NCBI GenBank assembly: GCA_001899685.1 | Contig: MKWG01000028.1 | Coordinates: 54,718-118,717, forward strand | Length of the DNA: 64,000 nucleotides | Direction: 5' to 3' | Source: Sphingobacteriales bacterium 44-15 | Lineage (GTDB): Bacteria > Bacteroidota > Bacteroidia > Chitinophagales > Chitinophagaceae | In this document: in pieces, positions 1-64,000 of the stretch | Numbering within the stretch: position 1 is the first letter of the stretch | Layout of the letters: each line of letters begins with the position of its first letter | Notes under the pieces: model-generated | Database searches by the model: none | The model's input: the letters and a program-made list of their open reading frames with translations, nothing else | Told to the model about the DNA's origin: nothing | Program-made: the position numbers and the translations under genes

Positions 1-2
1 CA

Positions 3-941
3 ATGAAAAAGTATATTATCTTTTTATTAATGCTCATTACTGTCAGCTTCAACACTGCTATTGCCCAACAGAAAGTCACCCGTATATCCGATGTTGTGTA
101 TCAGCATAAAGACGGGATGGCATTTGTTTTTGACATGATCCGCCCGGCAAAGCAAAACGGGGCAGCGATTTTATACATTCTGAGCGGCGGATGGGTATCA
201 AGAGACGCCGCAAACATATCCACCAGTTCCTACAAATCGTATACTGATAAAGGGTATACTGTTTTTATCATTAGTCATGGGTCTCAACCCAGATATAACG
301 TGCCGGAAATTTTTAGCCAGGTACAACGCGCCATAAAATTCATCAGGTACAATGCCGGGAGATATGGCATAGATCCGGCAAAGCTGGGAATAATGGGGCA
401 TAGTGCCGGCGGTCACCTTTCTGTTTCAGCAGCCGTTTTCGGGAAAGACGCTATGACAGAAGCTGAATACAGAAAAGAATATGATATACCGAAAGACAAT
501 AAGATAGACTCCATTGATTTAATTTCCAGTAAAATCCAGGCTGTGGCATGCTTTTACCCTCCAACAAATTTTATTCAGTACAACAGCCCGGACTCCAACT
601 GGTTTGATTTCCCTAAAGTAAGAAATGTGTCTGCCAACGGGTCTTTTATTGCGACACCAGACAGCTCAAGAGATTTTCAAAACAAGACACTTAAATCAAT
701 TTCACCCTATTATTTTATTACAGAAAATACGCCGCCTGTTTTGATCATTCACGGGACAGATGACGGTCTTGTTCCCTATAGCCAATCCGTGTCATTGATC
801 ACTGAGCTAAAAGCGCACCATGTACCTTGCATGTTGATTGCTAAAGAAGGGAAAGATCACGGTTGGCCATACGAAAAAGCAGACGAAAATGCCTGTTTAA
901 ATTGGTTTGACAAATATTTGCTAAAAGGCACTCTCAAATGA
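3..941 (+). CDS. secreted alpha/beta-hydrolase (esterase/lipase-like)
   Basis: 312-aa ORF with ATG at 3. Signal peptide MKKYIIFLLMLITVSFNTAIAQ, nucleophile elbow GHSAGGH, C-terminal HGTDDGLVP...DHGW acid/His region. Confidence 0.8.
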   Translation: MKKYIIFLLMLITVSFNTAIAQQKVTRISDVVYQHKDGMAFVFDMIRPAKQNGAAILYILSGGWVSRDAANISTSSYKSYTDKGYTVFIISHGSQPRYNVPEIFSQVQRAIKFIRYNAGRYGIDPAKLGIMGHSAGGHLSVSAAVFGKDAMTEAEYRKEYDIPKDNKIDSIDLISSKIQAVACFYPPTNFIQYNSPDSNWFDFPKVRNVSANGSFIATPDSSRDFQNKTLKSISPYYFITENTPPVLIIHGTDDGLVPYSQSVSLITELKAHHVPCMLIAKEGKDHGWPYEKADENACLNWFDKYLLKGTLK

Positions 942-1050
942 AGTAACCGGTTCTACCCACCGTTATAGCTAAGGTCATAGGGCATTGTGTTTGTACCTAC
1001 CTGGACAAGCAGTTTGCATAGAAAAGCTTACCGCAATTTTGTTTCCCAGG

Positions 1051-1258
1051 CCCTGGTAGGTGAGACACGTATCAGGGCGATCGGATAAAATATTTTCCAG
1101 GCAACTCCTGAGGGCACAAATAAAACATCCGGTGTTTTTCAATTATGCGCCATAGACGCTACCCTGGTTATATACCTTCCTCAGCTAAATGACATTGCCT
1201 TTTCAAGACATTTTATGGCTCATATTTCCCGGAATACGACTATGGTGTCTCACCGACC
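1051..1258. repeat. 208-bp segment bracketed by 16-nt inverted repeats (MITE-like or structured intergenic element)
   Basis: CTGGTAGGTGAGACAC at 1051-1066 versus GTGTCTCACCGACCGG at 1243-1258 (14/16 complementary). It lies in a 409-bp ORF-free gap between convergent genes. Confidence 0.4.
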
Positions 1259-1350
1259 GGTAGCGGGCCCTACAGGCAGGTGGAATCACCTGCCTGCGAA
1301 AAATTGAAAAGTGCCCTATTTGCCGGGATATGATTTTTCGTTCTATAATC

Positions 1351-1794
1351 TCATCTTTTATAAAAGATATAATCCGTGGTAAGCGGCTCTGTTCCGGTCT
1401 GTCTGAAATCAGTTGCTATTTGTCCTCTGTGGTAGGTAGAATGATTGATGATATGAAATAATATATCGCTGATTTTATTTTCAAATTTCTCTCCTTTGCC
1501 GGTTTTGTATAGAATAATGCTACTCAGATCAAGGTCGCTTAAGAGGTGCATCGTTTCATTGTAATTCTTATCGTCAATTTCCCTGAACTGTCCGGCAGCG
1601 TGAATATCCCAAACGTTGAAACCACTCTGCTTTCCAGCAATCCGGGAATTCCAGATATGATGCGCATTCAAAATATGACTGAAAAGTTTTACCGATTTTT
1701 CGCTGATTAAATCGCGCTTTTCTATAAAAATCTCCGATAACTTCTGATTAAAATGATAATTGTACTCAAAAAGCTCTTTAAAAAATTGTCTCAT
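1351..1794 (-). CDS. DinB-family (DinB_2-like) metal-dependent protein
   Basis: C-terminal HIINHSTYHRGQ motif and helical-bundle-like sequence. I prefer the ATG at 1794; the longer ORF to 1872 starts with TTG. Confidence 0.7.
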   Translation of the reverse strand: MRQFFKELFEYNYHFNQKLSEIFIEKRDLISEKSVKLFSHILNAHHIWNSRIAGKQSGFNVWDIHAAGQFREIDDKNYNETMHLLSDLDLSSIILYKTGKGEKFENKISDILFHIINHSTYHRGQIATDFRQTGTEPLTTDYIFYKR

Positions 1795-2004
1795 AATATG
1801 TTGATTTACGTAATTATCACGTTTTGATTCGTTAAAAAGACCTGTACTATCCTGCTCCTTTGTTGTACCCAATTATATGACAATGGCTGCGCCGCCTCTA
1901 ATTTTTTATCTATAAAACAATGGTATCAGCATTTTTGTTCGTGTAATAAATTACAGCATCCTTCCCGGTTGGCTAATCTGTTACAGTTTCTATTTCCGCA
2001 CCTG

Positions 2005-2979
2005 TTAGCGTAAAGCAATTCCGCTTTTATTGATAATGTTCAGCACAGCATTCAAATGATGCTGATCGTGTTCTGCTACGAAATGCATCAGGTCAATGAT
2101 CCTCATTGGCTGCTGTAATCTCGGGTGAATGCTGCGCTTTGTAAAATCACTTTTCTGCAGATTATTCAGAAAGTCTATAGTTTTTGTTCTTTGATGACGG
2201 AAATTATTTATTAGTTCCTGCAGTGAAAATGTATTGAAGTCCATACGGTCGGTTGCGCTGTTGTTTAGATCGGCAGGCGACATTTCAGGAACCTCATTTT
2301 TTATTTCTTCAAATCGTATTTGCCACAACGGCTCCAACAATTCCAGGTGCCCGATGTTTTCCCTGATCGTCCATTTGTTTTCGTATCTGAAAACATGAGT
2401 TTCTTCAGGCAGCATCCGGGTCATTTGAATAAACCTGTCCGGCGCAGATTGTAAACGTTCAAGCAAAATACCATATAGCTCCATTCCGAAATTGAAATCA
2501 AATTTCCGGTCAAACCATTTGTTTGAACCGAGCAACAATTCCATTTTAATATCGGCCCTCTTGAATAATGATTCGTCAAGCGGAATGTCCCTGAATCCAA
2601 GCTTGTGATAAATGCTTATTGCCGTTTTCAGTTTGGAACTAGTAAACAGGACGAGTTTTTCAGCACCCAGTTGTCTCGCCTCGCCGATGGCTGAACTGCA
2701 CAAAAACTTTCCCGCACCAATTCCCTGAAACGCTTCATCAACCGCCATTTTCGCTAATTCGTAGACGCCTTTTTTTACAAGAACCAATGCTACCGTTCCG
2801 ATAATCTGCCCCTCATGTTCTGCAAACAGGATCTGCCCTCCATTTTTCAAAATGTTTTCTTCCGGCTGCGAAAGCAACTTTTCGTCAGGCAGTTCAATCT
2901 CAAAATATTTGCTCAGCCACGCTTTGTTCAACTGTTCAAAATATTTTTGATATGCGGGTTGGTACCTTAAGATTTTCAT
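2005..2979 (-). CDS. GNAT N-acetyltransferase fused to a C-terminal DinB-like domain
   Basis: N-terminal GNAT core (IIGTVALV...VDEAFQGIGAGKFL...YHKLGF). C-terminal half carries HLELLEPLW and HFVAEHDQHH, the DinB-type His triad pattern. Confidence 0.75.
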   Translation of the reverse strand: MKILRYQPAYQKYFEQLNKAWLSKYFEIELPDEKLLSQPEENILKNGGQILFAEHEGQIIGTVALVLVKKGVYELAKMAVDEAFQGIGAGKFLCSSAIGEARQLGAEKLVLFTSSKLKTAISIYHKLGFRDIPLDESLFKRADIKMELLLGSNKWFDRKFDFNFGMELYGILLERLQSAPDRFIQMTRMLPEETHVFRYENKWTIRENIGHLELLEPLWQIRFEEIKNEVPEMSPADLNNSATDRMDFNTFSLQELINNFRHQRTKTIDFLNNLQKSDFTKRSIHPRLQQPMRIIDLMHFVAEHDQHHLNAVLNIINKSGIALR

Positions 2980-3021
2980 CTTCTTTGATTTTATAAATGA
3001 TCATATGTTATATTAAGACAA

Positions 3022-3151
3022 GTGTTATGTCAAAGATGAAACGGTAGACGTGAAACGGCAGATGATAAATGTGAGGATCTCACGTTTATCGCCTGCCTGC
3101 CATGCCTACTGCAGGTAAACCGGCAGGCAAGTCTCACCCTCACAAAGAATC
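3022..3151. repeat. mosaic palindromic intergenic repeat, copy E1
   Basis: Shares its left flank GTGTTATGTCAAA(C/G)(G/A)TGAAACGG and right flank GTCTCACC..ACAAAGAA with copy E2 at 5860-5976. The internal 68 bp (3064-3131) holds two hairpins. It sits immediately downstream of the TetR stop. Confidence 0.7.
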
Positions 3152-3740
3152 ATCGCTTCAGATCGAGAATGGCTTTTTCCAGGTAATCCATTGCAATTTT
3201 CAGTGCTGTTGTTTTACCTGTAACTTTTGCCTGCATAAAAGCACCTTCAATTATTGAAATCATTACCACCGCAACTACTGCCGGGTTCGTGCCTGTTTTT
3301 ATTTCGCCTCGGGCAATACCGCGTTTAACCTGGTTTTCCAATGCTCTTTTCCAAAATGAAAGCGCCCCGGATGCTCTATTCCGCAATTTCGGGTGTGTAT
3401 CGTCGGCCTCGGTAGAAGTATTCAAAATAGGGCAGCCCGCCTGCAGGAAAGGAATTTTTAAATAATTCCTGTAAGTATCCGGATAAACCAACAAACGTTC
3501 AATAGAATTTTCTGTTGCTAAGATCTTTCCCCTTATGTATTCTGTAACCCTGTTATGGTTATAGTCAAAAGCCGCCAGTGCAACATCATCTTTATTTTCA
3601 AAGTTCCCGTAAATGCAGCCCTTTGAAAGACCTGTCGCACTCATAATATCATTCATTGAAGTTCCCGCATAGCCCTTTGTGTTAAAAACAGGAGCGGTTT
3701 TTTCAACGATAAATTGCTTTGTATCGTCTGATTTTGACAT
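3150..3740 (-). CDS. TetR/AcrR-family transcriptional regulator
   Basis: N-terminal HTH FNTKGYAGTSMNDIMSATGLSKGCIYGNF. ATG at 3740 preferred over TTG at 3764. Confidence 0.85.
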   Translation of the reverse strand: MSKSDDTKQFIVEKTAPVFNTKGYAGTSMNDIMSATGLSKGCIYGNFENKDDVALAAFDYNHNRVTEYIRGKILATENSIERLLVYPDTYRNYLKIPFLQAGCPILNTSTEADDTHPKLRNRASGALSFWKRALENQVKRGIARGEIKTGTNPAVVAVVMISIIEGAFMQAKVTGKTTALKIAMDYLEKAILDLKR

Positions 3741-3967
3741 TCCGGGGATTAAATTCTGCGACAAAGATAAAAAAAATAAACCAATCAGTCTTTTTTGGCA
3801 TATTTCAAATTAGCCAGGCATTAGAGCCTGTAAAACACGGGATATACCCATAGAACTTCGGCGGGAGAAGCAATCTCTTAACTTCCCTATATATGATCGC
3901 AGCTATTCAACGTTATGGCATAGCAGTTCATGAAAAAGTTCAATATGGTTTTCGACGACAAGAATGA

Positions 3968-4450
3968 CTACTTAAGGATATTCCCTAATATTTCCAATAT
4001 TTCACGCGCATAAAAAAACTGTACATGTTCCGGGTGATTATCAGTTGGTATAATTTTCCCCTCCGCCACTATCTCATCCTCATTTGCAATAGCATAAAAA
4101 GCAAAACATTCGCCCCCTGATTCAGGAACAGCAGAAGCATAACCGGTGACGGCAATGCTCCATCTGCTTGCAAATAAACAGCAACAGTGTCTTGCCATTT
4201 CTGAGGCTACACGCGCCGATACACAGTTCACGGAGATAGCATACAAAGGTTCTACCTGCAGGTGCTTATATTTTTGCCCAACATTATAGGTAGTTATGCC
4301 ACCCTGAAAAAATTTTGATGCATCGGGAATAGATGACAAATACCATTGCAACAACCCGGATGTTACACTTTCTGCTACCGCAATAGTTTTAGTGTGGGCG
4401 ATCATATAAGCCCTTATAGATGCTGCAAGTTCCTTATTTAAAGTCTCCAT
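3968..4450 (-). CDS. CinA C-terminal-domain / PncC-like nicotinamide-nucleotide amidohydrolase family protein
   Basis: IAVAESVTSGLL motif typical of the CinA/PncC domain; ~160 aa; ATG at 4450. Confidence 0.7.
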   Translation of the reverse strand: METLNKELAASIRAYMIAHTKTIAVAESVTSGLLQWYLSSIPDASKFFQGGITTYNVGQKYKHLQVEPLYAISVNCVSARVASEMARHCCCLFASRWSIAVTGYASAVPESGGECFAFYAIANEDEIVAEGKIIPTDNHPEHVQFFYAREILEILGNILK

Positions 4451-4591
4451 GATATGCAACTATTGCAAGTTATGTACCTGCTCTTCAATTTTATTGCCAG
4501 TCATTACGTCAGATTTTCTGATCCTTTGATATTCAACAGGAGCTCTTCCGAATATGGCATGCTATTATATACAGGTAACCAAAGCAGTAAT

Positions 4592-4909
4592 ATGAAAAGG
4601 AAAGCGAAATCATCCTATAAATCAGGAGCAAAAAAAAGAAAATGGTCGAAGCAGGTGACTGAGTACAGCAATGCTCTTGACCTGAAACAAGGAATATTTG
4701 CAGGCAATGATCCCGAAAAGATAGCAAAGTCACTCAGGCATTCTGCTGTTCACAGTCATCGTAAAAAAGGAACGCCTTACCAATCTGCAATGTCTATGCT
4801 TAATTTTTACATTAACCGCGCGGGGAAGAATCTCCCGGAGTCCAAAAAGCATACCCTGGAAAAGGCTAAGGCTGAACTCCGGAAAGTATTTCATAAAGAT
4901 GATGAGTAA
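4592..4909 (+). CDS. DUF3175-like small basic protein
   Basis: ATG at 4592. The sequence KWSKQVTEYSNALDLKQGIF...DPEKIAKSLRHSA...SAMSMLNFYINRAGKNL matches my recollection of DUF3175; this is from memory, not a search. Confidence 0.55.
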   Translation: MKRKAKSSYKSGAKKRKWSKQVTEYSNALDLKQGIFAGNDPEKIAKSLRHSAVHSHRKKGTPYQSAMSMLNFYINRAGKNLPESKKHTLEKAKAELRKVFHKDDE

Positions 4910-4984
4910 ACACCTGGATTCTATTTAAGTGTTGCGCCGATCATAATATAATTTTCCCCTGCCGGGATAACGCTCTTCCTTCAA

Positions 4985-5485
4985 CTATTTTGAAATACTG
5001 TCGTCTTCATCTTCACCGTCCAGGCTGTAATCATTATTCTCCTCGTCCTCCTCTCCTATTTTTTCATCATCGTCATCATCTTCACTACCTGGAACATCCA
5101 GCTCACTACCGCTGAGGTTTGTTTTTTCATTTAACGGCGCGCCATCTTCATCCCGCTGATCCAGCGTGGCAGCCTGCAGGCTATCTTCATCTCTTGCACC
5201 GGGTGTCTTTTCTGCTGCATCTTTTAAAGCCTTTTTTTCTTCTGGGGTTACATCCCCTTCAGCCAGTTCATCTCCGGCACTATCAAATATTCCTTTTCCC
5301 TCCTCGTCATCGGAAGAAATGGTGATATCAGCCAGCTCGCCAAGCGGGGGAACACGAATATGCTCCTGGCCTGGTATATCCTTCACCTCAGGCAGATCAA
5401 GTATCACTTCGCCGGCAGTAAAATGCATTTTATCTTTGCCGGGACCGGCAGCATTTGTTTTTTTTGCTTTATGCTTTGCTTTCAT
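4985..5485 (-). CDS. hypothetical highly acidic, low-complexity (probably disordered) protein
   Basis: 166-aa ORF with ATG. Basic N-terminus, then D/E-rich tracts (SEDDDDDEKIGEEDEENNDYSLDGEDEDD). The antisense ORFs overlapping it are compositional mirrors. Confidence 0.5.
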   Translation of the reverse strand: MKAKHKAKKTNAAGPGKDKMHFTAGEVILDLPEVKDIPGQEHIRVPPLGELADITISSDDEEGKGIFDSAGDELAEGDVTPEEKKALKDAAEKTPGARDEDSLQAATLDQRDEDGAPLNEKTNLSGSELDVPGSEDDDDDEKIGEEDEENNDYSLDGEDEDDSISK

Positions 5486-5545
5486 ATACTTGTTTTACTA
5501 TTGCTATAAGAGTAGAAAAACCATGCCTGATATGCTGAAAGTTTT

Positions 5546-5770
5546 TTATTGATCTTTTTTCCTGGTGTCGTTTCCCGTCGGGTCATAGCCCAGCCCCGGC
5601 GTAAGTTCAGTTACCTGCTGATGTATACCAGAATCATTTGTATTAGCAGGTTTTGTTGCAGTACCATCCGGCGACTCATTGCAGGCAAAGCAGATCATGG
5701 ACCCCGCGGCGATCAACAAGGTAAGTTCTTTGTCTATATTGAGAGCGTCAAAGTGTAATTTTTTCCCCAT
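5546..5770 (-). CDS. small hypothetical protein, possible lipoprotein
   Basis: 74-aa ORF with ATG. Hydrophobic segment LTLLIAAGSMICFAC with a Cys in a lipobox-like position. Confidence 0.3.
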   Translation of the reverse strand: MGKKLHFDALNIDKELTLLIAAGSMICFACNESPDGTATKPANTNDSGIHQQVTELTPGLGYDPTGNDTRKKDQ

Positions 5771-5859
5771 AGAGGCATTAAAACAACATTCTTTTTCTAC
5801 AAACTAATTGTAGCACGCGGGAATGTATATTTCTTATATTACGCAGGTTTACCCTGCCG

Positions 5860-5976
5860 GTGTTATGTCAAACGTGAAACGGCAGACTTGCCTACCTGTT
5901 TACCTGCCGTAGGCATGGCAAGCAGGCGATAAATGTGAAATCCTCATGTTTATCGTCTCACCTCTTACAAAGAAAT
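5860..5976. repeat. mosaic palindromic intergenic repeat, copy E2 (core inverted relative to E1)
   Basis: Flanks are in the same orientation as E1, but the 68-bp core (5887-5954) equals the reverse complement of the E1 core at 60/68 positions. Confidence 0.7.
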
Positions 5977-6133
5977 ACGAAAAATTATTGTTGACATAGC
6001 ACAAGTTGCTCTGTCGGGTATCCGCTTACGGAGAAATGTATTGCCGGGGAGCATGACTGGTTGACCGGTTTTAACACCAAAGCCGGGAAACAGGCATAAT
6101 TATTTTAATATTTAAGCACTCAAACAAAACATC

Positions 6134-6349
6134 ATGAACAAAACAAAATTAGATTTAAGGCAATCCTGGGAGGCTGTAAAAGAGCAGTTGAAAGAAAATG
6201 ATCCTTCGCTCACTGATGAAGATCTTTTATATGAGCCAGGCCATGCAGAACAGCTTTTAGAACACCTGTCAAAAAAATTAAACAGAACTAAAGAGGAAGT
6301 AAGAATTTTGATAGAAAGCATCTCTGCAAATACAGGCAAAGCATCGTGA
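6134..6349 (+). CDS. CsbD-like general stress protein
   Basis: 71 aa. The pattern W..VKEQLKE....LTDEDLLY..G..EQLLEHLSKKL..TKEE resembles the CsbD/YjbJ family. Confidence 0.55.
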   Translation: MNKTKLDLRQSWEAVKEQLKENDPSLTDEDLLYEPGHAEQLLEHLSKKLNRTKEEVRILIESISANTGKAS

Positions 6350-6375
6350 GCCGGATATGCTGCAGGAAGGGTAAG

Positions 6376-7470
6376 TCAGTCTTTTTTATTCAGGCGCCTC
6401 TTCAGCAGGCATAACACTCCCAGCTCTTCTACTGAAAGGCTTTGATTTGCTTTGAGGAGTTGATTCACCTCTCTCCTGAAATTACCGAGCGTTCTGCCCT
6501 GGATATAATTATCAATTATACGCGTGTCTATATATGAACTACGGGCAATTGCGGGGGTATTGCCTAACTTTTCGCTTACCGCTATCACGGCATTACGGAT
6601 ATTTTTCTTTAGTTTCCTTTGATCTTTTTCCCGTACTGCGCCCATTTCATCAAGCGTTATAGCAGCTATTACGGTTCCTGCCCATGTACGGAAGTCTTTC
6701 GCCGAAAACGCTTCACCCATGACCGAACGTATATATTCGTTCAGATCACCGCTCTTTACATCATGGATATTTCCGTCTTCATCAATAAATTTAAAAATTT
6801 CATAACCCGGCAACTCATCTATTTCTTTTACGATGGTTGTAAGCCTAGCATCTGTTATATGCTTTTCCTGTTCCTGCCCTGATTTTCCCCTGTAAGAAAA
6901 TATCATTTCACTACCGTTAATTTCCAAATGCCTGCTGCGTAATGTAGTAAGCCCATAGCTTTCGTTTTCTTTGCTGTAGCAATCGTTGCCGGGACGGAAG
7001 AAAGCGGTTTCAAGCAGGCGCACCATGACGGCCAAAACTTTCTCACGGCTTAATTTGCGCTTACGCAGATGCTGTCCGGTCACCCGGCGCATGTGTTCCA
7101 GCCTGCCGGCAAAGCGTATGATACGGTCAAATTTCTGATCATCCCGGCTTTTACGGAATCTGGTATTGTAGACATATTGTTTCCGTTCCTTTGCATCGTA
7201 GCCGGTAGCCCATATCTTAGCACGGGATGATGTATTGATCTCTACCTTTTTCCAGGCAGGCGGAATAACCAAAGACTTAAACCATTCCTTAAGCCCGGCA
7301 TCGGTTATTACTTTATTGTGCTCGTCAAAGTAGCGAAATCCTTTTCCGGTTTTTTTCCTGTAGCAGATCATAAAATATATTGAAAATATATTAGCAGTAT
7401 TTATAGCAAAGTTTCCGCCATACTTATACTGAACATAATTTTCGGGATCACCCACGGTATCGCGGGGCAT
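6376..7470 (-). CDS. DNA topoisomerase IB (poxvirus-like bacterial TopIB)
   Basis: GKGFRYFD...LVIPPAWKKVEI N-terminal domain motifs, SAKDFRTWAGTV, and the C-terminal ARSSYID catalytic-Tyr region. The N-terminal ~35 aa are atypical, so the start is uncertain (alternative ATG at 7371). Confidence 0.8.
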   Translation of the reverse strand: MPRDTVGDPENYVQYKYGGNFAINTANIFSIYFMICYRKKTGKGFRYFDEHNKVITDAGLKEWFKSLVIPPAWKKVEINTSSRAKIWATGYDAKERKQYVYNTRFRKSRDDQKFDRIIRFAGRLEHMRRVTGQHLRKRKLSREKVLAVMVRLLETAFFRPGNDCYSKENESYGLTTLRSRHLEINGSEMIFSYRGKSGQEQEKHITDARLTTIVKEIDELPGYEIFKFIDEDGNIHDVKSGDLNEYIRSVMGEAFSAKDFRTWAGTVIAAITLDEMGAVREKDQRKLKKNIRNAVIAVSEKLGNTPAIARSSYIDTRIIDNYIQGRTLGNFRREVNQLLKANQSLSVEELGVLCLLKRRLNKKD

Positions 7471-7655
7471 ATTATAGCCGGATGAACTTCTTATTGTACC
7501 CAGGTATAAAATATCCTGCCAAAGTGTTATCCGGATAAGATGTAGCTACTATTCCCCAATTTTCAGCGATTAATATCACATTCGCCCCCATATCTTTTTT
7601 TGGTACGATGTTTTAGATGAGTATAAAATTATTCTTCACTAATAAAACCAGGATC

Positions 7656-8246
7656 ATGAAAGAGAAAATTTGTACGGCAGTAATTATCAGCATTCTTGTT
7701 TTCAGCAGTGTTCAGGCTCAGATCCAACAGGGAAATGTAATGGTTGGTGGTAATATTTCAAATATGAATCTCAGCCTCGACAACGGAGGAGGATTTAATA
7801 TGACGCTTAGCCCCAGGGCAGGCTGGTTTATACGAAATAATCTTGCGTTAGGTGCTTACGTTGATTTTGGGCTGGCTGCTGCCAAAGGCATTAAACCTTC
7901 CATTAATTATGGCGTGGGCGCGTTGGGTAGATATTATATAAATGATCCTGCCATTAATGTATTGCGGAAAACAAGATTTTTTGGTGAAGCAACAGTTGGC
8001 ATTGAGGGCTATAATCCCTCAGCCGGAGATAATACCAATGGATTAGGAATCAGCGCAGGGCCGGGCATAGCATACTTTGTTACGCCCAATATCGGATTGG
8101 AAGGATTGATAAAATACAGGGGCATTGTGGGCTTTGGATCCAGCCCCGCCTCAAGCAACCTGGTTTTTGGCATCGGTTTCCAAATATATCTTTCAAGAGA
8201 AAAAGTAGAGAGCGAATTGAATACAAATATGAGTAGTAATAAATGA
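7656..8246 (+). CDS. outer-membrane beta-barrel protein (OmpA-beta/OmpW-like porin family)
   Basis: Signal peptide MKEKICTAVIISILVFSSVQAQ, alternating amphipathic strands, and the terminal segment FGIGFQIYL. Confidence 0.7.
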   Translation: MKEKICTAVIISILVFSSVQAQIQQGNVMVGGNISNMNLSLDNGGGFNMTLSPRAGWFIRNNLALGAYVDFGLAAAKGIKPSINYGVGALGRYYINDPAINVLRKTRFFGEATVGIEGYNPSAGDNTNGLGISAGPGIAYFVTPNIGLEGLIKYRGIVGFGSSPASSNLVFGIGFQIYLSREKVESELNTNMSSNK

Positions 8247-8279
8247 TTAATAAATGCAGCACATCATAAAACTGTTATT

Positions 8280-8543
8280 ATGAAAACAACATCTAAAAAG
8301 CAAAGCCCACAGTCATTCACTGTCAACATTGATAACATAGGCTATGATGTTATGGTCACACCGATAATGATAAATGATGAAAAAAGATTTGTCATCAGGA
8401 TCAATAATTCAGCAGATCATATATATGCCTGGGACGAACAAATTCAATCTTTAAGAGCGCTGGATGATGAAGCATCAGTTTTTCCGGCAACATTGGAAAA
8501 AGCCATAAGTGACAAATTAATGTATGTCATGGTTTTTCCCTGA
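8280..8543 (+). CDS. hypothetical small protein (distant member of the KAIAE-tail family)
   Basis: 87 aa. Its N-terminus MKTTSKK is shared with the next ORF. The C-terminal part TLEKAISDKL resembles the LVKAIAENL / MVKAIAESI tails. Confidence 0.45.
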   Translation: MKTTSKKQSPQSFTVNIDNIGYDVMVTPIMINDEKRFVIRINNSADHIYAWDEQIQSLRALDDEASVFPATLEKAISDKLMYVMVFP

Positions 8544-8647
8544 AAACAGGATCAAAACATTTCACAGCAAGGTGAGGGTAATATTCTTAATCATTAATCT
8601 TCTAAGGCAACACACCAGATTGGCATAATCTTATTAATCAGAACAGG

Positions 8648-9301
8648 ATGAAAACAACCAGTAAAAAAAAGCCGGCAGGCAAGTTTGATGATTATAAATA
8701 CCACAACGGTAAATTTTATACCGGCATGAAGGTGGGGCGAACACATACATGGAATTATGATAAGGGAAGATGGCAGGAAACAAAAATAAGCCCTGAAGTA
8801 TGGCGTATTTTTTATTCAGTAAAGAAAAGAAGAGTGGGCAAAGCGCCTGCAGGATCAGGAGCAAAGGTTGGCACAGGCTATCATTGGTTTATCCTTGCTC
8901 ATCAAAATGTACAAAAGCTGAATGCAGATGACTACAGCACTATATTGTCTGGCATCAAGCTTAAAATAGCCCATAAAACAGCAGGCAAAAAAAGCTGGAG
9001 CGCCGGCGCAAGCCAGCAGCGTAAAGGGCTGATCAGCTTCTTAAAAGATTTTATCAGGCAATTGCAAAAGCAGGTCATAAGTTTGTCATTTGAGCATGAG
9101 GATAAGGCTTACCATGGAGAAGCGATCCCTATAGAAGAGAGCTTTGACGGAGAAAACTATACCCATTTCTATATTACCCTTAATGGCGATTACACAGGCA
9201 TTATACGTGCATTGAAAAGCGGATGGAAGATGGATAGCAATACAAACCCTTCGCTGGTCAAAGCAATTGCCGAAAATTTAAAAGAGCATGAGCAAAGCTG
9301 A
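8648..9301 (+). CDS. hypothetical protein with a C-terminal KAIAE-tail domain
   Basis: 217 aa, N-terminus MKTTSKKK. The C-terminal ~75 aa (ISLSFEHEDKAYHGEA...PSLVKAIAENL) are alignable by eye with the 73/78-aa ORFs at 13983 and 31583. Confidence 0.55.
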   Translation: MKTTSKKKPAGKFDDYKYHNGKFYTGMKVGRTHTWNYDKGRWQETKISPEVWRIFYSVKKRRVGKAPAGSGAKVGTGYHWFILAHQNVQKLNADDYSTILSGIKLKIAHKTAGKKSWSAGASQQRKGLISFLKDFIRQLQKQVISLSFEHEDKAYHGEAIPIEESFDGENYTHFYITLNGDYTGIIRALKSGWKMDSNTNPSLVKAIAENLKEHEQS

Positions 9302-9359
9302 AAAGACAGCGTGAATTAAGACTGCCTGCAATTGTGTTATACTTCCAAAAATAAGAATT

Positions 9360-9524
9360 ATGAACAAAGGAATTAAAGGGAACAGCCTGTACATAACAAT
9401 AGTCGTATTATTTACCATTTATTTTATGACATTTCCATTTCCATCGCCACCGCTATGGATACACATTGCCGGTATAGCAGGTGTTACGCTTTTCATATTC
9501 AGGATTATAAGAGGCGATGACTGA
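9360..9524 (+). CDS. possible 54-aa two-TM membrane peptide
   Basis: ATG ORF below the track cutoff, with two hydrophobic segments (LYITIVVLFTIYFMTF and IHIAGIAGVTLFIF). No other support. Confidence 0.25.
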   Translation: MNKGIKGNSLYITIVVLFTIYFMTFPFPSPPLWIHIAGIAGVTLFIFRIIRGDD

Positions 9525-9560
9525 TCCTGCAATGGCATCCTTTTCTGTCTGCTTCGGCAG

Positions 9561-10232
9561 TCAGTCTTTTATAAAAAATGCTTTTTTCTCAAAGTAAGCT
9601 TTGAACTGCTCAATATCTTTTCTGACCATCTTTTCAAAAGCAGGATTCAGCAGCCGGGCTACCTGTTCACCCGCTACGCCGAGCGGCGCCCGGTAAGAAA
9701 TGACAATATCCAGCCGGGTGGCATTTTCTCCGGCTACGTTAAACGTGATCTTTCCTGCTGCTTCTACAGCAGAACCTTCCACCGAGCTCCATCCAAGCAA
9801 TATTTCCGGCTCTTCTTTAACTATAGTCGCATTCCAACCTATACTGCCAAGACCGCCCGGCATCCGTATTTTCCAGTGCCAGCGATTATTACCCCTGTCC
9901 TCAACCTGTTCAACATGCTGCATAAAAAGAGGAAGATTGGAAAAATTTCTCCAGAATGTATATACCTCATGCCTTGGTCTGTTTACGGTTACACCGGTCC
10001 TTATGTTGATATTTTGGGGTGAGGGTATCTTTATACCCGATGTCCATTTATTGAGCGGACAATGCCCTGATACTCCTCTATATAAAAGAAATCCTCCCAC
10101 TGCTGCCTTGGAGAAGCTGAATGTTTTACGCTCAAATGCATCCGCTATTAAGAGGGAACCTGCGAGTAAAGAAACCAGGCGTTCAGAAAATTGAATATTG
10201 ATATAATTGTTGTGTTCAATGGCCTTATTCAT
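9561..10232 (-). CDS. SRPBCC (cyclase/dehydrase-like) protein with an N-terminal DUF2892-like membrane segment
   Basis: N-terminal LLAGSLLIADAF...GGFLLYRGVSGHCPLNKW (YgaP-like). The remainder has the polyketide-cyclase/SRPBCC pattern (VYTFWRNFSNLPLFMQHV...W.W). Confidence 0.65.
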   Translation of the reverse strand: MNKAIEHNNYINIQFSERLVSLLAGSLLIADAFERKTFSFSKAAVGGFLLYRGVSGHCPLNKWTSGIKIPSPQNINIRTGVTVNRPRHEVYTFWRNFSNLPLFMQHVEQVEDRGNNRWHWKIRMPGGLGSIGWNATIVKEEPEILLGWSSVEGSAVEAAGKITFNVAGENATRLDIVISYRAPLGVAGEQVARLLNPAFEKMVRKDIEQFKAYFEKKAFFIKD

Positions 10233-10419
10233 AATAATAGATTTTTATTGACGAAATAACAAAATGAGAAGCGCACGGCTCATTTGCCCTTTGGAGGCCT
10301 AAAAAAGTAACTTCAATTATAATGCCTGTTTACCCGAAGAATATAATAAGGGTAGGCATGACCTGGTGATATACAGGTAAAGTCCGGTTGACGATTCTCC
10401 GGCCCTGCAGCGGATCTAT

Positions 10420-10450
10420 AAAAAAACAGCGCCACATTTCTGTAGCGCTG
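10420..10450 (-). terminator. rho-independent terminator (minus strand)
   Basis: The minus strand reads CAGCGCUACA-GAAA-UGUGGCGCUG (10-bp stem with one G.U pair, GNRA loop) followed by U7. Confidence 0.6.
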
Positions 10451-10672
10451 CTGCAATGTCTTTAGTTTAACGGTTTTTTAGGACAATTGCTTTTCCAGGA
10501 TCAGGATTTAGCTAAGGGGTTTTCCGGGTTATTGGATTAAAGGCTTGGTTTCTTTCGGTTAGGTGTCTATTGGATTTGTTGCACAAAGAAACGACGCCGC
10601 CGGTTCTCAAAAAATAGAACTTTTTGTGATTGTTGTGTAGTAACAGTTTCGACAGCATCGGAAAACTACTAT
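10420..10672 (-). ncRNA. candidate ~250-nt sRNA or leader, copy A
   Basis: Roughly four-fifths identical by eye to 15468-15716, in the same orientation. No frame is conserved. The 3' end on the minus strand is a hairpin plus U-run. A possible Bacteroidota -7 box TAGTTTTC sits at the conserved 5' edge. Confidence 0.4.
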
Positions 10673-10913
10673 GTTCATGTAGCGAATCACCACCCGGGTC
10701 TTTAGCCTTTTACTTCAGTTAAAGTGAAGAAATATTTCAAAAGATCACAGGCTGACCATTATAGTAAATGCCTTTGGCAGCATCCGCGTATTCTTTGGTA
10801 TTAGTGTTGCCCGACCTGGACAATGGCTCAGGCACCATATAGCAATTTCCACTGCTATCAATAGCGAACGGGGCATTTCATATTCTTAATTAAGCCTGTT
10901 TTTAATTTTATCA

Positions 10914-11276
10914 TCAGAAATTTCCGAATATTACAAGCATGATGACTACGTAAATAAGCGTTTTGTAAGCAAGATTTCCCAGCCCGTTCTCATAGCTGTC
11001 AATTGACTTTTTGATATTCTCTATTAGTGCTTTTTCATTACCGCATATTTTCCCGTTCTCTTTTTCGCCTCCTTTTAACCATAAACCGCTTCTCCGTTCC
11101 TTATATAAAATACAGGTTGCAAAATCTGAATCGTTAATATTGATATAGTATGCTATCAAAGTCCTGCTTTTTTTAATTCTTAAGAAAAAAAGACGCAAAG
11201 ACCTTTTTCTTCCTGCTTCTTTCTTCCATATATATACCTGCCGGCCTCCTGCGATCTGAACAGTATAAGGTTGCAT
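10914..11276 (-). CDS. hypothetical protein with a C-terminal TM anchor
   Basis: 120 aa from the ATG at 11276. C-terminal hydrophobic LIYVVIMLVIFGNF. No recognisable family. Confidence 0.35.
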   Translation of the reverse strand: MQPYTVQIAGGRQVYIWKKEAGRKRSLRLFFLRIKKSRTLIAYYININDSDFATCILYKERRSGLWLKGGEKENGKICGNEKALIENIKKSIDSYENGLGNLAYKTLIYVVIMLVIFGNF

Positions 11277-11493
11277 AACCAACAAATTATTGATCTAAAA
11301 ATGAAACAATGTTTCCAGCCTTTATGCCCAATAATCCTGATTGAAAATTACTCAAATACCTGTAGTGTCCGGGTTAAGATTGTATGAACTTTTGACTGGA
11401 AGCTCTAAATAGTGAGTCGGCGGGATTATTCAAAAATTAATACTCTGATAATATCTGACTGATAACTTTAACTTACCCAATCGATTTAAAGCT

Positions 11494-12318
11494 ATGCAAT
11501 CTATACTGGTTCTTACTGATTTTTCTGACGCGGCTTTTAAGGCTGCGCAGTATGCGGCAATGCTGTCAAAAGTATGTAAAAGCAAAAGGCTGATCCTTTT
11601 TCATGCCTATCAGACTATTCCTGTTGTTGTCAATGAACCGGTTGTTGCAGCAGGCAGGGAAAGCCTGCATGAGGAGAGCTTGCAATCCATGGAAATTTGG
11701 CAGGAGTCGGTAAGACAATTTACGGATCCATCAACGTCCATCAGCTTTTTTGTTAATGATATTGATCTTGCAGAGGGAACCAATGCTTTATGCAAAGAAG
11801 CGTCCATCGACCTGGTAGTGATGGGGATTACCGGCAAATCCAATCTGGAAAAAATACTGATCGGCAGTAATGCTGTCCGGTTAATAGCAGACATCCAATA
11901 TCCTTTGCTGATCGTACCGAAGAATACTCCGGACAGAATGCCTGCAAAAGTGGTGCTGACCACAGATTTAAAAGAAGTGAAAGAAAAGATAAGCAGCTCA
12001 TCGATTTTCAAATTTCTGGATGCAATACAGGCAAAGCTGTTAGTCGTCAATGTCGCCCGGAAGGACAAAGATGTTTCGCATTTGAGAACGGAGATAATGG
12101 ATTTACATTCGTTGCTGGACCGATATACACCTGAAATTCATTATATCAATCATCCGGACACCATAGAGGCTATAGATGAATTTGCACAGCACCACCAGGC
12201 GGGTATTGTTATCACTTTCCATGAACAGCAAAACAGACCGGCTGCTCTATTTCATAAAAGCGTGTCAAAGAAATTAGCCTGGCACAGCCGGTTGCCTTTA
12301 CTGGTAATACCGCTGTAA
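11494..12318 (+). CDS. universal stress protein, tandem Usp domains
   Basis: 274 aa with two Usp-like halves (ILVLTDFSDAAFKA...LVVMGITGKSNLEKILIGSNA and a second half ending HSRLPLLVIP). Confidence 0.85.
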   Translation: MQSILVLTDFSDAAFKAAQYAAMLSKVCKSKRLILFHAYQTIPVVVNEPVVAAGRESLHEESLQSMEIWQESVRQFTDPSTSISFFVNDIDLAEGTNALCKEASIDLVVMGITGKSNLEKILIGSNAVRLIADIQYPLLIVPKNTPDRMPAKVVLTTDLKEVKEKISSSSIFKFLDAIQAKLLVVNVARKDKDVSHLRTEIMDLHSLLDRYTPEIHYINHPDTIEAIDEFAQHHQAGIVITFHEQQNRPAALFHKSVSKKLAWHSRLPLLVIPL

Positions 12319-12736
12319 TTTTTCTCATGTAATACATTTGATAAATTTCTTATCTTCTACCGCTACTTTAATTTCGGGGAAACTTACTGCCAGGCATAAA
12401 ATTCCCCAAAGCGACAGTTAAATTTCCATAAGCGTAACATTAAAACAACACCAGGCGATTACATTGCAGCTAATTTTAAAATACTAAGCCCGGGCATCCC
12501 CGCTATTTCGCAGTTGGTAAAAGGGTAAATAGTTGCAGAGATATGCCCGGCACTAATGTTTCCTGATGTAAAAGCAGCAGTGATCTTCCGGCCGCTGAAA
12601 TGATCGCTGTTGCTTTTTTAGCTTATACTGCCTGACTTTAAGGCGCTGCCCCAAAAGATCCATCCGTTGTTCAATAGATTTTGTATTTTTCAATGCGCTT
12701 ATTGAAGGTGCGTCCCCTCACATAAAGCACGTTAAT

Positions 12737-13705
12737 ATGAAATTAGTGTCAGCGTTCCTTTCATTGTTAATTATTACAGGCAACAGTTTTCTTTATGCAC
12801 AAGCACCTCCGGAAAAGGGAAAAGCTTATGAGAATGTTCTGTATAAAAAAGGTGAAAGTGGCGATTCTTTAATGCTTGATATTTTTATGCCCGGTCAGAC
12901 TACGCCTGCCCACGCTGCACCCGTGGTAATGATAATACATGGCGGCGGCTGGGCAAAGGGAGAGCGTACCCTGGAAACCATTTACTATATGCAGCAATTA
13001 AAAAGGCAACTAAATAATAACGGCTTTGCTGTGGTGAGTATAGATTATACCCTGGTCAGTAAGGATGCTCATTTTCCCGATCCGGTGGCCGATTGTAAAG
13101 ATGCGGTACGCTGGATACGTGCTAATGCTTCCAGGTATAACTTCGATGCCGATAATATCGGGTTGTGGGGAGGATCTGCAGGCGGACATCTGGCTTTACT
13201 GACGGCCTATACGGGTGATGAAAAATGGAAGGGCGACAGCTTACTTGCTCCATTCTCCTCCCGGGTGAATTATGTAGTAGATAACTTTGGACCTACAGAT
13301 TTAAACGGGGTTTTCCTATCCTGTGCGGGCAAGTTTACCCTGTTTTTTGCGAAGCTCTTTTTTAAAAAGCTGTTGTTTGTAAGAGAAAGGCTTATCCTGG
13401 CCATTACTGACTATTCCATCCAATCGGATAAGGAAAAAGCAATTGAAACACTATGTATCTATTCCCCGATCCTGTATGTGAATGCCTCTGCAGTGCCTAC
13501 TATCATTTTTCATGGAACAAAGGATAAGGTAGTGCCGATTGAACAATCTAAAAAACTGCAGAAGCTATTGGCAGATAATAATGTGGAGAATGAATTTATG
13601 ATTGTTGAAAAAGGAGATCATGGCTTCAATAATATCTCCAGGGAAGAAACGGATACTTTAGTGAACAAAACCGTGGACTATATTATCAGGCATACCAAAA
13701 GATAG
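12737..13705 (+). CDS. secreted alpha/beta-hydrolase (esterase/lipase, HGGG type)
   Basis: Signal peptide, oxyanion HGGGW, nucleophile GGSAGGH, C-terminal HGTKDKVVP...GDHGF. Confidence 0.85.
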   Translation: MKLVSAFLSLLIITGNSFLYAQAPPEKGKAYENVLYKKGESGDSLMLDIFMPGQTTPAHAAPVVMIIHGGGWAKGERTLETIYYMQQLKRQLNNNGFAVVSIDYTLVSKDAHFPDPVADCKDAVRWIRANASRYNFDADNIGLWGGSAGGHLALLTAYTGDEKWKGDSLLAPFSSRVNYVVDNFGPTDLNGVFLSCAGKFTLFFAKLFFKKLLFVRERLILAITDYSIQSDKEKAIETLCIYSPILYVNASAVPTIIFHGTKDKVVPIEQSKKLQKLLADNNVENEFMIVEKGDHGFNNISREETDTLVNKTVDYIIRHTKR

Positions 13706-13727
13706 CTTCAGACACTTTAACTCTTTA

Positions 13728-13974
13728 ATGATGACTACAACTGGCCAGAGCTGTGCATTGTGTCAGATAGTAGAATTGAAATCTTTGTTTTGCAGAAGAG
13801 TGAAAGAGCCGATAGAACACGTTAAAGCGCCGTATCAGCTAAGGGACGGAAGAAGGGGAAAGGATTAATCCGGATCAATTTTAAATCGCCTCACTTATTT
13901 CCGATAACCAGGCAACAGAATGGCTTGAACGGATCAGGCAGAAATACCTGCAATTTTATAGAGCGCTTATTTGA
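13728..13974 (+). pseudogene. decayed copy (X1) of the small EWL..I..KFP.F-tail ORF family
   Basis: Homology to 31434-31574 and 58350-58592 is split over three frames (..GRRGK / GLIRINFKSPHL / ISDNQATEWLERIRQKYLQFY). Confidence 0.35.
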
Positions 13975-13982
13975 ACACTGAT

Positions 13983-14204
13983 TCAAATGCTTTCCGCAAT
14001 AGCTTTGACCATTTCCAGTGCAGGCGGCTTTTGTCCCTCTGCAAACTGTGCACGATAATGCCACTCTTCATCCGGCTCAAAAATAATCACCTGATCTTCC
14101 GGGGTCTCCAAAATCCTGTGACTATATCCCCATGTTGTAAGCTCGGCGGGCAGTAGTATCGTTTTATTCCTGAACTGTACCGGTAATTTAAATAATTCCT
14201 GCAT
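13983..14204 (-). CDS. small hypothetical protein, KAIAE-tail family (Y1)
   Basis: 73 aa from the ATG at 14204. It matches the ORF at 31583-31819 at 57/73 residues and ends in LEMVKAIAESI. Confidence 0.55.
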   Translation of the reverse strand: MQELFKLPVQFRNKTILLPAELTTWGYSHRILETPEDQVIIFEPDEEWHYRAQFAEGQKPPALEMVKAIAESI

Positions 14205-14355
14205 AGCGTACAATTTACTAATGCAGATTGGGACCAGGGAGAAAAACCTGTCAGTAATGCAAAAATAGATGCTACATTAATCCAGGTATTTTTCATAGCT
14301 ATCATACCAACAGCTAATCTAGTGTTAAGTCAAGCAAATTATGTCTGTTCATTTT

Positions 14356-14422
14356 CGTGAAACGTGAGAGGTGAAACGTGAGACAAGCTTTCACCTCTCC
14401 CATTTCACGTTTGACATAGCAC
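14356..14422. repeat. palindromic repeat E3 (short variant of the E1/E2 family, reverse orientation)
   Basis: 21-nt arms at 14356-14376 and 14389-14409 (19/21 complementary) are followed by TTTGACATAGCAC, the reverse complement of the family left flank. It lies just downstream of the 14457 stop. Confidence 0.65.
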
Positions 14423-14456
14423 TAGGAGCAATCACGGGTTTTTATTTTCGATCTCA

Positions 14457-14882
14457 TCACTGCTTCACTTCCCTCTTCTTTGCAGGAATAAGCGGGACCG
14501 TGGCGATTACTCCTGCAACGACCGGAAGCCCCCACATCGCGTGCAGCCAGTGCAGTTCCCGCAGGATCACTATTTCAACCAGGAACCAGATCGTCATCCC
14601 TCCCGTTGCCAGGGCAGCCCGGATCCAGCCCGTCTTTTTGCGTTGCAGTACCGCAAAGAATGCCACTACGTTTATAACGCCAAGCCCGAAAAGGATGATG
14701 CCGGGAATAAGAAAGTCCTTAAAAGTCCCGTGCATAATGTCCACCGGCATCCGCATTGAGCTTCCGTCCGGTGTTGCCATAAGCAACACTCCTCCTGCAA
14801 GCGACCCCAGGCCTTCATAGCCCAGTACGCTGAGCAGGATCACCCGTTGCCATTTCGGCTGTGGACGCGGAATCTTTTTCAT
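14457..14882 (-). CDS. hypothetical 4-TM membrane protein
   Basis: 141 aa with four hydrophobic segments. A 49-bp piece of this gene is duplicated exactly at 31883-31931. Confidence 0.6.
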   Translation of the reverse strand: MKKIPRPQPKWQRVILLSVLGYEGLGSLAGGVLLMATPDGSSMRMPVDIMHGTFKDFLIPGIILFGLGVINVVAFFAVLQRKKTGWIRAALATGGMTIWFLVEIVILRELHWLHAMWGLPVVAGVIATVPLIPAKKREVKQ

Positions 14883-14960
14883 GAGAGGAAAGGTAGTCCC
14901 TCCGCAGTTGTCATCCTATGATCTGCGTCGCACTGTGAAATGATATTGATCCCCGCAGCC

Positions 14961-15356
14961 CTATTTTACATTCGCGCTGATGATCTTTGCCAGGTCGAAC
15001 ATGGACACCTGGGACCTCCCGCCGAAAAGCGCTTTCAGCTTGTTGTCTGCATTGATCATGCGCCTGTTTTTACTGTCCTGCAGTCCCTGCTTTTTAATAT
15101 AGTCCCATACCTTTTTGATGATGTCCGGGCGCGAAGCAGGCTTTGAGCCGATCACATCTGCCAGCGCCGGGCTGGGTGCCAGCGGCTTTAACAGCGCGGG
15201 ATTAATCTTTCTTTTTTTCTTTGGAGCGGCTTTTTTTACTGCCTTTTTGGGCGCTGCTTTTTTTGCTGCTTTTTTCGGTGCGGCTTTCTTTACAGCCTTT
15301 TTAGGTACCGCTTTTTTAGCAGCTTTCTTTGATGCTGCCTTTTTTGCTTTTGCCAT
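14961..15356 (-). CDS. SWIB/MDM2-domain protein with a histone-H1-like Lys/Ala-repeat N-terminus
   Basis: The N-terminal ~55 aa are KKAAPKKAV-type repeats. The C-terminal LADVIGSKPASRPDIIKKVWDYIKKQGLQD...MINADNKLKALFG is a SWIB/MDM2 fold signature. Confidence 0.85.
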   Translation of the reverse strand: MAKAKKAASKKAAKKAVPKKAVKKAAPKKAAKKAAPKKAVKKAAPKKKRKINPALLKPLAPSPALADVIGSKPASRPDIIKKVWDYIKKQGLQDSKNRRMINADNKLKALFGGRSQVSMFDLAKIISANVK

Positions 15357-15467
15357 GGTATAGAATTTAACGGGTGAATAAATTTGTACCTAAAGGTATC
15401 GCAATTACATTGGTGCACCATACATTCCAAGCTCTTTTTTCTCCACGCTGTAATACATACGGCGCAT

Positions 15468-15499
15468 AAAAAAATCAGCGCCCCATTTCTGTAGCGCTG
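15468..15499 (-). terminator. rho-independent terminator (minus strand)
   Basis: The minus strand reads CAGCGCUACA-GAAA-UGGGGCGCUG followed by AUUUUUUU. Confidence 0.55.
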
Positions 15500-15716
15500 C
15501 TGCAAGGTCTTTAGTTGGACGTTTTTTAGGACAATTGCTTTCTCCAGGATAAGGGTTTAGTTCAGGGGTTTCCGGTTACCGGATTAAGATCTGGTTTTTT
15601 CGGTCAGGTGTCTATTGGACTTGTTCCACAAAGGAACCATGCATCCGGCCGGCAAAAAACAGAAAACTTTGTGATTGTTCTGTCATAACGGTCCGACAGC
15701 ATCGGAAAACTACTAT
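15468..15716 (-). ncRNA. candidate ~250-nt sRNA or leader, copy B
   Basis: Paralogue of 10420-10672. It occupies most of the divergent SWIB / H1-like intergenic region and ends in a terminator hairpin at 15476-15499 plus a U-run. Confidence 0.4.
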
Positions 15717-15740
15717 CTTTAGATAAATCAATCATTGCAT

Positions 15741-16124
15741 ATGCCATCCAACAAACGAAAGCCGGCCACTACCTCCAGTCAACCCAGCCTTTTTGAAAGG
15801 ATCAGCGACGCCGCTGCAGAATTGAAAACCGATATTGTTGCGGGTGCGTCAGCTGTAAAAGAAACCGTTTCCGAAAAGTTTACGGAAGTAAAAAAAGCCA
15901 TTAGGAAAAAGGTTTCTGCAAAGGCAAAACCCGCAAAGAAAACAGCCGGAAAGCTGGTAAAAAAAGCAGCTAAAAAAGTAGTAAAGGTGGCTAAAAAAGC
16001 AAAACCGGTCGCAAAGAAAATTTCGAAAGCCACAAAGAAAGTAACGGCACCTGTAAAAAAAGCTGTAGCTACGAAATCAACTGCCCGCAAAGCTGCACCC
16101 GGGAAAAGAACAGGAAGAAAATAA
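15741..16124 (+). CDS. histone H1-like lysine/alanine-rich DNA-binding protein
   Basis: 127 aa from the ATG at 15741. The C-terminal two-thirds are KKxAKK repeats (AKPAKKTAGKLVKKAAKKVVKVAKKAKPVAKK). Confidence 0.7.
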   Translation: MPSNKRKPATTSSQPSLFERISDAAAELKTDIVAGASAVKETVSEKFTEVKKAIRKKVSAKAKPAKKTAGKLVKKAAKKVVKVAKKAKPVAKKISKATKKVTAPVKKAVATKSTARKAAPGKRTGRK

Positions 16125-16507
16125 ACCCTGCTAAAATCCCGGCAGTATCAGGTCAGATAACCGGATACTGATGGCTTGTCCCGTGGACAAGCCAAAAAAT
16201 TCCTGTTTGTCATATATCTCATATATCTGTAGCGATTGAATAAACAAAGCCCCTTCCAGGAATAGAAGGGGCAACCAAAACTAACTGCTTATGAGAAAAT
16301 TTATTTTAATTGATCAGATGCAAAGTTAGCATGACCCAATGCTGTAACATTTACTATTTTGGTAAATACATTTACCTGTAAAGAAATTTGTTAATGACGA
16401 TAATTTTTTCCGCATCGGGTAAATCTTTTTCCCGCCGGGTTTCCTCCAACGTTTCTTTTCGCAGTATTTTTTCCCTTTAATTACCGGTCGAACAAAAGCA
16501 TACCAAT

Positions 16508-16840
16508 ATGTGTGATTTCAGGAAAATCATTTTCAGGCAAACAGGATATGTGGCACAATGCTCATTCTGTCACTCCATAGAGATTGTTTTCGGAACTTCT
16601 GTAATTCATATCGGCTTTTTGGATTGGGCGAGCTTTAACAAATATATCTCCGGAGTACGCTATGACTGTAACAGGCCGGACTCCGGGGACATCAGAAATA
16701 TTATGTTACAGTTAGGGGGGAATAGCCCGCTGCAAATGTTTTTGACGGCAAATGAATTGCAGGATTTCTGCGATCTGATAGATCAGGCCGATAGTGAAAT
16801 CAGGGCGAAGCATCTGATTGGGCTTTTTTCAGGAGAATAA
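16508..16840 (+). CDS. hypothetical protein
   Basis: 110-aa ATG ORF with plausible composition, upstream of the TonB-dependent receptor. No family assigned. Confidence 0.4.
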   Translation: MCDFRKIIFRQTGYVAQCSFCHSIEIVFGTSVIHIGFLDWASFNKYISGVRYDCNRPDSGDIRNIMLQLGGNSPLQMFLTANELQDFCDLIDQADSEIRAKHLIGLFSGE

Positions 16841-16950
16841 ATACAATCAATTCTTTGAACAAATATTTCTGATTTCATAAATCTTTTTCCCGATAAAGCA
16901 ACTGACCGGATCTATACTGCGGCAATTTTGCAGCATAAATTGACTGTTTT

Positions 16951-19482
16951 ATGCCTGTTAAACAAATCCTTGTTGTTCTTTTCCTGAATATTTCCGTTAT
17001 CAGCTTCGGTCAGAATGCCTCATTATATGGCAGGGTTACCACCGAAGACAATCAACCCGTAAGCCTGATCAGCGTTACCTTATTAAATACCCGTTGGGGG
17101 ACATTAACGAATGAAAACGGTGAATACCGCATACAAAACATCAGGCCCGGTAATTACACCCTGCAATTATCTTTTACGGGAGACATCCGCAAAACACAAC
17201 CGGTTACATTAAGCGCCGGCAGCAGCATGCAGCTTGATCTTACAGTAACAGAGGCATCCAAACAACTGGAAGAAGTGGTGATAGAGACCGGTAAGATCAT
17301 GAACCGGGCTGCCAGCACCGCTAATAAAATGCCGCTAAATACTATGGAAACTCCGCAGGTTGTCCATTCTATTTCCAATGTTATTTTGAGAAAGCAAAAC
17401 GCGATGACGCTCGAAGATGCGATGAAAAACGCGCCGGGGATCAGCAAGCTGTGGGATGCCACGAGCCGTCCCGACGGTGGTTCCATTTTTGTAAGCCGCG
17501 GATTCCAGACAACTACAAAAGTGCGCAATGGCTTGCCCAATATTGTAAATACCAATGTGGAAATGGCCAACCTTGAACGGATTGAAGTGATCAAAGGGCC
17601 TTCCGCCACCATGTTCGGCAGCATTGTATCTTCTTATGGCGGATTGATCAACAGGGTTACCAAAAGACCCAACTTCCATAACGGTGGTTATGCTGATGTT
17701 TCCTATGGAAGCTATAATTTTTACCGCGCTTCGGCAGACGCCAACTTCGTTATTCAGCAGGATAAAATAGCCGCCCGCATAAATGTGGCGGGACAAAACC
17801 AGGATAGCTGGCAGGATGCCGGCTTCCAGAGAAGCTATATTATTGCTCCTTCATTGCTGTTCAGACCAAACAACCGGTTTTCATTGAATATTGATGCTGA
17901 AATTGTAGGCTCCAAAGGAAACAGCAATGGCGGCAATTTTATGTTTGTGCTGCCGCCAGGAACTATCAACAGTGCATTGAGCGGCCTGCTTTTGCAGCAG
18001 GGACTAAATGAGCAGCAGGTAAGCGCCATCATGTCGCAGGCGCCGCAAACTTTTAAGCAGGCGTATGGTACCGATAAAATAAATGAATTAAAAACCAGCT
18101 ATGATCGTTCTTTCCTGTCCAACGACATCTATCCTACCACGCAATCCAATGCTTTTTTCGCCGAGGCATCTTATAAAATATCCCGGCACTGGACATCGCA
18201 AACTGCCGTTACCTACAGCAACAGCCACAACAAAGGATATTCTCCTTTTCAGTACCTGCTGCCCAATTACCTAGGGCATTTTATAAACTCAATGCTAACT
18301 ACAGGCATACCTGATTTCGGAACGCCGGGTCATGACAGTATTGGCAGGATGGTTTGGAGCCCGGTAGGCACAACCAATACTTTTGATGTGCAGCAGAACT
18401 TTATTTCCGACTACCAGATAGGTAAAGTGAGAAACCGTGCCATCATAGGAGTAGACTATGCCTATTACAAATCGTATGTAACCTATAACCGTATTTATGG
18501 AACCCTGTTTGGCGTAGTTCCTTATCCTGACCTTTTTGATGTAATAGATATACAGGGCAGTTCGTCCAAGATGGATGATTTCAATAAAACAAATGTGCTG
18601 AATGCTTTCCAGACCAGGCAGTCTGATCCCTTACCTTATAATCAAAAATCCGGCGTGTTCAGCGGGTTCATCAATAACGTTACCAACATTACAGACTACC
18701 TGATCGTGTCTGCAGGTATAAGGATGGACAATTTCCGCAATATCCTGTTGAAGGAAGATCAAACCAAGTGGTCGCCCAAATTCGGTTTGATACTGATGCC
18801 GGTAAAGGACAGGCTGACTGTATTTGCCAACTACCAGAACAGCTTCACCAATAAGTTTGGAGCAGACAAAAACAATAAGCCTTTTGTGCCGGAGGAAGCC
18901 AATCAAAAGGAAATAGGTATTAAATACAATCTCTTTAAAAACAAGCTGACAGGCAGCATCAGCTATTATGATATCCTTGCGAAAAATATTATCCGTGGGG
19001 ATATCAGCGATCCTATGTTTAACATACAGGACGGTAAGCAGAAGAGCAAAGGAGTGGAAGTGGAAATTGTGGCCAATCCTGTTATCGGCTGGACGCTGTT
19101 ATTGGGTTATGGTTATAATGACAGCAAATACCTGAAAGCAGATGCCGATGTAGAAGGATTGCGCCCCGTCGGATCCGGGCCTGCAAATACGCTCAACTTC
19201 TGGACTAACTACACTTTTACTACCACTGCGTTGAAAGGGCTGGGCGCCGGTCTGAGTATAAACTATGCGGGCAAATCCTATGCATTCAATCAAAAACCGG
19301 ATGGCGTATTGATCCTTCCTGCGTACACGATTGCGGGCGCTCATATTACCTATGATACAAAGCGCTACCGACTCGGTGTAAAGATCAACAATATCACCAA
19401 TGAAAAATACTGGATGGGGTGGAGCAATTATATCCCGCAAATGAAGAGACAACTGATCGGCACTGTTGCCATTAAATTCTAA
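16951..19482 (+). CDS. TonB-dependent siderophore-type receptor with an N-terminal carboxypeptidase-regulatory-like domain
   Basis: Signal peptide, CarbopepD_reg-like SLYGRVTTEDNQPV...GEYRIQNIRPGNYTL, plug motifs (IEVIKGPSATMFG), and the C-terminal barrel ending in F. Confidence 0.9.
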   Translation: MPVKQILVVLFLNISVISFGQNASLYGRVTTEDNQPVSLISVTLLNTRWGTLTNENGEYRIQNIRPGNYTLQLSFTGDIRKTQPVTLSAGSSMQLDLTVTEASKQLEEVVIETGKIMNRAASTANKMPLNTMETPQVVHSISNVILRKQNAMTLEDAMKNAPGISKLWDATSRPDGGSIFVSRGFQTTTKVRNGLPNIVNTNVEMANLERIEVIKGPSATMFGSIVSSYGGLINRVTKRPNFHNGGYADVSYGSYNFYRASADANFVIQQDKIAARINVAGQNQDSWQDAGFQRSYIIAPSLLFRPNNRFSLNIDAEIVGSKGNSNGGNFMFVLPPGTINSALSGLLLQQGLNEQQVSAIMSQAPQTFKQAYGTDKINELKTSYDRSFLSNDIYPTTQSNAFFAEASYKISRHWTSQTAVTYSNSHNKGYSPFQYLLPNYLGHFINSMLTTGIPDFGTPGHDSIGRMVWSPVGTTNTFDVQQNFISDYQIGKVRNRAIIGVDYAYYKSYVTYNRIYGTLFGVVPYPDLFDVIDIQGSSSKMDDFNKTNVLNAFQTRQSDPLPYNQKSGVFSGFINNVTNITDYLIVSAGIRMDNFRNILLKEDQTKWSPKFGLILMPVKDRLTVFANYQNSFTNKFGADKNNKPFVPEEANQKEIGIKYNLFKNKLTGSISYYDILAKNIIRGDISDPMFNIQDGKQKSKGVEVEIVANPVIGWTLLLGYGYNDSKYLKADADVEGLRPVGSGPANTLNFWTNYTFTTTALKGLGAGLSINYAGKSYAFNQKPDGVLILPAYTIAGAHITYDTKRYRLGVKINNITNEKYWMGWSNYIPQMKRQLIGTVAIKF

Positions 19483-19495
19483 ATTTTATATCCCC

Positions 19496-19903
19496 ATGCA
19501 ATCTCAACTACGCGCAGCTATACTCTGGTTTTTACTGGTTTTCTGTTATCTTATTCACGGGTATTATCACCTGGCAGAATTATTTTTTGGTGTAGACATT
19601 AAAGTGCCGGATGCAAAAGGGGCTGTACCTGTATCTGCACATCTTTTTAGTGTGTTCATTGAAATACTGCCACTGGCGTTAGGGCTTTTAAGTCTTTATA
19701 AAACAGCAAAATGGCTGCAATGGGTGAGCTTTATTTTCGCGATATTACTTGGATTGCTGAACCTGGTGCATCTTGGTGGCACAATTGCCAAAGAAGCCGG
19801 GGAGATAAGGCAGGTAGCATTGCTTACTTTCATACTTGTTGTAAATATCCTGCTGATAAGGGAAACCAACCGGCAAAGAAAAGGTATTGCCGTTGCAGGA
19901 TGA
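19496..19903 (+). CDS. hypothetical 4-TM membrane protein
   Basis: ATG at 19496 with four hydrophobic segments. Its TGA stop (19901-19903) is in frame with the downstream PepSY ORF. Confidence 0.5.
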   Translation: MQSQLRAAILWFLLVFCYLIHGYYHLAELFFGVDIKVPDAKGAVPVSAHLFSVFIEILPLALGLLSLYKTAKWLQWVSFIFAILLGLLNLVHLGGTIAKEAGEIRQVALLTFILVVNILLIRETNRQRKGIAVAG

Positions 19904-20053
19904 ATTGCAAGACCTGTTACCGAAGCGCATAAGCCACCGGAAAAAAATAATAGTAAAAGCAGGAAAGGGCTTCGCTGGGCGCTGCATCAAAAAAGATGGT
20001 TTGGCAAATGGCACCTGTATCTTGGTATCATTGCCGGCGCTGTTTTATGTATA

Positions 20054-21487
20054 GTGGGGCTAACGGGTAGCATCCTTGTTTTCCAGGATGAAATTGATGT
20101 GGCGCTTAATAAAAACCTGTTTGAATCTTTAAAGGGGCAAAAAAGGTATAGCATTGATGAGGTCATACCGGTGGTGCAGCAAAAATATCCTGACAGGAAA
20201 TTTGACTATGTTTTTCAAACCGATGAAGAAAATCCGAATGCTACCTACCGCTTTTATAATTTCACCACAGAGGAAGAGTTTTTCGTTAATCCTTATACGG
20301 CTGAACTGTGCGGCAAAAGGCTGATCAACAGTTCGTTTATCAGGATAGTGATGAATATTCACCGCACCCTGCTGATACCTGCAGCCGGGAGATATATTGT
20401 AGGATTTGCTACACTGGGCATGCTGATACTTACCATCAGCGGACTGCGGTTGTGGGTGCCGCAGCAATATAAAAAATGGAAGCAGTGGAGGGCGGCGCTG
20501 ACAGTGAATTTTAAGGCAGGCTTTAAGCGGCAGAACTACGACTGGCATAATGTGCTGGGCTTTTATTCAGCCCCGGTTATTATCCTGCTTTCCATTACAG
20601 GATTTGCCATTACATTCAGCACTGTATTTATTGCTTTTTTGTTTATGCTTACCGGGCAGTCGCCACAATCTGTTGCCGGCATTTTTGGTCAGAAGTCGGC
20701 GTATACACAGGGTGCAAAAAGGCTTTCAGCAACAGAAGTAGCGAAGATCGCTTCGGCGGAAATGCCCAAAGCTCAATTGCTGGGTATTGCTGTTCCGGCA
20801 GACAGCAGCATGGTATACAGGCTGGATCTTAAATCAGACGGACCTGCAAGAAGCGGCAACAGGATCATGCTGATGGTTGACCAGTATACCGGCAAAATAG
20901 TATTGAACAGCGAAACAGATTTCCCGAATATAGGCAACTCCTACCTGTCGTGGCTTACACCTGTTCACTTTGGTACTTTCGGCGGTATGCCTACACGTAT
21001 ACTGGCATTGCTTGGCGGTCTGATGCCGCTCCTGCTGTACATCACCGGTTTTATCACCTGGTGGCCACGCTATCAAAAGCAAACCGCTAAAGCCACCTAT
21101 GTTGCACCTAAGCCTAACAGGGCAGAGCAGCAACTTAATGCCATCCGCGAAGGAAAGCTTAGCCGCTATTCCGGATTTTACTTTAAAAAGGGCATCAGGT
21201 ATGCATTACTGTTATTAGCGGCAGCTTTTGTAGCCGGCGCCCTGTATGGACTGGTATCCGGGATCATCATCCAGCCGGCTTTGTTCTCGGTGCTTTATAC
21301 CGGCATTTGTATTATTGTCAACTTTATTATAGCGTTGCTGGCATTCATTGTTAACCTGCTTTTCTTTGCACCCTTCAAACGATCCAAAAGAAATGTATTT
21401 AAATATTTTTCTGTTTCGCTGGCTTTTGTCCTGGTTTTTCTGCCGGTAATTGTTGCTGTTGCCAAATTAAGCAGGAATGTATTTTAG
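20054..21487 (+). CDS. PepSY-associated TM-helix protein (PiuB-like, siderophore-associated); 5' end unresolved
   Basis: Typical architecture and motifs. However, the expected first TM helix (WFGKWHLYLGIIAGAVLCIVGLTG) is encoded at 19904-20053, upstream of the first canonical start (GTG 20054). Confidence 0.75.
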   Translation: MGLTGSILVFQDEIDVALNKNLFESLKGQKRYSIDEVIPVVQQKYPDRKFDYVFQTDEENPNATYRFYNFTTEEEFFVNPYTAELCGKRLINSSFIRIVMNIHRTLLIPAAGRYIVGFATLGMLILTISGLRLWVPQQYKKWKQWRAALTVNFKAGFKRQNYDWHNVLGFYSAPVIILLSITGFAITFSTVFIAFLFMLTGQSPQSVAGIFGQKSAYTQGAKRLSATEVAKIASAEMPKAQLLGIAVPADSSMVYRLDLKSDGPARSGNRIMLMVDQYTGKIVLNSETDFPNIGNSYLSWLTPVHFGTFGGMPTRILALLGGLMPLLLYITGFITWWPRYQKQTAKATYVAPKPNRAEQQLNAIREGKLSRYSGFYFKKGIRYALLLLAAAFVAGALYGLVSGIIIQPALFSVLYTGICIIVNFIIALLAFIVNLLFFAPFKRSKRNVFKYFSVSLAFVLVFLPVIVAVAKLSRNVF

Positions 21488-21770
21488 TGTTATCCGGTAC
21501 GTTGTTCGTATGATATATATAGCGTTGCTCAAACGTGAAATGAGATATATTGTCAACAAGATGTTTATTTGCTGGATCTCTTACCGGTAAAAGGTCACAG
21601 CAGAAACCACAGAGTACTTTTTGGAGGTTTTGAATACATTACGATTTACTCGCTTAAAATCAGAGAATATTTATGCCTTTTTGACAAGGCAGGAAATAAA
21701 AAAAACCCGTCAATACTGTATTTGAGGGCTTTTCGAAGCAGATGGGAGAAGCAATGTTACTATTTATGCA

Positions 21771-22328
21771 ATGCTAACTACTAAAGCCAATTTGAAAACG
21801 GTAGCTTTTTCCACTAATGCCGGAATGTTTCTGGATAGCAATAAAACCTATTCAACGGAAGCGACTATTGAGGGCACCCAATTAGTAGCCAAGGCAGTTT
21901 TAATAACCGGACTTGAAACTACTGATCAGGTTCACGTTAAAGTGTCAGTACCCAAGGTAGATCGGGTTATTCCTCTCAGGTTTGTAAATGCATATCCCGA
22001 TTCAATCAATATTCAATCGCCGGCAGGAAGTATAGTTAGAGAATTTGGGTCCTCTATACCCTTAAATATATTTTTATTGAGAACAATGGGGATTCCCAGT
22101 TTGCATCAAACGATTAAACTTAATGCTGTCAAATCTGACAATTCAGAGATCAGCTTGGATATAGATGAAATGGATCCAAGCGGTTCTGATCAAAGAGGGC
22201 TAATCAAAGCGAATCTCATTTTAAAAGACACTACCTACACAGGCCCAATACATATTATTGCAAGAGCACAGGGAAAACTAAATACGTTATCGGATTCTTT
22301 AACAATTTTTATAACTGATAAAAAATAG
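21771..22328 (+). CDS. hypothetical protein (beta-rich, possibly an Ig-like domain fragment)
   Basis: 185-aa ATG ORF with no signal peptide, in AT-rich surroundings. It may be a truncated remnant. Confidence 0.35.
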   Translation: MLTTKANLKTVAFSTNAGMFLDSNKTYSTEATIEGTQLVAKAVLITGLETTDQVHVKVSVPKVDRVIPLRFVNAYPDSINIQSPAGSIVREFGSSIPLNIFLLRTMGIPSLHQTIKLNAVKSDNSEISLDIDEMDPSGSDQRGLIKANLILKDTTYTGPIHIIARAQGKLNTLSDSLTIFITDKK

Positions 22329-22332
22329 TAAA

Positions 22333-22566
22333 ATGGAAGACAAAAAATTGCAGGAAGCATTGAAGACTATTATTGAAATATTTTCCCAAAACACAAAAGA
22401 AGACATTATTTCAATAAGTTCTATTCAGTTTGTAATTAAAGGCAATGCTGACAATTTAGAAAAAAAGGGAAACCAAAAGTCTTTTGCAATAAAAAGCGAA
22501 CAGCCGGTCCCATCGTTTTTACCGATGTCCTGTGTGTTTATCAACGATCAGGTATTTTGTGGCTAA
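22333..22566 (+). CDS. hypothetical small protein
   Basis: 77-aa ATG ORF 4 nt after the preceding stop. Confidence 0.3.
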   Translation: MEDKKLQEALKTIIEIFSQNTKEDIISISSIQFVIKGNADNLEKKGNQKSFAIKSEQPVPSFLPMSCVFINDQVFCG

Positions 22567-22962
22567 TTTTACTCTGAAGATTCTTATATAAAGTCATACA
22601 GACATTGGCAGCAATTTAGTATTTGGGTATAACAATAAAGCATACCCTGGAAATGGCATAACTGTTGTAACAAGCCGTTTCGGCATTGAAAGCACATAAA
22701 GCGAAGTTCTGACGGTCAGGATCAAGCTATCACTTTTAGAAAGGTAAGGTTTATCCTCGCTTTCATGGCAGTGGTTGATTTTGCGATCCGGTGCTCCCGG
22801 CCTTTTTGCAGCTCACCCTTCATCAGCAGCCCCCCTGCTCCGGTGTTATGGAATACTGTTGCCTGTGATCTGCCTTACTACGAAAATCAAAGCTTCTTTG
22901 CTGCCCGAGGCTTACAGATAATGCAAACCGGATTATTGATACGAGTTGCCATTGGGACTTAA

Positions 22963-23523
22963 TCAATTCTTTATAAGCGATCGAACATGTTTTGTAATGC
23001 TTCTTATGGCAATGGCCAATTGTGCATCAATCGTTTTTACAGAAACATTCAGTATTGCTGCTATTTCTTTATATCTAAGTCCATCTTGTTTGGCCAGCTG
23101 ATATATATTCTTGCATCTTGGAGGCAATGCTTTTACTGCGTCGGCATAACACTTCAGTAGTTCGGTATTTAATAAAATGTCCTCCGGGCTTAAAACAGTT
23201 TCTTCAGACAAAATCTGGAGTTCATACATATCAGCATGTTGTGTATTGCTCAACCTGGTGGTCTTTCTGATTGCTATATTTCTTGTGGTTATATAGATAT
23301 AGCTGGAAAAGTTATCAATTTCAATAAGCCTCGCCCTGTTTCGCCATATATTGATAAAAACATCCGACACTACATCCTCTGCAATATGTTTATCCCTGAC
23401 AATGCCCAGCGCAAACCTGTGAAGCTTCTGGTAGTATGAATTAAATAATTCCTCGAAGGCTGCTTTATCATTCAAAACAGCCACCCGTTCTACCAGCATT
23501 TGTATTTTTATGTCATGTTCCAT
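22963..23523 (-). CDS. ECF-type RNA polymerase sigma-70 factor
   Basis: Region 2 (DVVSDVFINIWRNR) and region 4 (YKEIAAILNVSVKTIDAQLAIA) motifs. Confidence 0.9.
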   Translation of the reverse strand: MEHDIKIQMLVERVAVLNDKAAFEELFNSYYQKLHRFALGIVRDKHIAEDVVSDVFINIWRNRARLIEIDNFSSYIYITTRNIAIRKTTRLSNTQHADMYELQILSEETVLSPEDILLNTELLKCYADAVKALPPRCKNIYQLAKQDGLRYKEIAAILNVSVKTIDAQLAIAIRSITKHVRSLIKN

Positions 23524-23619
23524 TTCTCTGGAGGGATAGGGTATATAATATCGCTCACTCTGCTATATTTCAACAAAACAATCGTAAAATATTGTTCATC
23601 ATGTCTATCTGATTATATG

Positions 23620-23645
23620 AAAAAAGGAGATGTTTTTGCATCTCC
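23620..23645 (-). terminator. rho-independent terminator between the lipoprotein gene and the sigma gene
   Basis: The minus strand reads GGAGAUG-CAAAAA-CAUCUCC followed by U6. Confidence 0.55.
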
Positions 23646-23721
23646 GTCTTTGCCGGGTTTACTAATTGTCGGGTTTGTGAAAAATATCAATCATGTGTTT
23701 TAAAATAAAAGGGGTTAGGGT

Positions 23722-24402
23722 TTATTTCCTTTCCGGCGTTCTTATAATTATTTGTTTTGCGTAGTTAAAATCTTTCGTCGGGTTCACAACAGCGTCATCT
23801 ATGCGGGCGCCGGTTACAATAAAATATGTAGTGTTCCATTTCAGCCCCGTAATAGTGTAGGTGAAAGTTCCATTGTTAGCTCCCGCCTCGGGAGTGTACA
23901 TATTTCTGTTTCCGCCCGGATAGGTGTTGGCTGTAGGTTTTGGCGAGGTGCTCCATGCAATTGCATGAAATGCAGGTACTTTTCCTTTGTTACCATTAAT
24001 AGAATAACTAACGGTAACCGTAGTATCCTGGACCGATACCAGGCGCTGCTGCACCGAGATCCACGGCTCAATCACCAGTTTGACTTCATTGGTTGAACCG
24101 GCGGACAGACTGACTTTGGCAGAGTCACTGGTGAAAGCCGCCTTAATCGAACCATAAATGGTGTAATCACCCGGAAGGATTTTTACGTTCGTAAAATATC
24201 CTGATGTATCAATATTTAAGGAACCATTAACCGACTTAGCCGGGCTTAAAGTAATGCTTCCTACGTCTAAAGTAGTATTGGTAAATTTATCAACAAAACT
24301 TCCTTTTAGCACAGCATACTCCGGTTCCACGCTGTATTTATAACAGGACGATGCAATAGCAAACCCTGCGATGGCTATCAGATATTTTAAACTAAGTTTC
24401 AT
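23722..24402 (-). CDS. PUL-associated surface lipoprotein (DUF3823-like by recollection)
   Basis: Lipoprotein signal ...GFAIASSC, beta-sandwich-like sequence, position directly after susD. Confidence 0.6.
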   Translation of the reverse strand: MKLSLKYLIAIAGFAIASSCYKYSVEPEYAVLKGSFVDKFTNTTLDVGSITLSPAKSVNGSLNIDTSGYFTNVKILPGDYTIYGSIKAAFTSDSAKVSLSAGSTNEVKLVIEPWISVQQRLVSVQDTTVTVSYSINGNKGKVPAFHAIAWSTSPKPTANTYPGGNRNMYTPEAGANNGTFTYTITGLKWNTTYFIVTGARIDDAVVNPTKDFNYAKQIIIRTPERK

Positions 24403-24453
24403 TTAATTACATTTTACGTTTTACAATCACTTCTTTTAAAGCAGCAACAGGCG

Positions 24454-26226
24454 CTACCATAGCGGGTTTTGAGCCAGCTTAGGATTAAGTTGCAATTGAG
24501 CCTTTGGCAAGGGAAGAAAATAAAATTTCTCCAGGAATACCGGTGGATATGTAATATCATGGCGGCTGGTTACTACGGTGAATGTATAATCGCTTCCGTT
24601 TGCTGTAGGCGGTGTATTTGCTTTCTTTTGAATTGAAATACAATGCGTTGGCTGGCTTAAAACAGTTTCCGACAATCGCCAGCGTCTCAAGTCCCAGTAT
24701 CTTTTATTTTCAAACGCAAACTCAATAAACCGTTCATTTTGGAGAAAGGAGCGCATTTGAGCGACCGATAATCCGGCAGGTACGCCATACAATCCATCGG
24801 ATCCTGCTTCAATACCGGCTCTTTGCCTTATTTGCTTTAATATCTCATAGGCAGCATCTGTATTTCCTGTTTCATTTTCGGACTCAGCATAATTCATCAA
24901 TACTTCAGCCAGTCTCATTTCAATCCAGTTGGAATAACTCCCTCTTCCATAAAAATAATTTTTAGTCACCAACAACCTTGCATCCATGCCTTTTCTTAAA
25001 TAATAACCGGTTCCTGTTGCATAAAATCCATTTAATTGATTAGGGTTGTACATATAATTTCCCGGTACATTTGCACCCTCGCTGAGATAGGTATAAGTAG
25101 GTGTGCCGCCAAAAGACGAATCTCCATTAGTAATTGCAGTGGCTTTAAGCCTGGGATCACGGTGCACATAAGGATCATTAGGGTCATAGCCGGAGGTTGG
25201 GTCTGTTATCGCCTTACCATTCAACATAGGAAAGGACTCCACCAATTCCTCTGTAGGACAGTTGGCGACACCATCACCCTGCAACTGGTACCAGGAGTGG
25301 TTTGCGGCATCAAATCCATGCTCCTTTTTTCCCAGTACAAATTCAACCTGCCATATGGTTTCTTTTGAATCTTTATTAAAATACCATTGTCCAAAATCAC
25401 TTGACGTACCCAAACTGTATGCATTAAGATCTATCAATGCTTTGGCCGAAGTAGATGCATCTTTCCAGTATTGGGGATTATTGGATGGGTTGAATAAGGG
25501 GCTGGCCCTGTTAATCATTACCCTGCTTAGCAGTCCCAGCGCGGCGCCTTTTGTAATCATACCCCGCTGAGCCGCTACTACGGGTAATAGTGTTGCGGCT
25601 TCCTCCAGGTCTTTTTTAATAAACTGAAAACATTCTTCCTGGGAGTTTCTGGCGCCATACAGCTCGGGCGAATTTTCATCCAGCACCTTATCAACAATGG
25701 GCACGCCACCAAATACCTGCACCATACGCCAGTACCGGTAGGCACGCCAGAATTTCAATTGCCCTGTTAATCCGTTCCGTTCGTCTATTGTACTCTGTGC
25801 AGAACCATCGGGCAATATATAAAGTGTATTGATTTTTTCAAGAAGTTCATTAATCTGCCGGATAGTATTATAAGGCCATAACTGGAAAGGGGCCAGGTCA
25901 ACAGTAAATGAAACACCATTGTTAATACCATTGGTTGCAGTCGAATAGGTTAAGGTCGGACGGGCTTCGTCTGAAATAATGCCAACCATATATCTGAATT
26001 CCCGTGTATTAGGAAAAGAGCCACCATAGTTATCAGGCTCAGCAATAGAATAGATATAATTTATAGCTACCTGTATAGCTTTAGGGTCGCCGAAGATATC
26101 TTCCTGGTTTACTTCTGATACATTTTTCACATCTAATACTTTTGTACAGGATGTGATACAAACCATGGTAAAGATTATCATCGCAATATAAAGCCCCTTA
26201 TTATCATTTTTATTGGTAGTAGTCAT
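24454..26226 (-). CDS. susD: RagB/SusD-family nutrient-binding lipoprotein
   Basis: The ATG at 26226 gives a lipoprotein signal (...MIIFTMVCITSC). C-terminal FAFENKRYWDLRRW SusD motif. It starts 10 nt after the susC stop. Confidence 0.9.
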   Translation of the reverse strand: MTTTNKNDNKGLYIAMIIFTMVCITSCTKVLDVKNVSEVNQEDIFGDPKAIQVAINYIYSIAEPDNYGGSFPNTREFRYMVGIISDEARPTLTYSTATNGINNGVSFTVDLAPFQLWPYNTIRQINELLEKINTLYILPDGSAQSTIDERNGLTGQLKFWRAYRYWRMVQVFGGVPIVDKVLDENSPELYGARNSQEECFQFIKKDLEEAATLLPVVAAQRGMITKGAALGLLSRVMINRASPLFNPSNNPQYWKDASTSAKALIDLNAYSLGTSSDFGQWYFNKDSKETIWQVEFVLGKKEHGFDAANHSWYQLQGDGVANCPTEELVESFPMLNGKAITDPTSGYDPNDPYVHRDPRLKATAITNGDSSFGGTPTYTYLSEGANVPGNYMYNPNQLNGFYATGTGYYLRKGMDARLLVTKNYFYGRGSYSNWIEMRLAEVLMNYAESENETGNTDAAYEILKQIRQRAGIEAGSDGLYGVPAGLSVAQMRSFLQNERFIEFAFENKRYWDLRRWRLSETVLSQPTHCISIQKKANTPPTANGSDYTFTVVTSRHDITYPPVFLEKFYFLPLPKAQLQLNPKLAQNPLW

Positions 26227-26236
26227 TGATGATGGT

Positions 26237-29200
26237 TTAGAATGAAATATTTGCGCCAACAATAAGGCTTTTGTTCTGAGGGTAATAAAAACCGCTGCTT
26301 CCCGGAAACTCCGGATCAAAATCTTTTTGCTTACTGAAAACATAAAAATTTACAAGATTCACATAGAAACGAACAGTAGATAACTTCGCTTTGCTTGTTA
26401 AAAACTTAGGAAGGGAGTATGCCAGCTGCACATTTTTTACACGCAAAAAATTGGCGCTTTTAAACCAAAAAGATGAATTGACATCATTAACAGGATTTCG
26501 CCCTGACCAGGTTCGGGGGTACTCAGCGGAAGGATTATCAGGAGTCCACCTGTCGAGGAAATAATTGTAACTGTTGCCATTTTGTAAAACATTCCTGGTG
26601 TACCCGGTGTACATTATTGTTCTGTTACCCACTCCCTGTAAAAACACATTAAGACTAAAATTTTTCCATCCAAGATCTATGTTCATTCCATACATAATTT
26701 CAGGAGTAGCTCCGTGAAAAGATAGGATGGTCATATCACGTGAGTCTATTATGCCGTCTTTGTTAAGATCCTGGTATTTGATATCTCCCGCTTTTGGCGC
26801 AGTACCGGTAATTCTCGGGGCGGTTGCAGCATCCTCATCGCTTTGATAAAGTCCTAATGCTTTGTATCCCGTTGTGTAACCGATAGGTTTGCCAATAGGA
26901 TTATTCCACGGCTCAATGTTGGTATTGTAATCAATCTCTCTTACCTTATTCCTCGAATAACTAAAATTTGCGCTTATGCCATATATAAAATCTCCAATGG
27001 TGCTGTTATGCGTTAAAACAATTTCAAAGCCCCTGGCATCTACTTTTCCATAATTCTGAGCGGGAAGTGTTGCGCCAAAAACACCGGGGTACTGGTTAGT
27101 TCTTGTGGCATAGATATCGTACGTATTCTTTTGAAAAACGTCTAAGGTGATTCCCAGCAACCTGTTCCACAAACTTGCATCAAGCCCGATATTTGTTGTA
27201 GCGGTGCTCTCCCATGTTATGTCAGGATTGGGTAACACACCCGGTACCAGGTATTTGAAAGGCGTTTCATTGAAATAATAATCGCCGGATATGGAATAGC
27301 TGCTTTTATACTGAAATCCTCCAACGATATCATTACCCAGTATACCATAACTTGCTCTTAATTTAAGATTATCAACAAATGTCAGTTCCCTGAAAAACTT
27401 CTCTTTCGATAAAACCCATCCCGCCGAAACTGACGGGAAAAATCCCCATCTTCTGTTTGCTGCAAACCTGTATGAAGCATCTTCTCTGAAAGCCAGTTCC
27501 AATAAATATTTTGAGTCGAAATCATAATTAACCCTGCCCACAATACCCAGGCGTCCATCATTGGTTGCCGAACCGGTTATCGTTCTTTCATCGTCATTTC
27601 CCCCTGCAAAAAGCTGGTCCACACTTGTAAAAGGAAAGTTCGTTCTGCTCCCATTAAAATTGTCCGTCTTTCCCTGAAACTGTTCATATAAAATCAATCC
27701 ACTTACCGTGTGCTTATAAAATTTCCCGGAATAATTCATAGAGAGATTCAACGTATAACTGTTTGTTCTTACAAAACCCTCATTTAAGGCGGTCTTGTTT
27801 CCGATTTGAGTAACATTCGTTACATTCCCGTCCGCATCTTCGGTATATACAGGGAATTGCAGGTTATAAGCCTTATTGAAACTATAATCCCTGTATACCT
27901 GCATACTACCTGTTGCAGACAAGCCTTTTATAACCGGTATTTGCTGCGTGAGACTAAGCTGCCCGATAAACAAGTTCTGATCTGAATTATTGTAACCGGA
28001 TTTCTTTGTTACCTCGCCGGGATGAACGGCAGAAGGATTTGAAGCGGGGCGACCATCCGGATAATATGCTACCCAGTCTGGCAGCATAATACTTGCATAC
28101 TGAAACAGCGTTGTGTCGCCGATATTGGGAGATGTATATTTTGAAAAACGGCCTTCCATATTAGCGGCGGCCGTTAAGGTGTTGGTAATTTTTATATCTG
28201 TATTTGCCCTGAAATTATATCTCTTGTAACCCAGGTTATCATAAATGCCCTTTTGATCTGTATAGCCAAAACTCAGAAAGTATTGGATCACTTCAGAGCC
28301 CCCATTTACAGAAAAATTATGTTGTTGAGTGAGCGCATGATCGCCATAGGTTACGTCCTGCCAGTTAGCAGTGGGTGTCTTTCCCGTCCGGATATCTTCT
28401 AACTGTTGAGCGGTGTAAGGCAAAGGCACCGATCCCATATTGGTTGCCGCTTCATTTTTCAATACTGCAAACTCATAAGCGCTTAGCAACCTGGGGTAAA
28501 TGGTTGGCTGATCAAATGATGTTGAGCTGGATAATGAAAATAAGGGCTTCCCGGATTTCCCCCTTTTAGTAATAACTACAATAACACCATTGGTTGCCCT
28601 CACACCATATACTGCAGCAGACCCTGCATCTTTCAATACAGAAATACTTTCAATTTCAGAGGGATCCAACTGGGCAAAATTGTCGCTGGTCCTTATGGTA
28701 CCATCAATAACATATAATGCCGGTGCATTGTTGTATGAGCTGATACCGCGGATACTCACGGAAGATCCGCTTCCCGGCCTGCCCGAAGAATTGAGCGATA
28801 TCAGTCCGGGGATTCTGCCCGCAAGACTCTGGAGATTATTGGTAACAGGCATTTTCCTGATCTCATCCCCGCTGATACTCGATACCGCTCCCGTAATTTT
28901 GTTTCTGCTTTGTTTACCGTATCCCACTACCACAACATCATCCAGCTTATTGTCAATTTCATCGAGTATGACCTGAAGATTACTTTCCTCTCCCACACTG
29001 ATTTCTTTCGCCTTATAGCCTACATAGGTAATAACTATGATTGCTCCCTCCGGAATGTTCAATGAAAATTGTCCTTGTGCATTGGTAGTTGTACCTGTAT
29101 TACTTCCCTTTATCATTACAGATACACCGACTAATGCGTCTCCCCTGCTGTTGGTTACGCTGCCGGTAACAGGACGCAACGGCTTTTCCGTAGTTCCTAT

Positions 29201-29560
29201 GGCAACCAGGTTATTACCAAGCTGAGAGTAAGAATAGCCGGTATTCTGCAAAAGAATATCCATTACCGTCTGAAGAGAGGCATCTTTTACATTTATGCTA
29301 ACGCTGATATTTTTTAGTCTTCGGCTTTCGTGATATACAAATCTGTATTCTGTCTGCTTCTGAATTTTCGATAACGCCTCGCTTAGCTTTATGTTCTCTA
29401 CAGAAAGACTGATCTTTTGCTGTGAGTGAACAGTTGCCGATACCTGGAGGCATAATAGCAATATGAAAACAGCCGTTAAGTTCATGATGATGAGCAGTTT
29501 ACCATGCGGACTTCGGAGCATCCGCATTTTTTTTAGTTCCGATTTTTGCATAATTTGCAT
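26237..29560 (-). CDS. susC: SusC/RagA TonB-linked outer-membrane transporter with an N-terminal STN signalling domain
   Basis: STN domain (ISLSVENIKLSEALSKIQKQTEYRFVY...LLQNTGYSYSQLGNNLVAI), CarbopepD_reg, plug (VVVVGYGKQSR..., SISVLKDAGSAAVYG), barrel ending in F. Confidence 0.9.
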   Translation of the reverse strand: MQIMQKSELKKMRMLRSPHGKLLIIMNLTAVFILLLCLQVSATVHSQQKISLSVENIKLSEALSKIQKQTEYRFVYHESRRLKNISVSINVKDASLQTVMDILLQNTGYSYSQLGNNLVAIGTTEKPLRPVTGSVTNSRGDALVGVSVMIKGSNTGTTTNAQGQFSLNIPEGAIIVITYVGYKAKEISVGEESNLQVILDEIDNKLDDVVVVGYGKQSRNKITGAVSSISGDEIRKMPVTNNLQSLAGRIPGLISLNSSGRPGSGSSVSIRGISSYNNAPALYVIDGTIRTSDNFAQLDPSEIESISVLKDAGSAAVYGVRATNGVIVVITKRGKSGKPLFSLSSSTSFDQPTIYPRLLSAYEFAVLKNEAATNMGSVPLPYTAQQLEDIRTGKTPTANWQDVTYGDHALTQQHNFSVNGGSEVIQYFLSFGYTDQKGIYDNLGYKRYNFRANTDIKITNTLTAAANMEGRFSKYTSPNIGDTTLFQYASIMLPDWVAYYPDGRPASNPSAVHPGEVTKKSGYNNSDQNLFIGQLSLTQQIPVIKGLSATGSMQVYRDYSFNKAYNLQFPVYTEDADGNVTNVTQIGNKTALNEGFVRTNSYTLNLSMNYSGKFYKHTVSGLILYEQFQGKTDNFNGSRTNFPFTSVDQLFAGGNDDERTITGSATNDGRLGIVGRVNYDFDSKYLLELAFREDASYRFAANRRWGFFPSVSAGWVLSKEKFFRELTFVDNLKLRASYGILGNDIVGGFQYKSSYSISGDYYFNETPFKYLVPGVLPNPDITWESTATTNIGLDASLWNRLLGITLDVFQKNTYDIYATRTNQYPGVFGATLPAQNYGKVDARGFEIVLTHNSTIGDFIYGISANFSYSRNKVREIDYNTNIEPWNNPIGKPIGYTTGYKALGLYQSDEDAATAPRITGTAPKAGDIKYQDLNKDGIIDSRDMTILSFHGATPEIMYGMNIDLGWKNFSLNVFLQGVGNRTIMYTGYTRNVLQNGNSYNYFLDRWTPDNPSAEYPRTWSGRNPVNDVNSSFWFKSANFLRVKNVQLAYSLPKFLTSKAKLSTVRFYVNLVNFYVFSKQKDFDPEFPGSSGFYYPQNKSLIVGANISF

Positions 29561-29606
29561 GACGTTAATGTGAGTAATAGGAGACTTTTCTTTTGTTACT
29601 TGCGAA

Positions 29607-29632
29607 GGAGATGTTAGAGCATCTCCTTTTTT
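29607..29632 (+). other. terminator-like hairpin in plus-strand orientation between the minus-strand fecR and susC
   Basis: GGAGATG-TTAGAG-CATCTCC followed by T6. The stem sequence is the same as in the hairpin at 23626-23645. Confidence 0.4.
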
Positions 29633-29646
29633 GTAGGAGTTAAGTA

Positions 29647-30696
29647 TTATTCATTAATAATAATTTTTGAGTCAACAATTTTGTATTTGAACGGATAAGT
29701 AATCTGTAATGCTTTCAGCGCATCTTCAATACTTTGATTTTCAAAAACGCCGGTAAATTTTTCGGTTGCCAGTTTATCTCCTTTGATTTCAATAGATACA
29801 TTGTACCATTTTTCCAGTTTGGAGGCCACTTCCTCAAAAGTTTCACTTTCAAAAGCCAATTTTTCCTCCGTCCATGCAACTTCCGGAAGTACTCCGCTAA
29901 CAGGTTCCTTACCCAATATATCCATCCGATAAGAATACGCTTTTTCTTTCTCAGCACCGGCAACATTGGGCCCGGGCTGAGGACTTAATCCGATGGTAAT
30001 CTTTTCATTTGGGTTCAGTATCATTTTCATTTCCGGGTGCTTTGTGTCCGTCACCTCTATAATACCTCTTACTAATGAAGCCTGCACTTTTTCCTCATCG
30101 GCGTATGCTCTTACATTAAAAGCAGTCCCTACAACTTTTATGCTCACTGTTGCAGCACTCACCACAAAAGGAATATTCTTGTTATGCACAACATCAAAAA
30201 AAGCTTCTCCGTCAAGGGTCACATTCCTGTTATTTTTTCCGAATCCCTCACCTAAATACAGCCTGGTGTTTTTGTTCAATATTACTTTGGTGCCGTCCGG
30301 CAGTAAAACTTCATGTTTCTTGCCTAATGTCGCTATCTGGGTTGAAGAGGATGTTTTTGATATCCATTTGTTTTGAAACAGGAAGAACAAAAAGACAGAA
30401 GCGGCCAGGGCACTTATTGCTATCCATAATCGCCTGTGTGTGTGCCCGGGTAATTCAACAGAATAATGTTCATCAAAATCTTCGGGAAAAACTTCCTCCA
30501 TTTTTTTGAGCTGCCGCTGCCAGGCCTGGTGTGTATCCTCCCGGCTATCAGCTTTTGTATTGAAATAATTATTATGCAATTCCAGTTCAATAGTAAGATC
30601 CGGGTAGTCCTTCAGCAATTGTTCCAATTCCTGTAATTCCTCGATCGAGGCATCCCCGGTCAGCTTTCTTGCAGACAATTGCCAGATTCTTAACAT
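29647..30696 (-). CDS. FecR-family anti-sigma factor / transmembrane sensor
   Basis: N-terminal anti-sigma helix, single TM (LWIAISALAASVFLFFLF), FecR domain (GEAFFDVVHNKNIPFVV...VVGTAFNV). Confidence 0.9.
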   Translation of the reverse strand: MLRIWQLSARKLTGDASIEELQELEQLLKDYPDLTIELELHNNYFNTKADSREDTHQAWQRQLKKMEEVFPEDFDEHYSVELPGHTHRRLWIAISALAASVFLFFLFQNKWISKTSSSTQIATLGKKHEVLLPDGTKVILNKNTRLYLGEGFGKNNRNVTLDGEAFFDVVHNKNIPFVVSAATVSIKVVGTAFNVRAYADEEKVQASLVRGIIEVTDTKHPEMKMILNPNEKITIGLSPQPGPNVAGAEKEKAYSYRMDILGKEPVSGVLPEVAWTEEKLAFESETFEEVASKLEKWYNVSIEIKGDKLATEKFTGVFENQSIEDALKALQITYPFKYKIVDSKIIINE

Positions 30697-30953
30697 GTTT
30701 TCTTATATACAGTTTTTGTGATCAAATACATCATTCCCAACTGGTTACACACCAACAGGAACTGTCGGGTATCCATTCAAACCGCGACCCGTCATTATTG
30801 TTTACATCATTTCCTATATAATAGATACAACAACTCAAAAAATCCCCTAAATGGATCAAAGTCTATTGAGAGTGCACAAAATATTCAGAACTGAAGAAGA
30901 AAATCAGGTATCTGAAATATCGAAGTAAAACTACATGGTAGGGCTGTCAGTAA

Positions 30954-31322
30954 CGATGTGCGGTCGCAGTTACTAAACCAGCTGAAGATGCTGTATACAA
31001 AAGGTATTTGGATTTTAAAAAAAAAGATCAGCTCAATCCAGATTTTGTTTTTCACTTGCCTGGCGGTCACTATGGCAATACTGCTGTTTGTGAAGTGAAA
31101 GTGGTAATAAATAAGGACATTGAAGAGGACTTCAATACTTTGTTAGCATTTGTACACAAATATTCTTATTAAGGTGGAATATTTATTTTATTTAATAATT
31201 CGATGCAACAATTGTTACAGGGGATTTCCCGGTTAAAAGATTATGGCAGGCATCCGGATACTGAAAAGATTACAACGGCAGCACATCAACTTGAAAAGGC
31301 AATGCATCTTAAGAAAATATAG
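30954..31322 (+). pseudogene. remnant of a PD-(D/E)XK-nuclease-like gene
   Basis: A frame with no start codon and an internal TAA at 31170: ...NPDFVFHLPGGHYGNTAVCEVKVVINKDIEEDFNTLLAFVHKYSY*GGIFILFN... It carries a PD...E.K motif. Confidence 0.35.
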
Positions 31323-31433
31323 CATTGGCCATATGATGAGCATCTCTGAACACTTGCTGCCGGCACCCGTACACGGTGATGTAAAACAAAAAAGAGTGCA
31401 TAGACATGCACCCCGTTTTAAATCCAAAATCCT

Positions 31434-31574
31434 ATGAAAAACCGGGGCAAAATAATCATTCCTAACGCCAAAAACAGGACCGTAAGATTTACCACTCCAG
31501 GATCGCCCGTTATTTCCGATGACCAGGTAACGCGATGGCTGGAACACATCCAGCAGAAATTCCCGCATTTTTAG
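31434..31574 (+). CDS. 46-aa ORF (X2), short member of the EWL..I..KFP.F-tail family
   Basis: MKNRGKIIIPNAKNRTVRFTTPGSPVISDDQVTRWLEHIQQKFPHF aligns with the C-terminus of 58350-58592 (NKAVRFTWKGTEGSEITEKKLAEWLALIRIKFPLF). Confidence 0.35.
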   Translation: MKNRGKIIIPNAKNRTVRFTTPGSPVISDDQVTRWLEHIQQKFPHF

Positions 31575-31582
31575 TAAACTGA

Positions 31583-31819
31583 TTATCTGAATACTGACTC
31601 AACGCTTTCCGCAATGGCTTTGACCATTTCCAGTGAAGGCGGCTTTTGCCCCTCCGGAAGTACTGCGCGGTAGTTCCTTTCTTCGTCCGGCTCAAAAATG
31701 ATCACCTGGTCTTCCAGGGTCACCGAAATCCTGTGACTGTATCCCCATGCCGTAAGTTCGGCGGGCAGTACTATCGTTGTATCCCTGAACTGTACCGGCA
31801 GCTCAAATGATTCCTGCAT
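31583..31819 (-). CDS. small hypothetical protein, KAIAE-tail family (Y2)
   Basis: 78 aa from the ATG at 31819. Close paralogue of 13983-14204 and convergent with X2, with an 8-nt gap. Confidence 0.55.
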   Translation of the reverse strand: MQESFELPVQFRDTTIVLPAELTAWGYSHRISVTLEDQVIIFEPDEERNYRAVLPEGQKPPSLEMVKAIAESVESVFR

Positions 31820-31882
31820 AGCGCACAATTTACCATCGTAGGTCGGTACAGGGAAAAAAACTTCGGATCAATGAAAAAAGAT

Positions 31883-31931
31883 GACCGGAAGCCCCCACAT
31901 CGCGTGCAGCCAGTGCAGTTCCCGCAGGATC
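31883..31931. repeat. 49-bp exact duplicate of an internal piece of the 14457-14882 membrane-protein gene (gene fragment)
   Basis: GACCGGAAGCCCCCACATCGCGTGCAGCCAGTGCAGTTCCCGCAGGATC is identical to 14520-14568. Confidence 0.8.
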
Positions 31932-32213
31932 GTCCATAAGGAGCAGTATTTGAATAATTGGCACATACAGATTCGAAAGTTGGGAGAACTTCAATAAACA
32001 TCTGCGCTTACTACATTAATCATTTCGGAGATTTGCATTAAATTTCCAGAAGTAAGCAAACGTTGTAATCTCATAAAACGAGTATAAAATACGAGACATT
32101 ATTTTGGGCGGAACTTCAATGACCGCGCATCCTTTTTTGGATATCGAGGATTACAGATTCTTACGAAGTAGATACGCTGGTGAGGTTATATAATAGATGT
32201 TTATTGGTAAAGT

Positions 32214-32375
32214 TTAATAGCTTGGTATATCTTCATTCTCATATGTTCCATCGCTTTGTAAATCCTTAAGCAAATGTTTAATATCAATACCACCACGATA
32301 GGCCACTATCAGCATTACCATGATAAACCAGGAAATGGTTAAAAAACAAAGTATACTCCAAAACAGATACGTCAT
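32214..32375 (-). CDS. 53-aa single-TM peptide translationally coupled to the SSF symporter (possible symporter accessory subunit)
   Basis: Its ATG (32375-32373) overlaps the symporter TGA (32374-32372). Sequence MTYLFWSILCFLTISWFIMVMLIVAYRGG... It is below the ORF-track cutoff. Confidence 0.45.
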   Translation of the reverse strand: MTYLFWSILCFLTISWFIMVMLIVAYRGGIDIKHLLKDLQSDGTYENEDIPSY

Positions 32376-33844
32376 GATAAATCGGGTTTTATATTATTTT
32401 TAATCAGCGATCCTGCCACCATGGCAACTGCAGCAACCAGGTAGGTTGCTACACCTGTTTTATAGGGCCCTATTTTCTGGGTTAGCGGTTGCGTGATTTC
32501 AATTTGCTGCATCACTAAAAAACTTATGGGTATAAAAGCCCCCGCAATAATAGCAGCAAACGCACCCCAACTATTTGCCCTGTTCCAATAACAGGCAGCG
32601 ATTAATATGACACTCATACTGGAGAGATAGATTGTGCCGGTAACTTGCAAATACACCCACAGATCACCTTTTAAGGGATACCACAACCCGTAAAGTAAAA
32701 GAAATATACCAATGCATGCGATCAGTAAACGGTTCCAGAAAAGCCCCTTTACCTCCGACCATCTTCCTTTGTGAATGGGCTTCATAATATCATTATATAT
32801 AATTGATGACCATGCCAGCATATAGGAGGAATTAGTGGACATGTCTGCCGCCAGCATGGAAGCCACTAAAATACCGATCAGCCCCACGGGGATAACCGCA
32901 GATAGAAAATTTGGCATTGCAAAAATACTTTTGTCATGAAAATCTGATCCAAAATAATGCAATGCCCCAATACCCAAAATTGCGGGCAGAACAAAGCGGG
33001 CAAGGAAAAAAGGGCTTGTATTCATGTAAATGCGTTTGCCGGTTCCTGAGTCCTTGGAAGCCAGCACCCGGGAGATCATTGTTTGCCATGTAAGTACCGC
33101 AGCAAAAGCCAGAAATACATCCAACAGAATCCTGTCTACTCCGTAATGAGGGTTTATAAAAGGATTGAAAGCGCCATCCCCGATCTGTTGTCCGGCTGTT
33201 TCCAGTAAAGCAGCCCACCCGAATTTAAAGATGATCATCAGAATGACAATGATCAGCCCCGCACTCATCACAATAAACTGGATATAATCGGTAATAAGGA
33301 TTGACAACATTCCGCCAAGGATGGTATATAGAGCGATAGCCGCAAGAATAACTGTCATTACGACTTCAAGGTAAGAAGGATCAAAGCCACAAACAATTGA
33401 AAGAAAATCGCCTGCCTGGCGAAGAAATACACCCATATTCAGCAGCCCTCCTAAAACCATGACCAATCCACATGCCCAGCGAACCTGCTTGCCAAATTTC
33501 TTTTCAAAGAACTCAGGGAGCGTAATAACTTTCTGTTCTCTAAGCGGCCTGATACAAAAGCCGGTATACCCAACTACAAACATAGCCAGCGCTAAGGCTA
33601 TCCCGGGAGTAACGCCGGCAAAACCGTATTTATAACCCAATTCCGCATTTCCCATACAGGTGGCAATACCAAATTCGGAAGCAGCCAGAGAAGCGATCCC
33701 TAAATATAAATTCACGTTACGTCCCGCCAGGAGGAAGTCATCTACTTTATGAACATAACGCCTGATCAGAAGCCCGCAGGTTATTGTACCCCCGAGATAT
33801 ATTAAAACAATAGGACCGTCAATAAGCCAGTTAAAATTTGACAT
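32372..33844 (-). CDS. sodium:solute symporter family (SSF) transporter
   Basis: 490 aa with ~13 TM segments and an SSF-like N-terminal FLLAGRNVN motif. Confidence 0.9.
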   Translation of the reverse strand: MSNFNWLIDGPIVLIYLGGTITCGLLIRRYVHKVDDFLLAGRNVNLYLGIASLAASEFGIATCMGNAELGYKYGFAGVTPGIALALAMFVVGYTGFCIRPLREQKVITLPEFFEKKFGKQVRWACGLVMVLGGLLNMGVFLRQAGDFLSIVCGFDPSYLEVVMTVILAAIALYTILGGMLSILITDYIQFIVMSAGLIIVILMIIFKFGWAALLETAGQQIGDGAFNPFINPHYGVDRILLDVFLAFAAVLTWQTMISRVLASKDSGTGKRIYMNTSPFFLARFVLPAILGIGALHYFGSDFHDKSIFAMPNFLSAVIPVGLIGILVASMLAADMSTNSSYMLAWSSIIYNDIMKPIHKGRWSEVKGLFWNRLLIACIGIFLLLYGLWYPLKGDLWVYLQVTGTIYLSSMSVILIAACYWNRANSWGAFAAIIAGAFIPISFLVMQQIEITQPLTQKIGPYKTGVATYLVAAVAMVAGSLIKNNIKPDLS

Positions 33845-33857
33845 AAAGATTTTTTCA

Positions 33858-34616
33858 CTATTTCAATTCGTAAAGGTCTTTCACAACTTGCTGCAATGCA
33901 GTAATTACCGCATCCGTAATCTGTTGCCCTTTTGGGGCAGAGGCGGCAGTGGGATCACCAAAGACACCCGTAACAGTCATAGCCCTCATATTTCGAAAGT
34001 AAGATGCCCCGGATCCTCTAAGCATATCTGATTCGGCCCAGGGAAAAGTAGGCCGGTTTGTTTTGGGAAAAATAAGTTTTTGAATAACCAGATCCGGTGC
34101 AATATGAAGCATAAGAGAAGTCTCAAACTCACCGGCATGCCCTACACCCCCTGGTCCTGTTTCCGTAATCTCATACAGGCGTTTTATAGCGACACGCCAC
34201 CATGTGGTCATCACAAGATGCACCTGCGGGTATTCATGCCCCAGTTGCTCCATTAATACCTGCCCGATCGCCTGGTTACCACCGTGGCTATTTAAAAGGA
34301 TAATTTTGTGAAACCCATGTTGAATAACCGAGCGGATAATATCGCCAACCTGGTTACGGAAACTCTCTTGTGAAATCGACAGCGTACCCGAAAATCCCAT
34401 ATGATGGTCTGAACAACCCACCGCAACCGCGGGAAGCACCAGCAATTGGCTGGGCATCTCCTCATGAAGCTTGCGTGAAAAAAACTCGCCTATCAAACGA
34501 TCCGTTGCAAGTGGCAGATGCGGCCCATGTTGTTCTGTAGCGGCAACAACCAGCAGCACCGGTATCCCCCTGTCGAGTCCGTTTATTTGTTCAGATGTTA
34601 ACTGGTCCCAGATCAT
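33858..34616 (-). CDS. creatininase-family amidohydrolase
   Basis: ATEQHGPHLPLATD, NSHGGN and HAGEFETS metal-binding motifs. Confidence 0.85.
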   Translation of the reverse strand: MIWDQLTSEQINGLDRGIPVLLVVAATEQHGPHLPLATDRLIGEFFSRKLHEEMPSQLLVLPAVAVGCSDHHMGFSGTLSISQESFRNQVGDIIRSVIQHGFHKIILLNSHGGNQAIGQVLMEQLGHEYPQVHLVMTTWWRVAIKRLYEITETGPGGVGHAGEFETSLMLHIAPDLVIQKLIFPKTNRPTFPWAESDMLRGSGASYFRNMRAMTVTGVFGDPTAASAPKGQQITDAVITALQQVVKDLYELK

Positions 34617-35488
34617 GATTTAACCCCCCACATTTCAATTTCAATTAATAAATTCATCAGTAGTCCTGCTTTGAGTGCAGTTCTTACCGGAAGCCTATCT
34701 GTAAAATATGCCCGGTATATTTCATTAAACCGGGGCCAGTCTTCCAGGTTTCTTAAATAAACATTCACTTTGAATACATCATTAAATCCACATCCGGCGC
34801 TTTTCAATTGCCTGAGACAATTATCCATTGTGTAAGCAGCCTGTTCTTCAATAGTATCTCCCACAACGTTGCCATCCGGATCAATGGCTGCCTGGCCCGA
34901 CAACACCACCAGTCTTCCCCGGTCAACTTCCAGCACGGGCGAATAAGGACCTGCAGTTCGGTGCTGGGTAGCATTCTGCGGAAATTTTATCAGTTCTCCG
35001 GGTTGATGAGCGTCTGCCAAAAAATGAGGCATATACCCGGTAAACCCGGTAATCTTCCATGCCTGGTTCACCTTTCGGCAATAGTATAGTGTCTGCCAGC
35101 TCATAGGCAGTCTGCCCCCGTCAGCTTTTAAAATATTGCCGAAAAATTTCTTGTGTACCACAGCAACATTTTCTTTTATCTCTATATCACGCAGCACGGT
35201 CACCCGGAACATTGCTGCCTCAATATCTTCTCCCCAGGCTAATGTTTTAAACTCCCCGGCTTGCCGCAGCCATTCATCCCGGTAAGCTTTTAAAGTAGGA
35301 AAGCCAAGCCTCCATGCATCCGGGTTCCCGATACGGCCGGCATCTATTCCAATAAAGCCATCTTCTATAAAATCACCCGCCACTATAGACCAGTCTCCCT
35401 GCAAAAAAGCCATAATGTCGCGGTATACCAGCATATCCCATATTGCATGCCGGTCGCTGTCCCGTTCTGAAAAAGGATTTGTACTCAA
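34613..35488 (-). CDS. fusion protein: NTF2/SnoaL-like N-terminal domain plus a RidA/YjgF/L-PSP C-terminal domain
   Basis: C-terminal AGPYSPVLEV...LSGQAAIDPDG...VNVYL...R.A.....LL.NLLIEIE is RidA-like. The N-terminal ~150 aa have an NTF2-like pattern. It starts with a TTG overlapping the upstream stop, so the start is uncertain. Confidence 0.7.
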   Translation of the reverse strand: MSTNPFSERDSDRHAIWDMLVYRDIMAFLQGDWSIVAGDFIEDGFIGIDAGRIGNPDAWRLGFPTLKAYRDEWLRQAGEFKTLAWGEDIEAAMFRVTVLRDIEIKENVAVVHKKFFGNILKADGGRLPMSWQTLYYCRKVNQAWKITGFTGYMPHFLADAHQPGELIKFPQNATQHRTAGPYSPVLEVDRGRLVVLSGQAAIDPDGNVVGDTIEEQAAYTMDNCLRQLKSAGCGFNDVFKVNVYLRNLEDWPRFNEIYRAYFTDRLPVRTALKAGLLMNLLIEIEMWGVKS

Positions 35489-36615
35489 TGGAATTCTTTT
35501 TGACTTATCTGGTAATGTTTTAAAGCATATTCATCAGGCTCTACTCCCAAGCCAGGGCCTTCAGGCAGTCTCACGTATGGAGGTTCGAACTGCAGGGAAG
35601 TTTTCAGCAGATCATGCTCCCTGATCATTCTTCCGAAAATATCGCTTGGCCAAGTACAGGAAGCGGCAGCGGCCGAGCTATGTACATACATAGCCTCCAG
35701 GATGCCCAGGTCTATTTCTGATCCGTGCCAACACGGCATTTCAGAAGCTGAAGCAATATGATCCAGCCGTTGAAAGTCAGCCAGCCCGCAGTTAAAGTTA
35801 AAGCCGTCAACCGCTCCCAACTGAATGGATTGGATTGCATCTTTTATCCGCTGACCGTGCAGCACATAAGGGAGCGATACATGCAGCACGATCGGCACCT
35901 GGCTGAAGGCACGCAGAGAAGCGTATTCGTTAAGCTGCCACCTCGGAATCGGTTCTTCCACGCATAAAAGGTTCCCGATCTTATTTAAATCCGCTATCCT
36001 TTTACGTGCTTCAAAAGCATGGGCCCATCTTTCATTAGGGTCGAGGATGACCTTCATGGAAGGGGCGGCATTAGCAATAACCTCGCACCATTTTACCACA
36101 TCATCTTCCAGGTCGCACTTAAACTTGATACAATCGTATCCCTGCGCTTCAAAAGCGCGAACCATTTCACCAATCTCTTCAACCAGCCTGTGACCGGACC
36201 ATGCACCAACTTTTACCTTTTCTCTGAGCGCCCCACCTAAAAGGTCTGACACGCGCATGTTGTGCGCCCTGGCATAAGCATCCCAGACAGCACATTCAAA
36301 ACCATCGTATTCTCTGCAAAAATTAAAGGGAAGCTTTTGCAGGATCAATGCATTGAGATTCTTGCCCAGCAACACTCTTATTATATCTTCCACGATCCGC
36401 CAGTCATGATTCCGGTATAGCTCACCCCATCCCACAACACCAGTGCTAAGTTCCATACGGATAATCAGTTTGGGGAGCTGGTCAAACTGTACGCTCCATG
36501 CCGATTGAGCACCGACCGGCAGCTTGTGCAACGGCTTGTTGAGGGATGCGCTGTTAATAGTACCCGGCCGGCCGGGAACAATTACTTCATAACAGGTAAT
36601 ACTGGAAATTTTCAT
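35485..36615 (-). CDS. enolase-superfamily enzyme (mandelate racemase/muconate lactonizing family)
   Basis: IKFKCD (KxK), ILDPNERW (Asp ligand), VEEP (Glu ligand) and a later Asp/His region. Confidence 0.85.
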   Translation of the reverse strand: MKISSITCYEVIVPGRPGTINSASLNKPLHKLPVGAQSAWSVQFDQLPKLIIRMELSTGVVGWGELYRNHDWRIVEDIIRVLLGKNLNALILQKLPFNFCREYDGFECAVWDAYARAHNMRVSDLLGGALREKVKVGAWSGHRLVEEIGEMVRAFEAQGYDCIKFKCDLEDDVVKWCEVIANAAPSMKVILDPNERWAHAFEARKRIADLNKIGNLLCVEEPIPRWQLNEYASLRAFSQVPIVLHVSLPYVLHGQRIKDAIQSIQLGAVDGFNFNCGLADFQRLDHIASASEMPCWHGSEIDLGILEAMYVHSSAAAASCTWPSDIFGRMIREHDLLKTSLQFEPPYVRLPEGPGLGVEPDEYALKHYQISQKEFH

Positions 36616-36661
36616 TCACCAAATATGTTTTTTGATCTTTTAATCTTCCCGTTCACTGTGA

Positions 36662-37444
36662 CTATGCCGGCATAGCGCCTGTCAACTTGATCGTATCTCC
36701 GTTGTCAATATAGATAGTCTGACCGGTAACGGAGCGACTTAAACCAGACAATAAAAAAGCAGCAACATAACCACAATCCAAAGGGTCAACTGCACGGGGA
36801 ATTACCTGCTCATGTTCAATATAATGCTTAATCCATCCATGGGGATCTTCTGTCCATGTGCCTATCAATGCATAATTTTGCTCGGCATGCACATACCCGG
36901 GCGCGATCGCATTCACCCGGATATCATATTTTCCCAACTCCACTGCCATCCCTCTTGTTAATCCTTCGACTGCGGCCTTCGCACCTGCATATATACTATA
37001 TCTCGCCATTGTAGCCCGGGCGTGGACGGAAGATACATTTACAATATTGCCCTTTGTTTTATTTTCCAATAGTTGACGTACAAAATATTTGGACATCATC
37101 CATACAGCCTTTATGTCAACATGATACAAATTATCAAACTCCTCCTCGCTTGCCTCGTGTGCTGGTTTACTCAGACCTATACCAGCATTGTTGACCAATC
37201 CATGAATAACACCTACATCCCTGCTCAGGTGATCAAACATGGCTTTAACCTCATCGGGCTTAGTGATATCAGCGGGTGCGGGTATAGCATCGGGATACTG
37301 TTTCATGGCGGCACTAAGCTTCTCTTCGGTAAGCTCATTAATCAGTAAACGTGCACCAAATTGAGAGAGAGCCTTGCAAATACCGCTTCCCACACCATTG
37401 CCTCCTCCTCCTGTAATTAAAATATTAGTTCCTTTCAAATCCAT
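36662..37444 (-). CDS. SDR-family oxidoreductase
   Basis: TGGGGNGVG cofactor loop, NNAG, catalytic S...YAGAKAA (YxxxK). Confidence 0.9.
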   Translation of the reverse strand: MDLKGTNILITGGGGNGVGSGICKALSQFGARLLINELTEEKLSAAMKQYPDAIPAPADITKPDEVKAMFDHLSRDVGVIHGLVNNAGIGLSKPAHEASEEEFDNLYHVDIKAVWMMSKYFVRQLLENKTKGNIVNVSSVHARATMARYSIYAGAKAAVEGLTRGMAVELGKYDIRVNAIAPGYVHAEQNYALIGTWTEDPHGWIKHYIEHEQVIPRAVDPLDCGYVAAFLLSGLSRSVTGQTIYIDNGDTIKLTGAMPA

Positions 37445-37463
37445 ATCTAAATAATTAGTAACA

Positions 37464-38144
37464 TCACATTACTGCATATCTGGCAAAGGCTTCGCAGGCG
37501 CTCATTCCTTCTTCTAACTTCATCTTTACAGTTCTCTCCGTCCTCACCTTTTCAAAAGCTTTCTCCAACACTTCCTGTTCAACGCTTTTGGGGATCACGC
37601 ACACTCCATCCTGATCTCCAAATATAATATCACCAGGTTCCACCAAAACCTGCCCGCAACGAATGGGAATTCTATAATCTACCACCTTTCCCCTTGGTTC
37701 CTGATCCTGTGCATAACTACCATAGGAAAAGCAGGGGAAATCCAATGCCAGTATGCCGGGCGTGTCTCTTGAATAACCGTCTACCACCGCGCCTGCAGCT
37801 CCCAATAGTTTAGCCCGGGTAGCCATTAATTCGCCCCATAAAGCATAGGTAGGAGAAGCACCCGAACAGATGTATACTTCATTCTTTTTTAAATCATCCA
37901 GCGCTTCAAGCATCAAACCAAAAGGTTTTTTCAATAAGTTGCCGTCACTGATCTGATCTATATCAGCTTCTAAAACTGTCATTGCCCTTCCCGCCATAAC
38001 CATTTTATCATTCAAAGGATGAAGGGTCGGTGGTAAAAACTGGTGCAGGTACCCCAATTTATCTAAAATATCTCCAATAACCGCAGTAAATAACTCGTTA
38101 CGGATCAGCTTAAATAATTCATCATCATTTTCCCATTCTTTCAT
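37464..38144 (-). CDS. RraA-family protein (RraA-like class II pyruvate/oxaloacetate aldolase family)
   Basis: WGELMATRAKLLGAAGAVVDGYSRD and GDIIFGDQDGVCVIP motifs. ATG at 38144; the longer ORF starts with TTG at 38156. Confidence 0.8.
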   Translation of the reverse strand: MKEWENDDELFKLIRNELFTAVIGDILDKLGYLHQFLPPTLHPLNDKMVMAGRAMTVLEADIDQISDGNLLKKPFGLMLEALDDLKKNEVYICSGASPTYALWGELMATRAKLLGAAGAVVDGYSRDTPGILALDFPCFSYGSYAQDQEPRGKVVDYRIPIRCGQVLVEPGDIIFGDQDGVCVIPKSVEQEVLEKAFEKVRTERTVKMKLEEGMSACEAFARYAVM

Positions 38145-38239
38145 AAGATTATTCAATTGTTTTATACATTTTAAAATGTGTTAATTAGCATGTTGTCCTT
38201 ATCTGCAAATAATCTCCCTAATAGAACTGCAGCATATAT

Positions 38240-39826
38240 TTATTTTTCTGTCCAGTTTGCTTTCACATCAAAATAATCGAGCCAGTACCTGTGTTTTAGC
38301 TCCCGATCATGAAAATTAGCATAGTCTGTTACTGACTTTTCAGACCAGGCCCGTTCTGCCAGGGCAAGCACCCTCGGAAAAAGCTGGTAATCTATCCTGC
38401 TTTCCGTACGATCAATATGAGACCAGAAGCAAGCCTGAATTCCCAAATAGCGCTTCGTTTCGTCTTCGGTTAAATTTTCAGGAACCGGATCAAAAGCATA
38501 CACTTTCCTGGTAGGTGTTGTAGCATAACTGTAATCAAAATACAAGTTTGATGTGGGGCATAATACGACATCATAACCGGCTTTTACTTCATCCAGCCCC
38601 CTATTCTGGTCCCGCCATACCATAATGATCCATTTCTTATCTACCCCCTGTGAAAAAACCTCATCCCATCCTACGGGTCTCCTGGCATTTGCTGTCACAT
38701 TGCTGCCCACCCTGTTCATCATATATCCCTGAAGATGCTCCTGATCTTTAATCCCAAGGTTGTCCATTATCAGCTTGCAATTGTCACAATCATTCCAGGC
38801 ACCTTCGGGAACTTCATCTCCACCCAAATGCATATACACCGCAGGAAAAATATGTGCAACTTCATCAATGACATTTTTAAAAAAAACGTATGTGTCTTTA
38901 TTACCCGCGCAAAACACAGAGTTGGTAATGCCGGGCCCCGAAAAAAAAGGAAAGACAGGCGATACTTCTCCCGAACAGGATAAGGCAGGATAAGCATACA
39001 ATGCAGCATGATTATGACCGGGGAATTCAATCTCCGGAATTATGGTAACATGTTTTCTTTGCGCATATTCTACCAGCTCTTTCATCTGAACCTGTGTATA
39101 AAATCCTTCAAATTCTTTTGGTTCATTATATCTTTTATCAAAAAAGGCTCCTTTGCCCGTTAATAAGGGATATTTTTTTATCTCTAATCTCCATCCCTGA
39201 TCATCAGTTAAGTGCAAATGAAGGCTGTTCATTTTATAGAACGACATGCGGTCAATGATTTTCTTTAAATATTCCACCGAAAGGAATGTTCTCGAACAAT
39301 CAAGCATAAGTCCCCGCCACCGAAACCGGGGCTGATCCTGTATACGGATACCCGGGATAGCTATCCCGCCGGCACCTTTATCAATCACGGATTGCACCAG
39401 GCTCATGCATCCGTAAAAAGCTCCTGATGAGCTGGATGCCAGTATTTGAATCTGCTGTTCGGAAACATCCAGGATATATCCTTCTGCAGAAACATCCGTT
39501 TTAGGAACATGCTTAAGCAATATCCCGGCATTAGAAGAATGGATATTTCCGGTTTGCTTAACAGGAACTGTTACCCCGAAAACCTTTTTCAAATAACCAG
39601 CCAATATTTGCGCATCCGAAATGAATGCAGGGTCAGCGGCAACAGATGTTCCGCCATCTATTGAGAAAGTGGCGCCTTCCTTTAATACAATGGATCCTGA
39701 AGGCTTCGGGATAATAGCAAGTTCCTGGACCATTGCAACCTTAGTCATAAAAGCCAGTAAAAACAATATTACAAGATGCCTGCTGTTGTATATTATACAA
39801 TGCCGGATATGCTTTATCGTAATCAT
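38240..39826 (-). CDS. GH20 beta-N-acetylhexosaminidase, secreted
   Basis: Signal sequence, RGLMLDCSR, HLHLTDDQGWR, GGDE catalytic region. Confidence 0.9.
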   Translation of the reverse strand: MITIKHIRHCIIYNSRHLVILFLLAFMTKVAMVQELAIIPKPSGSIVLKEGATFSIDGGTSVAADPAFISDAQILAGYLKKVFGVTVPVKQTGNIHSSNAGILLKHVPKTDVSAEGYILDVSEQQIQILASSSSGAFYGCMSLVQSVIDKGAGGIAIPGIRIQDQPRFRWRGLMLDCSRTFLSVEYLKKIIDRMSFYKMNSLHLHLTDDQGWRLEIKKYPLLTGKGAFFDKRYNEPKEFEGFYTQVQMKELVEYAQRKHVTIIPEIEFPGHNHAALYAYPALSCSGEVSPVFPFFSGPGITNSVFCAGNKDTYVFFKNVIDEVAHIFPAVYMHLGGDEVPEGAWNDCDNCKLIMDNLGIKDQEHLQGYMMNRVGSNVTANARRPVGWDEVFSQGVDKKWIIMVWRDQNRGLDEVKAGYDVVLCPTSNLYFDYSYATTPTRKVYAFDPVPENLTEDETKRYLGIQACFWSHIDRTESRIDYQLFPRVLALAERAWSEKSVTDYANFHDRELKHRYWLDYFDVKANWTEK

Positions 39827-39882
39827 TTTAATTATCAGTATTCGCTTTATTTGTTTAGACCAATTATTTTCTTTCTGGCAAC

Positions 39883-40920
39883 CTATATTATGCTTTTAAG
39901 CTTCTTAAAAGCTTCAGCTTTTCCCCTGCCCCACACTTCGTTTAAACTCACCTGTTTACTTCCTAAGGATTTGCTTTTATCCGCGGCTTCCATAAACGCG
40001 CAGATCTCCATTGTGACCTCTTCTTCTATCGGGGACTGTCCGCTACGGAAAAAAAGTGTTACTGCTTTTAGCATAGACTCATACCCGTCGTAAGGTCCTA
40101 AAACTGTGTCTCCCTTTTCTCCATAAGCTATACCACCATACGAATGTATGCCTGTTCGGGTTCCGCGAAAAGTCCCTATGCGCCCGTCTTTCCACACGCC
40201 CACTACCAGGTCTGTACCCGTAGTATGGGTCCTGCTCAATTTTTCGCATCCTGCACCCATAACAGCATAAAGAATTTCCACTCCGTGGATCCCATACCAG
40301 AAAAAATCAGGATGAGTCTTTTCTATTATGGCAGGGCTGTAAGCTTCTGCACCTACGATCTTTCCTGACTTTCCACTTATCACTTCCTGCACACTTGCCA
40401 TATAACGCAGTGAGGAGCAGGAAAAGACCGGTGTTTTATAATGCTTTGCAACCTCAAATATTGCTATGGTATCAGCTAAGGATGCAGATACAGGCTTGTC
40501 AATAAAAAGAGGTTTCCCTGCTTTCAATACAGGTATTGCCTGCTCAAGATGCATATTACCGTCAATACAAGTTAAAATAACCGCATCTACCTGCTCTAGC
40601 AACGCGGGTATGGAATCTACAATCTTCACGCCGTATTGCCTGACCTCTTCTGTAATTTGCGGAATCCGTTCCTTCCATTCAATAATATTCTCAGTCCCTT
40701 TAGGATAAGCGGCCGTTATTTTATAGCCGTTAAATTCCTCAGGTGATCCGTTGATAGACTTGGTAAATGCCGCACAGTGCCCGGTGTCCAAACCGATCAT
40801 GCCTATTCTTTTACCTTCCGTTTTGCCATATTCCGCCGCATGTGCTGATATTTTATCTGCAACACTAATACCCATACCGGTCAGCACCATGTTCCTTATA
40901 AACATTCTTCTGTCAGCCAT
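39883..40920 (-). CDS. Gfo/Idh/MocA-family oxidoreductase with a twin-arginine signal
   Basis: Tat-like MADRRMFIRNMVLTGMGISVA...AHA; Rossmann RIGMIGLDTGH. Confidence 0.85.
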   Translation of the reverse strand: MADRRMFIRNMVLTGMGISVADKISAHAAEYGKTEGKRIGMIGLDTGHCAAFTKSINGSPEEFNGYKITAAYPKGTENIIEWKERIPQITEEVRQYGVKIVDSIPALLEQVDAVILTCIDGNMHLEQAIPVLKAGKPLFIDKPVSASLADTIAIFEVAKHYKTPVFSCSSLRYMASVQEVISGKSGKIVGAEAYSPAIIEKTHPDFFWYGIHGVEILYAVMGAGCEKLSRTHTTGTDLVVGVWKDGRIGTFRGTRTGIHSYGGIAYGEKGDTVLGPYDGYESMLKAVTLFFRSGQSPIEEEVTMEICAFMEAADKSKSLGSKQVSLNEVWGRGKAEAFKKLKSII

Positions 40921-40938
40921 ATCTGTATTATTTTCTCT

Positions 40939-42291
40939 TTATTGATTTAAATACTGATGTGGGAATTTCCAGGGCGCACGGTATTCGGGAATCGCCAGCT
41001 TAGCCGCCTCTTTATCATCCATAATCGTTTCTGTTTTCGGGTCAAACCGTATGGATCTTCCCAGTTTCATAGACAGCACACTAAGGGCTATAGGAATATC
41101 TACCTTAATATGATACTCAGGATTACAGGAAGGCTGTTTTCTTGATTTGATACATTCTATCCATTCAAGCTCATGTCCCGGTGAAGCAGGTATGGACTTT
41201 GCCGGTGTTGTCATACCATTCATTCTGTCACCCTCCGGCAGGATCTGTGAAGTATCATAGTCTGTCAGCAGGGTGCCATTTGTTCCATGGAAATAAATAC
41301 CCAGCCTTCTCTGGCTCTTTTGCTCCCTGAGAAAATCGAAACCGTAACTGTTTGTTGACGATTGCATCCAGGTCATTGTAAGATTTGGATACCGCCAGAT
41401 CACCTCGTGGTTATCGTAAGCATCGCCGTCATCCCTGATAATATACTTTCCGCCAATTGCGCTGATTTCAGTAGGATAATCCAGCTCAAGCGCCCAAATG
41501 GGCAGATCTGTGATATGGGGCGCCATTCCCGGCGTCCATCCACCACTATAATCCATCCAGAAACAATGATAGAAAGCATTCTTAACGAGGTTAGGATTGA
41601 AAGGCTTCTTTTGTGCCGGTCCTACCCACATATCCCAATCCAGCCCTTTAGGAATAACAGTAGTGTTGTTCCCGCTTCCAATGCCATTCGGTGCTTCATT
41701 CATCACAAAAAATGTTCGAACTGTTCCGATTTTACCCAAATTGCCGGATCGTACTAATTCCACCATACGGCGATAGTGATCACTTGAATGAATTTGCGTC
41801 CCCACCTGGCAGATAACTTTGTGCTTTCTTATAGCATTCCGCACTGCAATACTTTCTCCCGGGTGCATTGTCATCGGTTTCTGTAAATAAATGTCCAGCC
41901 CGGCTTCTGCAGCTTCGATCGCCTGAAGGGCATGCCAGTGGGCAGGTGTGCCGATAATAACAGCATCTAATCCTTTATGACGAAGCAATTCACGGTAATC
42001 GGTATACCCTGTACAGGTATTTTTAAATTTTGCCACGATCGGATCAAGCCTGTCTTTCCAAACATCGCAGGCAGCTGCAACCACCACATCAGGGTGTGCC
42101 GTACAGTTACGCAGGTTCGCTGTTCCAAGATCTCCACATCCGATAATGCCCAGGTTAATTTTATCGCTCGGAGCAGTGCCTTTAGGCTTATCCCCTACAT
42201 AAAAATCCTTTGTCAGCGGAGTACCAATAGCAGTAATCGCCATAGACTTTACAAATTTTCTTCTCGAAAAGGAAGATGTATTTTCTTTCAT
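40939..42291 (-). CDS. Gfo/Idh/MocA-family oxidoreductase with a twin-arginine signal
   Basis: SRRKFVKSMAITAIG Tat motif, NLGIIGCGDLG Rossmann, EKP-like LQKPM. ATG at 42291 (GTG at 42312 is possible). Confidence 0.85.
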   Translation of the reverse strand: MKENTSSFSRRKFVKSMAITAIGTPLTKDFYVGDKPKGTAPSDKINLGIIGCGDLGTANLRNCTAHPDVVVAAACDVWKDRLDPIVAKFKNTCTGYTDYRELLRHKGLDAVIIGTPAHWHALQAIEAAEAGLDIYLQKPMTMHPGESIAVRNAIRKHKVICQVGTQIHSSDHYRRMVELVRSGNLGKIGTVRTFFVMNEAPNGIGSGNNTTVIPKGLDWDMWVGPAQKKPFNPNLVKNAFYHCFWMDYSGGWTPGMAPHITDLPIWALELDYPTEISAIGGKYIIRDDGDAYDNHEVIWRYPNLTMTWMQSSTNSYGFDFLREQKSQRRLGIYFHGTNGTLLTDYDTSQILPEGDRMNGMTTPAKSIPASPGHELEWIECIKSRKQPSCNPEYHIKVDIPIALSVLSMKLGRSIRFDPKTETIMDDKEAAKLAIPEYRAPWKFPHQYLNQ

Positions 42292-42335
42292 ATTTAACCA
42301 ATTTAATTGCACGCCAGGTAATCATTACCTGACCA

Positions 42336-43673
42336 TTATTTAGCATTTGATCTGAAATGATATAAAGGTGTTAAAGTATAATTATATGCATCCCATCGCT
42401 TCGCTGCAAGATCCTGGTCCTGCACGGCATTCGAATGTACCACCAATCTATATCTTAAAATTAAAGGATCTCCTTTTTTCAGAGCATATCGTGTATTTGG
42501 TGTGGGAAAAGTAGGCTGAACCCATGAAAGATTATCATAATGAGCCCATGCTCCGGGATATTCGGGATTGTCTTTATGTTGTAAGATCATTAATCCTGAG
42601 TGGTTCCCCTCGAAGATACCATTTAGATCGGACCAGGCTCTCACAATACTTCCTGCTGTATCAGTGTAAAACGATATTTCCTGTTGCTGTGGCGTTTGCA
42701 TACGAACACAAAACCCACCGTAACTGTTGGTAAGGCGCGTTGCTAAAGTAATGCTGTCTTTCAAAGCCATTAGCCGAATGCTGAAATCAATAATTCGTGC
42801 AGACTTCGTTTTCCGGTAAGCCCTGATTACAACAAATTCATTGACGACGGGAGTAGAATCATTCCATTTCCACAAGTTCTCTGCTGCTACCTGTGCAAAT
42901 ACCGGACCGCTCATTACATTAACATTCTCTGTCGGTCTGGCAAAGATCCGCTGTAAAGCATATAGATCTCCCCTTTCAGTTCCCACTTCAACTTCAGGCC
43001 ATGCCCAAAATATACCCCGATGATGAAACTCACCATCTGCAGGCCAATCCTTTGTCAGGATTTCACCATTTAATCCATACAACGGATGTATATAGTCGTT
43101 GCGGGGCACTGCATATACAAGATTAGTATAAGCGGAATCTTTGGGGAGATGGGGATTCTCTTTCAGAAATTCAGACAGGTAAACTCCTCCCAAACCGGAA
43201 ATAGAAGGCTTTTGCGCCTCCGACCCCGGCAAACGAATAACATCTTTCTCATAAATAGTATGGTAATTATATTGCAGCACTTTTTTGCCATTTTCCTCAA
43301 AAAGTATCTGCCCGCTGTTAGGATCAACGGTTGCATTCATTATATTACCGAATGCATCATCTTCCTGCTCATGTAAGCTAAATGCATAAGCACCGCTGTT
43401 TTCTTTTGGTAACACCATCACCATTTTAGGATGCTCTGGATCACTATCGTCTAACTGCTGTGGTATGATAGAATCGGTATTATTCAATCGTAAAATCAAT
43501 CGTCCTTCTTTGGCAGCACTCAACTGGCCGGCGTCCAGATTAACTTCTACCGATACTGGCGACTGCGTCTCACTAAATAAGTGATGCTCATCCGGAATAG
43601 TAATGATGCTCTGCCTGGCAGAGCAGGCAGAAAGCGTAACAATAACCAGAAGAGCCATACTGTTTTGTATCAT
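42336..43673 (-). CDS. DUF6807/PmoA-like family lipoprotein with an extra N-terminal domain
   Basis: The ATG at 43673 gives MIQNSMALLVIVTLSAC. The C-terminal ~260 aa carry YIHPLYGLNG...HHRGIFWAW...YGGFCVRM...LQHKDNPEYPGAW...LRYRLVVHS, as I recall for DUF6807. Confidence 0.65.
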   Translation of the reverse strand: MIQNSMALLVIVTLSACSARQSIITIPDEHHLFSETQSPVSVEVNLDAGQLSAAKEGRLILRLNNTDSIIPQQLDDSDPEHPKMVMVLPKENSGAYAFSLHEQEDDAFGNIMNATVDPNSGQILFEENGKKVLQYNYHTIYEKDVIRLPGSEAQKPSISGLGGVYLSEFLKENPHLPKDSAYTNLVYAVPRNDYIHPLYGLNGEILTKDWPADGEFHHRGIFWAWPEVEVGTERGDLYALQRIFARPTENVNVMSGPVFAQVAAENLWKWNDSTPVVNEFVVIRAYRKTKSARIIDFSIRLMALKDSITLATRLTNSYGGFCVRMQTPQQQEISFYTDTAGSIVRAWSDLNGIFEGNHSGLMILQHKDNPEYPGAWAHYDNLSWVQPTFPTPNTRYALKKGDPLILRYRLVVHSNAVQDQDLAAKRWDAYNYTLTPLYHFRSNAK

Positions 43674-43732
43674 GATTATAGTATTTATTTTCAAACCACT
43701 ATAAAGGTGCATGCAAAAGACGTAATATCGAC

Positions 43733-45484
43733 TTACCAGCCGGGGTTTTGCTCCAACTGTTTATTTAAGGTTAATTCTTCTGTTGAAACAGGGCTTAAAT
43801 AATCTCTGTCCGGCTTAAAGCCGTAACCACCGGGCAACTGTGATTTAAGGGGATCAAAATAGCCGTCTGTTAATGTAAAATCAGAAGCATGTAAATCAGG
43901 ATAGTCTGTGGTGTTAAATACAGCTCCCAATGGACGTTTTCCTACAATAACTTTTTCAGCCGCAGCCCATCTGGCCAGATCGTTCCACCTGAATCCCTCC
44001 AAAACAAGCTCCACGCGACGTTCACGCCTTATTTCATTAAGCACAGGTGTCAGATCAGGAAATTGCCAATGAGGATCTTCCTCAATTGCAGCTATATTCA
44101 AATGAGGCATAGACACCCGGTTGCGAAGCTGGTTGATGCTTATATCAATATCCTCCTGGGTGATCGTGCCTAATTCAGCTTTGGCTTCTGCATAATTCAA
44201 TAAGGCTTCTGCATACCTGAATACAATCCAGCCGGTATAACCAACGGGTAATGTTTCAAGAGAGGCATGATGAACAGGATCAAAATTCAGGAATTTATTC
44301 ATCTGATAGCCCGTAGGGCACCGCGTATGAGCAGGATCTGCGACCGTGGGCCTTTGAAAATACGTTGTGTCCCCCCCAACAGCCTGAAGCGGAAAACCGG
44401 GAGTAAAGATCGTTTGTGTAAACCTCGGATCACGGTTGGTCGCTGTTTTCTTCAGGGTGCCATCTCCCTCATACAGTGGATTTTCAGCACCATTACCTAA
44501 ATAAATAGGTCTTCCGTCTTTACACAGGTAAGCGTCAACAAAAGACTTTGTCAATCCCATGCCGCCGGATTTTCCCGTGGCAATCTGAAACTGAAAAGAA
44601 TTCCCTTTATTTAAACTCAGGTCATATTTTTCCCATAACAGTACTTCGGAATTGGTAGAATAATCCACCCGGCTAAAGAGGTTAAAATAATCCCATCCGG
44701 GATCTCCGGTGGAATAAATAGTGTACAATCCTGATTCTATCACTGCTTTAGCGGATTGAGCCGCCAGATCAAGATATTTTTGCGATTGGGGATTGTCTAC
44801 TTTAAATTCATCCGCCACATGATACTTCTCCCAGGTACCTTCATATAAGCAAACTCTTGACTTAAACAATAACGCAATTTCCCTGCTTAGCCTTGTAGCG
44901 GCTTCCTGCTTACCACTGGGCAGGAGCTCAATCGCTTCATCCAGATCTGCAATAACAGAATCAACAACCTGATTGCGGGGAGTGCGAGGCATATACAGCT
45001 CTTCCGAATTAGTATTCAATGGAGCACTAATATAAGGTACGTCTCCATATTCCTTCACCAGGCTAAAATAGAAGAATGCCCGGAAAAAATGCGCCTCTCC
45101 CACATAACTTTTATAGCTGTTGAAAGGATCTGCCACTTTATCATAATTTGCCATAAAAACATTCAGGGCACGGATATTGGCATAACTCCATCCTCCTGTG
45201 GCAGGCACTACCCTTGCACCCTGCAGCCTGGGATTAGCAAGCACCAACCCGACATCATCGCTCTGTGCGTCGGCAGCAAAATCTCCATTTAGCTGATCAC
45301 CCATAGGCTGGTCAAATGCTGCAGGATAAAATTGATTGACATACAATTTGAGGTCATTGCCTGTTTTCCAGAAATCTACAGTTGTGATCTGATCAAGCGG
45401 GTACTTGTTCAAAAAATCCTTTTTGCACCCTATTGCCACTGAAAGCAAAAGCAACAAGCTGTATTTATATATATTTATTCTCAT
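43733..45484 (-). CDS. susD: RagB/SusD-family nutrient-binding lipoprotein
   Basis: Lipoprotein signal (LLSVAIGC) and the SusD C-terminal motif (VLEGFRWNDLARW). Confidence 0.9.
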   Translation of the reverse strand: MRINIYKYSLLLLLSVAIGCKKDFLNKYPLDQITTVDFWKTGNDLKLYVNQFYPAAFDQPMGDQLNGDFAADAQSDDVGLVLANPRLQGARVVPATGGWSYANIRALNVFMANYDKVADPFNSYKSYVGEAHFFRAFFYFSLVKEYGDVPYISAPLNTNSEELYMPRTPRNQVVDSVIADLDEAIELLPSGKQEAATRLSREIALLFKSRVCLYEGTWEKYHVADEFKVDNPQSQKYLDLAAQSAKAVIESGLYTIYSTGDPGWDYFNLFSRVDYSTNSEVLLWEKYDLSLNKGNSFQFQIATGKSGGMGLTKSFVDAYLCKDGRPIYLGNGAENPLYEGDGTLKKTATNRDPRFTQTIFTPGFPLQAVGGDTTYFQRPTVADPAHTRCPTGYQMNKFLNFDPVHHASLETLPVGYTGWIVFRYAEALLNYAEAKAELGTITQEDIDISINQLRNRVSMPHLNIAAIEEDPHWQFPDLTPVLNEIRRERRVELVLEGFRWNDLARWAAAEKVIVGKRPLGAVFNTTDYPDLHASDFTLTDGYFDPLKSQLPGGYGFKPDRDYLSPVSTEELTLNKQLEQNPGW

Positions 45485-45493
45485 GGTTTCAAA

Positions 45494-48400
45494 TTATTTA
45501 AAAGTTACATTAATGCCTACCGAATATATCCTGCGTAAAAAGTGACCTTTGGCAACACCCCATCCGGCATTAAAAAGCGCTTCAGGGTCAATCAGTTTCG
45601 TCAAAGACGTAAGAGTAAGCAGGTTTTCCCCGGATACGTATATCCTTGCATTACCTACGGCTGCCCTGCGTGTCAGCCCGGAAGGAACAGTATAGCCAAT
45701 AGTTAAGCTTTTTAACCGGAAATAAGAAGCGTTTTGCATATACCGCGTTTGTATCTCCTTATTTTTATAATCTTCAGTGGAGAGATAGGGTTTCGGGTAA
45801 TACGACTGGGTATTAGGTCCAAGTATATTGGTCTCATCTTCAGGGCGCCAATAGTCAAGCGTGGTGTTATTTCCTTTATAGAATGCATTCATCCCCCACC
45901 ATTGCTGTCCGTTGAACCCATAAAACGCATTGTCATTCGTAGTGGCGAATGCATAATCTCTTTTAAGGATGCCCTGCCAGAACATACTGAAATCTATATT
46001 TTTCCAGTTCAATTCTGTGTATAATCCTACCGGGAACCGGGAACTATTGTTGCCAATGATCGTGTAATCACCCGGATCATTAGCTGTCCCACTTCCGCGT
46101 GTGATCTTTTTATCCCCGTTAAGATCTTTGTATTGAATGTCTCCCGCACCCCAGGTAGGATAAAATAAAGTCTGATCAGGACCTTTATCTGCATCTTCTT
46201 TCGACTGATAAATCCCCACAGTTCTCAGCCCCCATATTTCACCGAGCGTTTGCCCTTCATACCACGTAGATAAAGATTTTGTTGGGTTATTGTATTTTAA
46301 TACGGTAGTTACATTATCTGATATTGTCGCTCTTACACTATAGGTGATATTGGCACCGATATGATCGCGCCAGGTCACGGCCAGATCAAAACCTCTTGTT
46401 CTAATTGTAGCATTATTCGTTTGAGGAACAGAAGTGCCAAGTGTGAGCGGCAGAGCTTCGGCAGGGCCAAACATATCAGATGTTATCCTGGTATAGTAAT
46501 CAAAAGATGTACTTAACCTGCTATCCAGAAAACCTGCATCAAAGCCAATGTTTTTTGTTGTAATGGTTTCCCATGTGAGGTTAGCGCTGGTTAACCCCGG
46601 CGCCTGAACAAAGTCGGGTCTTACCGTACCTATAATCCAGTTCAGGTTGGTACCCATCCCGATAGTAGGCAGGTAGAGATAATTCGGCACCTGCTGATTT
46701 CCGAGCGAGCCCCAGGAGCCACGAATCTTAAAGGTATTGACATAGGGCTTCAATGTCTTCCAGAACGACTCCTGCGATACGTTGTAGCCCACAGAAACAG
46801 ATGGGAACAGCCCCCATCTGGAATCGCTGGCAAACCTGGAACTTCCATCATACCTTCCATTTAATTCTAACAGGTATTTTTCCTTGAAGTTATAGCGAAA
46901 TCTTGCAAAGAAGCTCTCTGTGGCCCAGTGGGACTTATTATCACTCAGATTAATTTTGCCGGTGGATGTACTGATAGACGGCACGCTGGATGTCAGCATA
47001 TCATTCTTACTTCCGGTGATACCGTTGAGAATATCTGACTGGCTTTCAAAGCCACCCATCACATAAAAATAATGCTTGCCTAATGTAAGGTTATAGGATG
47101 AAGTGATATTGAACAGCGTATTATTATCAGCAGCAAAATTGGTTGTATACGAGCTCGTAGGATACGCATGCACATATTTATTTCCCCGGGGATCAGTGCC
47201 ATATACTGTCATTTTGTTATCATCATACCTAGTGTTACTATTGGTATAATTATAGGAAATAACTGTTTCCCAGTTTTTTACCGGTTCAAGTATAGCTCCC
47301 AAAGACAAAATGTATTGTGAGCCGTATACATCAATTTTCCCCCCGTCAATAAGTGAAGGAATATCCGATATATCCGAAAATTCTCCATTTGGAAGTATGC
47401 GTGGCCTAAAGGAATTGATCCGGTAAAAGTCATGATAAAAAGTATTCCTGTCATATCCTTCCTTGGTATTAAAATAACGGTTCCTTTCGTTAATATATTT
47501 ACTGTTAAACTTAAAGGTCATCCAGTTTGTTGCCTTAGCAGTGATGTTAGCTGTTACATTATACCTTTTATAGAATTGTCCCCCGTATCTCAATTCATCC
47601 GGCTGATCCCATAGTCCTGCCGACACATAATAGGAAGTTTTGTCGCCACCCCCGCTGATATCAACATTATGCTTCTGCCTCATGGTTAAATCTCTGTAAA
47701 AGATATACATCCAATCATTATTGCCATTCCCTGCTATACTCCATATCCCATTACCCACCCAGTCACTGCTATCAGGCATCAGCCAGGTCTCTTCTTTGAT
47801 TTCACCCGCCATATATTGCTTAATACGATCATAATTCTCCTGGGTGAAATTGGGCCCTAACCCTGCATTGATGCTTGCCTGGTCAAAAGCGGTTATATAC
47901 TTCAGTGAATTTTCCATATGCGGGCGACCGATAGGGCTCGAAAAAGAAATATTATTAGAATATCCAATCTGCATTTTCTTTTTTCCGGCACCGGTATTAG
48001 TGGTAATCAAAATAACACCAAAGGCGCCCTTGGATCCGTAGATCGCAGCCGCAGCCGCATCTTTCAATATCGTAACAGACTGAATGTCGCTGGGGTTAAC
48101 CGCATTGATATCCATGGGGACACCGTCTACCAGCACATAAGGAGCGTAATCGCCAGTCAGCGTCCCGATCCCCCTGATATTAATTGCAGGCTTGCCTCCC
48201 GGCTCACTTGCCACTGTAGATCCCGGCGTGATATTAAGATTGGGAGAAACTCCCTGCAGCATTTCCGTAACATTTGCATTTCCTCTCGATTCAATTTGTT
48301 TTGTATTAACAACATCAACGGCTGCTGTCAGGTTCTCCTTTTTTTGCGTTCCATAACCTACGACCACTACCTGGCTCAATTCTGATGAAGAAATATTTAA

Positions 48401-48745
48401 AACAACATTAACCCGGCTCCTCCCGTTCACTGGGATTTCCTGTGTGATATAACCAACATAAGAAAAAATAAGCGTACCTGTTCCCGCAGCATCTAATTCG
48501 TAGTATCCGTTGGAGTTGGTAGTCGTCACAAGCGTGGTACCTTTCGCCTGTACCGTAACCCCGGCAAGTAAGTCGCCAGAAGCATTGGTAACCGAGCCTG
48601 AAATATGGGACCGGGGTGTCTGGCTCTGCAGTATAAGCCCGGGGAACCCAGTATTGCCTATGGCTATTGATGTATAAGTCATCATCAGTAAAATAGCTGT
48701 GACAAATACAAAATGCCGGCAAAATGTGTGGGAGCATATTCTCAT
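45494..48745 (-). CDS. susC: SusC/RagA TonB-linked outer-membrane transporter (no STN domain)
   Basis: CarbopepD_reg (ISGSVTNASGDLLAGVTVQAKG), plug (VVVVGYGTQKKEN, SVTILKDAAAAAIYG), barrel ending in F. I prefer the ATG at 48745; the ORF is open to 48886. Confidence 0.9.
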   Translation of the reverse strand: MRICSHTFCRHFVFVTAILLMMTYTSIAIGNTGFPGLILQSQTPRSHISGSVTNASGDLLAGVTVQAKGTTLVTTTNSNGYYELDAAGTGTLIFSYVGYITQEIPVNGRSRVNVVLNISSSELSQVVVVGYGTQKKENLTAAVDVVNTKQIESRGNANVTEMLQGVSPNLNITPGSTVASEPGGKPAINIRGIGTLTGDYAPYVLVDGVPMDINAVNPSDIQSVTILKDAAAAAIYGSKGAFGVILITTNTGAGKKKMQIGYSNNISFSSPIGRPHMENSLKYITAFDQASINAGLGPNFTQENYDRIKQYMAGEIKEETWLMPDSSDWVGNGIWSIAGNGNNDWMYIFYRDLTMRQKHNVDISGGGDKTSYYVSAGLWDQPDELRYGGQFYKRYNVTANITAKATNWMTFKFNSKYINERNRYFNTKEGYDRNTFYHDFYRINSFRPRILPNGEFSDISDIPSLIDGGKIDVYGSQYILSLGAILEPVKNWETVISYNYTNSNTRYDDNKMTVYGTDPRGNKYVHAYPTSSYTTNFAADNNTLFNITSSYNLTLGKHYFYVMGGFESQSDILNGITGSKNDMLTSSVPSISTSTGKINLSDNKSHWATESFFARFRYNFKEKYLLELNGRYDGSSRFASDSRWGLFPSVSVGYNVSQESFWKTLKPYVNTFKIRGSWGSLGNQQVPNYLYLPTIGMGTNLNWIIGTVRPDFVQAPGLTSANLTWETITTKNIGFDAGFLDSRLSTSFDYYTRITSDMFGPAEALPLTLGTSVPQTNNATIRTRGFDLAVTWRDHIGANITYSVRATISDNVTTVLKYNNPTKSLSTWYEGQTLGEIWGLRTVGIYQSKEDADKGPDQTLFYPTWGAGDIQYKDLNGDKKITRGSGTANDPGDYTIIGNNSSRFPVGLYTELNWKNIDFSMFWQGILKRDYAFATTNDNAFYGFNGQQWWGMNAFYKGNNTTLDYWRPEDETNILGPNTQSYYPKPYLSTEDYKNKEIQTRYMQNASYFRLKSLTIGYTVPSGLTRRAAVGNARIYVSGENLLTLTSLTKLIDPEALFNAGWGVAKGHFLRRIYSVGINVTFK

Positions 48746-48906
48746 AACATTAAAGTTGAATTGGTGAATGAAAATCTTATTCCATGTAATGATGAGTGCA
48801 AGAATACAACTTGTAAGAAATGATAACACAATATTTTTTAACAACAACTTCATATATTTTAACATTAATGTATATTTATTCTTCAATTTGTGCTAAATAT
48901 ATTTTG

Positions 48907-49779
48907 ATGAAGCCATTATTTATAGATGTAGGGATAAATGAAAATCAATTGATTTATTTAAAAGAAATCAACACTCCTTACCTGGATACGCCATTTCACT
49001 TTCATCCCAATTGTGAGTTGGTATATATTGAAGATGGGTACGGGAAAAAGGTAGTAGGAGATAACGTAAGTACTTTTAATGAGGAAACTTTGATATTAAT
49101 GGGACCAGATACACCTCATATACTAACAAACGATGACATTTACTATAAAGGGAATAAAAACCTGAGATCAAAAGCCATCGTGATTTATTTCTCTCCCTCT
49201 TTACTCAAACTTTTTTTACCATCTAAGGACCTACAACCCTTAAACACATTAATAAACAAATCCTTGAGGGGACTTGAAATCGTAGGTAAGACAAGGAATA
49301 TCATAAGGAATAAAATGTCGGGCATTATGGGAAAGGAAGGGCTTTCCCGACTAATCATTTTTTTTGAAATCTTAGAAATTTTAGCACATTCCAACGAGAT
49401 TAAATATCTGTCCAGTAAAAATTTTGTAAACACTTTTAATACAAAAGATACCGACAGGATAAATAGAGTCTATCAATTCTTAATGCAAAATTTTAAACAG
49501 GAAATCAGCCTCGACGAAGTAGCCGATATAGCCCATTTGGCGCCAACAGCATTTTGCAGGTTTTTCAAGCAACGTACAGGTAAGACCTTCTCAAATTTTT
49601 TGAACGAGTTGCGAGTGAAGCATGCCGGTGAACTCTTAAATAACCCGGAAATGACTATTACTCAAATATCTTATGAGTGTGGATATAACAATCCGACTAA
49701 TTTCAATAAATTTTTCAAAGAGATTACCGGACTTACACCTACAGCTTACAGGAAAAAAATATTAGGATCTTCTGAATAA
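48907..49779 (+). CDS. AraC-family transcriptional regulator (cupin-like sensor plus HTH), divergent from the PUL
   Basis: N-terminal cupin-like FHFHPNCELVYIE. C-terminal AraC HTH (ISLDEVADIAHLAPTAFCRFFKQRTGKTF...ITQISYECGYNNPTNFNKFFKEITGLTP). Confidence 0.9.
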   Translation: MKPLFIDVGINENQLIYLKEINTPYLDTPFHFHPNCELVYIEDGYGKKVVGDNVSTFNEETLILMGPDTPHILTNDDIYYKGNKNLRSKAIVIYFSPSLLKLFLPSKDLQPLNTLINKSLRGLEIVGKTRNIIRNKMSGIMGKEGLSRLIIFFEILEILAHSNEIKYLSSKNFVNTFNTKDTDRINRVYQFLMQNFKQEISLDEVADIAHLAPTAFCRFFKQRTGKTFSNFLNELRVKHAGELLNNPEMTITQISYECGYNNPTNFNKFFKEITGLTPTAYRKKILGSSE

Positions 49780-49918
49780 ATACACGCATGGTTGTGTACT
49801 TCTGAAAAAGGATCAACATCAAACGGGGTATAGCTGAAACGATTACCACTAAGATTTTTTCGGAATACTTATATGGCAAAATATAAAATAGCGGTATTCG
49901 CAGGCAGCCCGTAACGCG

Positions 49919-51490
49919 TCATTTGCCGGTTTTCGTTCTTACAACTTTTGCAAAATCGAGGTAAATGTATTTTCCTACGATCGTTCGCTGAAGGGTCAGG
50001 TTGTAAACACCTCCATTATACGGTGCAGACGTAATAATTTTTTCCTTTTGAACGGCAGGGAGCATTGTTGCGTGTGTGTTATTAAGAAACTCATACATTA
50101 CACGGCCGCTCATGGATTGCGGAACAGGAATATCATATATATTCAGGATGGTGGGAGCAATATCTGCATTAGACGTTGGGATATCACTTTGCTGAGCTTT
50201 CTTAAACGAAGGGCCTTTCGCTATCAACGCAATATGTACTTCATAACGGCTGAAGCCACCATGCGATGCAGGCTTGCCACCATAGTAACTGGTTCCGGCA
50301 TACCCCTGCTCGTTTTTTGCATCGTCCCAGTAATCGGCCACCAGAATGTCTGCAGCGCGATCGGGATGATCCCAATGAATGGATGCAAAAGATAAGGTAC
50401 CCTTCACCCAGCCATGTGTTGAACCTGGCTTTAAGGCCTTGGTAAAAATTCCGCCAACCCATGGCTGGGCTTGTAGCGCAGCTACTATCTGCTCAATTTT
50501 TTTTCGGTCATGCCCCTTCACATATATCGCGCCGTCTGCCAGCACTACATCATCCGAGTCTTTGTCTTTTTTGAGGTTTTGCCGTATTAAAAAGTCTTGT
50601 GGCCATTCAGTTCCCGATCTTGTTATAAAGCCGTGATCCGTAGAAATAATGATGTTGATGGAATCTGTCAACTGCCGTTCTTCTATCGCCTGTAGTATTC
50701 GCCCCAATTCGTTGTCGATAGTGGAAAGTGCCTGCAATGTTAAAGGTGCTCCTACTCCCTCTGCATGGGCGGTTTCATCTGGATCGGCATACCATATTGC
50801 ATTTACCAGCGGCCCATCTTTTACCAACCCGAAGGTCAGTAAAGCATCTGTGATCCATTTATGCCTGGGCCTGTTCAGTTCTTCAAAGGGCGGAGGTTGT
50901 CCAATTGCATTTTCTACTACGCTACGGAAGGCAGCAGGACGAATAAATTCTGTATTTACAATCGCTCCGCCGCTGATGGCATGATTCTGAAGATAGGCCT
51001 GCCCCTGGCTGCCATCGCTGAATACCATCATGCGTTCACCTGCAGATTCCAGCATTTCTCCAAGAGATTTTGCAGTCAACAACTGCCCCTGTCGTGCAGA
51101 TGAAATGCGATCCAGTGCTTCAGCCCCCGCTGTATTAAGGCTGTGCGCACGGTCTATATCAGGAAAATAAACTTCGTTGCTCATTATTCCATGTTCAGCG
51201 GGATACGCTCCTGTTGAATACGAAGAAGCATTCACGCGCGTCATTGTGGGATATACGCTGTGGTGTTCTTTTCCCAGACAACCTTCGTTGCGCAGCCTGT
51301 ACAGATTGGGCATGTAACGGGGTGTGATATAATCAGGGCGCAGACCATCGAAAAATACAATCAATGTTCTGGGTTTCCCTGTTACTGCCCGCATTTGAAA
51401 AGATGGGTTGGCAAAGCTCACACCGGACCAACACAACAGCAGAATAAAAAAAATAAATTTATACATATACTTTTCCATTGAATGAAACAT
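49919..51490 (-). CDS. secreted alkaline-phosphatase-superfamily nucleotide pyrophosphatase/phosphodiesterase (NPP-like)
   Basis: FFDGLRPDY, YPTMTRVNASSYSTGAYPAEHGI (Thr nucleophile region), DPDETAHAEG, STDHGF. The start is ambiguous among Met1, Met5 and Met9. Confidence 0.8.
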   Translation of the reverse strand: MFHSMEKYMYKFIFFILLLCWSGVSFANPSFQMRAVTGKPRTLIVFFDGLRPDYITPRYMPNLYRLRNEGCLGKEHHSVYPTMTRVNASSYSTGAYPAEHGIMSNEVYFPDIDRAHSLNTAGAEALDRISSARQGQLLTAKSLGEMLESAGERMMVFSDGSQGQAYLQNHAISGGAIVNTEFIRPAAFRSVVENAIGQPPPFEELNRPRHKWITDALLTFGLVKDGPLVNAIWYADPDETAHAEGVGAPLTLQALSTIDNELGRILQAIEERQLTDSINIIISTDHGFITRSGTEWPQDFLIRQNLKKDKDSDDVVLADGAIYVKGHDRKKIEQIVAALQAQPWVGGIFTKALKPGSTHGWVKGTLSFASIHWDHPDRAADILVADYWDDAKNEQGYAGTSYYGGKPASHGGFSRYEVHIALIAKGPSFKKAQQSDIPTSNADIAPTILNIYDIPVPQSMSGRVMYEFLNNTHATMLPAVQKEKIITSAPYNGGVYNLTLQRTIVGKYIYLDFAKVVRTKTGK

Positions 51491-51514
51491 CTTGATGGGA
51501 TTTATTTTAAAAGA

Positions 51515-52978
51515 TTATTGCTGCCACCACACTTTCGTGGAAGTTTTATCTCCTCCGATTTCACTGATAGCCGCCTGTAAATGTTCGTTGTTCAGTGACT
51601 GAAGATAGGTTGGATAAGGCAGCCGATTGGGAAAGGTGTTTTCAGGCGGTATACCACTTCCTCTTGGCAAATTGGGATACCCTGTTCTTCTCTTTTCGAA
51701 CCAGGACTGGTAGTCTGTAAAGAAAAGTGCATAGTACTTTTGCAGCATAACCTGGGAAAGCTGCTCTTCTGCAGTGCCTGTTTCATTATAGAGAATTCCT
51801 GAACGGGAATAGAAATCACCGGGTGCAGTTACCCCCCATTGCGCCATTGATGCGTTGATGCCATCCTCGTAATGTTGACGCGCCGGCTTTCCGGTGTTAA
51901 ATCCCTTTATGGCGAGTTCTGCTTTAATAAATTCTACTTCAGCGTAGCTCATCATAATACCCAGCAACGGCGATGTTTTTAAAGCTGTGCTGTAGGTAGA
52001 GTTCATGCCGGCCACATAAATAGGATGAGAGGGCGGGTACCCGCTTTCTATTCCCCGGTATACCGCCTGGCCGTTAACCTCAACAGTTGTCATCCACACC
52101 GTTCTCCGCGGATCGTTGTCATCATTGAGTTTATCAACGAAGAATTTTGTAAAATAAAATGTTTCGCTCCAGTCCAACTGCCGTGCGTTATGAAACGGAT
52201 TAAAATAAGGATTGGTACCGGTAAATTTTAATATTGCTTCATCGGTGTTGCTTTCGAAAACCGGGTACATGGATGTGTTTGCCAGTATCGCATCAATCCG
52301 GTCGCTTATATTTAGCTCTTCTTCGCGTTTCAACACCCTGAGTAATAACCTCAGCTTTAATGAATTGCAGAATTTTTTCCATTTCATGATGTCTGCATTG
52401 TATACAATGTCTCCCCCTGATGTCAATCCTTTGGTTACCTCAAAAAGTTCATTTGCTCTTTCCAGGTCACTAAAAATACCTTCATAGATATTCTTCTGAT
52501 CATCAAATGATGGTTTGAAATTCCCCTCCCCCGCTTTCATCGCTTCAGAATAAGGAATACTCCCGTAAAGGTCCGTCAGTTGCGCATATATCCAGCATTT
52601 ATATACCAATGCAATCGCTTTATAATTGTTTTCATTCGATTTGTCTGCAATCGAGTAGATATCCTCAATATTGGTAAGTATGCCATAATAAGTACTCCAT
52701 AAACCGGTGTTTGGCAGAATTTCATACCGGTGAATTCCGCCACCGCCTGTGCTGATGCCCGGAGCATGCATTTGCATCAGCTCCTGTGTAAGCCCCCAGG
52801 CTGCAGTATAGGCATGCGCGGTTACAACAGAATATTGCACCTGATTTAAAATAGCGCCGGGCGTAACTGTTTTAGGTCGGTTCGGATCGGTATTGATTTC
52901 TTCAAACTTTTTGGTACACGCGCCCGAAAAGCAAACCAGCCCTGCAAAGACCAAAGTATATAATATATTATTTTTCAT
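51515..52978 (-). CDS. SusD-like (SusD/RagB family, short type) lipoprotein
   Basis: Lipoprotein signal (VFAGLVCFSGC), TPR-like helical sequence, position directly after susC. Confidence 0.85.
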   Translation of the reverse strand: MKNNILYTLVFAGLVCFSGACTKKFEEINTDPNRPKTVTPGAILNQVQYSVVTAHAYTAAWGLTQELMQMHAPGISTGGGGIHRYEILPNTGLWSTYYGILTNIEDIYSIADKSNENNYKAIALVYKCWIYAQLTDLYGSIPYSEAMKAGEGNFKPSFDDQKNIYEGIFSDLERANELFEVTKGLTSGGDIVYNADIMKWKKFCNSLKLRLLLRVLKREEELNISDRIDAILANTSMYPVFESNTDEAILKFTGTNPYFNPFHNARQLDWSETFYFTKFFVDKLNDDNDPRRTVWMTTVEVNGQAVYRGIESGYPPSHPIYVAGMNSTYSTALKTSPLLGIMMSYAEVEFIKAELAIKGFNTGKPARQHYEDGINASMAQWGVTAPGDFYSRSGILYNETGTAEEQLSQVMLQKYYALFFTDYQSWFEKRRTGYPNLPRGSGIPPENTFPNRLPYPTYLQSLNNEHLQAAISEIGGDKTSTKVWWQQ

Positions 52979-52984
52979 AACTTA

Positions 52985-55900
52985 TCAGAATTTAAAAGTG
53001 AGATTTAATCCCAGGTTCCTGGTGGTAGGGAATTGTGTAATTTCAACGCCGGGTGTTAAGCTTCCATTATTAAGTGTTCCTCCATCGGGATCGAATGCCG
53101 GGAAGTTGGTAATATTAAACAGCTCTCTGCCGTACACGGCAATGTGTACCTGTTGCATACCTATGCGCGAAATCCATTTTCGCGGAAGGGTATATTCCAG
53201 TCTCACTTCCCTGAGTTTAAGGTAAGATGCATTAAAAATATTTGTCTCCACATTGTTCAGCGCATAGTAGCGGTCGTAATAAGACATAGCAGATACCCGT
53301 TGAGTATTAGGAACATACTTTCCTGCAACCTGGTCAAACACAACACCCTCTCCCACGATCCCTTCATCCCTGCCCGGGAGGGTAACTTTTGTTTTACCCA
53401 GCGTATTCAGCTTATGGTTGGTATGCGAAAACATGCTGCCGCCCATTTGTCCGTCAAATTGAATGCTGATACGGAAAGAATGGATATTGAATTCATTTAG
53501 CCAGCCGGCGCGCCAGTCAGCAAAGGCGTTGCCCATTTTGCGTATTACAGGATCTACAGTAGCGGGCAATCCGTCAGAGGAATAAATGATCTCTCCTTCG
53601 GGTGATCGCTGAAAACCCCTTCCATACATATTTCCCATGCGCTCGCCAATCCTGGCCTCAATAGTAACAACGTCTACGTAGTTATACAGCACATGATTGG
53701 TAATGCCTTCCGCCAGTTCTTTAACATAACTTCGGTTAGTGCTCCACGTTATTATTGAGTTCCATGAAAAGTTCTTTTTAACTACTGCCCGGCCGTTAAG
53801 ACTTATTTCCACTCCTTTGCTTTGTATAAGTCCTGCATTCAGCAAAGCGCTTGAATATCCCGATGTAGGGTCCAGCGGCACGGCCAGGATCTGATTCTTG
53901 CTCCTGTCAGCATATACCGCAATATCCAGCCCCAACCTGTTCTTAAACATTCTCAGGTCCAGTCCAAACTCGTAGCTCGACCTTATTTCAGGCTTCAGAT
54001 CCTTGTTGTACAACACGGCAGGGTTGCCAAAACTGTTCGTAAGTACTCTGTTATAATATTTATCCGTTTGATATGTGCCGGCATCGTTCCCGACCTGGGC
54101 CCAGGCGCCCCTGAGTTTCACATACGACAAAAACGAGGGAAGCGAAAGCAATTCATTCAGCAATACACTGGTGCTTACCGAGGGATAAAAGAACGAATTG
54201 TTGTGCACAGGTAAAGTGCTTGACCAGTCGTTACGTCCTGTAACGTCCAGGAAGATCATATCGACGTACGACAGTTGTCCGAACCCATAAAGACTATTGA
54301 TCTGTTTTTCGCTTCTTACGGGATCGGCTACCGGCTGATCGGCGCTGTTGGAAATCTGGTAAATATTAGGTTGAGCCAGGTTGTCTGCATAGATACCGGA
54401 AAAGTTGTACATCGTCTTCATGATATTGGCGCCGCCGGAAATTTTATAGCTGAATTTCCGCCCTAAGCCTAAGCTATAAGAGAGCAGGGCATCGGTGTTG
54501 CTTTCATAAGAAAAGATGTTCTGCTCCCGGTACCGTCCCCTCGGATTAGAGGTCATGCCGTAAGGAAAACGTTCTGTGCGGAATTCGTGAGACAGATCAA
54601 GCCCCGATCTCAGCATAAATTGCAGCTTGTCGGTAAAATCATAGGTTGCGGAGAGAGAACCGATCACGCCGTTTTTATCGATCGTATTGATCATGTCATA
54701 AAATGTGACATAAGGGTTTTCCGGTCCCGGGTTAAAAGGTTTTCGCTGTACAATGCCTTCCTGCCCCGGCACCCATCGCGGCATAAACCATTCAGGCCTG
54801 ATATTGGGAGCAGTTCCCAATATGAAAAAATACATGCTTGTGTGATTATTATAGCCTGCAATAGGCAGGTTGTCGCTTGTTTTATGAGTATAATTCACTT
54901 TCCCGCTAATACGGAAACGATTAGTGACCTTTTGCTGTACGGAGAGCGCAGCGTTTATTCTTTCAAACCCACCGTTGGGAAGAATAAACTGATTTTTCAG
55001 GTGAGTCACCGACAGGCGCACGGCGCCGCTTTCGGAGTTCGCATCTGCAGTTACGGTGTTGGAATAGGTTACTCCTGTTTTGAAAAAATCCTTGATATAA
55101 TTTTTATACGGCACCCACGGTGTTGCCGCAGTAGGCAAGTTGTCCGGCGTATTGGGATCGTACTGGTAATATAACTGCCCGTTGAATTTCGGTCCCCATG
55201 CACGACCGGCCGCAGCGGCTTTGCTTGTATTTACTCCGTCAGGACTATCTCCGTAGGAATAATAAGCGTCTGTGCGCCCCTCACCATATTCAAACTGGTA
55301 ATCCGGCCAACGGTTTACCTGTTCAAAGCTGACGTTGCTGTTTACAGTAATACCAACGCCTTTCGTTCCTTTCAGCCCCGATTTTGTAGTGATGATCAAT
55401 GCACCGCCTGCTGCGCGACTACCATACAAGGCAGTAGCGCCCGGCCCTTTCAATACCGTTATTTTTTCAATATCGTCGGGGTTGATATCAGATACGCTCG
55501 AACCAAAATCCACACCCATATCATTATTACCCGCATTGATCCCGGTGATTTTCCTGCTTACAGGCACTCCATCCAATACGATCAAAGCCTGATTGTTGTC
55601 CAGGATCAGCGACGACTCTCCGCGCAAAGTGATCCGAGAGGATCCGACAGGACCCGCTCCCGCACCCTGTATGTTCAAACCCGCCACTTTTCCGCTTAGC
55701 GCATTTACCCAGTTATTGGTCTTCGCATCTGTAACAGCATTTTGCTTTATTGTTTGCGCTGCATATCCAATTGACTTTTCCTCTCTTTTTATTCCCAGCG
55801 CTGTAACAACTACCTCCTGGCTGGTAGCTGCATCGGACAGCTTCATACGATACAACATGGAGTTATTCTCTCCCGCAGCCACGAGGTATCCTCTTATAAA

Positions 55901-56167
55901 ACCCGTTTCATATCCTACATAGCTGAATGCAAAGTCATATTTTCGATCGGCAGATAACTGCGTCAACGTAAACAATCCTTTATCATCGGTATAGGTTGCT
56001 GCAACCTGCTTTTTTATACCAGGCTCAGTTACGGTGACCGTAACACCACTGAGCACATTTCCCGCTTCTGTAAGAACAGAACCTTTAACTTTTGAATAGT
56101 TTTGGGCAGTTGCAACATTGCTTAAAAAGAGCCATAGCAATGAAAGCAGCCATCTACATTTTTTCAT
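52985..56167 (-). CDS. susC: SusC/RagA TonB-linked outer-membrane transporter lacking an STN domain
   Basis: The signal peptide is followed directly by CarbopepD_reg (VKGSVLTEAGNVLSGVTVTVTE), then plug motifs and a barrel ending in F. Confidence 0.9.
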   Translation of the reverse strand: MKKCRWLLSLLWLFLSNVATAQNYSKVKGSVLTEAGNVLSGVTVTVTEPGIKKQVAATYTDDKGLFTLTQLSADRKYDFAFSYVGYETGFIRGYLVAAGENNSMLYRMKLSDAATSQEVVVTALGIKREEKSIGYAAQTIKQNAVTDAKTNNWVNALSGKVAGLNIQGAGAGPVGSSRITLRGESSLILDNNQALIVLDGVPVSRKITGINAGNNDMGVDFGSSVSDINPDDIEKITVLKGPGATALYGSRAAGGALIITTKSGLKGTKGVGITVNSNVSFEQVNRWPDYQFEYGEGRTDAYYSYGDSPDGVNTSKAAAAGRAWGPKFNGQLYYQYDPNTPDNLPTAATPWVPYKNYIKDFFKTGVTYSNTVTADANSESGAVRLSVTHLKNQFILPNGGFERINAALSVQQKVTNRFRISGKVNYTHKTSDNLPIAGYNNHTSMYFFILGTAPNIRPEWFMPRWVPGQEGIVQRKPFNPGPENPYVTFYDMINTIDKNGVIGSLSATYDFTDKLQFMLRSGLDLSHEFRTERFPYGMTSNPRGRYREQNIFSYESNTDALLSYSLGLGRKFSYKISGGANIMKTMYNFSGIYADNLAQPNIYQISNSADQPVADPVRSEKQINSLYGFGQLSYVDMIFLDVTGRNDWSSTLPVHNNSFFYPSVSTSVLLNELLSLPSFLSYVKLRGAWAQVGNDAGTYQTDKYYNRVLTNSFGNPAVLYNKDLKPEIRSSYEFGLDLRMFKNRLGLDIAVYADRSKNQILAVPLDPTSGYSSALLNAGLIQSKGVEISLNGRAVVKKNFSWNSIITWSTNRSYVKELAEGITNHVLYNYVDVVTIEARIGERMGNMYGRGFQRSPEGEIIYSSDGLPATVDPVIRKMGNAFADWRAGWLNEFNIHSFRISIQFDGQMGGSMFSHTNHKLNTLGKTKVTLPGRDEGIVGEGVVFDQVAGKYVPNTQRVSAMSYYDRYYALNNVETNIFNASYLKLREVRLEYTLPRKWISRIGMQQVHIAVYGRELFNITNFPAFDPDGGTLNNGSLTPGVEITQFPTTRNLGLNLTFKF

Positions 56168-56263
56168 TTCAGTTGACTTTAATGTGATTGATAGGGTGTA
56201 GTCAATAAACCAGCAGTCCCTTTCCAGGGCGGAAGTACAGCGCGCTGAGATAATTTTGAAAAG

Positions 56264-57316
56264 CTATTTTTTAATTATGATGTTTGTCCCGTTATTTTCA
56301 AACAGCAGATCGTTTGTATTACACAATACTGTCAGGATCATGTCCAGGGAATCGCCTGCAGCAAACGTACCGGTAAAGGATAAGTGATTTATATCATCCC
56401 TGTTATAATTTATAGTAACATTAAATCTTTTGCTCAGTGCGTCGAATACGTTCTTTAGTGGTCGTTTTTCAAACGCCAGTTCGGCTGATGGCGTCCTGTG
56501 CACAGGCGGCGCCACGGGCTTTGCAATATTCAGCGTTGTTACTAAAGCTTTGTCTTCAAAAAGACTAATCGTACACTGATGCCCGGCCGTCAATGCTATT
56601 TTCTTCATGTTCGAACCGTACTTTGATGACTGAATCACCACTTTACCCTCCAATAATTCCACCACAACCGTATTTGAATCATTAAGGGTGCTCACACTAA
56701 ATACCGTACCAACAGCTCTTGTACTAATATTACCGGCAAAAACAATAAAGGGCTTTGCGGTATCTTTTGCCACATCAAACAGCGCCTTGCCGCTTACCTG
56801 AATATTGCGCTGCCGATCGTTGAATCCGGGCTCATAGGATATGAAACTTCCCGGCGAGAGCTTTACCAGCGATCCATCCGGTAACGTATACAGCAGTACG
56901 GTTTTCCCGGTGTTCTCAATCTTTTTTTCGGTTATCCCCACAGCCAGCACCGCCAGTTTAGTGAATTGAATTTCTTTATGCGATTGCCGTTTAGTCCACA
57001 TCTGTGTGGCAAATACCAACAACAGCACGCAAGCTGCTTTTCCGGCAAATCTCCAGTTCCTTCTTATTGCAAAAGCGTACCGCTGCTTTTGATGAACATC
57101 AGACGCTATCCGTTCCAGTATGTTTCGTCTTATCCTTTCTGCAGCATCTTCCCTTAAAAAAATACTTTTGTCGTTGTCTGACTGGTCAAATTCACTTTTT
57201 AGGTCTTCATACAACTCCTGCCTGTTCTCCTCCAACAGGTGCAATAAATCTTCCGGATCGCCGCGATCAGAATTTCCCGACCTGTATTTATAAAGTAATT
57301 GCCAAAATTGTTTCAT
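56264..57316 (-). CDS. FecR-family anti-sigma factor
   Basis: Single TM (AACVLLLVFATQMW) and FecR domain (GKALFDVAKDTAKPFIVFAGNISTRAVGTVFSV). Confidence 0.9.
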   Translation of the reverse strand: MKQFWQLLYKYRSGNSDRGDPEDLLHLLEENRQELYEDLKSEFDQSDNDKSIFLREDAAERIRRNILERIASDVHQKQRYAFAIRRNWRFAGKAACVLLLVFATQMWTKRQSHKEIQFTKLAVLAVGITEKKIENTGKTVLLYTLPDGSLVKLSPGSFISYEPGFNDRQRNIQVSGKALFDVAKDTAKPFIVFAGNISTRAVGTVFSVSTLNDSNTVVVELLEGKVVIQSSKYGSNMKKIALTAGHQCTISLFEDKALVTTLNIAKPVAPPVHRTPSAELAFEKRPLKNVFDALSKRFNVTINYNRDDINHLSFTGTFAAGDSLDMILTVLCNTNDLLFENNGTNIIIKK

Positions 57317-57398
57317 CGCTTATATCATGTAAATACTCCTGTGAAGCAGGAAGAGGGGGCATCGTGTATGTTAAGAAAACATTATCAGAAACTTTTGA

Positions 57399-58007
57399 CT
57401 AATGGGTAAGAAAAAGAATAAGAGGCGCAATACCGTTTACTATATTTAAACCGCCGGTTTTTGCAACATGTTGTTTCAGCAGCTTGTTTGAATCTTTTAC
57501 ATACTCTTTTACGGTATCGGGAGAAATGCCAAGCAACTCTCCTACTTCGTTGTAAGACTTTCCTTCTAACTTATGTAATACAAAAGCGGTTCTTTTTCTT
57601 ACCGGCAGCTGTTTTATTAATCGCTCAAGCATTTGCAATTTTCCTTCATAATCAGGCTCGGTTGTGACCGGCAATTGCACCTGTTCGTTCATTGCATGTC
57701 CAAAAGCTTCTTCTAATTTTTTTGCTTCCCGGATGTTTTTTTTCAACCAGCTCATACTTTTGTTGAAGCTTACAACAAACAGCCAGTTAGCCACAGGTTT
57801 TAAAGGGTCGAGCGAAGTACGGAGCTGCCACATAGATGTAAATACTTCCTGCAAAATATCTTCTGCGGCAGCCGGGTTATGAACGAGCTTACAGATGTTA
57901 TGGTATATTATCTGATGATACCGGGTGAATATGACGTTAAAAGCGCTTACATCATCTTTTTCCTGCAATGATCGAATTAAATCTATATTGTTGAAGGTAT
58001 CCGACAT
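57399..58007 (-). CDS. ECF-type RNA polymerase sigma-70 factor
   Basis: Region 2 (AEDILQEVFTSMWQLR) and region 4 (SYNEVGELLGISPDTVKEYV). Confidence 0.9.
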   Translation of the reverse strand: MSDTFNNIDLIRSLQEKDDVSAFNVIFTRYHQIIYHNICKLVHNPAAAEDILQEVFTSMWQLRTSLDPLKPVANWLFVVSFNKSMSWLKKNIREAKKLEEAFGHAMNEQVQLPVTTEPDYEGKLQMLERLIKQLPVRKRTAFVLHKLEGKSYNEVGELLGISPDTVKEYVKDSNKLLKQHVAKTGGLNIVNGIAPLILFLTH

Positions 58008-58349
58008 GGCTCAGTATGGATCACGAAATTAAATGTTTGAAAAAAACTCAGGATTAACTTATCATTATCAATGATCCCTTGCAGCCTGTAAAAAAATAAT
58101 TCCTCATCTGTCATTAATGCCTGCAGCAATCATTGGATAGCATCCGGCAATGCAGCGCATTATTTCAAAATTTAACATTGAGGAAATCATCAATTACTAA
58201 ATTGCGGGCAGAAAAAACATTAAGACCGGTCGTGCTATCACTTTGCAGGAGTTATATTAATTTGTTTACACACCGGCATTATTTAAGGCAGCAGTTATCG
58301 TCCCTTTGAATCAGATAGCTGTTGCCTTTATTTTCTTATACTGGCATAC

Positions 58350-58592
58350 ATGGAAAATCTTAGCATCGTTTCCGATTTTCAGGTAACCGTTTCACCGGTG
58401 TTCTACAAAAAGATCGCCGAGCTGGCATCAGGGGACTACTGTTTGTTTACCGGAGGTAATTTTTTCTTTATCACCGGTCCCGGCAATAAAGCAGTACGCT
58501 TTACATGGAAAGGCACAGAAGGCAGCGAGATTACAGAGAAAAAACTGGCCGAGTGGCTGGCACTGATCCGGATAAAGTTTCCGCTTTTCTGA
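58350..58592 (+). CDS. small hypothetical protein (X3), full-length member of the EWL..I..KFP.F-tail family
   Basis: 80-aa ATG ORF whose C-terminal half is homologous to X2 (31434-31574) and the X1 remnant. Confidence 0.45.
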   Translation: MENLSIVSDFQVTVSPVFYKKIAELASGDYCLFTGGNFFFITGPGNKAVRFTWKGTEGSEITEKKLAEWLALIRIKFPLF

Positions 58593-58608
58593 TCCTGCAG
58601 GAAAATGT

Positions 58609-58929
58609 TCAGGAAACCCCTGCAGCGATCTTCCATTTGGAAGAAGCCTTCCGGATCCGGAAGCTGCAACAGGTTTCCGTATTTTTCAGAAGTAAGCGAT
58701 ACACGCCATCCTGTAAATCAGCTATCCGCATCTGGATCCTCAATCCGCGAAAACTGCCCTTCCTGCACACTTGTTCCTTCTCGTCTTCAATGACATATTG
58801 TATCGGCGAATTTGCCAGCACATCGTCCAGCACATTAATGATCATCATATCTTCGGTTATCGTTGCGGGTACCTGAAAGGATGTGGGTATAAAAGGCATA
58901 TTGAAGAATTGTGCCGTAAATAAACTCAA
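58609..58929 (-). CDS. hypothetical small beta-rich protein
   Basis: 106-aa ORF convergent with X3, with a 16-nt gap. Alternative start at MPFIPTSF (58899). No family assigned. Confidence 0.35.
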   Translation of the reverse strand: MSLFTAQFFNMPFIPTSFQVPATITEDMMIINVLDDVLANSPIQYVIEDEKEQVCRKGSFRGLRIQMRIADLQDGVYRLLLKNTETCCSFRIRKASSKWKIAAGVS

Positions 58930-59213
58930 TCAATGTAAACGGGATATAAACGTAATATTAAGTTTTCGGCAGGATATGCATAACTCAACCGAGCTCCATT
59001 TTGCACCGGGCTGATCCTGGGACAATGATGACAAATCGCAGCCTCCCTGCCCCCGGCAGAAATTATAATAGATAAAAAGAATAATTATACTGAAATTAAT
59101 ATTGCCTTTACGCTCTGTTTACAAACGTTGATTCAATTTGTGTTGTCAACATCCCTGAAACAGAAGTAATCTTTTTCATCGGCACTAACTATAACTCTTC
59201 AACAAAATCGTTT

Positions 59214-59579
59214 ATGAGCAACCAGGTACAGCTACAGTCAGTAACATCATTACAGGTTACGGTTAACAAAAAATTTCCGCTTTCTCTTATTATTGAAGTG
59301 ACCGGAGAAGCTACAACGCCGGGGTTTACGAACATCCACCTGGAACCTTATTTTTACATTGCACCTCCGGAGGGCGGGCTGTATGAATTTTCGCTGACAG
59401 GTGTGGTTCCTGATGAAGAAGTCAACGATAAAACCGGAGAAAAAGTAAATGTAACAGCAGAGGTATATGTGTGGGAAAGCTTTCCCTCAGATCTGAAAGG
59501 CATAAAAGTGTATGCCAACGAAAATAGCGCTGAGGAACTATTGTTCGCCGAACCGGCTGAAGCACAAGGCTTGTTCTAA
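59214..59579 (+). CDS. hypothetical protein
   Basis: 121-aa ATG ORF with plausible composition and no recognised motif. Confidence 0.4.
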   Translation: MSNQVQLQSVTSLQVTVNKKFPLSLIIEVTGEATTPGFTNIHLEPYFYIAPPEGGLYEFSLTGVVPDEEVNDKTGEKVNVTAEVYVWESFPSDLKGIKVYANENSAEELLFAEPAEAQGLF

Positions 59580-59674
59580 CAATCCCGGGCTAAACTGATT
59601 GCAGTAAGCAATGACCGGTTTTGGTTATACAAAGTAAAAGCTCTGTAAAAAACTTTTCCGTCTATTGCGCCATG

Positions 59675-60643
59675 TTATTGTTCCGCTATTTTTAGTAAAA
59701 CATTTCCCGTTTTCTGTCCTGTTTCAACATATTTGTACGCTTCTGCAATTTGTTCTAATCTGTATTTCCTGTCTATCACGGGTTTATACTCCCCTTTTTC
59801 CACAAGCTGTTTTAAAAAGAGCAGGTCTTGCTTATCAATTGTCGGAATTGGAAAAATAACCTTCTTTCCGCCCAGCAATGGAGTAATAAGGGCTAAAAAT
59901 AAGTTTTCAGCATTCTTTCCCAATTCAGTTGAAACATAAATACCGTTCCGGGTCAGCAATGGTTTGCATTCCTTAAAGGAACTTTTTCCAACTGCATCAA
60001 AGATAAAATGGAATTTTTCTTCTGTCTGTTTAAAATCCTGGGTTTGATAATCAATAACCCTGTCAGCGCCAAGGGATTTTACTAATGCTACATTTTTCGA
60101 ATTGCAAACTGCCGTAACAAATATTCCCAAATATTTCAAAAGCTGCACTGCGGATGAGCCTATCGCTCCTGTGGCTCCATAGACCATCGCTTTCTGTTCG
60201 CTTTTTATTTTTGAAGCCCTGATGTTACACAATGCGTAATGAGCTCCTTCCAAAATCGGAGCGGCCTGGTCAAAGCTCAGGTTATCCGGTATAGTTCCTA
60301 TGGCTCTGTCCTCAGCAATAGTTAAAAACTCAGCATGTCCCCCAAAAGTATCATCGTTGTAGCCAAACACCCTGTCGCCTTTTTTGAAACCTGTTACCTC
60401 TTTTCCCATATCTTCGATCGTCCCCGCAAATTCACAACCCAATATTGTATGCTTGGGACGAAACAGCCCACTCCAAAATCGGGAAATAAAATATTTGGCA
60501 CTCCGGAACCCTGCATCTGTCCTGTTTACGGTAGAAGTATAAACCCTTATCAACACTTCATTACTTTTTGGTGTTGGCATGGGCACTTCCATTAGTTTGG
60601 CAACTTCCGGCGGACCGTATTCAGTGTGTATTACAGCTTTCAT
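59675..60643 (-). CDS. NAD(P)-dependent medium-chain dehydrogenase/reductase (quinone-oxidoreductase/ADH-like)
   Basis: GroES-like N-terminus (EVLIRVYTSTVNRTD, GCEFAGTIEDMG) and Rossmann VYGATGAIGSSAVQL. Confidence 0.85.
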   Translation of the reverse strand: MKAVIHTEYGPPEVAKLMEVPMPTPKSNEVLIRVYTSTVNRTDAGFRSAKYFISRFWSGLFRPKHTILGCEFAGTIEDMGKEVTGFKKGDRVFGYNDDTFGGHAEFLTIAEDRAIGTIPDNLSFDQAAPILEGAHYALCNIRASKIKSEQKAMVYGATGAIGSSAVQLLKYLGIFVTAVCNSKNVALVKSLGADRVIDYQTQDFKQTEEKFHFIFDAVGKSSFKECKPLLTRNGIYVSTELGKNAENLFLALITPLLGGKKVIFPIPTIDKQDLLFLKQLVEKGEYKPVIDRKYRLEQIAEAYKYVETGQKTGNVLLKIAEQ

Positions 60644-61034
60644 TTTTCGATGAGATTTGGCGCCCTTTTCACTTACGGTTAACGTCAGCGTATTGCTGCA
60701 GTTGAAATATTTGTAACCCGTTTGCTGAAATATCCTGTGACAAATTAAAACAAAAAACAGTGCACCTAGCGTATTTCTGCTATTATATATCGCTTGAATA
60801 ATTCCTTAAAGCTAAAGCCCCCCGGTTTTCGGAAGAACTCTTTTGCTACCTGGTTATGTGCTTTAAAGCAAGCAACCGGTTTTCAGGATTTAAAAAAAAG
60901 GGGGAGGCCGTACCAACGGTGATCTTGCTTTGGAATAATCCTGTAAGAACATGTTTTAGGATACTTATCTGCTTCATATTGAGTTAACATTCTGTTCTGA
61001 TATTTGCCCTGTATGTAATATATTAACTGGTAAC

Positions 61035-61856
61035 ATGAAAAAGATCTGTGTCTTTTTTTTAATTGTCCTGATATCTTGTAATGATCGTCAAACGATTATC
61101 AAGATAAAAGGCTCTGACACAGAAGTAAATCTTGCCGTAAATCTTGCAGAACAATTTCATGGGATAAAGCCTGAATATACTATTTCAGTTTCCGGCGGCG
61201 GTTCCGGGATGGGCATTGCCTCCATATTAAAAAAGCAGGCAGATATTGCCAACTCCTCCCGCCCATTAACAGAGGAAGAAAAGCTTCTTTTTAAAAAAAT
61301 GGGAATTGAGCTGAAAATATTTGTGTTTGCAGAAGACGCCACTGCCATAATTGTACATGAAAATTTTCCTGTTGACACTATAGACGTGCCTGCACTCTCT
61401 AAAGTTATGAGTGGTGAATATAAATCATGGTTACCCGTTACAGGAAAAGATTTGCCGATAACCATTTATGGGCGGCAGAGTAATTCGGGTACACATTCTT
61501 TTATAAAGAAAAAACTGGGAATAGCTTTTAGCCGGGAAGCAAAAGAAATGAACGGGAATGCTCAGATAATGGAAAGTATAAAGCAGGATGAGTCTGGGAT
61601 CGGTTATATAGGCGCAGGTTATATATCATCAGAAACCAAAGGGGTAAAAATACTAAGGATTGCTGAGAGACCCGGAACTGCGGCTGTATCACCCCTGGAC
61701 AAATCCTCTATTAAAGCACAACGCTATTTTTTTCAAAGGCCGCTTTATCAATTTATTCCGCTGTCTTCATGGCAAAAAGTTCAAACTTTTTTACAGTTTG
61801 AAAAAAGCGATGAAGGCAAAGCCATTATTCAAAAAGAAGGGTATTACATATTATAA
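61035..61856 (+). CDS. pstS: phosphate ABC transporter substrate-binding lipoprotein
   Basis: Lipoprotein signal (FLIVLISC), IKGSDTE...VSGGGSGMGI...ANSSR...SNSGT PstS-family motifs. It is followed by pstCAB. Confidence 0.85.
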   Translation: MKKICVFFLIVLISCNDRQTIIKIKGSDTEVNLAVNLAEQFHGIKPEYTISVSGGGSGMGIASILKKQADIANSSRPLTEEEKLLFKKMGIELKIFVFAEDATAIIVHENFPVDTIDVPALSKVMSGEYKSWLPVTGKDLPITIYGRQSNSGTHSFIKKKLGIAFSREAKEMNGNAQIMESIKQDESGIGYIGAGYISSETKGVKILRIAERPGTAAVSPLDKSSIKAQRYFFQRPLYQFIPLSSWQKVQTFLQFEKSDEGKAIIQKEGYYIL

Positions 61857-61868
61857 TAAACAATTGAA

Positions 61869-62759
61869 ATGAACACCCGGGTAAGGGAACGATACGATGC
61901 TGTTTTTAAGCTTTTATTCAAAACCACAGGCATGCTGGTAATTGCAGTGCTCGGCGGTATTTTTCTAATGCTTGTATGGAATACTGTAGCCTTCTTCATA
62001 AAAGTAAGTCCTGTTGATTTTATTACCGGCACACAATGGAACCCTTCGGGTAGCCAGGCTTCTTACGGAATACTTCCGCTGGTAGTGAGCACAACACTGG
62101 TGACCATCGGTGCAATGTTGATTGCAATACCCTTAGGCATTGGCACTGCGGCTTTCATTTCGGAATATGCAGGTAAGCGATTAAAAAATTTTTTAAAGCC
62201 TGCAGTAGAAATGCTTGCTGCTATTCCATCTGTGGCTATAGGTTTTTTGGGTATAGTGGTAGTGGGTCCCGGAATTGCCGCACTGACGGGGCAGCCTAAC
62301 GGACTAAATGCACTTAACGGGGCTGTCTTACTTGCTGTAATGGCATTGCCTACTATTGTCACCATTGCAGAAGATGCTATTAATGCAGTGCCTGCATCAT
62401 ATAGAGAAGCGAGTTACGGGGTTGGGGCCAATCGCTGGCAAACACTTGTTTTTGTTACCATTCCTGCGGCAGCACCTGGTATCATTGCAGCCATTATGCT
62501 GGGAGTCGGAAGAGCTATCGGTGAAACCATGACCGTATTGATGGCTACAGGAAATGTTTCAGCGTTTCCAAAAGGATTCTTTCATTCTGTTCGGACTATC
62601 ACTGCAACGATAGCCATTGAAATGGGAGAAGTACCTTATCAGACCACCCATTATTTCGCGCTGTTTGCCATTGCTGCTGTATTGTTTTTAATGACGCTCG
62701 CAGCTAATCTTGCAGGAGAATATTTTGTTAACCGCTTCAGAAAATACCACGCCGCATGA
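61869..62759 (+). CDS. pstC: phosphate ABC transporter permease
   Basis: Six TM segments and the EAA-type loop YREASYGVGANRWQTLVFVTIPAAAPGI. Confidence 0.9.
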   Translation: MNTRVRERYDAVFKLLFKTTGMLVIAVLGGIFLMLVWNTVAFFIKVSPVDFITGTQWNPSGSQASYGILPLVVSTTLVTIGAMLIAIPLGIGTAAFISEYAGKRLKNFLKPAVEMLAAIPSVAIGFLGIVVVGPGIAALTGQPNGLNALNGAVLLAVMALPTIVTIAEDAINAVPASYREASYGVGANRWQTLVFVTIPAAAPGIIAAIMLGVGRAIGETMTVLMATGNVSAFPKGFFHSVRTITATIAIEMGEVPYQTTHYFALFAIAAVLFLMTLAANLAGEYFVNRFRKYHAA

Positions 62760-63604
62760 TCAGTAAAAAAACAGGAGCTTTTTTGGGGTGGTTCGTATTG
62801 TTGCTCTGTACGGGCACTGTTTGTTTCTTTCTCGGGATCATATTAGCTGATCTTATCACCAAAGGCTGGCCGGCCTTGTCATGGGAATTTATCAGTTCAG
62901 GTCCAACAGAGGGGATGACAACAGGAGGAATATTACCCGCTATTGTTGGTACTGTATTAACAACAGTTATCACTGCAATATTCGCCGTTCCGTTTGGCGT
63001 TTGTTGTGCCATATATTTAAATGAATATGCAAAAGACACCTCGTTCAGCAGGCTTATCCGTGCTTCAATCAGGAACCTGTCGGGTGTTCCTTCAATTATA
63101 TACGGGCTTTTTGGACTTGCATTGTTTGTACAGGGGCTAAGCCTGGGAACATCCGTACTTTCTGCCGGACTTACTTTAGGTTTATTGTCCCTGCCTTATA
63201 TAATAACAACTACTGAAGAAGCCTTACGACGTGTTCCTGCAAGTATGCGGGAAGCAGCCCTCGGCCTGGGTGCTACACAATTTGAATCTATAAGAGATGT
63301 GGTATTACCCGCGGCGCTGCCCGGCATATTAACCGGCGTGGTACTAACACTTTCAAGGGCAGCAGGAGAAACCGCTCCCATCTTATTTACAGGTGCGGCT
63401 TTTTACATTACAGGCACTTCAGGGGCGTTGAACCAGGAATTTATGGCATTACCGTATCATTTATACATGCTGTCTACGCAACACCAGGCGATAGAGCAGG
63501 TACGGCCACTGGCATACGCTACAGCGCTGGTTTTATTGATCGTGATAGTATTATTAAATCTCACCGCATTTTATATCCGGTACAAGCACAGGAATAATGA
63601 CTGA
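62756..63604 (+). CDS. pstA: phosphate ABC transporter permease
   Basis: ATGA overlap with pstC; MREAALGLGATQFESIRDVVLPAALPGI. Confidence 0.9.
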   Translation: MISKKTGAFLGWFVLLLCTGTVCFFLGIILADLITKGWPALSWEFISSGPTEGMTTGGILPAIVGTVLTTVITAIFAVPFGVCCAIYLNEYAKDTSFSRLIRASIRNLSGVPSIIYGLFGLALFVQGLSLGTSVLSAGLTLGLLSLPYIITTTEEALRRVPASMREAALGLGATQFESIRDVVLPAALPGILTGVVLTLSRAAGETAPILFTGAAFYITGTSGALNQEFMALPYHLYMLSTQHQAIEQVRPLAYATALVLLIVIVLLNLTAFYIRYKHRNND

Positions 63605-64000
63605 AGAAAAAATAAAACTCTCAACTCAAAATCTTAATCTCTGGTTTGGCAACAAGCATGTTTTAAAAAACATCAATGCCGCTTTTGCAGAAAACAAAGT
63701 TACAGCCTTGATCGGCCCTTCAGGATGTGGCAAAAGCACCCTGCTCAGAAGCTTTAATCGTATGCATGACCTTACTCCTGATGCAAGAATAGAGGGAAAA
63801 CTTTTTCTGGAATCCTTGGATTTGTACGATAAAAACATTTCGGTAACCCAGGTAAGAAAACGCATCGGGATGGTTTTTCAAAAAGCCAATCCTTTTCCGA
63901 AGAGTATATATGACAATATTAATTATGGCTTAAAAATAAATGACATCCCCCAAGGAGACAGAAAGGGCATTGTTGAAAATGCGCTTAAAGAGAGCTATCT
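63597..64000 (+). CDS. pstB: phosphate ABC transporter ATP-binding protein (3'-truncated by the window end)
   Basis: ATG at 63597 overlaps the pstA end. Walker A LIGPSGCGKST and the PstB-typical LLRSFNRMHDL. Confidence 0.9.
   Translation, partial: MTEEKIKLSTQNLNLWFGNKHVLKNINAAFAENKVTALIGPSGCGKSTLLRSFNRMHDLTPDARIEGKLFLESLDLYDKNISVTQVRKRIGMVFQKANPFPKSIYDNINYGLKINDIPQGDRKGIVENALKESY

Follow-up and report, generated by a model that had tools for sequence, protein, structure and literature searches.

A conserved AraC-linked operon of a soil-type Bacteroidota bacterium and a candidate oxidative route for N-acetylhexosamine degradation

Organization of the operon

Thirteen co-directional genes of a soil-type Bacteroidota bacterium occupy the minus strand between positions 32214 and 48745 of the window, the whole stretch of 64,000 nucleotides that was analyzed (Table 1). 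ORF listing and direct reading of the sequence gave distances, from susC to the gene for the 53-aa peptide, of 9, 59, 44, 18, 56, 83, 19, 46, -4, -4, 13, and -4 nt, the largest gap being 83 nt and the three 4-nt overlaps reading ATGA (34613 to 34616 and 32372 to 32375) or TTGA (35485 to 35488). An AraC-family gene is divergent from the operon, with ~160 nt between the likely starts. The sequence-only reading had described this layout, the absence of NagK/NagA/NagB-type genes from the locus, and Tat signals on both Gfo/Idh/MocA proteins; each was confirmed, the twin-arginine motifs being SRRKF in Gfo457 and DRRMF in Gfo345. Its family calls were all reproduced by Pfam/NCBIfam, except that the label "NTF2" corresponds to an AlphaFold2-predicted topology only, and its listing of the genes departed from their order on the DNA, in which the GH20 gene is mid-operon and SSF lies at the 3' end.

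Table 1. Genes of the operon and its divergent regulator, in window coordinates
Feature	Coordinates	Strand	Basis
AraC-family regulator	48820-49779; likely true start 48907	+	cupin/AraC_binding + HTH_18 (Pfam)
SusC-type TonB-dependent transporter	45494-48745	-	Plug, CarboxypepD_reg, beta-barrel domains
SusD-family lipoprotein	43733-45484	-	SusD_RagB 2e-47
DUF6807 ("PmoA-like") lipoprotein	42336-43712; probable start 43673	-	PF14100 7e-34
Gfo457, Tat-signal Gfo/Idh/MocA oxidoreductase	40939-42291/42312	-	Pfam
Gfo345, Tat-signal short Gfo/Idh/MocA protein	39883-40920	-	Pfam, N-terminal Rossmann domain only
Secreted GH20 beta-N-acetylhexosaminidase	38240-39826	-	Glyco_hydro_20 1e-104
RraA-like protein	37464-38156	-	PF03737 1.6e-34
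Classical SDR	36662-37444	-	Pfam; TGxxxGxG, S139, Y152xxxK156
ENOL, enolase-superfamily enzyme	35485-36615	-	MR_MLE_C/N
N-domain-RidA fusion	34613-35488	-	PF01042, residues 177-286
CREAT, creatininase-family metal amidohydrolase	33858-34616	-	PF02633 6e-64, full length
Sodium:solute symporter (SSS/SSF), inner membrane	32372-33844	-	PF00474 1e-36
53-aa hydrophobic peptide	32214-32375	-	ORF; overlaps SSF stop codon (ATGA)

A search with ENOL as the bait returned 49 ENOL-containing loci, to which the counts below refer. The arrangement of the operon was found again in two loci (L002 and L027; protein identity, 79 to 91%); because of this recurrence, and that of the core gene order across phyla, it is not a product of chance. 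A regulator of the AraC type likewise sits beside the cytoplasmic module or the Gfo cassette in L004, L005, L014, L017, L020, L024, and L050 to L057.

Envelope and uptake proteins

The susC start was taken from the sequence-only reading and a signal-like N terminus. The GH20 enzyme retains its catalytic D-E pair (GGDE, residues 335 to 338) and matched PDB entries 6q63 (1e-93) and 6ezr (1e-85); it is accessory, being present in 4 of the 49 loci. For the DUF6807 protein, the later start is favored because a 445-aa database protein is 100% identical. This protein has an LSAC lipobox and an N-terminal beta domain of roughly 190 aa followed by the DUF6807 domain. The PDB gave no sequence relative, and the AF2 model (pTM 0.83) matched, weakly, only galactose-mutarotase-like supersandwiches. 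Gfo457, the large subunit of the cassette, scored 182 bits against the NCBIfam BT_2158_fam model, far under the cut-off of 750; its PDB matches (8tdf, 7.5e-33; 8tdh, 7.7e-30) suggest that it resembles glycoside 3-dehydrogenases, its nearest characterized relatives. Gfo345, for which PDB matches were weak, adjoins Gfo457 in the window and in L002, L004, L017, L027, L050, L051, L052, and L054, and is absent from L053.

The DUF6807-Gfo-Gfo cassette is separable from the cytoplasmic module. It is present in 6 of the 49 loci, other PULs carry it without the module, and L001 has GH20 and GH109 genes between susD and the module, at the place that the cassette occupies in the window. Downstream of the module, SSF orthologues occur in L001, L002, L008, L009, L021, L039, and L056. 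The 53-aa peptide, which had no Pfam match, is a probable small subunit of this symporter; copies in L001 and L002 are 76 to 82% identical, and Flagellimonas L056 has a 42-aa ORF at the matching position.

The cytoplasmic module and its neighbors

The 49 loci span five or more phyla, the groups being Bacteroidota, Planctomycetota, Verrucomicrobiota, and Alpha- and Gammaproteobacteria. A RidA domain directly follows ENOL in 33 loci (25 fused, 8 plain), CREAT adjoins ENOL/RidA in 35, and 28 have the SDR gene immediately upstream of ENOL. Of the 49 loci scanned, 17 hold an RraA-like gene; L055 to L057 carry one too. The order of the five genes is constant wherever they are present, and ENOL-RidA-CREAT is a conserved syntenic core.

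ENOL is ~70% identical across Bacteroidota, and its best PDB matches are MLE/NAAAR enzymes (2e-18). K164/K166, D192, E220, H245, N275, and H297 are invariant in 46 homologues. This catalytic set is atypical, since His245 replaces the third metal ligand Asp and Asn275 the beta-6 Lys, and the chemistry of ENOL cannot be read off any characterized member of the superfamily; we regard it as a candidate (N-acetyl)hexosaminate dehydratase. The RidA domain, which matched RidA structures in Foldseek (2e-10), has an invariant, carboxylate-binding Arg269 (PVR). The 160-aa N-domain of the fusion has no relatives in Pfam or, by profile search of PDB sequences, in the PDB; its sequences make up no more than 244 clusters among 1.84 billion proteins, in which it occurs both fused and on its own. 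The AlphaFold2 secondary structure (three helices and a curved sheet) fits an orphan alpha+beta domain of NTF2-like cone topology. CREAT, related to MftE, creatininase, and IolN in NCBIfam (each under cut-off) and to PDB 3lub (1.7e-15), is a candidate N-acetyl-hexosaminate deacetylase or, alternatively, a lactonase. The best NCBIfam match of the SDR, a candidate HexNAc 1-dehydrogenase, is a "glucose 1-dehydrogenase" subfamily (1.1e-48, under its cut-off). The RraA-like protein aligns with the HMG/CHA aldolase 3noj with the R130-D131 pair kept, and is a candidate for a class II pyruvate aldolase acting on KDG/KDGal.

Genes neighboring the core point to amino sugars as the substrate: GH20 and GH109 genes flank it in some genomes, and NagP-like MFS (364 bits), NagX-like acetyltransferase, and DgaE-family glucosaminate-6-P ammonia-lyase genes occur beside it, as do GH88 genes and sulfatases with an SGSH_C domain. 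An acid intermediate is supported by D-galactonate-transporter-type MFS genes adjoining SDR-less Planctomycete versions of the module, and acetate release by an acetyl-CoA synthetase gene directly upstream of ENOL in L006.

Genes downstream of the core alternate. In Litorimonas L036, a divergent SDR gene accompanies ENOL-RidA-CREAT-DGOK (2-keto-3-deoxygalactonokinase)-KDPG/KDPGal aldolase-RbsD/FucU mutarotase. A PfkB kinase is encoded in Thalassotalea L055 and Kordiimonas L033, a second SDR and a FAH-family hydrolase in Niabella L014, and the RraA-like protein in some loci. These are all known 2-keto-3-deoxy-hexonate routes, indicating that the core occupies the slot of galactonate dehydratase in a De Ley-Doudoroff operon. 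In Aestuariivivens L057, one AraC gene is common to the module and an SDR-lactonase-UxuA operon; UxuA converts mannonate to KDG. We read the core as probably converting HexNAc or HexNAc-onate to acetate, NH3, and KDG/KDGal.

A proposed route and its alternatives

Our main reading, with a probability of roughly 0.55, is that the locus is one AraC-controlled operon of two separable modules, the back end of which degrades HexNAc via an aldonic acid. From family-level assignments, SusC/SusD would bring in a HexNAc-containing oligosaccharide or glycoside, from which the periplasmic GH20 would cut off beta-linked HexNAc; the lipoprotein/Tat trio (DUF6807, Gfo457, and Gfo345) may perform NAD-dependent oxidation on the glycan, and the SSF symporter with the 53-aa peptide would move the monomer into the cytoplasm. 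There, the five-protein module would degrade N-acetylhexosamine (GalNAc and/or GlcNAc). The SDR would oxidize C1 to yield a lactone or N-acetylhexosaminate, a step omitted if the acid itself is imported. CREAT would remove acetate and ENOL would take the C2 proton and eliminate the 3-OH to give a 2-amino-enoate, possibly in either order; hydrolysis of the tautomeric imine by the RidA domain would then afford NH3 and 2-keto-3-deoxy-gluconate or -galactonate, which the RraA-like class II aldolase would split into pyruvate and glyceraldehyde. Conserved residues back enzyme competence (ENOL K164-x-K166, D192, E220, and H297; the RidA Arg; the RraA R-D and GH20 D-E pairs). Judged from sequence, the widely conserved five-enzyme set most likely uses N-acetyl-amino sugars via sugar acids and not the textbook phosphorylated route, in an amino-sugar version of the De Ley-Doudoroff/nonphosphorylative Entner-Doudoroff scheme.

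CREAT could instead be a lactonase acting in a pathway with a nonacetylated substrate. The SDR could act on the keto-deoxy acid instead of HexNAc C1, and no lactonase is evident within the window. A mutarotase accompanies this conserved cytoplasmic enzyme in L036, and the SDR is a stronger candidate for the C1 dehydrogenase than the periplasmic Gfo enzymes. Use of RraA as a KDG aldolase is not secure, because Thalassotalea carries both RraA and a PfkB kinase. Several observations weigh against the proposed pathway as a whole: ENOL is nearest to muconate cycloisomerases and N-acylamino-acid racemases, not to acid-sugar dehydratases; L010, L011, and L013 also have a DgaE-like PLP lyase, which looks redundant beside an ENOL dehydratase; the GH20 and the cassette are infrequent; and the module of Flagellimonas L056 occurs without any glycan genes.

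The sequence-only reading had proposed an oxidative, nonphosphorylative route through an amino-sugar acid, with de-N-acylation, ENOL plus RidA, and release of pyruvate. Synteny, neighbors, and alternative back-ends support that part. In sequence, ENOL, with its MLE-subgroup matches and unusual catalytic set, differs from canonical acid-sugar dehydratases, the GH20 is accessory, and the periplasmic step assumed to yield a lactone or acid is doubtful given the glycoside 3-dehydrogenase relatives of Gfo457 and the separable cassette.

No described pathway matching this module was found in the literature searched. The closest described system is the gammaproteobacterial ong pathway, which pairs a TonB receptor and an SSS transporter with a periplasmic GH20, a deacetylase, a deaminase, and a RidA that is essential, and converts GlcNAc1A to KDG (PMC9537276); the likeness to oxidized-chitooligosaccharide catabolism drawn in the sequence-only reading was apt. 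Both systems follow one logic of a TonB receptor, a GH20, an SSS-type transporter, and RidA, whereas the ong deacetylase and deaminase are nonhomologous to the enzymes of this locus, and the proposed pathway would be a nonhomologous analogue of ong. Pointers to a galacto substrate are DGOK, GH109, and DgoT-like MFS; those to a gluco substrate are NagP, PfkB, and UxuA.

Organization of the locus and its surroundings

Inspection of the ORFs of the locus and family searches of their products recovered the 13 co-directional genes, the divergent AraC-type gene, and the ATGA, ATGA, and TTGA overlaps described in the sequence-only reading, each where it had been placed. Successive intergenic gaps, from susC to the gene of the small peptide, are 9, 59, 44, 18, 56, 83, 19, 46, -4, -4, 13, and -4 nt. 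By its gene content, the locus is a PUL, with a transporter gene encoding Plug, beta-barrel, and CarboxypepD_reg domains and a SusD_RagB gene located 9 nt away. The sole classical CAZyme of this PUL is the GH20, which has a signal-like N terminus and the catalytic D-E pair (GGDE). The family labels proposed from the sequence were all reproduced except NTF2, for which neither a Pfam nor a PDB sequence match was found. Family searches of the gene products likewise bore out the absence of any NagK-, NagA-, or NagB-type protein from the locus, and the predicted export signals were seen on motif inspection: a lipobox in the DUF6807 protein and, in the two Gfo/Idh/MocA proteins, twin-arginine motifs (S-R-R-K-F-V-K in Gfo457 and D-R-R-M-F-I-R in Gfo345) followed by a hydrophobic N-terminal stretch.

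Features of the locus, its surroundings, and related loci (positions in the window unless a related locus is named)
Feature	Position	Strand	Content or basis
Locus under study	32214-49779		13 minus-strand ORFs and 1 divergent plus-strand ORF
Regulator		+	AraC-type, divergent (Pfam)
SusC		-	SusC-type TonB-dependent transporter, first of the minus-strand genes (Pfam)
SusD		-	second gene (Pfam)
DUF6807		-	third gene (Pfam)
Gfo457		-	457-aa Gfo/Idh/MocA protein, fourth gene (Pfam)
Gfo345		-	345-aa Gfo/Idh/MocA protein, fifth gene (Pfam)
GH20		-	sixth gene (Pfam)
RraA-like	37464-38156	-	seventh gene (Pfam)
SDR		-	eighth gene (Pfam)
ENOL	35485-36615	-	enolase-superfamily protein, MR_MLE_N/C, ninth gene (Pfam)
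RidA protein		-	tenth gene (Pfam)
CREAT	33858-34616	-	creatininase-family protein, eleventh gene (Pfam)
SSF		-	SSS-family symporter, twelfth gene (Pfam)
Small peptide	32214-32375	-	53-aa hydrophobic peptide, gene overlaps the SSF stop codon
Spacer	30700-32210		about 1.5 kb, from the small peptide gene to a FecR gene
Flanking locus	24454-30696	-	FecR/ECF-controlled SusC(STN)/SusD pair
Upstream neighbor	49919-58007	-	separate ECF-sigma/FecR-controlled SusC/SusD locus
Enzyme of the upstream neighbor	49919-51490		type I phosphodiesterase/nucleotide-pyrophosphatase family
SusC/SusD pair of L001	1456-5400		immediately before GH20-GH109-RraA-SDR-ENOL
Gene set of L010	816-4317		RidA-like (161 aa)-DgaE-family PLP ammonia-lyase-YjgF-like (188 aa)-NagX-like acetyltransferase
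Region of L053	10001-20000		DUF6807-Gfo458-GH20 unit on metagenomic contig ctg13042l
Operon of L057	1-6268		GH38-MFS-(136 aa)-SDR-lactonase-UxuA

A scan of the operon for RNA elements gave no Rfam match, and promoter- and terminator-like sites were no commoner within it than in shuffled sequence. These scans carry no weight for or against transcription as a single operon. Both flanks are occupied by separate SusC/D loci under ECF-sigma/FecR control and, since these loci are distinct, the boundaries originally drawn for the finding were right. The phosphodiesterase/nucleotide-pyrophosphatase-family protein is the sole enzyme found within positions 49919-58007 of the upstream neighbor. On the other side, the SusC/SusD pair clusters with that of L001, one of the related loci compared with the window (L001 to L057). 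Two uptake systems of the window may therefore feed one cytoplasmic module. The spacer contains only short ORFs (111 aa or less), the longest of which had no Pfam match, and the stretch had no Rfam match; it may represent decayed genes or an untranslated spacer. The small peptide is kept behind the orthologous SSF in L001 and L002 (76 to 82% identity), and in Flagellimonas (L056) its position is occupied by a 42-aa ORF. The peptide probably represents a small subunit, so far undescribed, of this clade of SSS transporters.

Distribution and genomic context of the cytoplasmic module

Scanning species-representative genomes with ENOL as the bait, followed by clustering of all ORFs in the regions retrieved, gave 49 loci from Bacteroidota, Planctomycetota, Verrucomicrobiota, and Alpha- and Gammaproteobacteria, one Solirubrobacterales MAG and one Solibacteraceae MAG being among the sources. 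ENOL itself was recovered as a clustered ORF in 46 of these loci. CREAT was adjacent in 35, a RidA domain immediately followed ENOL in 33 (fused to the N-domain described below in 25 and plain in 8), and the SDR was located immediately upstream in 28. The RraA-like gene was found in 17 of the 49 loci (the window and 16 others) and, additionally, in L055 to L057. Other genes of the window operon were rarer: the orthologous SSF, the DUF6807-Gfo457-Gfo345 trio, and the GH20 were present in 7, 6, and 4 loci, respectively. The order of the module genes was invariable across the scanned loci, and those lacking CREAT and RidA were mostly short contigs or members of a divergent Verrucomicrobiales ENOL clade (46 to 50% identical). 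The ENOL/RidA/CREAT set recurs among the 49 loci with its order kept. In the Chitinophagaceae, Cyclobacteriaceae, Saprospiraceae, Flavobacteriaceae, and Balneolaceae, ENOL has homologues of about 70% identity. By its nearest relatives, the window belongs to a Terrimonas/Agriterribacter-like member of the Chitinophagaceae. A search with ENOL retrieved 1,024 clusters at an E value of ≤1e-20, some of which may be other enolase-superfamily proteins; the 120 listed matches were full length and 66 to 95% identical. The search with the RidA fusion retrieved 939 clusters (E ≤ 1e-10), some of them possibly plain RidA, the 120 listed matches being 56 to 90% identical and nearly all about 290 aa long.

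The module, composed of the SDR, ENOL, RidA, CREAT, and RraA-like genes, forms a continuous operon with susCD and GH20 in three loci (the window, L002, and L003), and in L027 it is continuous with susCD. It is also present in the Flagellimonas operon (L056), which contains no glycan genes. The trio is joined to the module in the window, L002, L004, L005, L017, and L027. In L001, a GH20 and a GH109 gene occupy the stretch from susD to the module, the place of the DUF6807-Gfo-Gfo cassette in the window; true GH109 genes were also found in L009 and L029. Module-less versions of the cassette occur in Arenibacter latericius (AraC-PhyH-SusC-SusD-DUF6807-Gfo-Gfo), in a Draconibacterium (DUF6807-Gfo with GH38, a GlcNAc-2-epimerase-family protein, a sulfatase, and a sugar MFS transporter), and in two metagenomic contigs (DUF6807-Gfo with GH20, SSF, and other genes). 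Since the cassette occurs without the module elsewhere, the window locus is composed of a periplasmic front-end cassette and a cytoplasmic back-end module.

Three lines of genomic context converge, namely, the neighbors of the module, signs that an intermediate is acidic and that acetate is released, and the genes that follow the module, which are the most informative. The neighbors related to amino sugars comprise GH20, GH109, NagP-like N-acetylglucosamine MFS transporters (364 bits), NagX-like transmembrane glucosamine N-acetyltransferases, and DgaE-family D-glucosaminate-6-phosphate ammonia-lyases. Genes for sulfatases whose C-domain is of the N-sulfoglucosamine-sulfohydrolase type lie beside the module in L010, L011, L013, and L018 and beside the Gfo cassette in L052, and a GH88 gene is located near the module in Microbulbifer. 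Planctomycete versions lacking the SDR are adjoined by MFS genes of the D-galactonate transporter type (DgoT-like), and an acetyl-CoA synthetase gene is located directly 5' of ENOL in L006. In Litorimonas (L036), ENOL, the RidA fusion, and CREAT are followed by a 2-keto-3-deoxygalactonokinase (DGOK; PF05035), a KDPG/KDPGal aldolase (PF01081), and an RbsD/FucU mutarotase, the SDR being divergent. A PfkB kinase accompanies the module in Thalassotalea (L055) and Kordiimonas (L033). In Niabella (L014), the module comes with a second SDR and an FAH-family hydrolase, a dehydrogenase/hydrolase ending as in non-phosphorylative deoxy-sugar pathways. In Aestuariivivens (L057), the module has its AraC gene in common with an operon containing GH38, MFS, SDR, lactonase, and UxuA genes.

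All of these endings (DGOK/aldolase, PfkB, SDR plus FAH, and RraA) are established means of disposing of a 2-keto-3-deoxy-hexonate, which places ENOL, RidA, and CREAT in the slot of galactonate dehydratase (DgoD) in a De Ley-Doudoroff operon. An acetamido or amino group at C2 of the substrate fits with the need of a dehydratase for imine deaminase and amidohydrolase partners. The DGOK, GH109, and DgoT-like genes point to galacto-configured sugars, and the NagP-like, PfkB, and UxuA genes point to gluco-configured ones; the mutarotase of L036 speaks for a free reducing sugar entering the route. We therefore favor an oxidative amino-sugar-acid route as the overall function of the module, with a probability of about 0.55, and place less confidence in the assignment of any single enzyme to a step. 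For the interpretation reached from sequence alone, the conserved context supports the oxidative core with its enolase-family, RidA, and RraA enzymes; periplasmic oxidation is doubtful, as is the central place that had been given to the GH20, found in 4 of 49 loci.

The periplasmic proteins

By its profile and PDB matches, Gfo457 is a distant but clear homologue of the glycoside 3-dehydrogenases of Bacteroides rather than their equivalog. It matched the NCBIfam model BT_2158_fam (NF058561) at 1e-53, with 182.5 bits for an equivalog cutoff of 750, and the PDB glycoside 3-dehydrogenases 8tdf and 8tdh at 1e-33 and 1e-30, respectively. Identification of Gfo457 as a GH109 alpha-GalNAc-ase was rejected, since it contains GFO_IDH_MocA_C2/C3 domains instead of Glyco_hydro_109_C and since its best relatives are BT2158-type dehydrogenases. 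The NCBIfam models of BT_2158 and BT_2159 have 487 and 350 positions, respectively; Gfo345 did not match the latter. For DUF6807, no relative was found among PDB sequences, and its structural model gave only weak matches to galactose-mutarotase-like (carbohydrate-binding) supersandwich folds (TM-score of ≤0.34), which ruled out the fold as a guide to function.

These relationships give close to even odds to an alternative that concerns only the front end, in which the trio would mediate non-hydrolytic glycoside cleavage of the BT2158/GH109 type rather than formation of a C1 lactone or acid. C3 of the HexNAc glycoside would be oxidized, the aglycone eliminated, and the product rehydrated and reduced to free HexNAc, which the cytoplasmic SDR would oxidize later. 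The best characterized relatives of Gfo457 argue for this chemistry, as does the association of a large Gfo protein, a Gfo protein of about 345 aa, and an AraC-type regulator, a combination resembling that of the BT2156-2160 operon of Bacteroides thetaiotaomicron. The cassette is found in module-less PULs beside GH38, GH20, sulfatase, and sugar transporter genes. In L001, its place between susD and the module is filled by GH20 and GH109, the latter an NAD-dependent alpha-GalNAc-ase of the Gfo fold. C1 oxidation would, in addition, already be covered by the cytoplasmic SDR, together with the mutarotase of L036. However, the BT_2158 score is far below the cutoff, Gfo345 leaves the BT_2159 model unmatched, the fold matches of DUF6807 are weak, and both a xylose-isomerase-type lyase and a DUF1080 hydratase are absent from the window. 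The Gfo/Idh/MocA family also contains periplasmic C1 dehydrogenases, such as glucose-fructose oxidoreductase, which is among the weaker matches of Gfo457. The portability of the cassette and the GH20/GH109 pair found at the corresponding position of L001 make oxidation-elimination about as likely as C1 oxidation. The periplasmic oxidation to a lactone or acid that had been proposed is thus doubtful, the nearest characterized relatives being 3-dehydrogenases and the cassette being portable.

Like the enzymes of the BT2156-BT2160 pathway and of GH109, to which it is homologous, Gfo457 belongs to the Gfo/Idh/MocA family; by its twin-arginine motif it would be exported to the periplasm, and it is encoded in a sugar locus of Bacteroidota. 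However, Gfo457 lacks the GH109 C-terminal domain, the window lacks the xylose-isomerase-like lyase, and the partners of Gfo457 differ, being DUF6807 and a short Gfo protein. In L053, the DUF6807-Gfo458-GH20 unit adjoins a corrinoid methyltransferase set (two or three URO-D-family genes together with genes for a Met_synt_B12-like and a B12-binding protein), which suggests demethylation of methylated sugars in the same PUL.

Candidate enzymes of the module and the route proposed

ENOL residues were mapped onto PDB alignments, and conservation was read in 46 homologues. The best PDB matches were chloromuconate cycloisomerase and N-acylamino-acid racemases (2e-18 to 1e-14). K164-x-K166 (beta-2), D192, and E220 are conserved, and D192 and E220 align with metal ligands 1 and 2 of the enolase superfamily, the third ligand position being occupied by an invariant His245 rather than by Asp, Glu, or Asn. 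An invariant Asn275 occupies the beta-6 position of the second catalytic Lys of MLE-type enzymes, which sets ENOL outside the MLE subgroup and indicates that it is not a two-Lys racemase. The invariant His297 aligns with the beta-7 position of mandelate-racemase-type dehydratases; in the alignment, the end of beta-6 lacks the Asp of the His/Asp dyad of the MR subgroup, and an invariant D270 lies five residues earlier. Scores against the NCBIfam models of MR-type dehydratases were far below the cutoffs (60.8 bits versus 311 for galactonate dehydratase). ENOL is compatible with a one-base/one-acid beta-elimination, yet it fits no characterized subgroup. Several identities were rejected: the N-succinyl/N-acyl amino-acid racemase or dipeptide epimerase to which the best PDB matches had pointed (the beta-6 Lys is an invariant Asn); an orthologue of galactonate, mannonate, gluconate, arabinonate, or talarate dehydratase or of cis-3-hydroxyproline dehydratase (NCBIfam scores far below the cutoffs); and a cycloisomerase of the 3,6-anhydrogalactonate type (no agar or carrageenan genes nearby, and tight coupling to RidA, pointing to an amine).

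The RidA protein (291 aa) has a RidA domain in its C-terminal 115 residues (PF01042, 2.7e-23) that matched RidA structures in Foldseek at 2e-10 with a target TM of 0.8. Arg269 of its P-V-R motif, invariant in 36 sequences, would by motif position be the substrate-carboxylate-binding Arg equivalent to R105 of E. coli. Of the NTF2-RidA fusion that had been described, the RidA half was confirmed, and the NTF2 label is compatible with the predicted topology. The N-domain (first 160 residues) had no Pfam match at E ≤ 0.01 and none to PDB sequences with a 20-sequence profile, and the Foldseek matches listed for the full model were all to the RidA half. In the AlphaFold2 model (pLDDT of about 94), three helices pack on a curved sheet of five to six strands, a topology compatible with an NTF2-like cone. 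The N-domain family is tiny (244 clusters among 1.84 billion representatives) and occurs fused or standalone (about 160 aa); lactonase or tautomerase would be guesses at its role.

CREAT matched PF02633 over residues 5 to 244 of 252 with 216 bits (cutoff of 31.3) and fell below the NCBIfam cutoffs for creatininase, MftE, and IolN, being the equivalog of none. The SDR has the classical Ser-Tyr-Lys set, its best NCBIfam profile is glucose 1-dehydrogenase (subthreshold), and an acidic residue after beta-2 suggests NAD+ as the cofactor. The RraA-like protein matched PF03737 with 120 bits. Its R130-D131 pair aligns with R123/D124 of the HMG/CHA aldolase 3NOJ, and E109 aligns with D102. The fold and Arg-Asp pair in common with HMG/CHA aldolases (LigK/ProA) would fit cleavage of a 4-hydroxy-2-keto acid to pyruvate. 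The match to 3NOJ (1.4e-12) covers the C-terminal two-thirds only, scores against the LigK model are below its cutoffs, and the predicted substrate is a sugar acid, whereas that of HMG/CHA aldolases is a product of aromatic ring cleavage. The closest PDB entries are 5ir2 ("cellulase") and 5x15 ("putative transferase"); we know of no established function for either. The nearest, 5ir2 (222 aa), bears a deposited name that looks at odds with the RraA/aldolase fold and could mislead annotation transfer.

At the level of protein families, the front end is predicted to consist of import by SusC/D, removal of beta-HexNAc by the GH20, and uptake of the monomer by SSF with the small peptide. For the cytoplasm, we infer a route in which the SDR would oxidize C1 of HexNAc, CREAT would remove acetate, and ENOL would eliminate water across C2-C3, the latter two steps being possibly in the reverse order. 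RidA would then hydrolyze the imine to NH3 and 2-keto-3-deoxy-gluconate (KDG) or -galactonate (KDGal), which the RraA-like protein would cleave to pyruvate and glyceraldehyde. No description of this module was found by term searches of the full-text literature, including the GapMind paper.

Among described systems, the nearest is the ong cluster found in Pseudoalteromonas prydzensis ACAM 620 (Jiang et al. 2022). It converts GlcNAc1A to KDG-6-P with TonB receptors, OngA (a periplasmic GH20), OngIT (an SSS transporter), OngB (a deacetylase of the D-aminoacylase type), OngC (a PLP deaminase), OngD (an essential RidA), and KdgK (PMC9537276). A TonB-dependent outer membrane importer, a periplasmic GH20, an SSS transporter, cytoplasmic de-N-acetylation, deaminating dehydration, RidA, and a 2-keto-3-deoxy-hexonate would be common to both, and the TonB receptor, GH20, SSS transporter, and RidA are encoded in one window operon, the likeness being at the family level. 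In contrast to OngB, of the amidohydrolase superfamily, and to the PLP-dependent OngC, the window candidates belong to the creatininase family and the enolase superfamily, and neither an amidohydrolase-superfamily nor a PLP-dependent protein was found among the 13 gene products. KdgK phosphorylates KDG in the ong pathway, whereas the window encodes an RraA-like aldolase and no kinase. The window also has the SDR, the orphan domain fused to RidA, SusC/D in place of plain TBDRs, an AraC-type regulator, and the trio.

The locus might be a strict counterpart of ong, in which LPMO-made C1-oxidized chitooligosaccharides would be the substrates, the GH20 would free GlcNAc1A in the role of OngA, and KDG would be formed from it by CREAT, ENOL, and RidA after uptake through SSF. 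The logic would correspond one to one, from TonB receptor, periplasmic GH20, and SSS transporter to deacetylase, deaminating enzyme, RidA, and KDG (PMC9537276). The window GH20 is similar to the chitooligosaccharide-active Nag2 (PDB match at 1e-85), and ong has been reported only in Gammaproteobacteria and one betaproteobacterium, so that other chitin degraders are left unexplained. This alternative is nonetheless unlikely, since the annotated ORFs of the window and annotated genes of the related loci include no chitinase, LPMO, or chitin-binding gene, the GH20 is accessory, the near-universal SDR and the L036 mutarotase imply a neutral reducing sugar as the input, and the presence of DGOK, GH109, and a DgoT-like transporter speaks for substrates of the galacto configuration.

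Even less probable is a non-acetylated substrate, free GalN or GlcN from chitosan or from N-sulfated or de-N-acetylated glycans, which the SDR would oxidize and ENOL plus RidA would deaminate as the hexosaminate, CREAT acting as a lactonase and no deacetylation taking place. A De Ley-Doudoroff operon normally needs a lactonase, for which the window has no other candidate; creatininase opens a cyclic amide, which is chemically near lactone opening; and the N-sulfoglucosamine-type sulfatases accompany both module and cassette. However, the products of GH20 and GH109 are N-acetylated, NagX-like acetyltransferases and NagP-like transporters imply import of the N-acetyl form, an acetyl-CoA synthetase gene adjoins ENOL in L006, and the characterized creatininase-family members matched by profile are amidohydrolases, a peptidase, and a C-C hydrolase. 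We know of no characterized member of this family that is a lactonase.

The least probable substrate is a non-carbohydrate one, an N-acyl- or beta-hydroxy-alpha-amino acid (D-amino-acid-like or hydroxyaspartate-like) or a cyclic amide, with incidental PUL linkage, ENOL as a racemase, epimerase, or cycloisomerase, CREAT as a lactam or amide hydrolase, and RraA as an oxaloacetate decarboxylase: the best ENOL matches, the creatinine, peptides, formamides, and diketo-inositol used by characterized creatininase-family members, the oxaloacetate decarboxylation also performed by HMG/CHA aldolases (named in the matches), and the glycan-free Flagellimonas operon would fit, but ENOL lacks the beta-6 Lys needed for two-base racemization, the module sits time after time in carbohydrate loci, in an unbroken operon with susCD in four of them (three with GH20), and DgoK/DgoA, PfkB, FucU-type mutarotase, and NagP- and DgoT-like transporter genes accompany it.

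The preferred oxidative amino-sugar-acid route also resembles the De Ley-Doudoroff scheme (galactose dehydrogenase, lactonase, DgoD, DgoK, and DgoA). Both would open with C1 oxidation by a dehydrogenase and form the 2-keto-3-deoxy acid with an enolase-superfamily enzyme, DgoT-like transporters accompany the Planctomycete versions, and DGOK and the KDPG-type aldolase follow in L036 exactly as in dgo operons, with the mutarotase as an extra. ENOL is, however, not a DgoD orthologue. Three proteins hold the DgoD slot, which implies the amino or acetamido group at C2, and the window has the RraA-like protein where dgo has a kinase and an aldolase. The locus is best classed, by analogy, as a widespread, non-homologous counterpart of the ong and De Ley-Doudoroff schemes. 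The canonical routes (NagK/NagA/NagB and AgaK/AgaA/AgaS) share the presumed input sugars and the need to shed acetate and ammonia, but their kinase, NagA-type amidohydrolase, and SIS/NagB-type deaminase are absent from the locus, and carbon is predicted to exit as pyruvate and a triose instead of fructose-6-P or tagatose-6-P.

Chitin, peptidoglycan, mucins, N-glycans, and glycosaminoglycans supply HexNAc sugars, which rank among the main currencies of carbon and nitrogen, and genome-based predictions of HexNAc use at present assume the NagK/NagA/NagB or Aga routes. A wider reading, tentative and with the odds against it, takes the module as a complete, undescribed, non-phosphorylative GalNAc/GlcNAc pathway and the trio as a new periplasmic NAD-dependent glycoside-processing machine. 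If this were true, the pathway would be used by Bacteroidota, Planctomycetota, Verrucomicrobiota, and marine Proteobacteria. ENOL would be the first amino-sugar-acid dehydratase of the enolase superfamily, with an obligatory enamine hand-over to RidA, which would gain a physiological, pathway-dedicated role. A creatininase-fold N-acetyl-hexosaminate deacetylase and an RraA-fold KDG/KDGal aldolase would be new enzyme functions; together with ENOL, they would extend the known chemistry of three intensively studied superfamilies (enolase, creatininase, and RraA). The trio would be able to stand in for GH109 in PULs, and functions would be assigned to the orphan N-domain and to DUF6807. A widespread oxidative route would alter the way in which HexNAc use is inferred for the PVC phyla and for Bacteroidota of soil, the sea, and possibly the gut. 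The pathway would also be a candidate answer for the consumption of oxidized chitin products or GalNAc by Bacteroidota, the ong pathway having been reported only from Gammaproteobacteria and one betaproteobacterium.

In the DgaE route, too, beta-elimination and deamination turn an amino-sugar acid into a keto-deoxy acid through an imine relevant to RidA, as proposed for the module; DgaE is PLP dependent and acts on a PTS-delivered 6-phosphate, whereas PLP enzymes, PTS, and kinases are absent from the window. DgaE-family genes lie beside the module in L010, L011, and L013 (Fulvivirgaceae/Cyclobacteriaceae), as part of the four-gene set found 5' of the module in these loci, so that a PLP-based amino-sugar-acid deamination set stands beside the enolase-based one in apparent redundancy. 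The L057 operon under the AraC gene common to it and the HexNAc-type module resembles a route from mannose to KDG that is oxidative and non-phosphorylative, and the common regulator hints at coordinated oxidative catabolism of N-glycan sugars.
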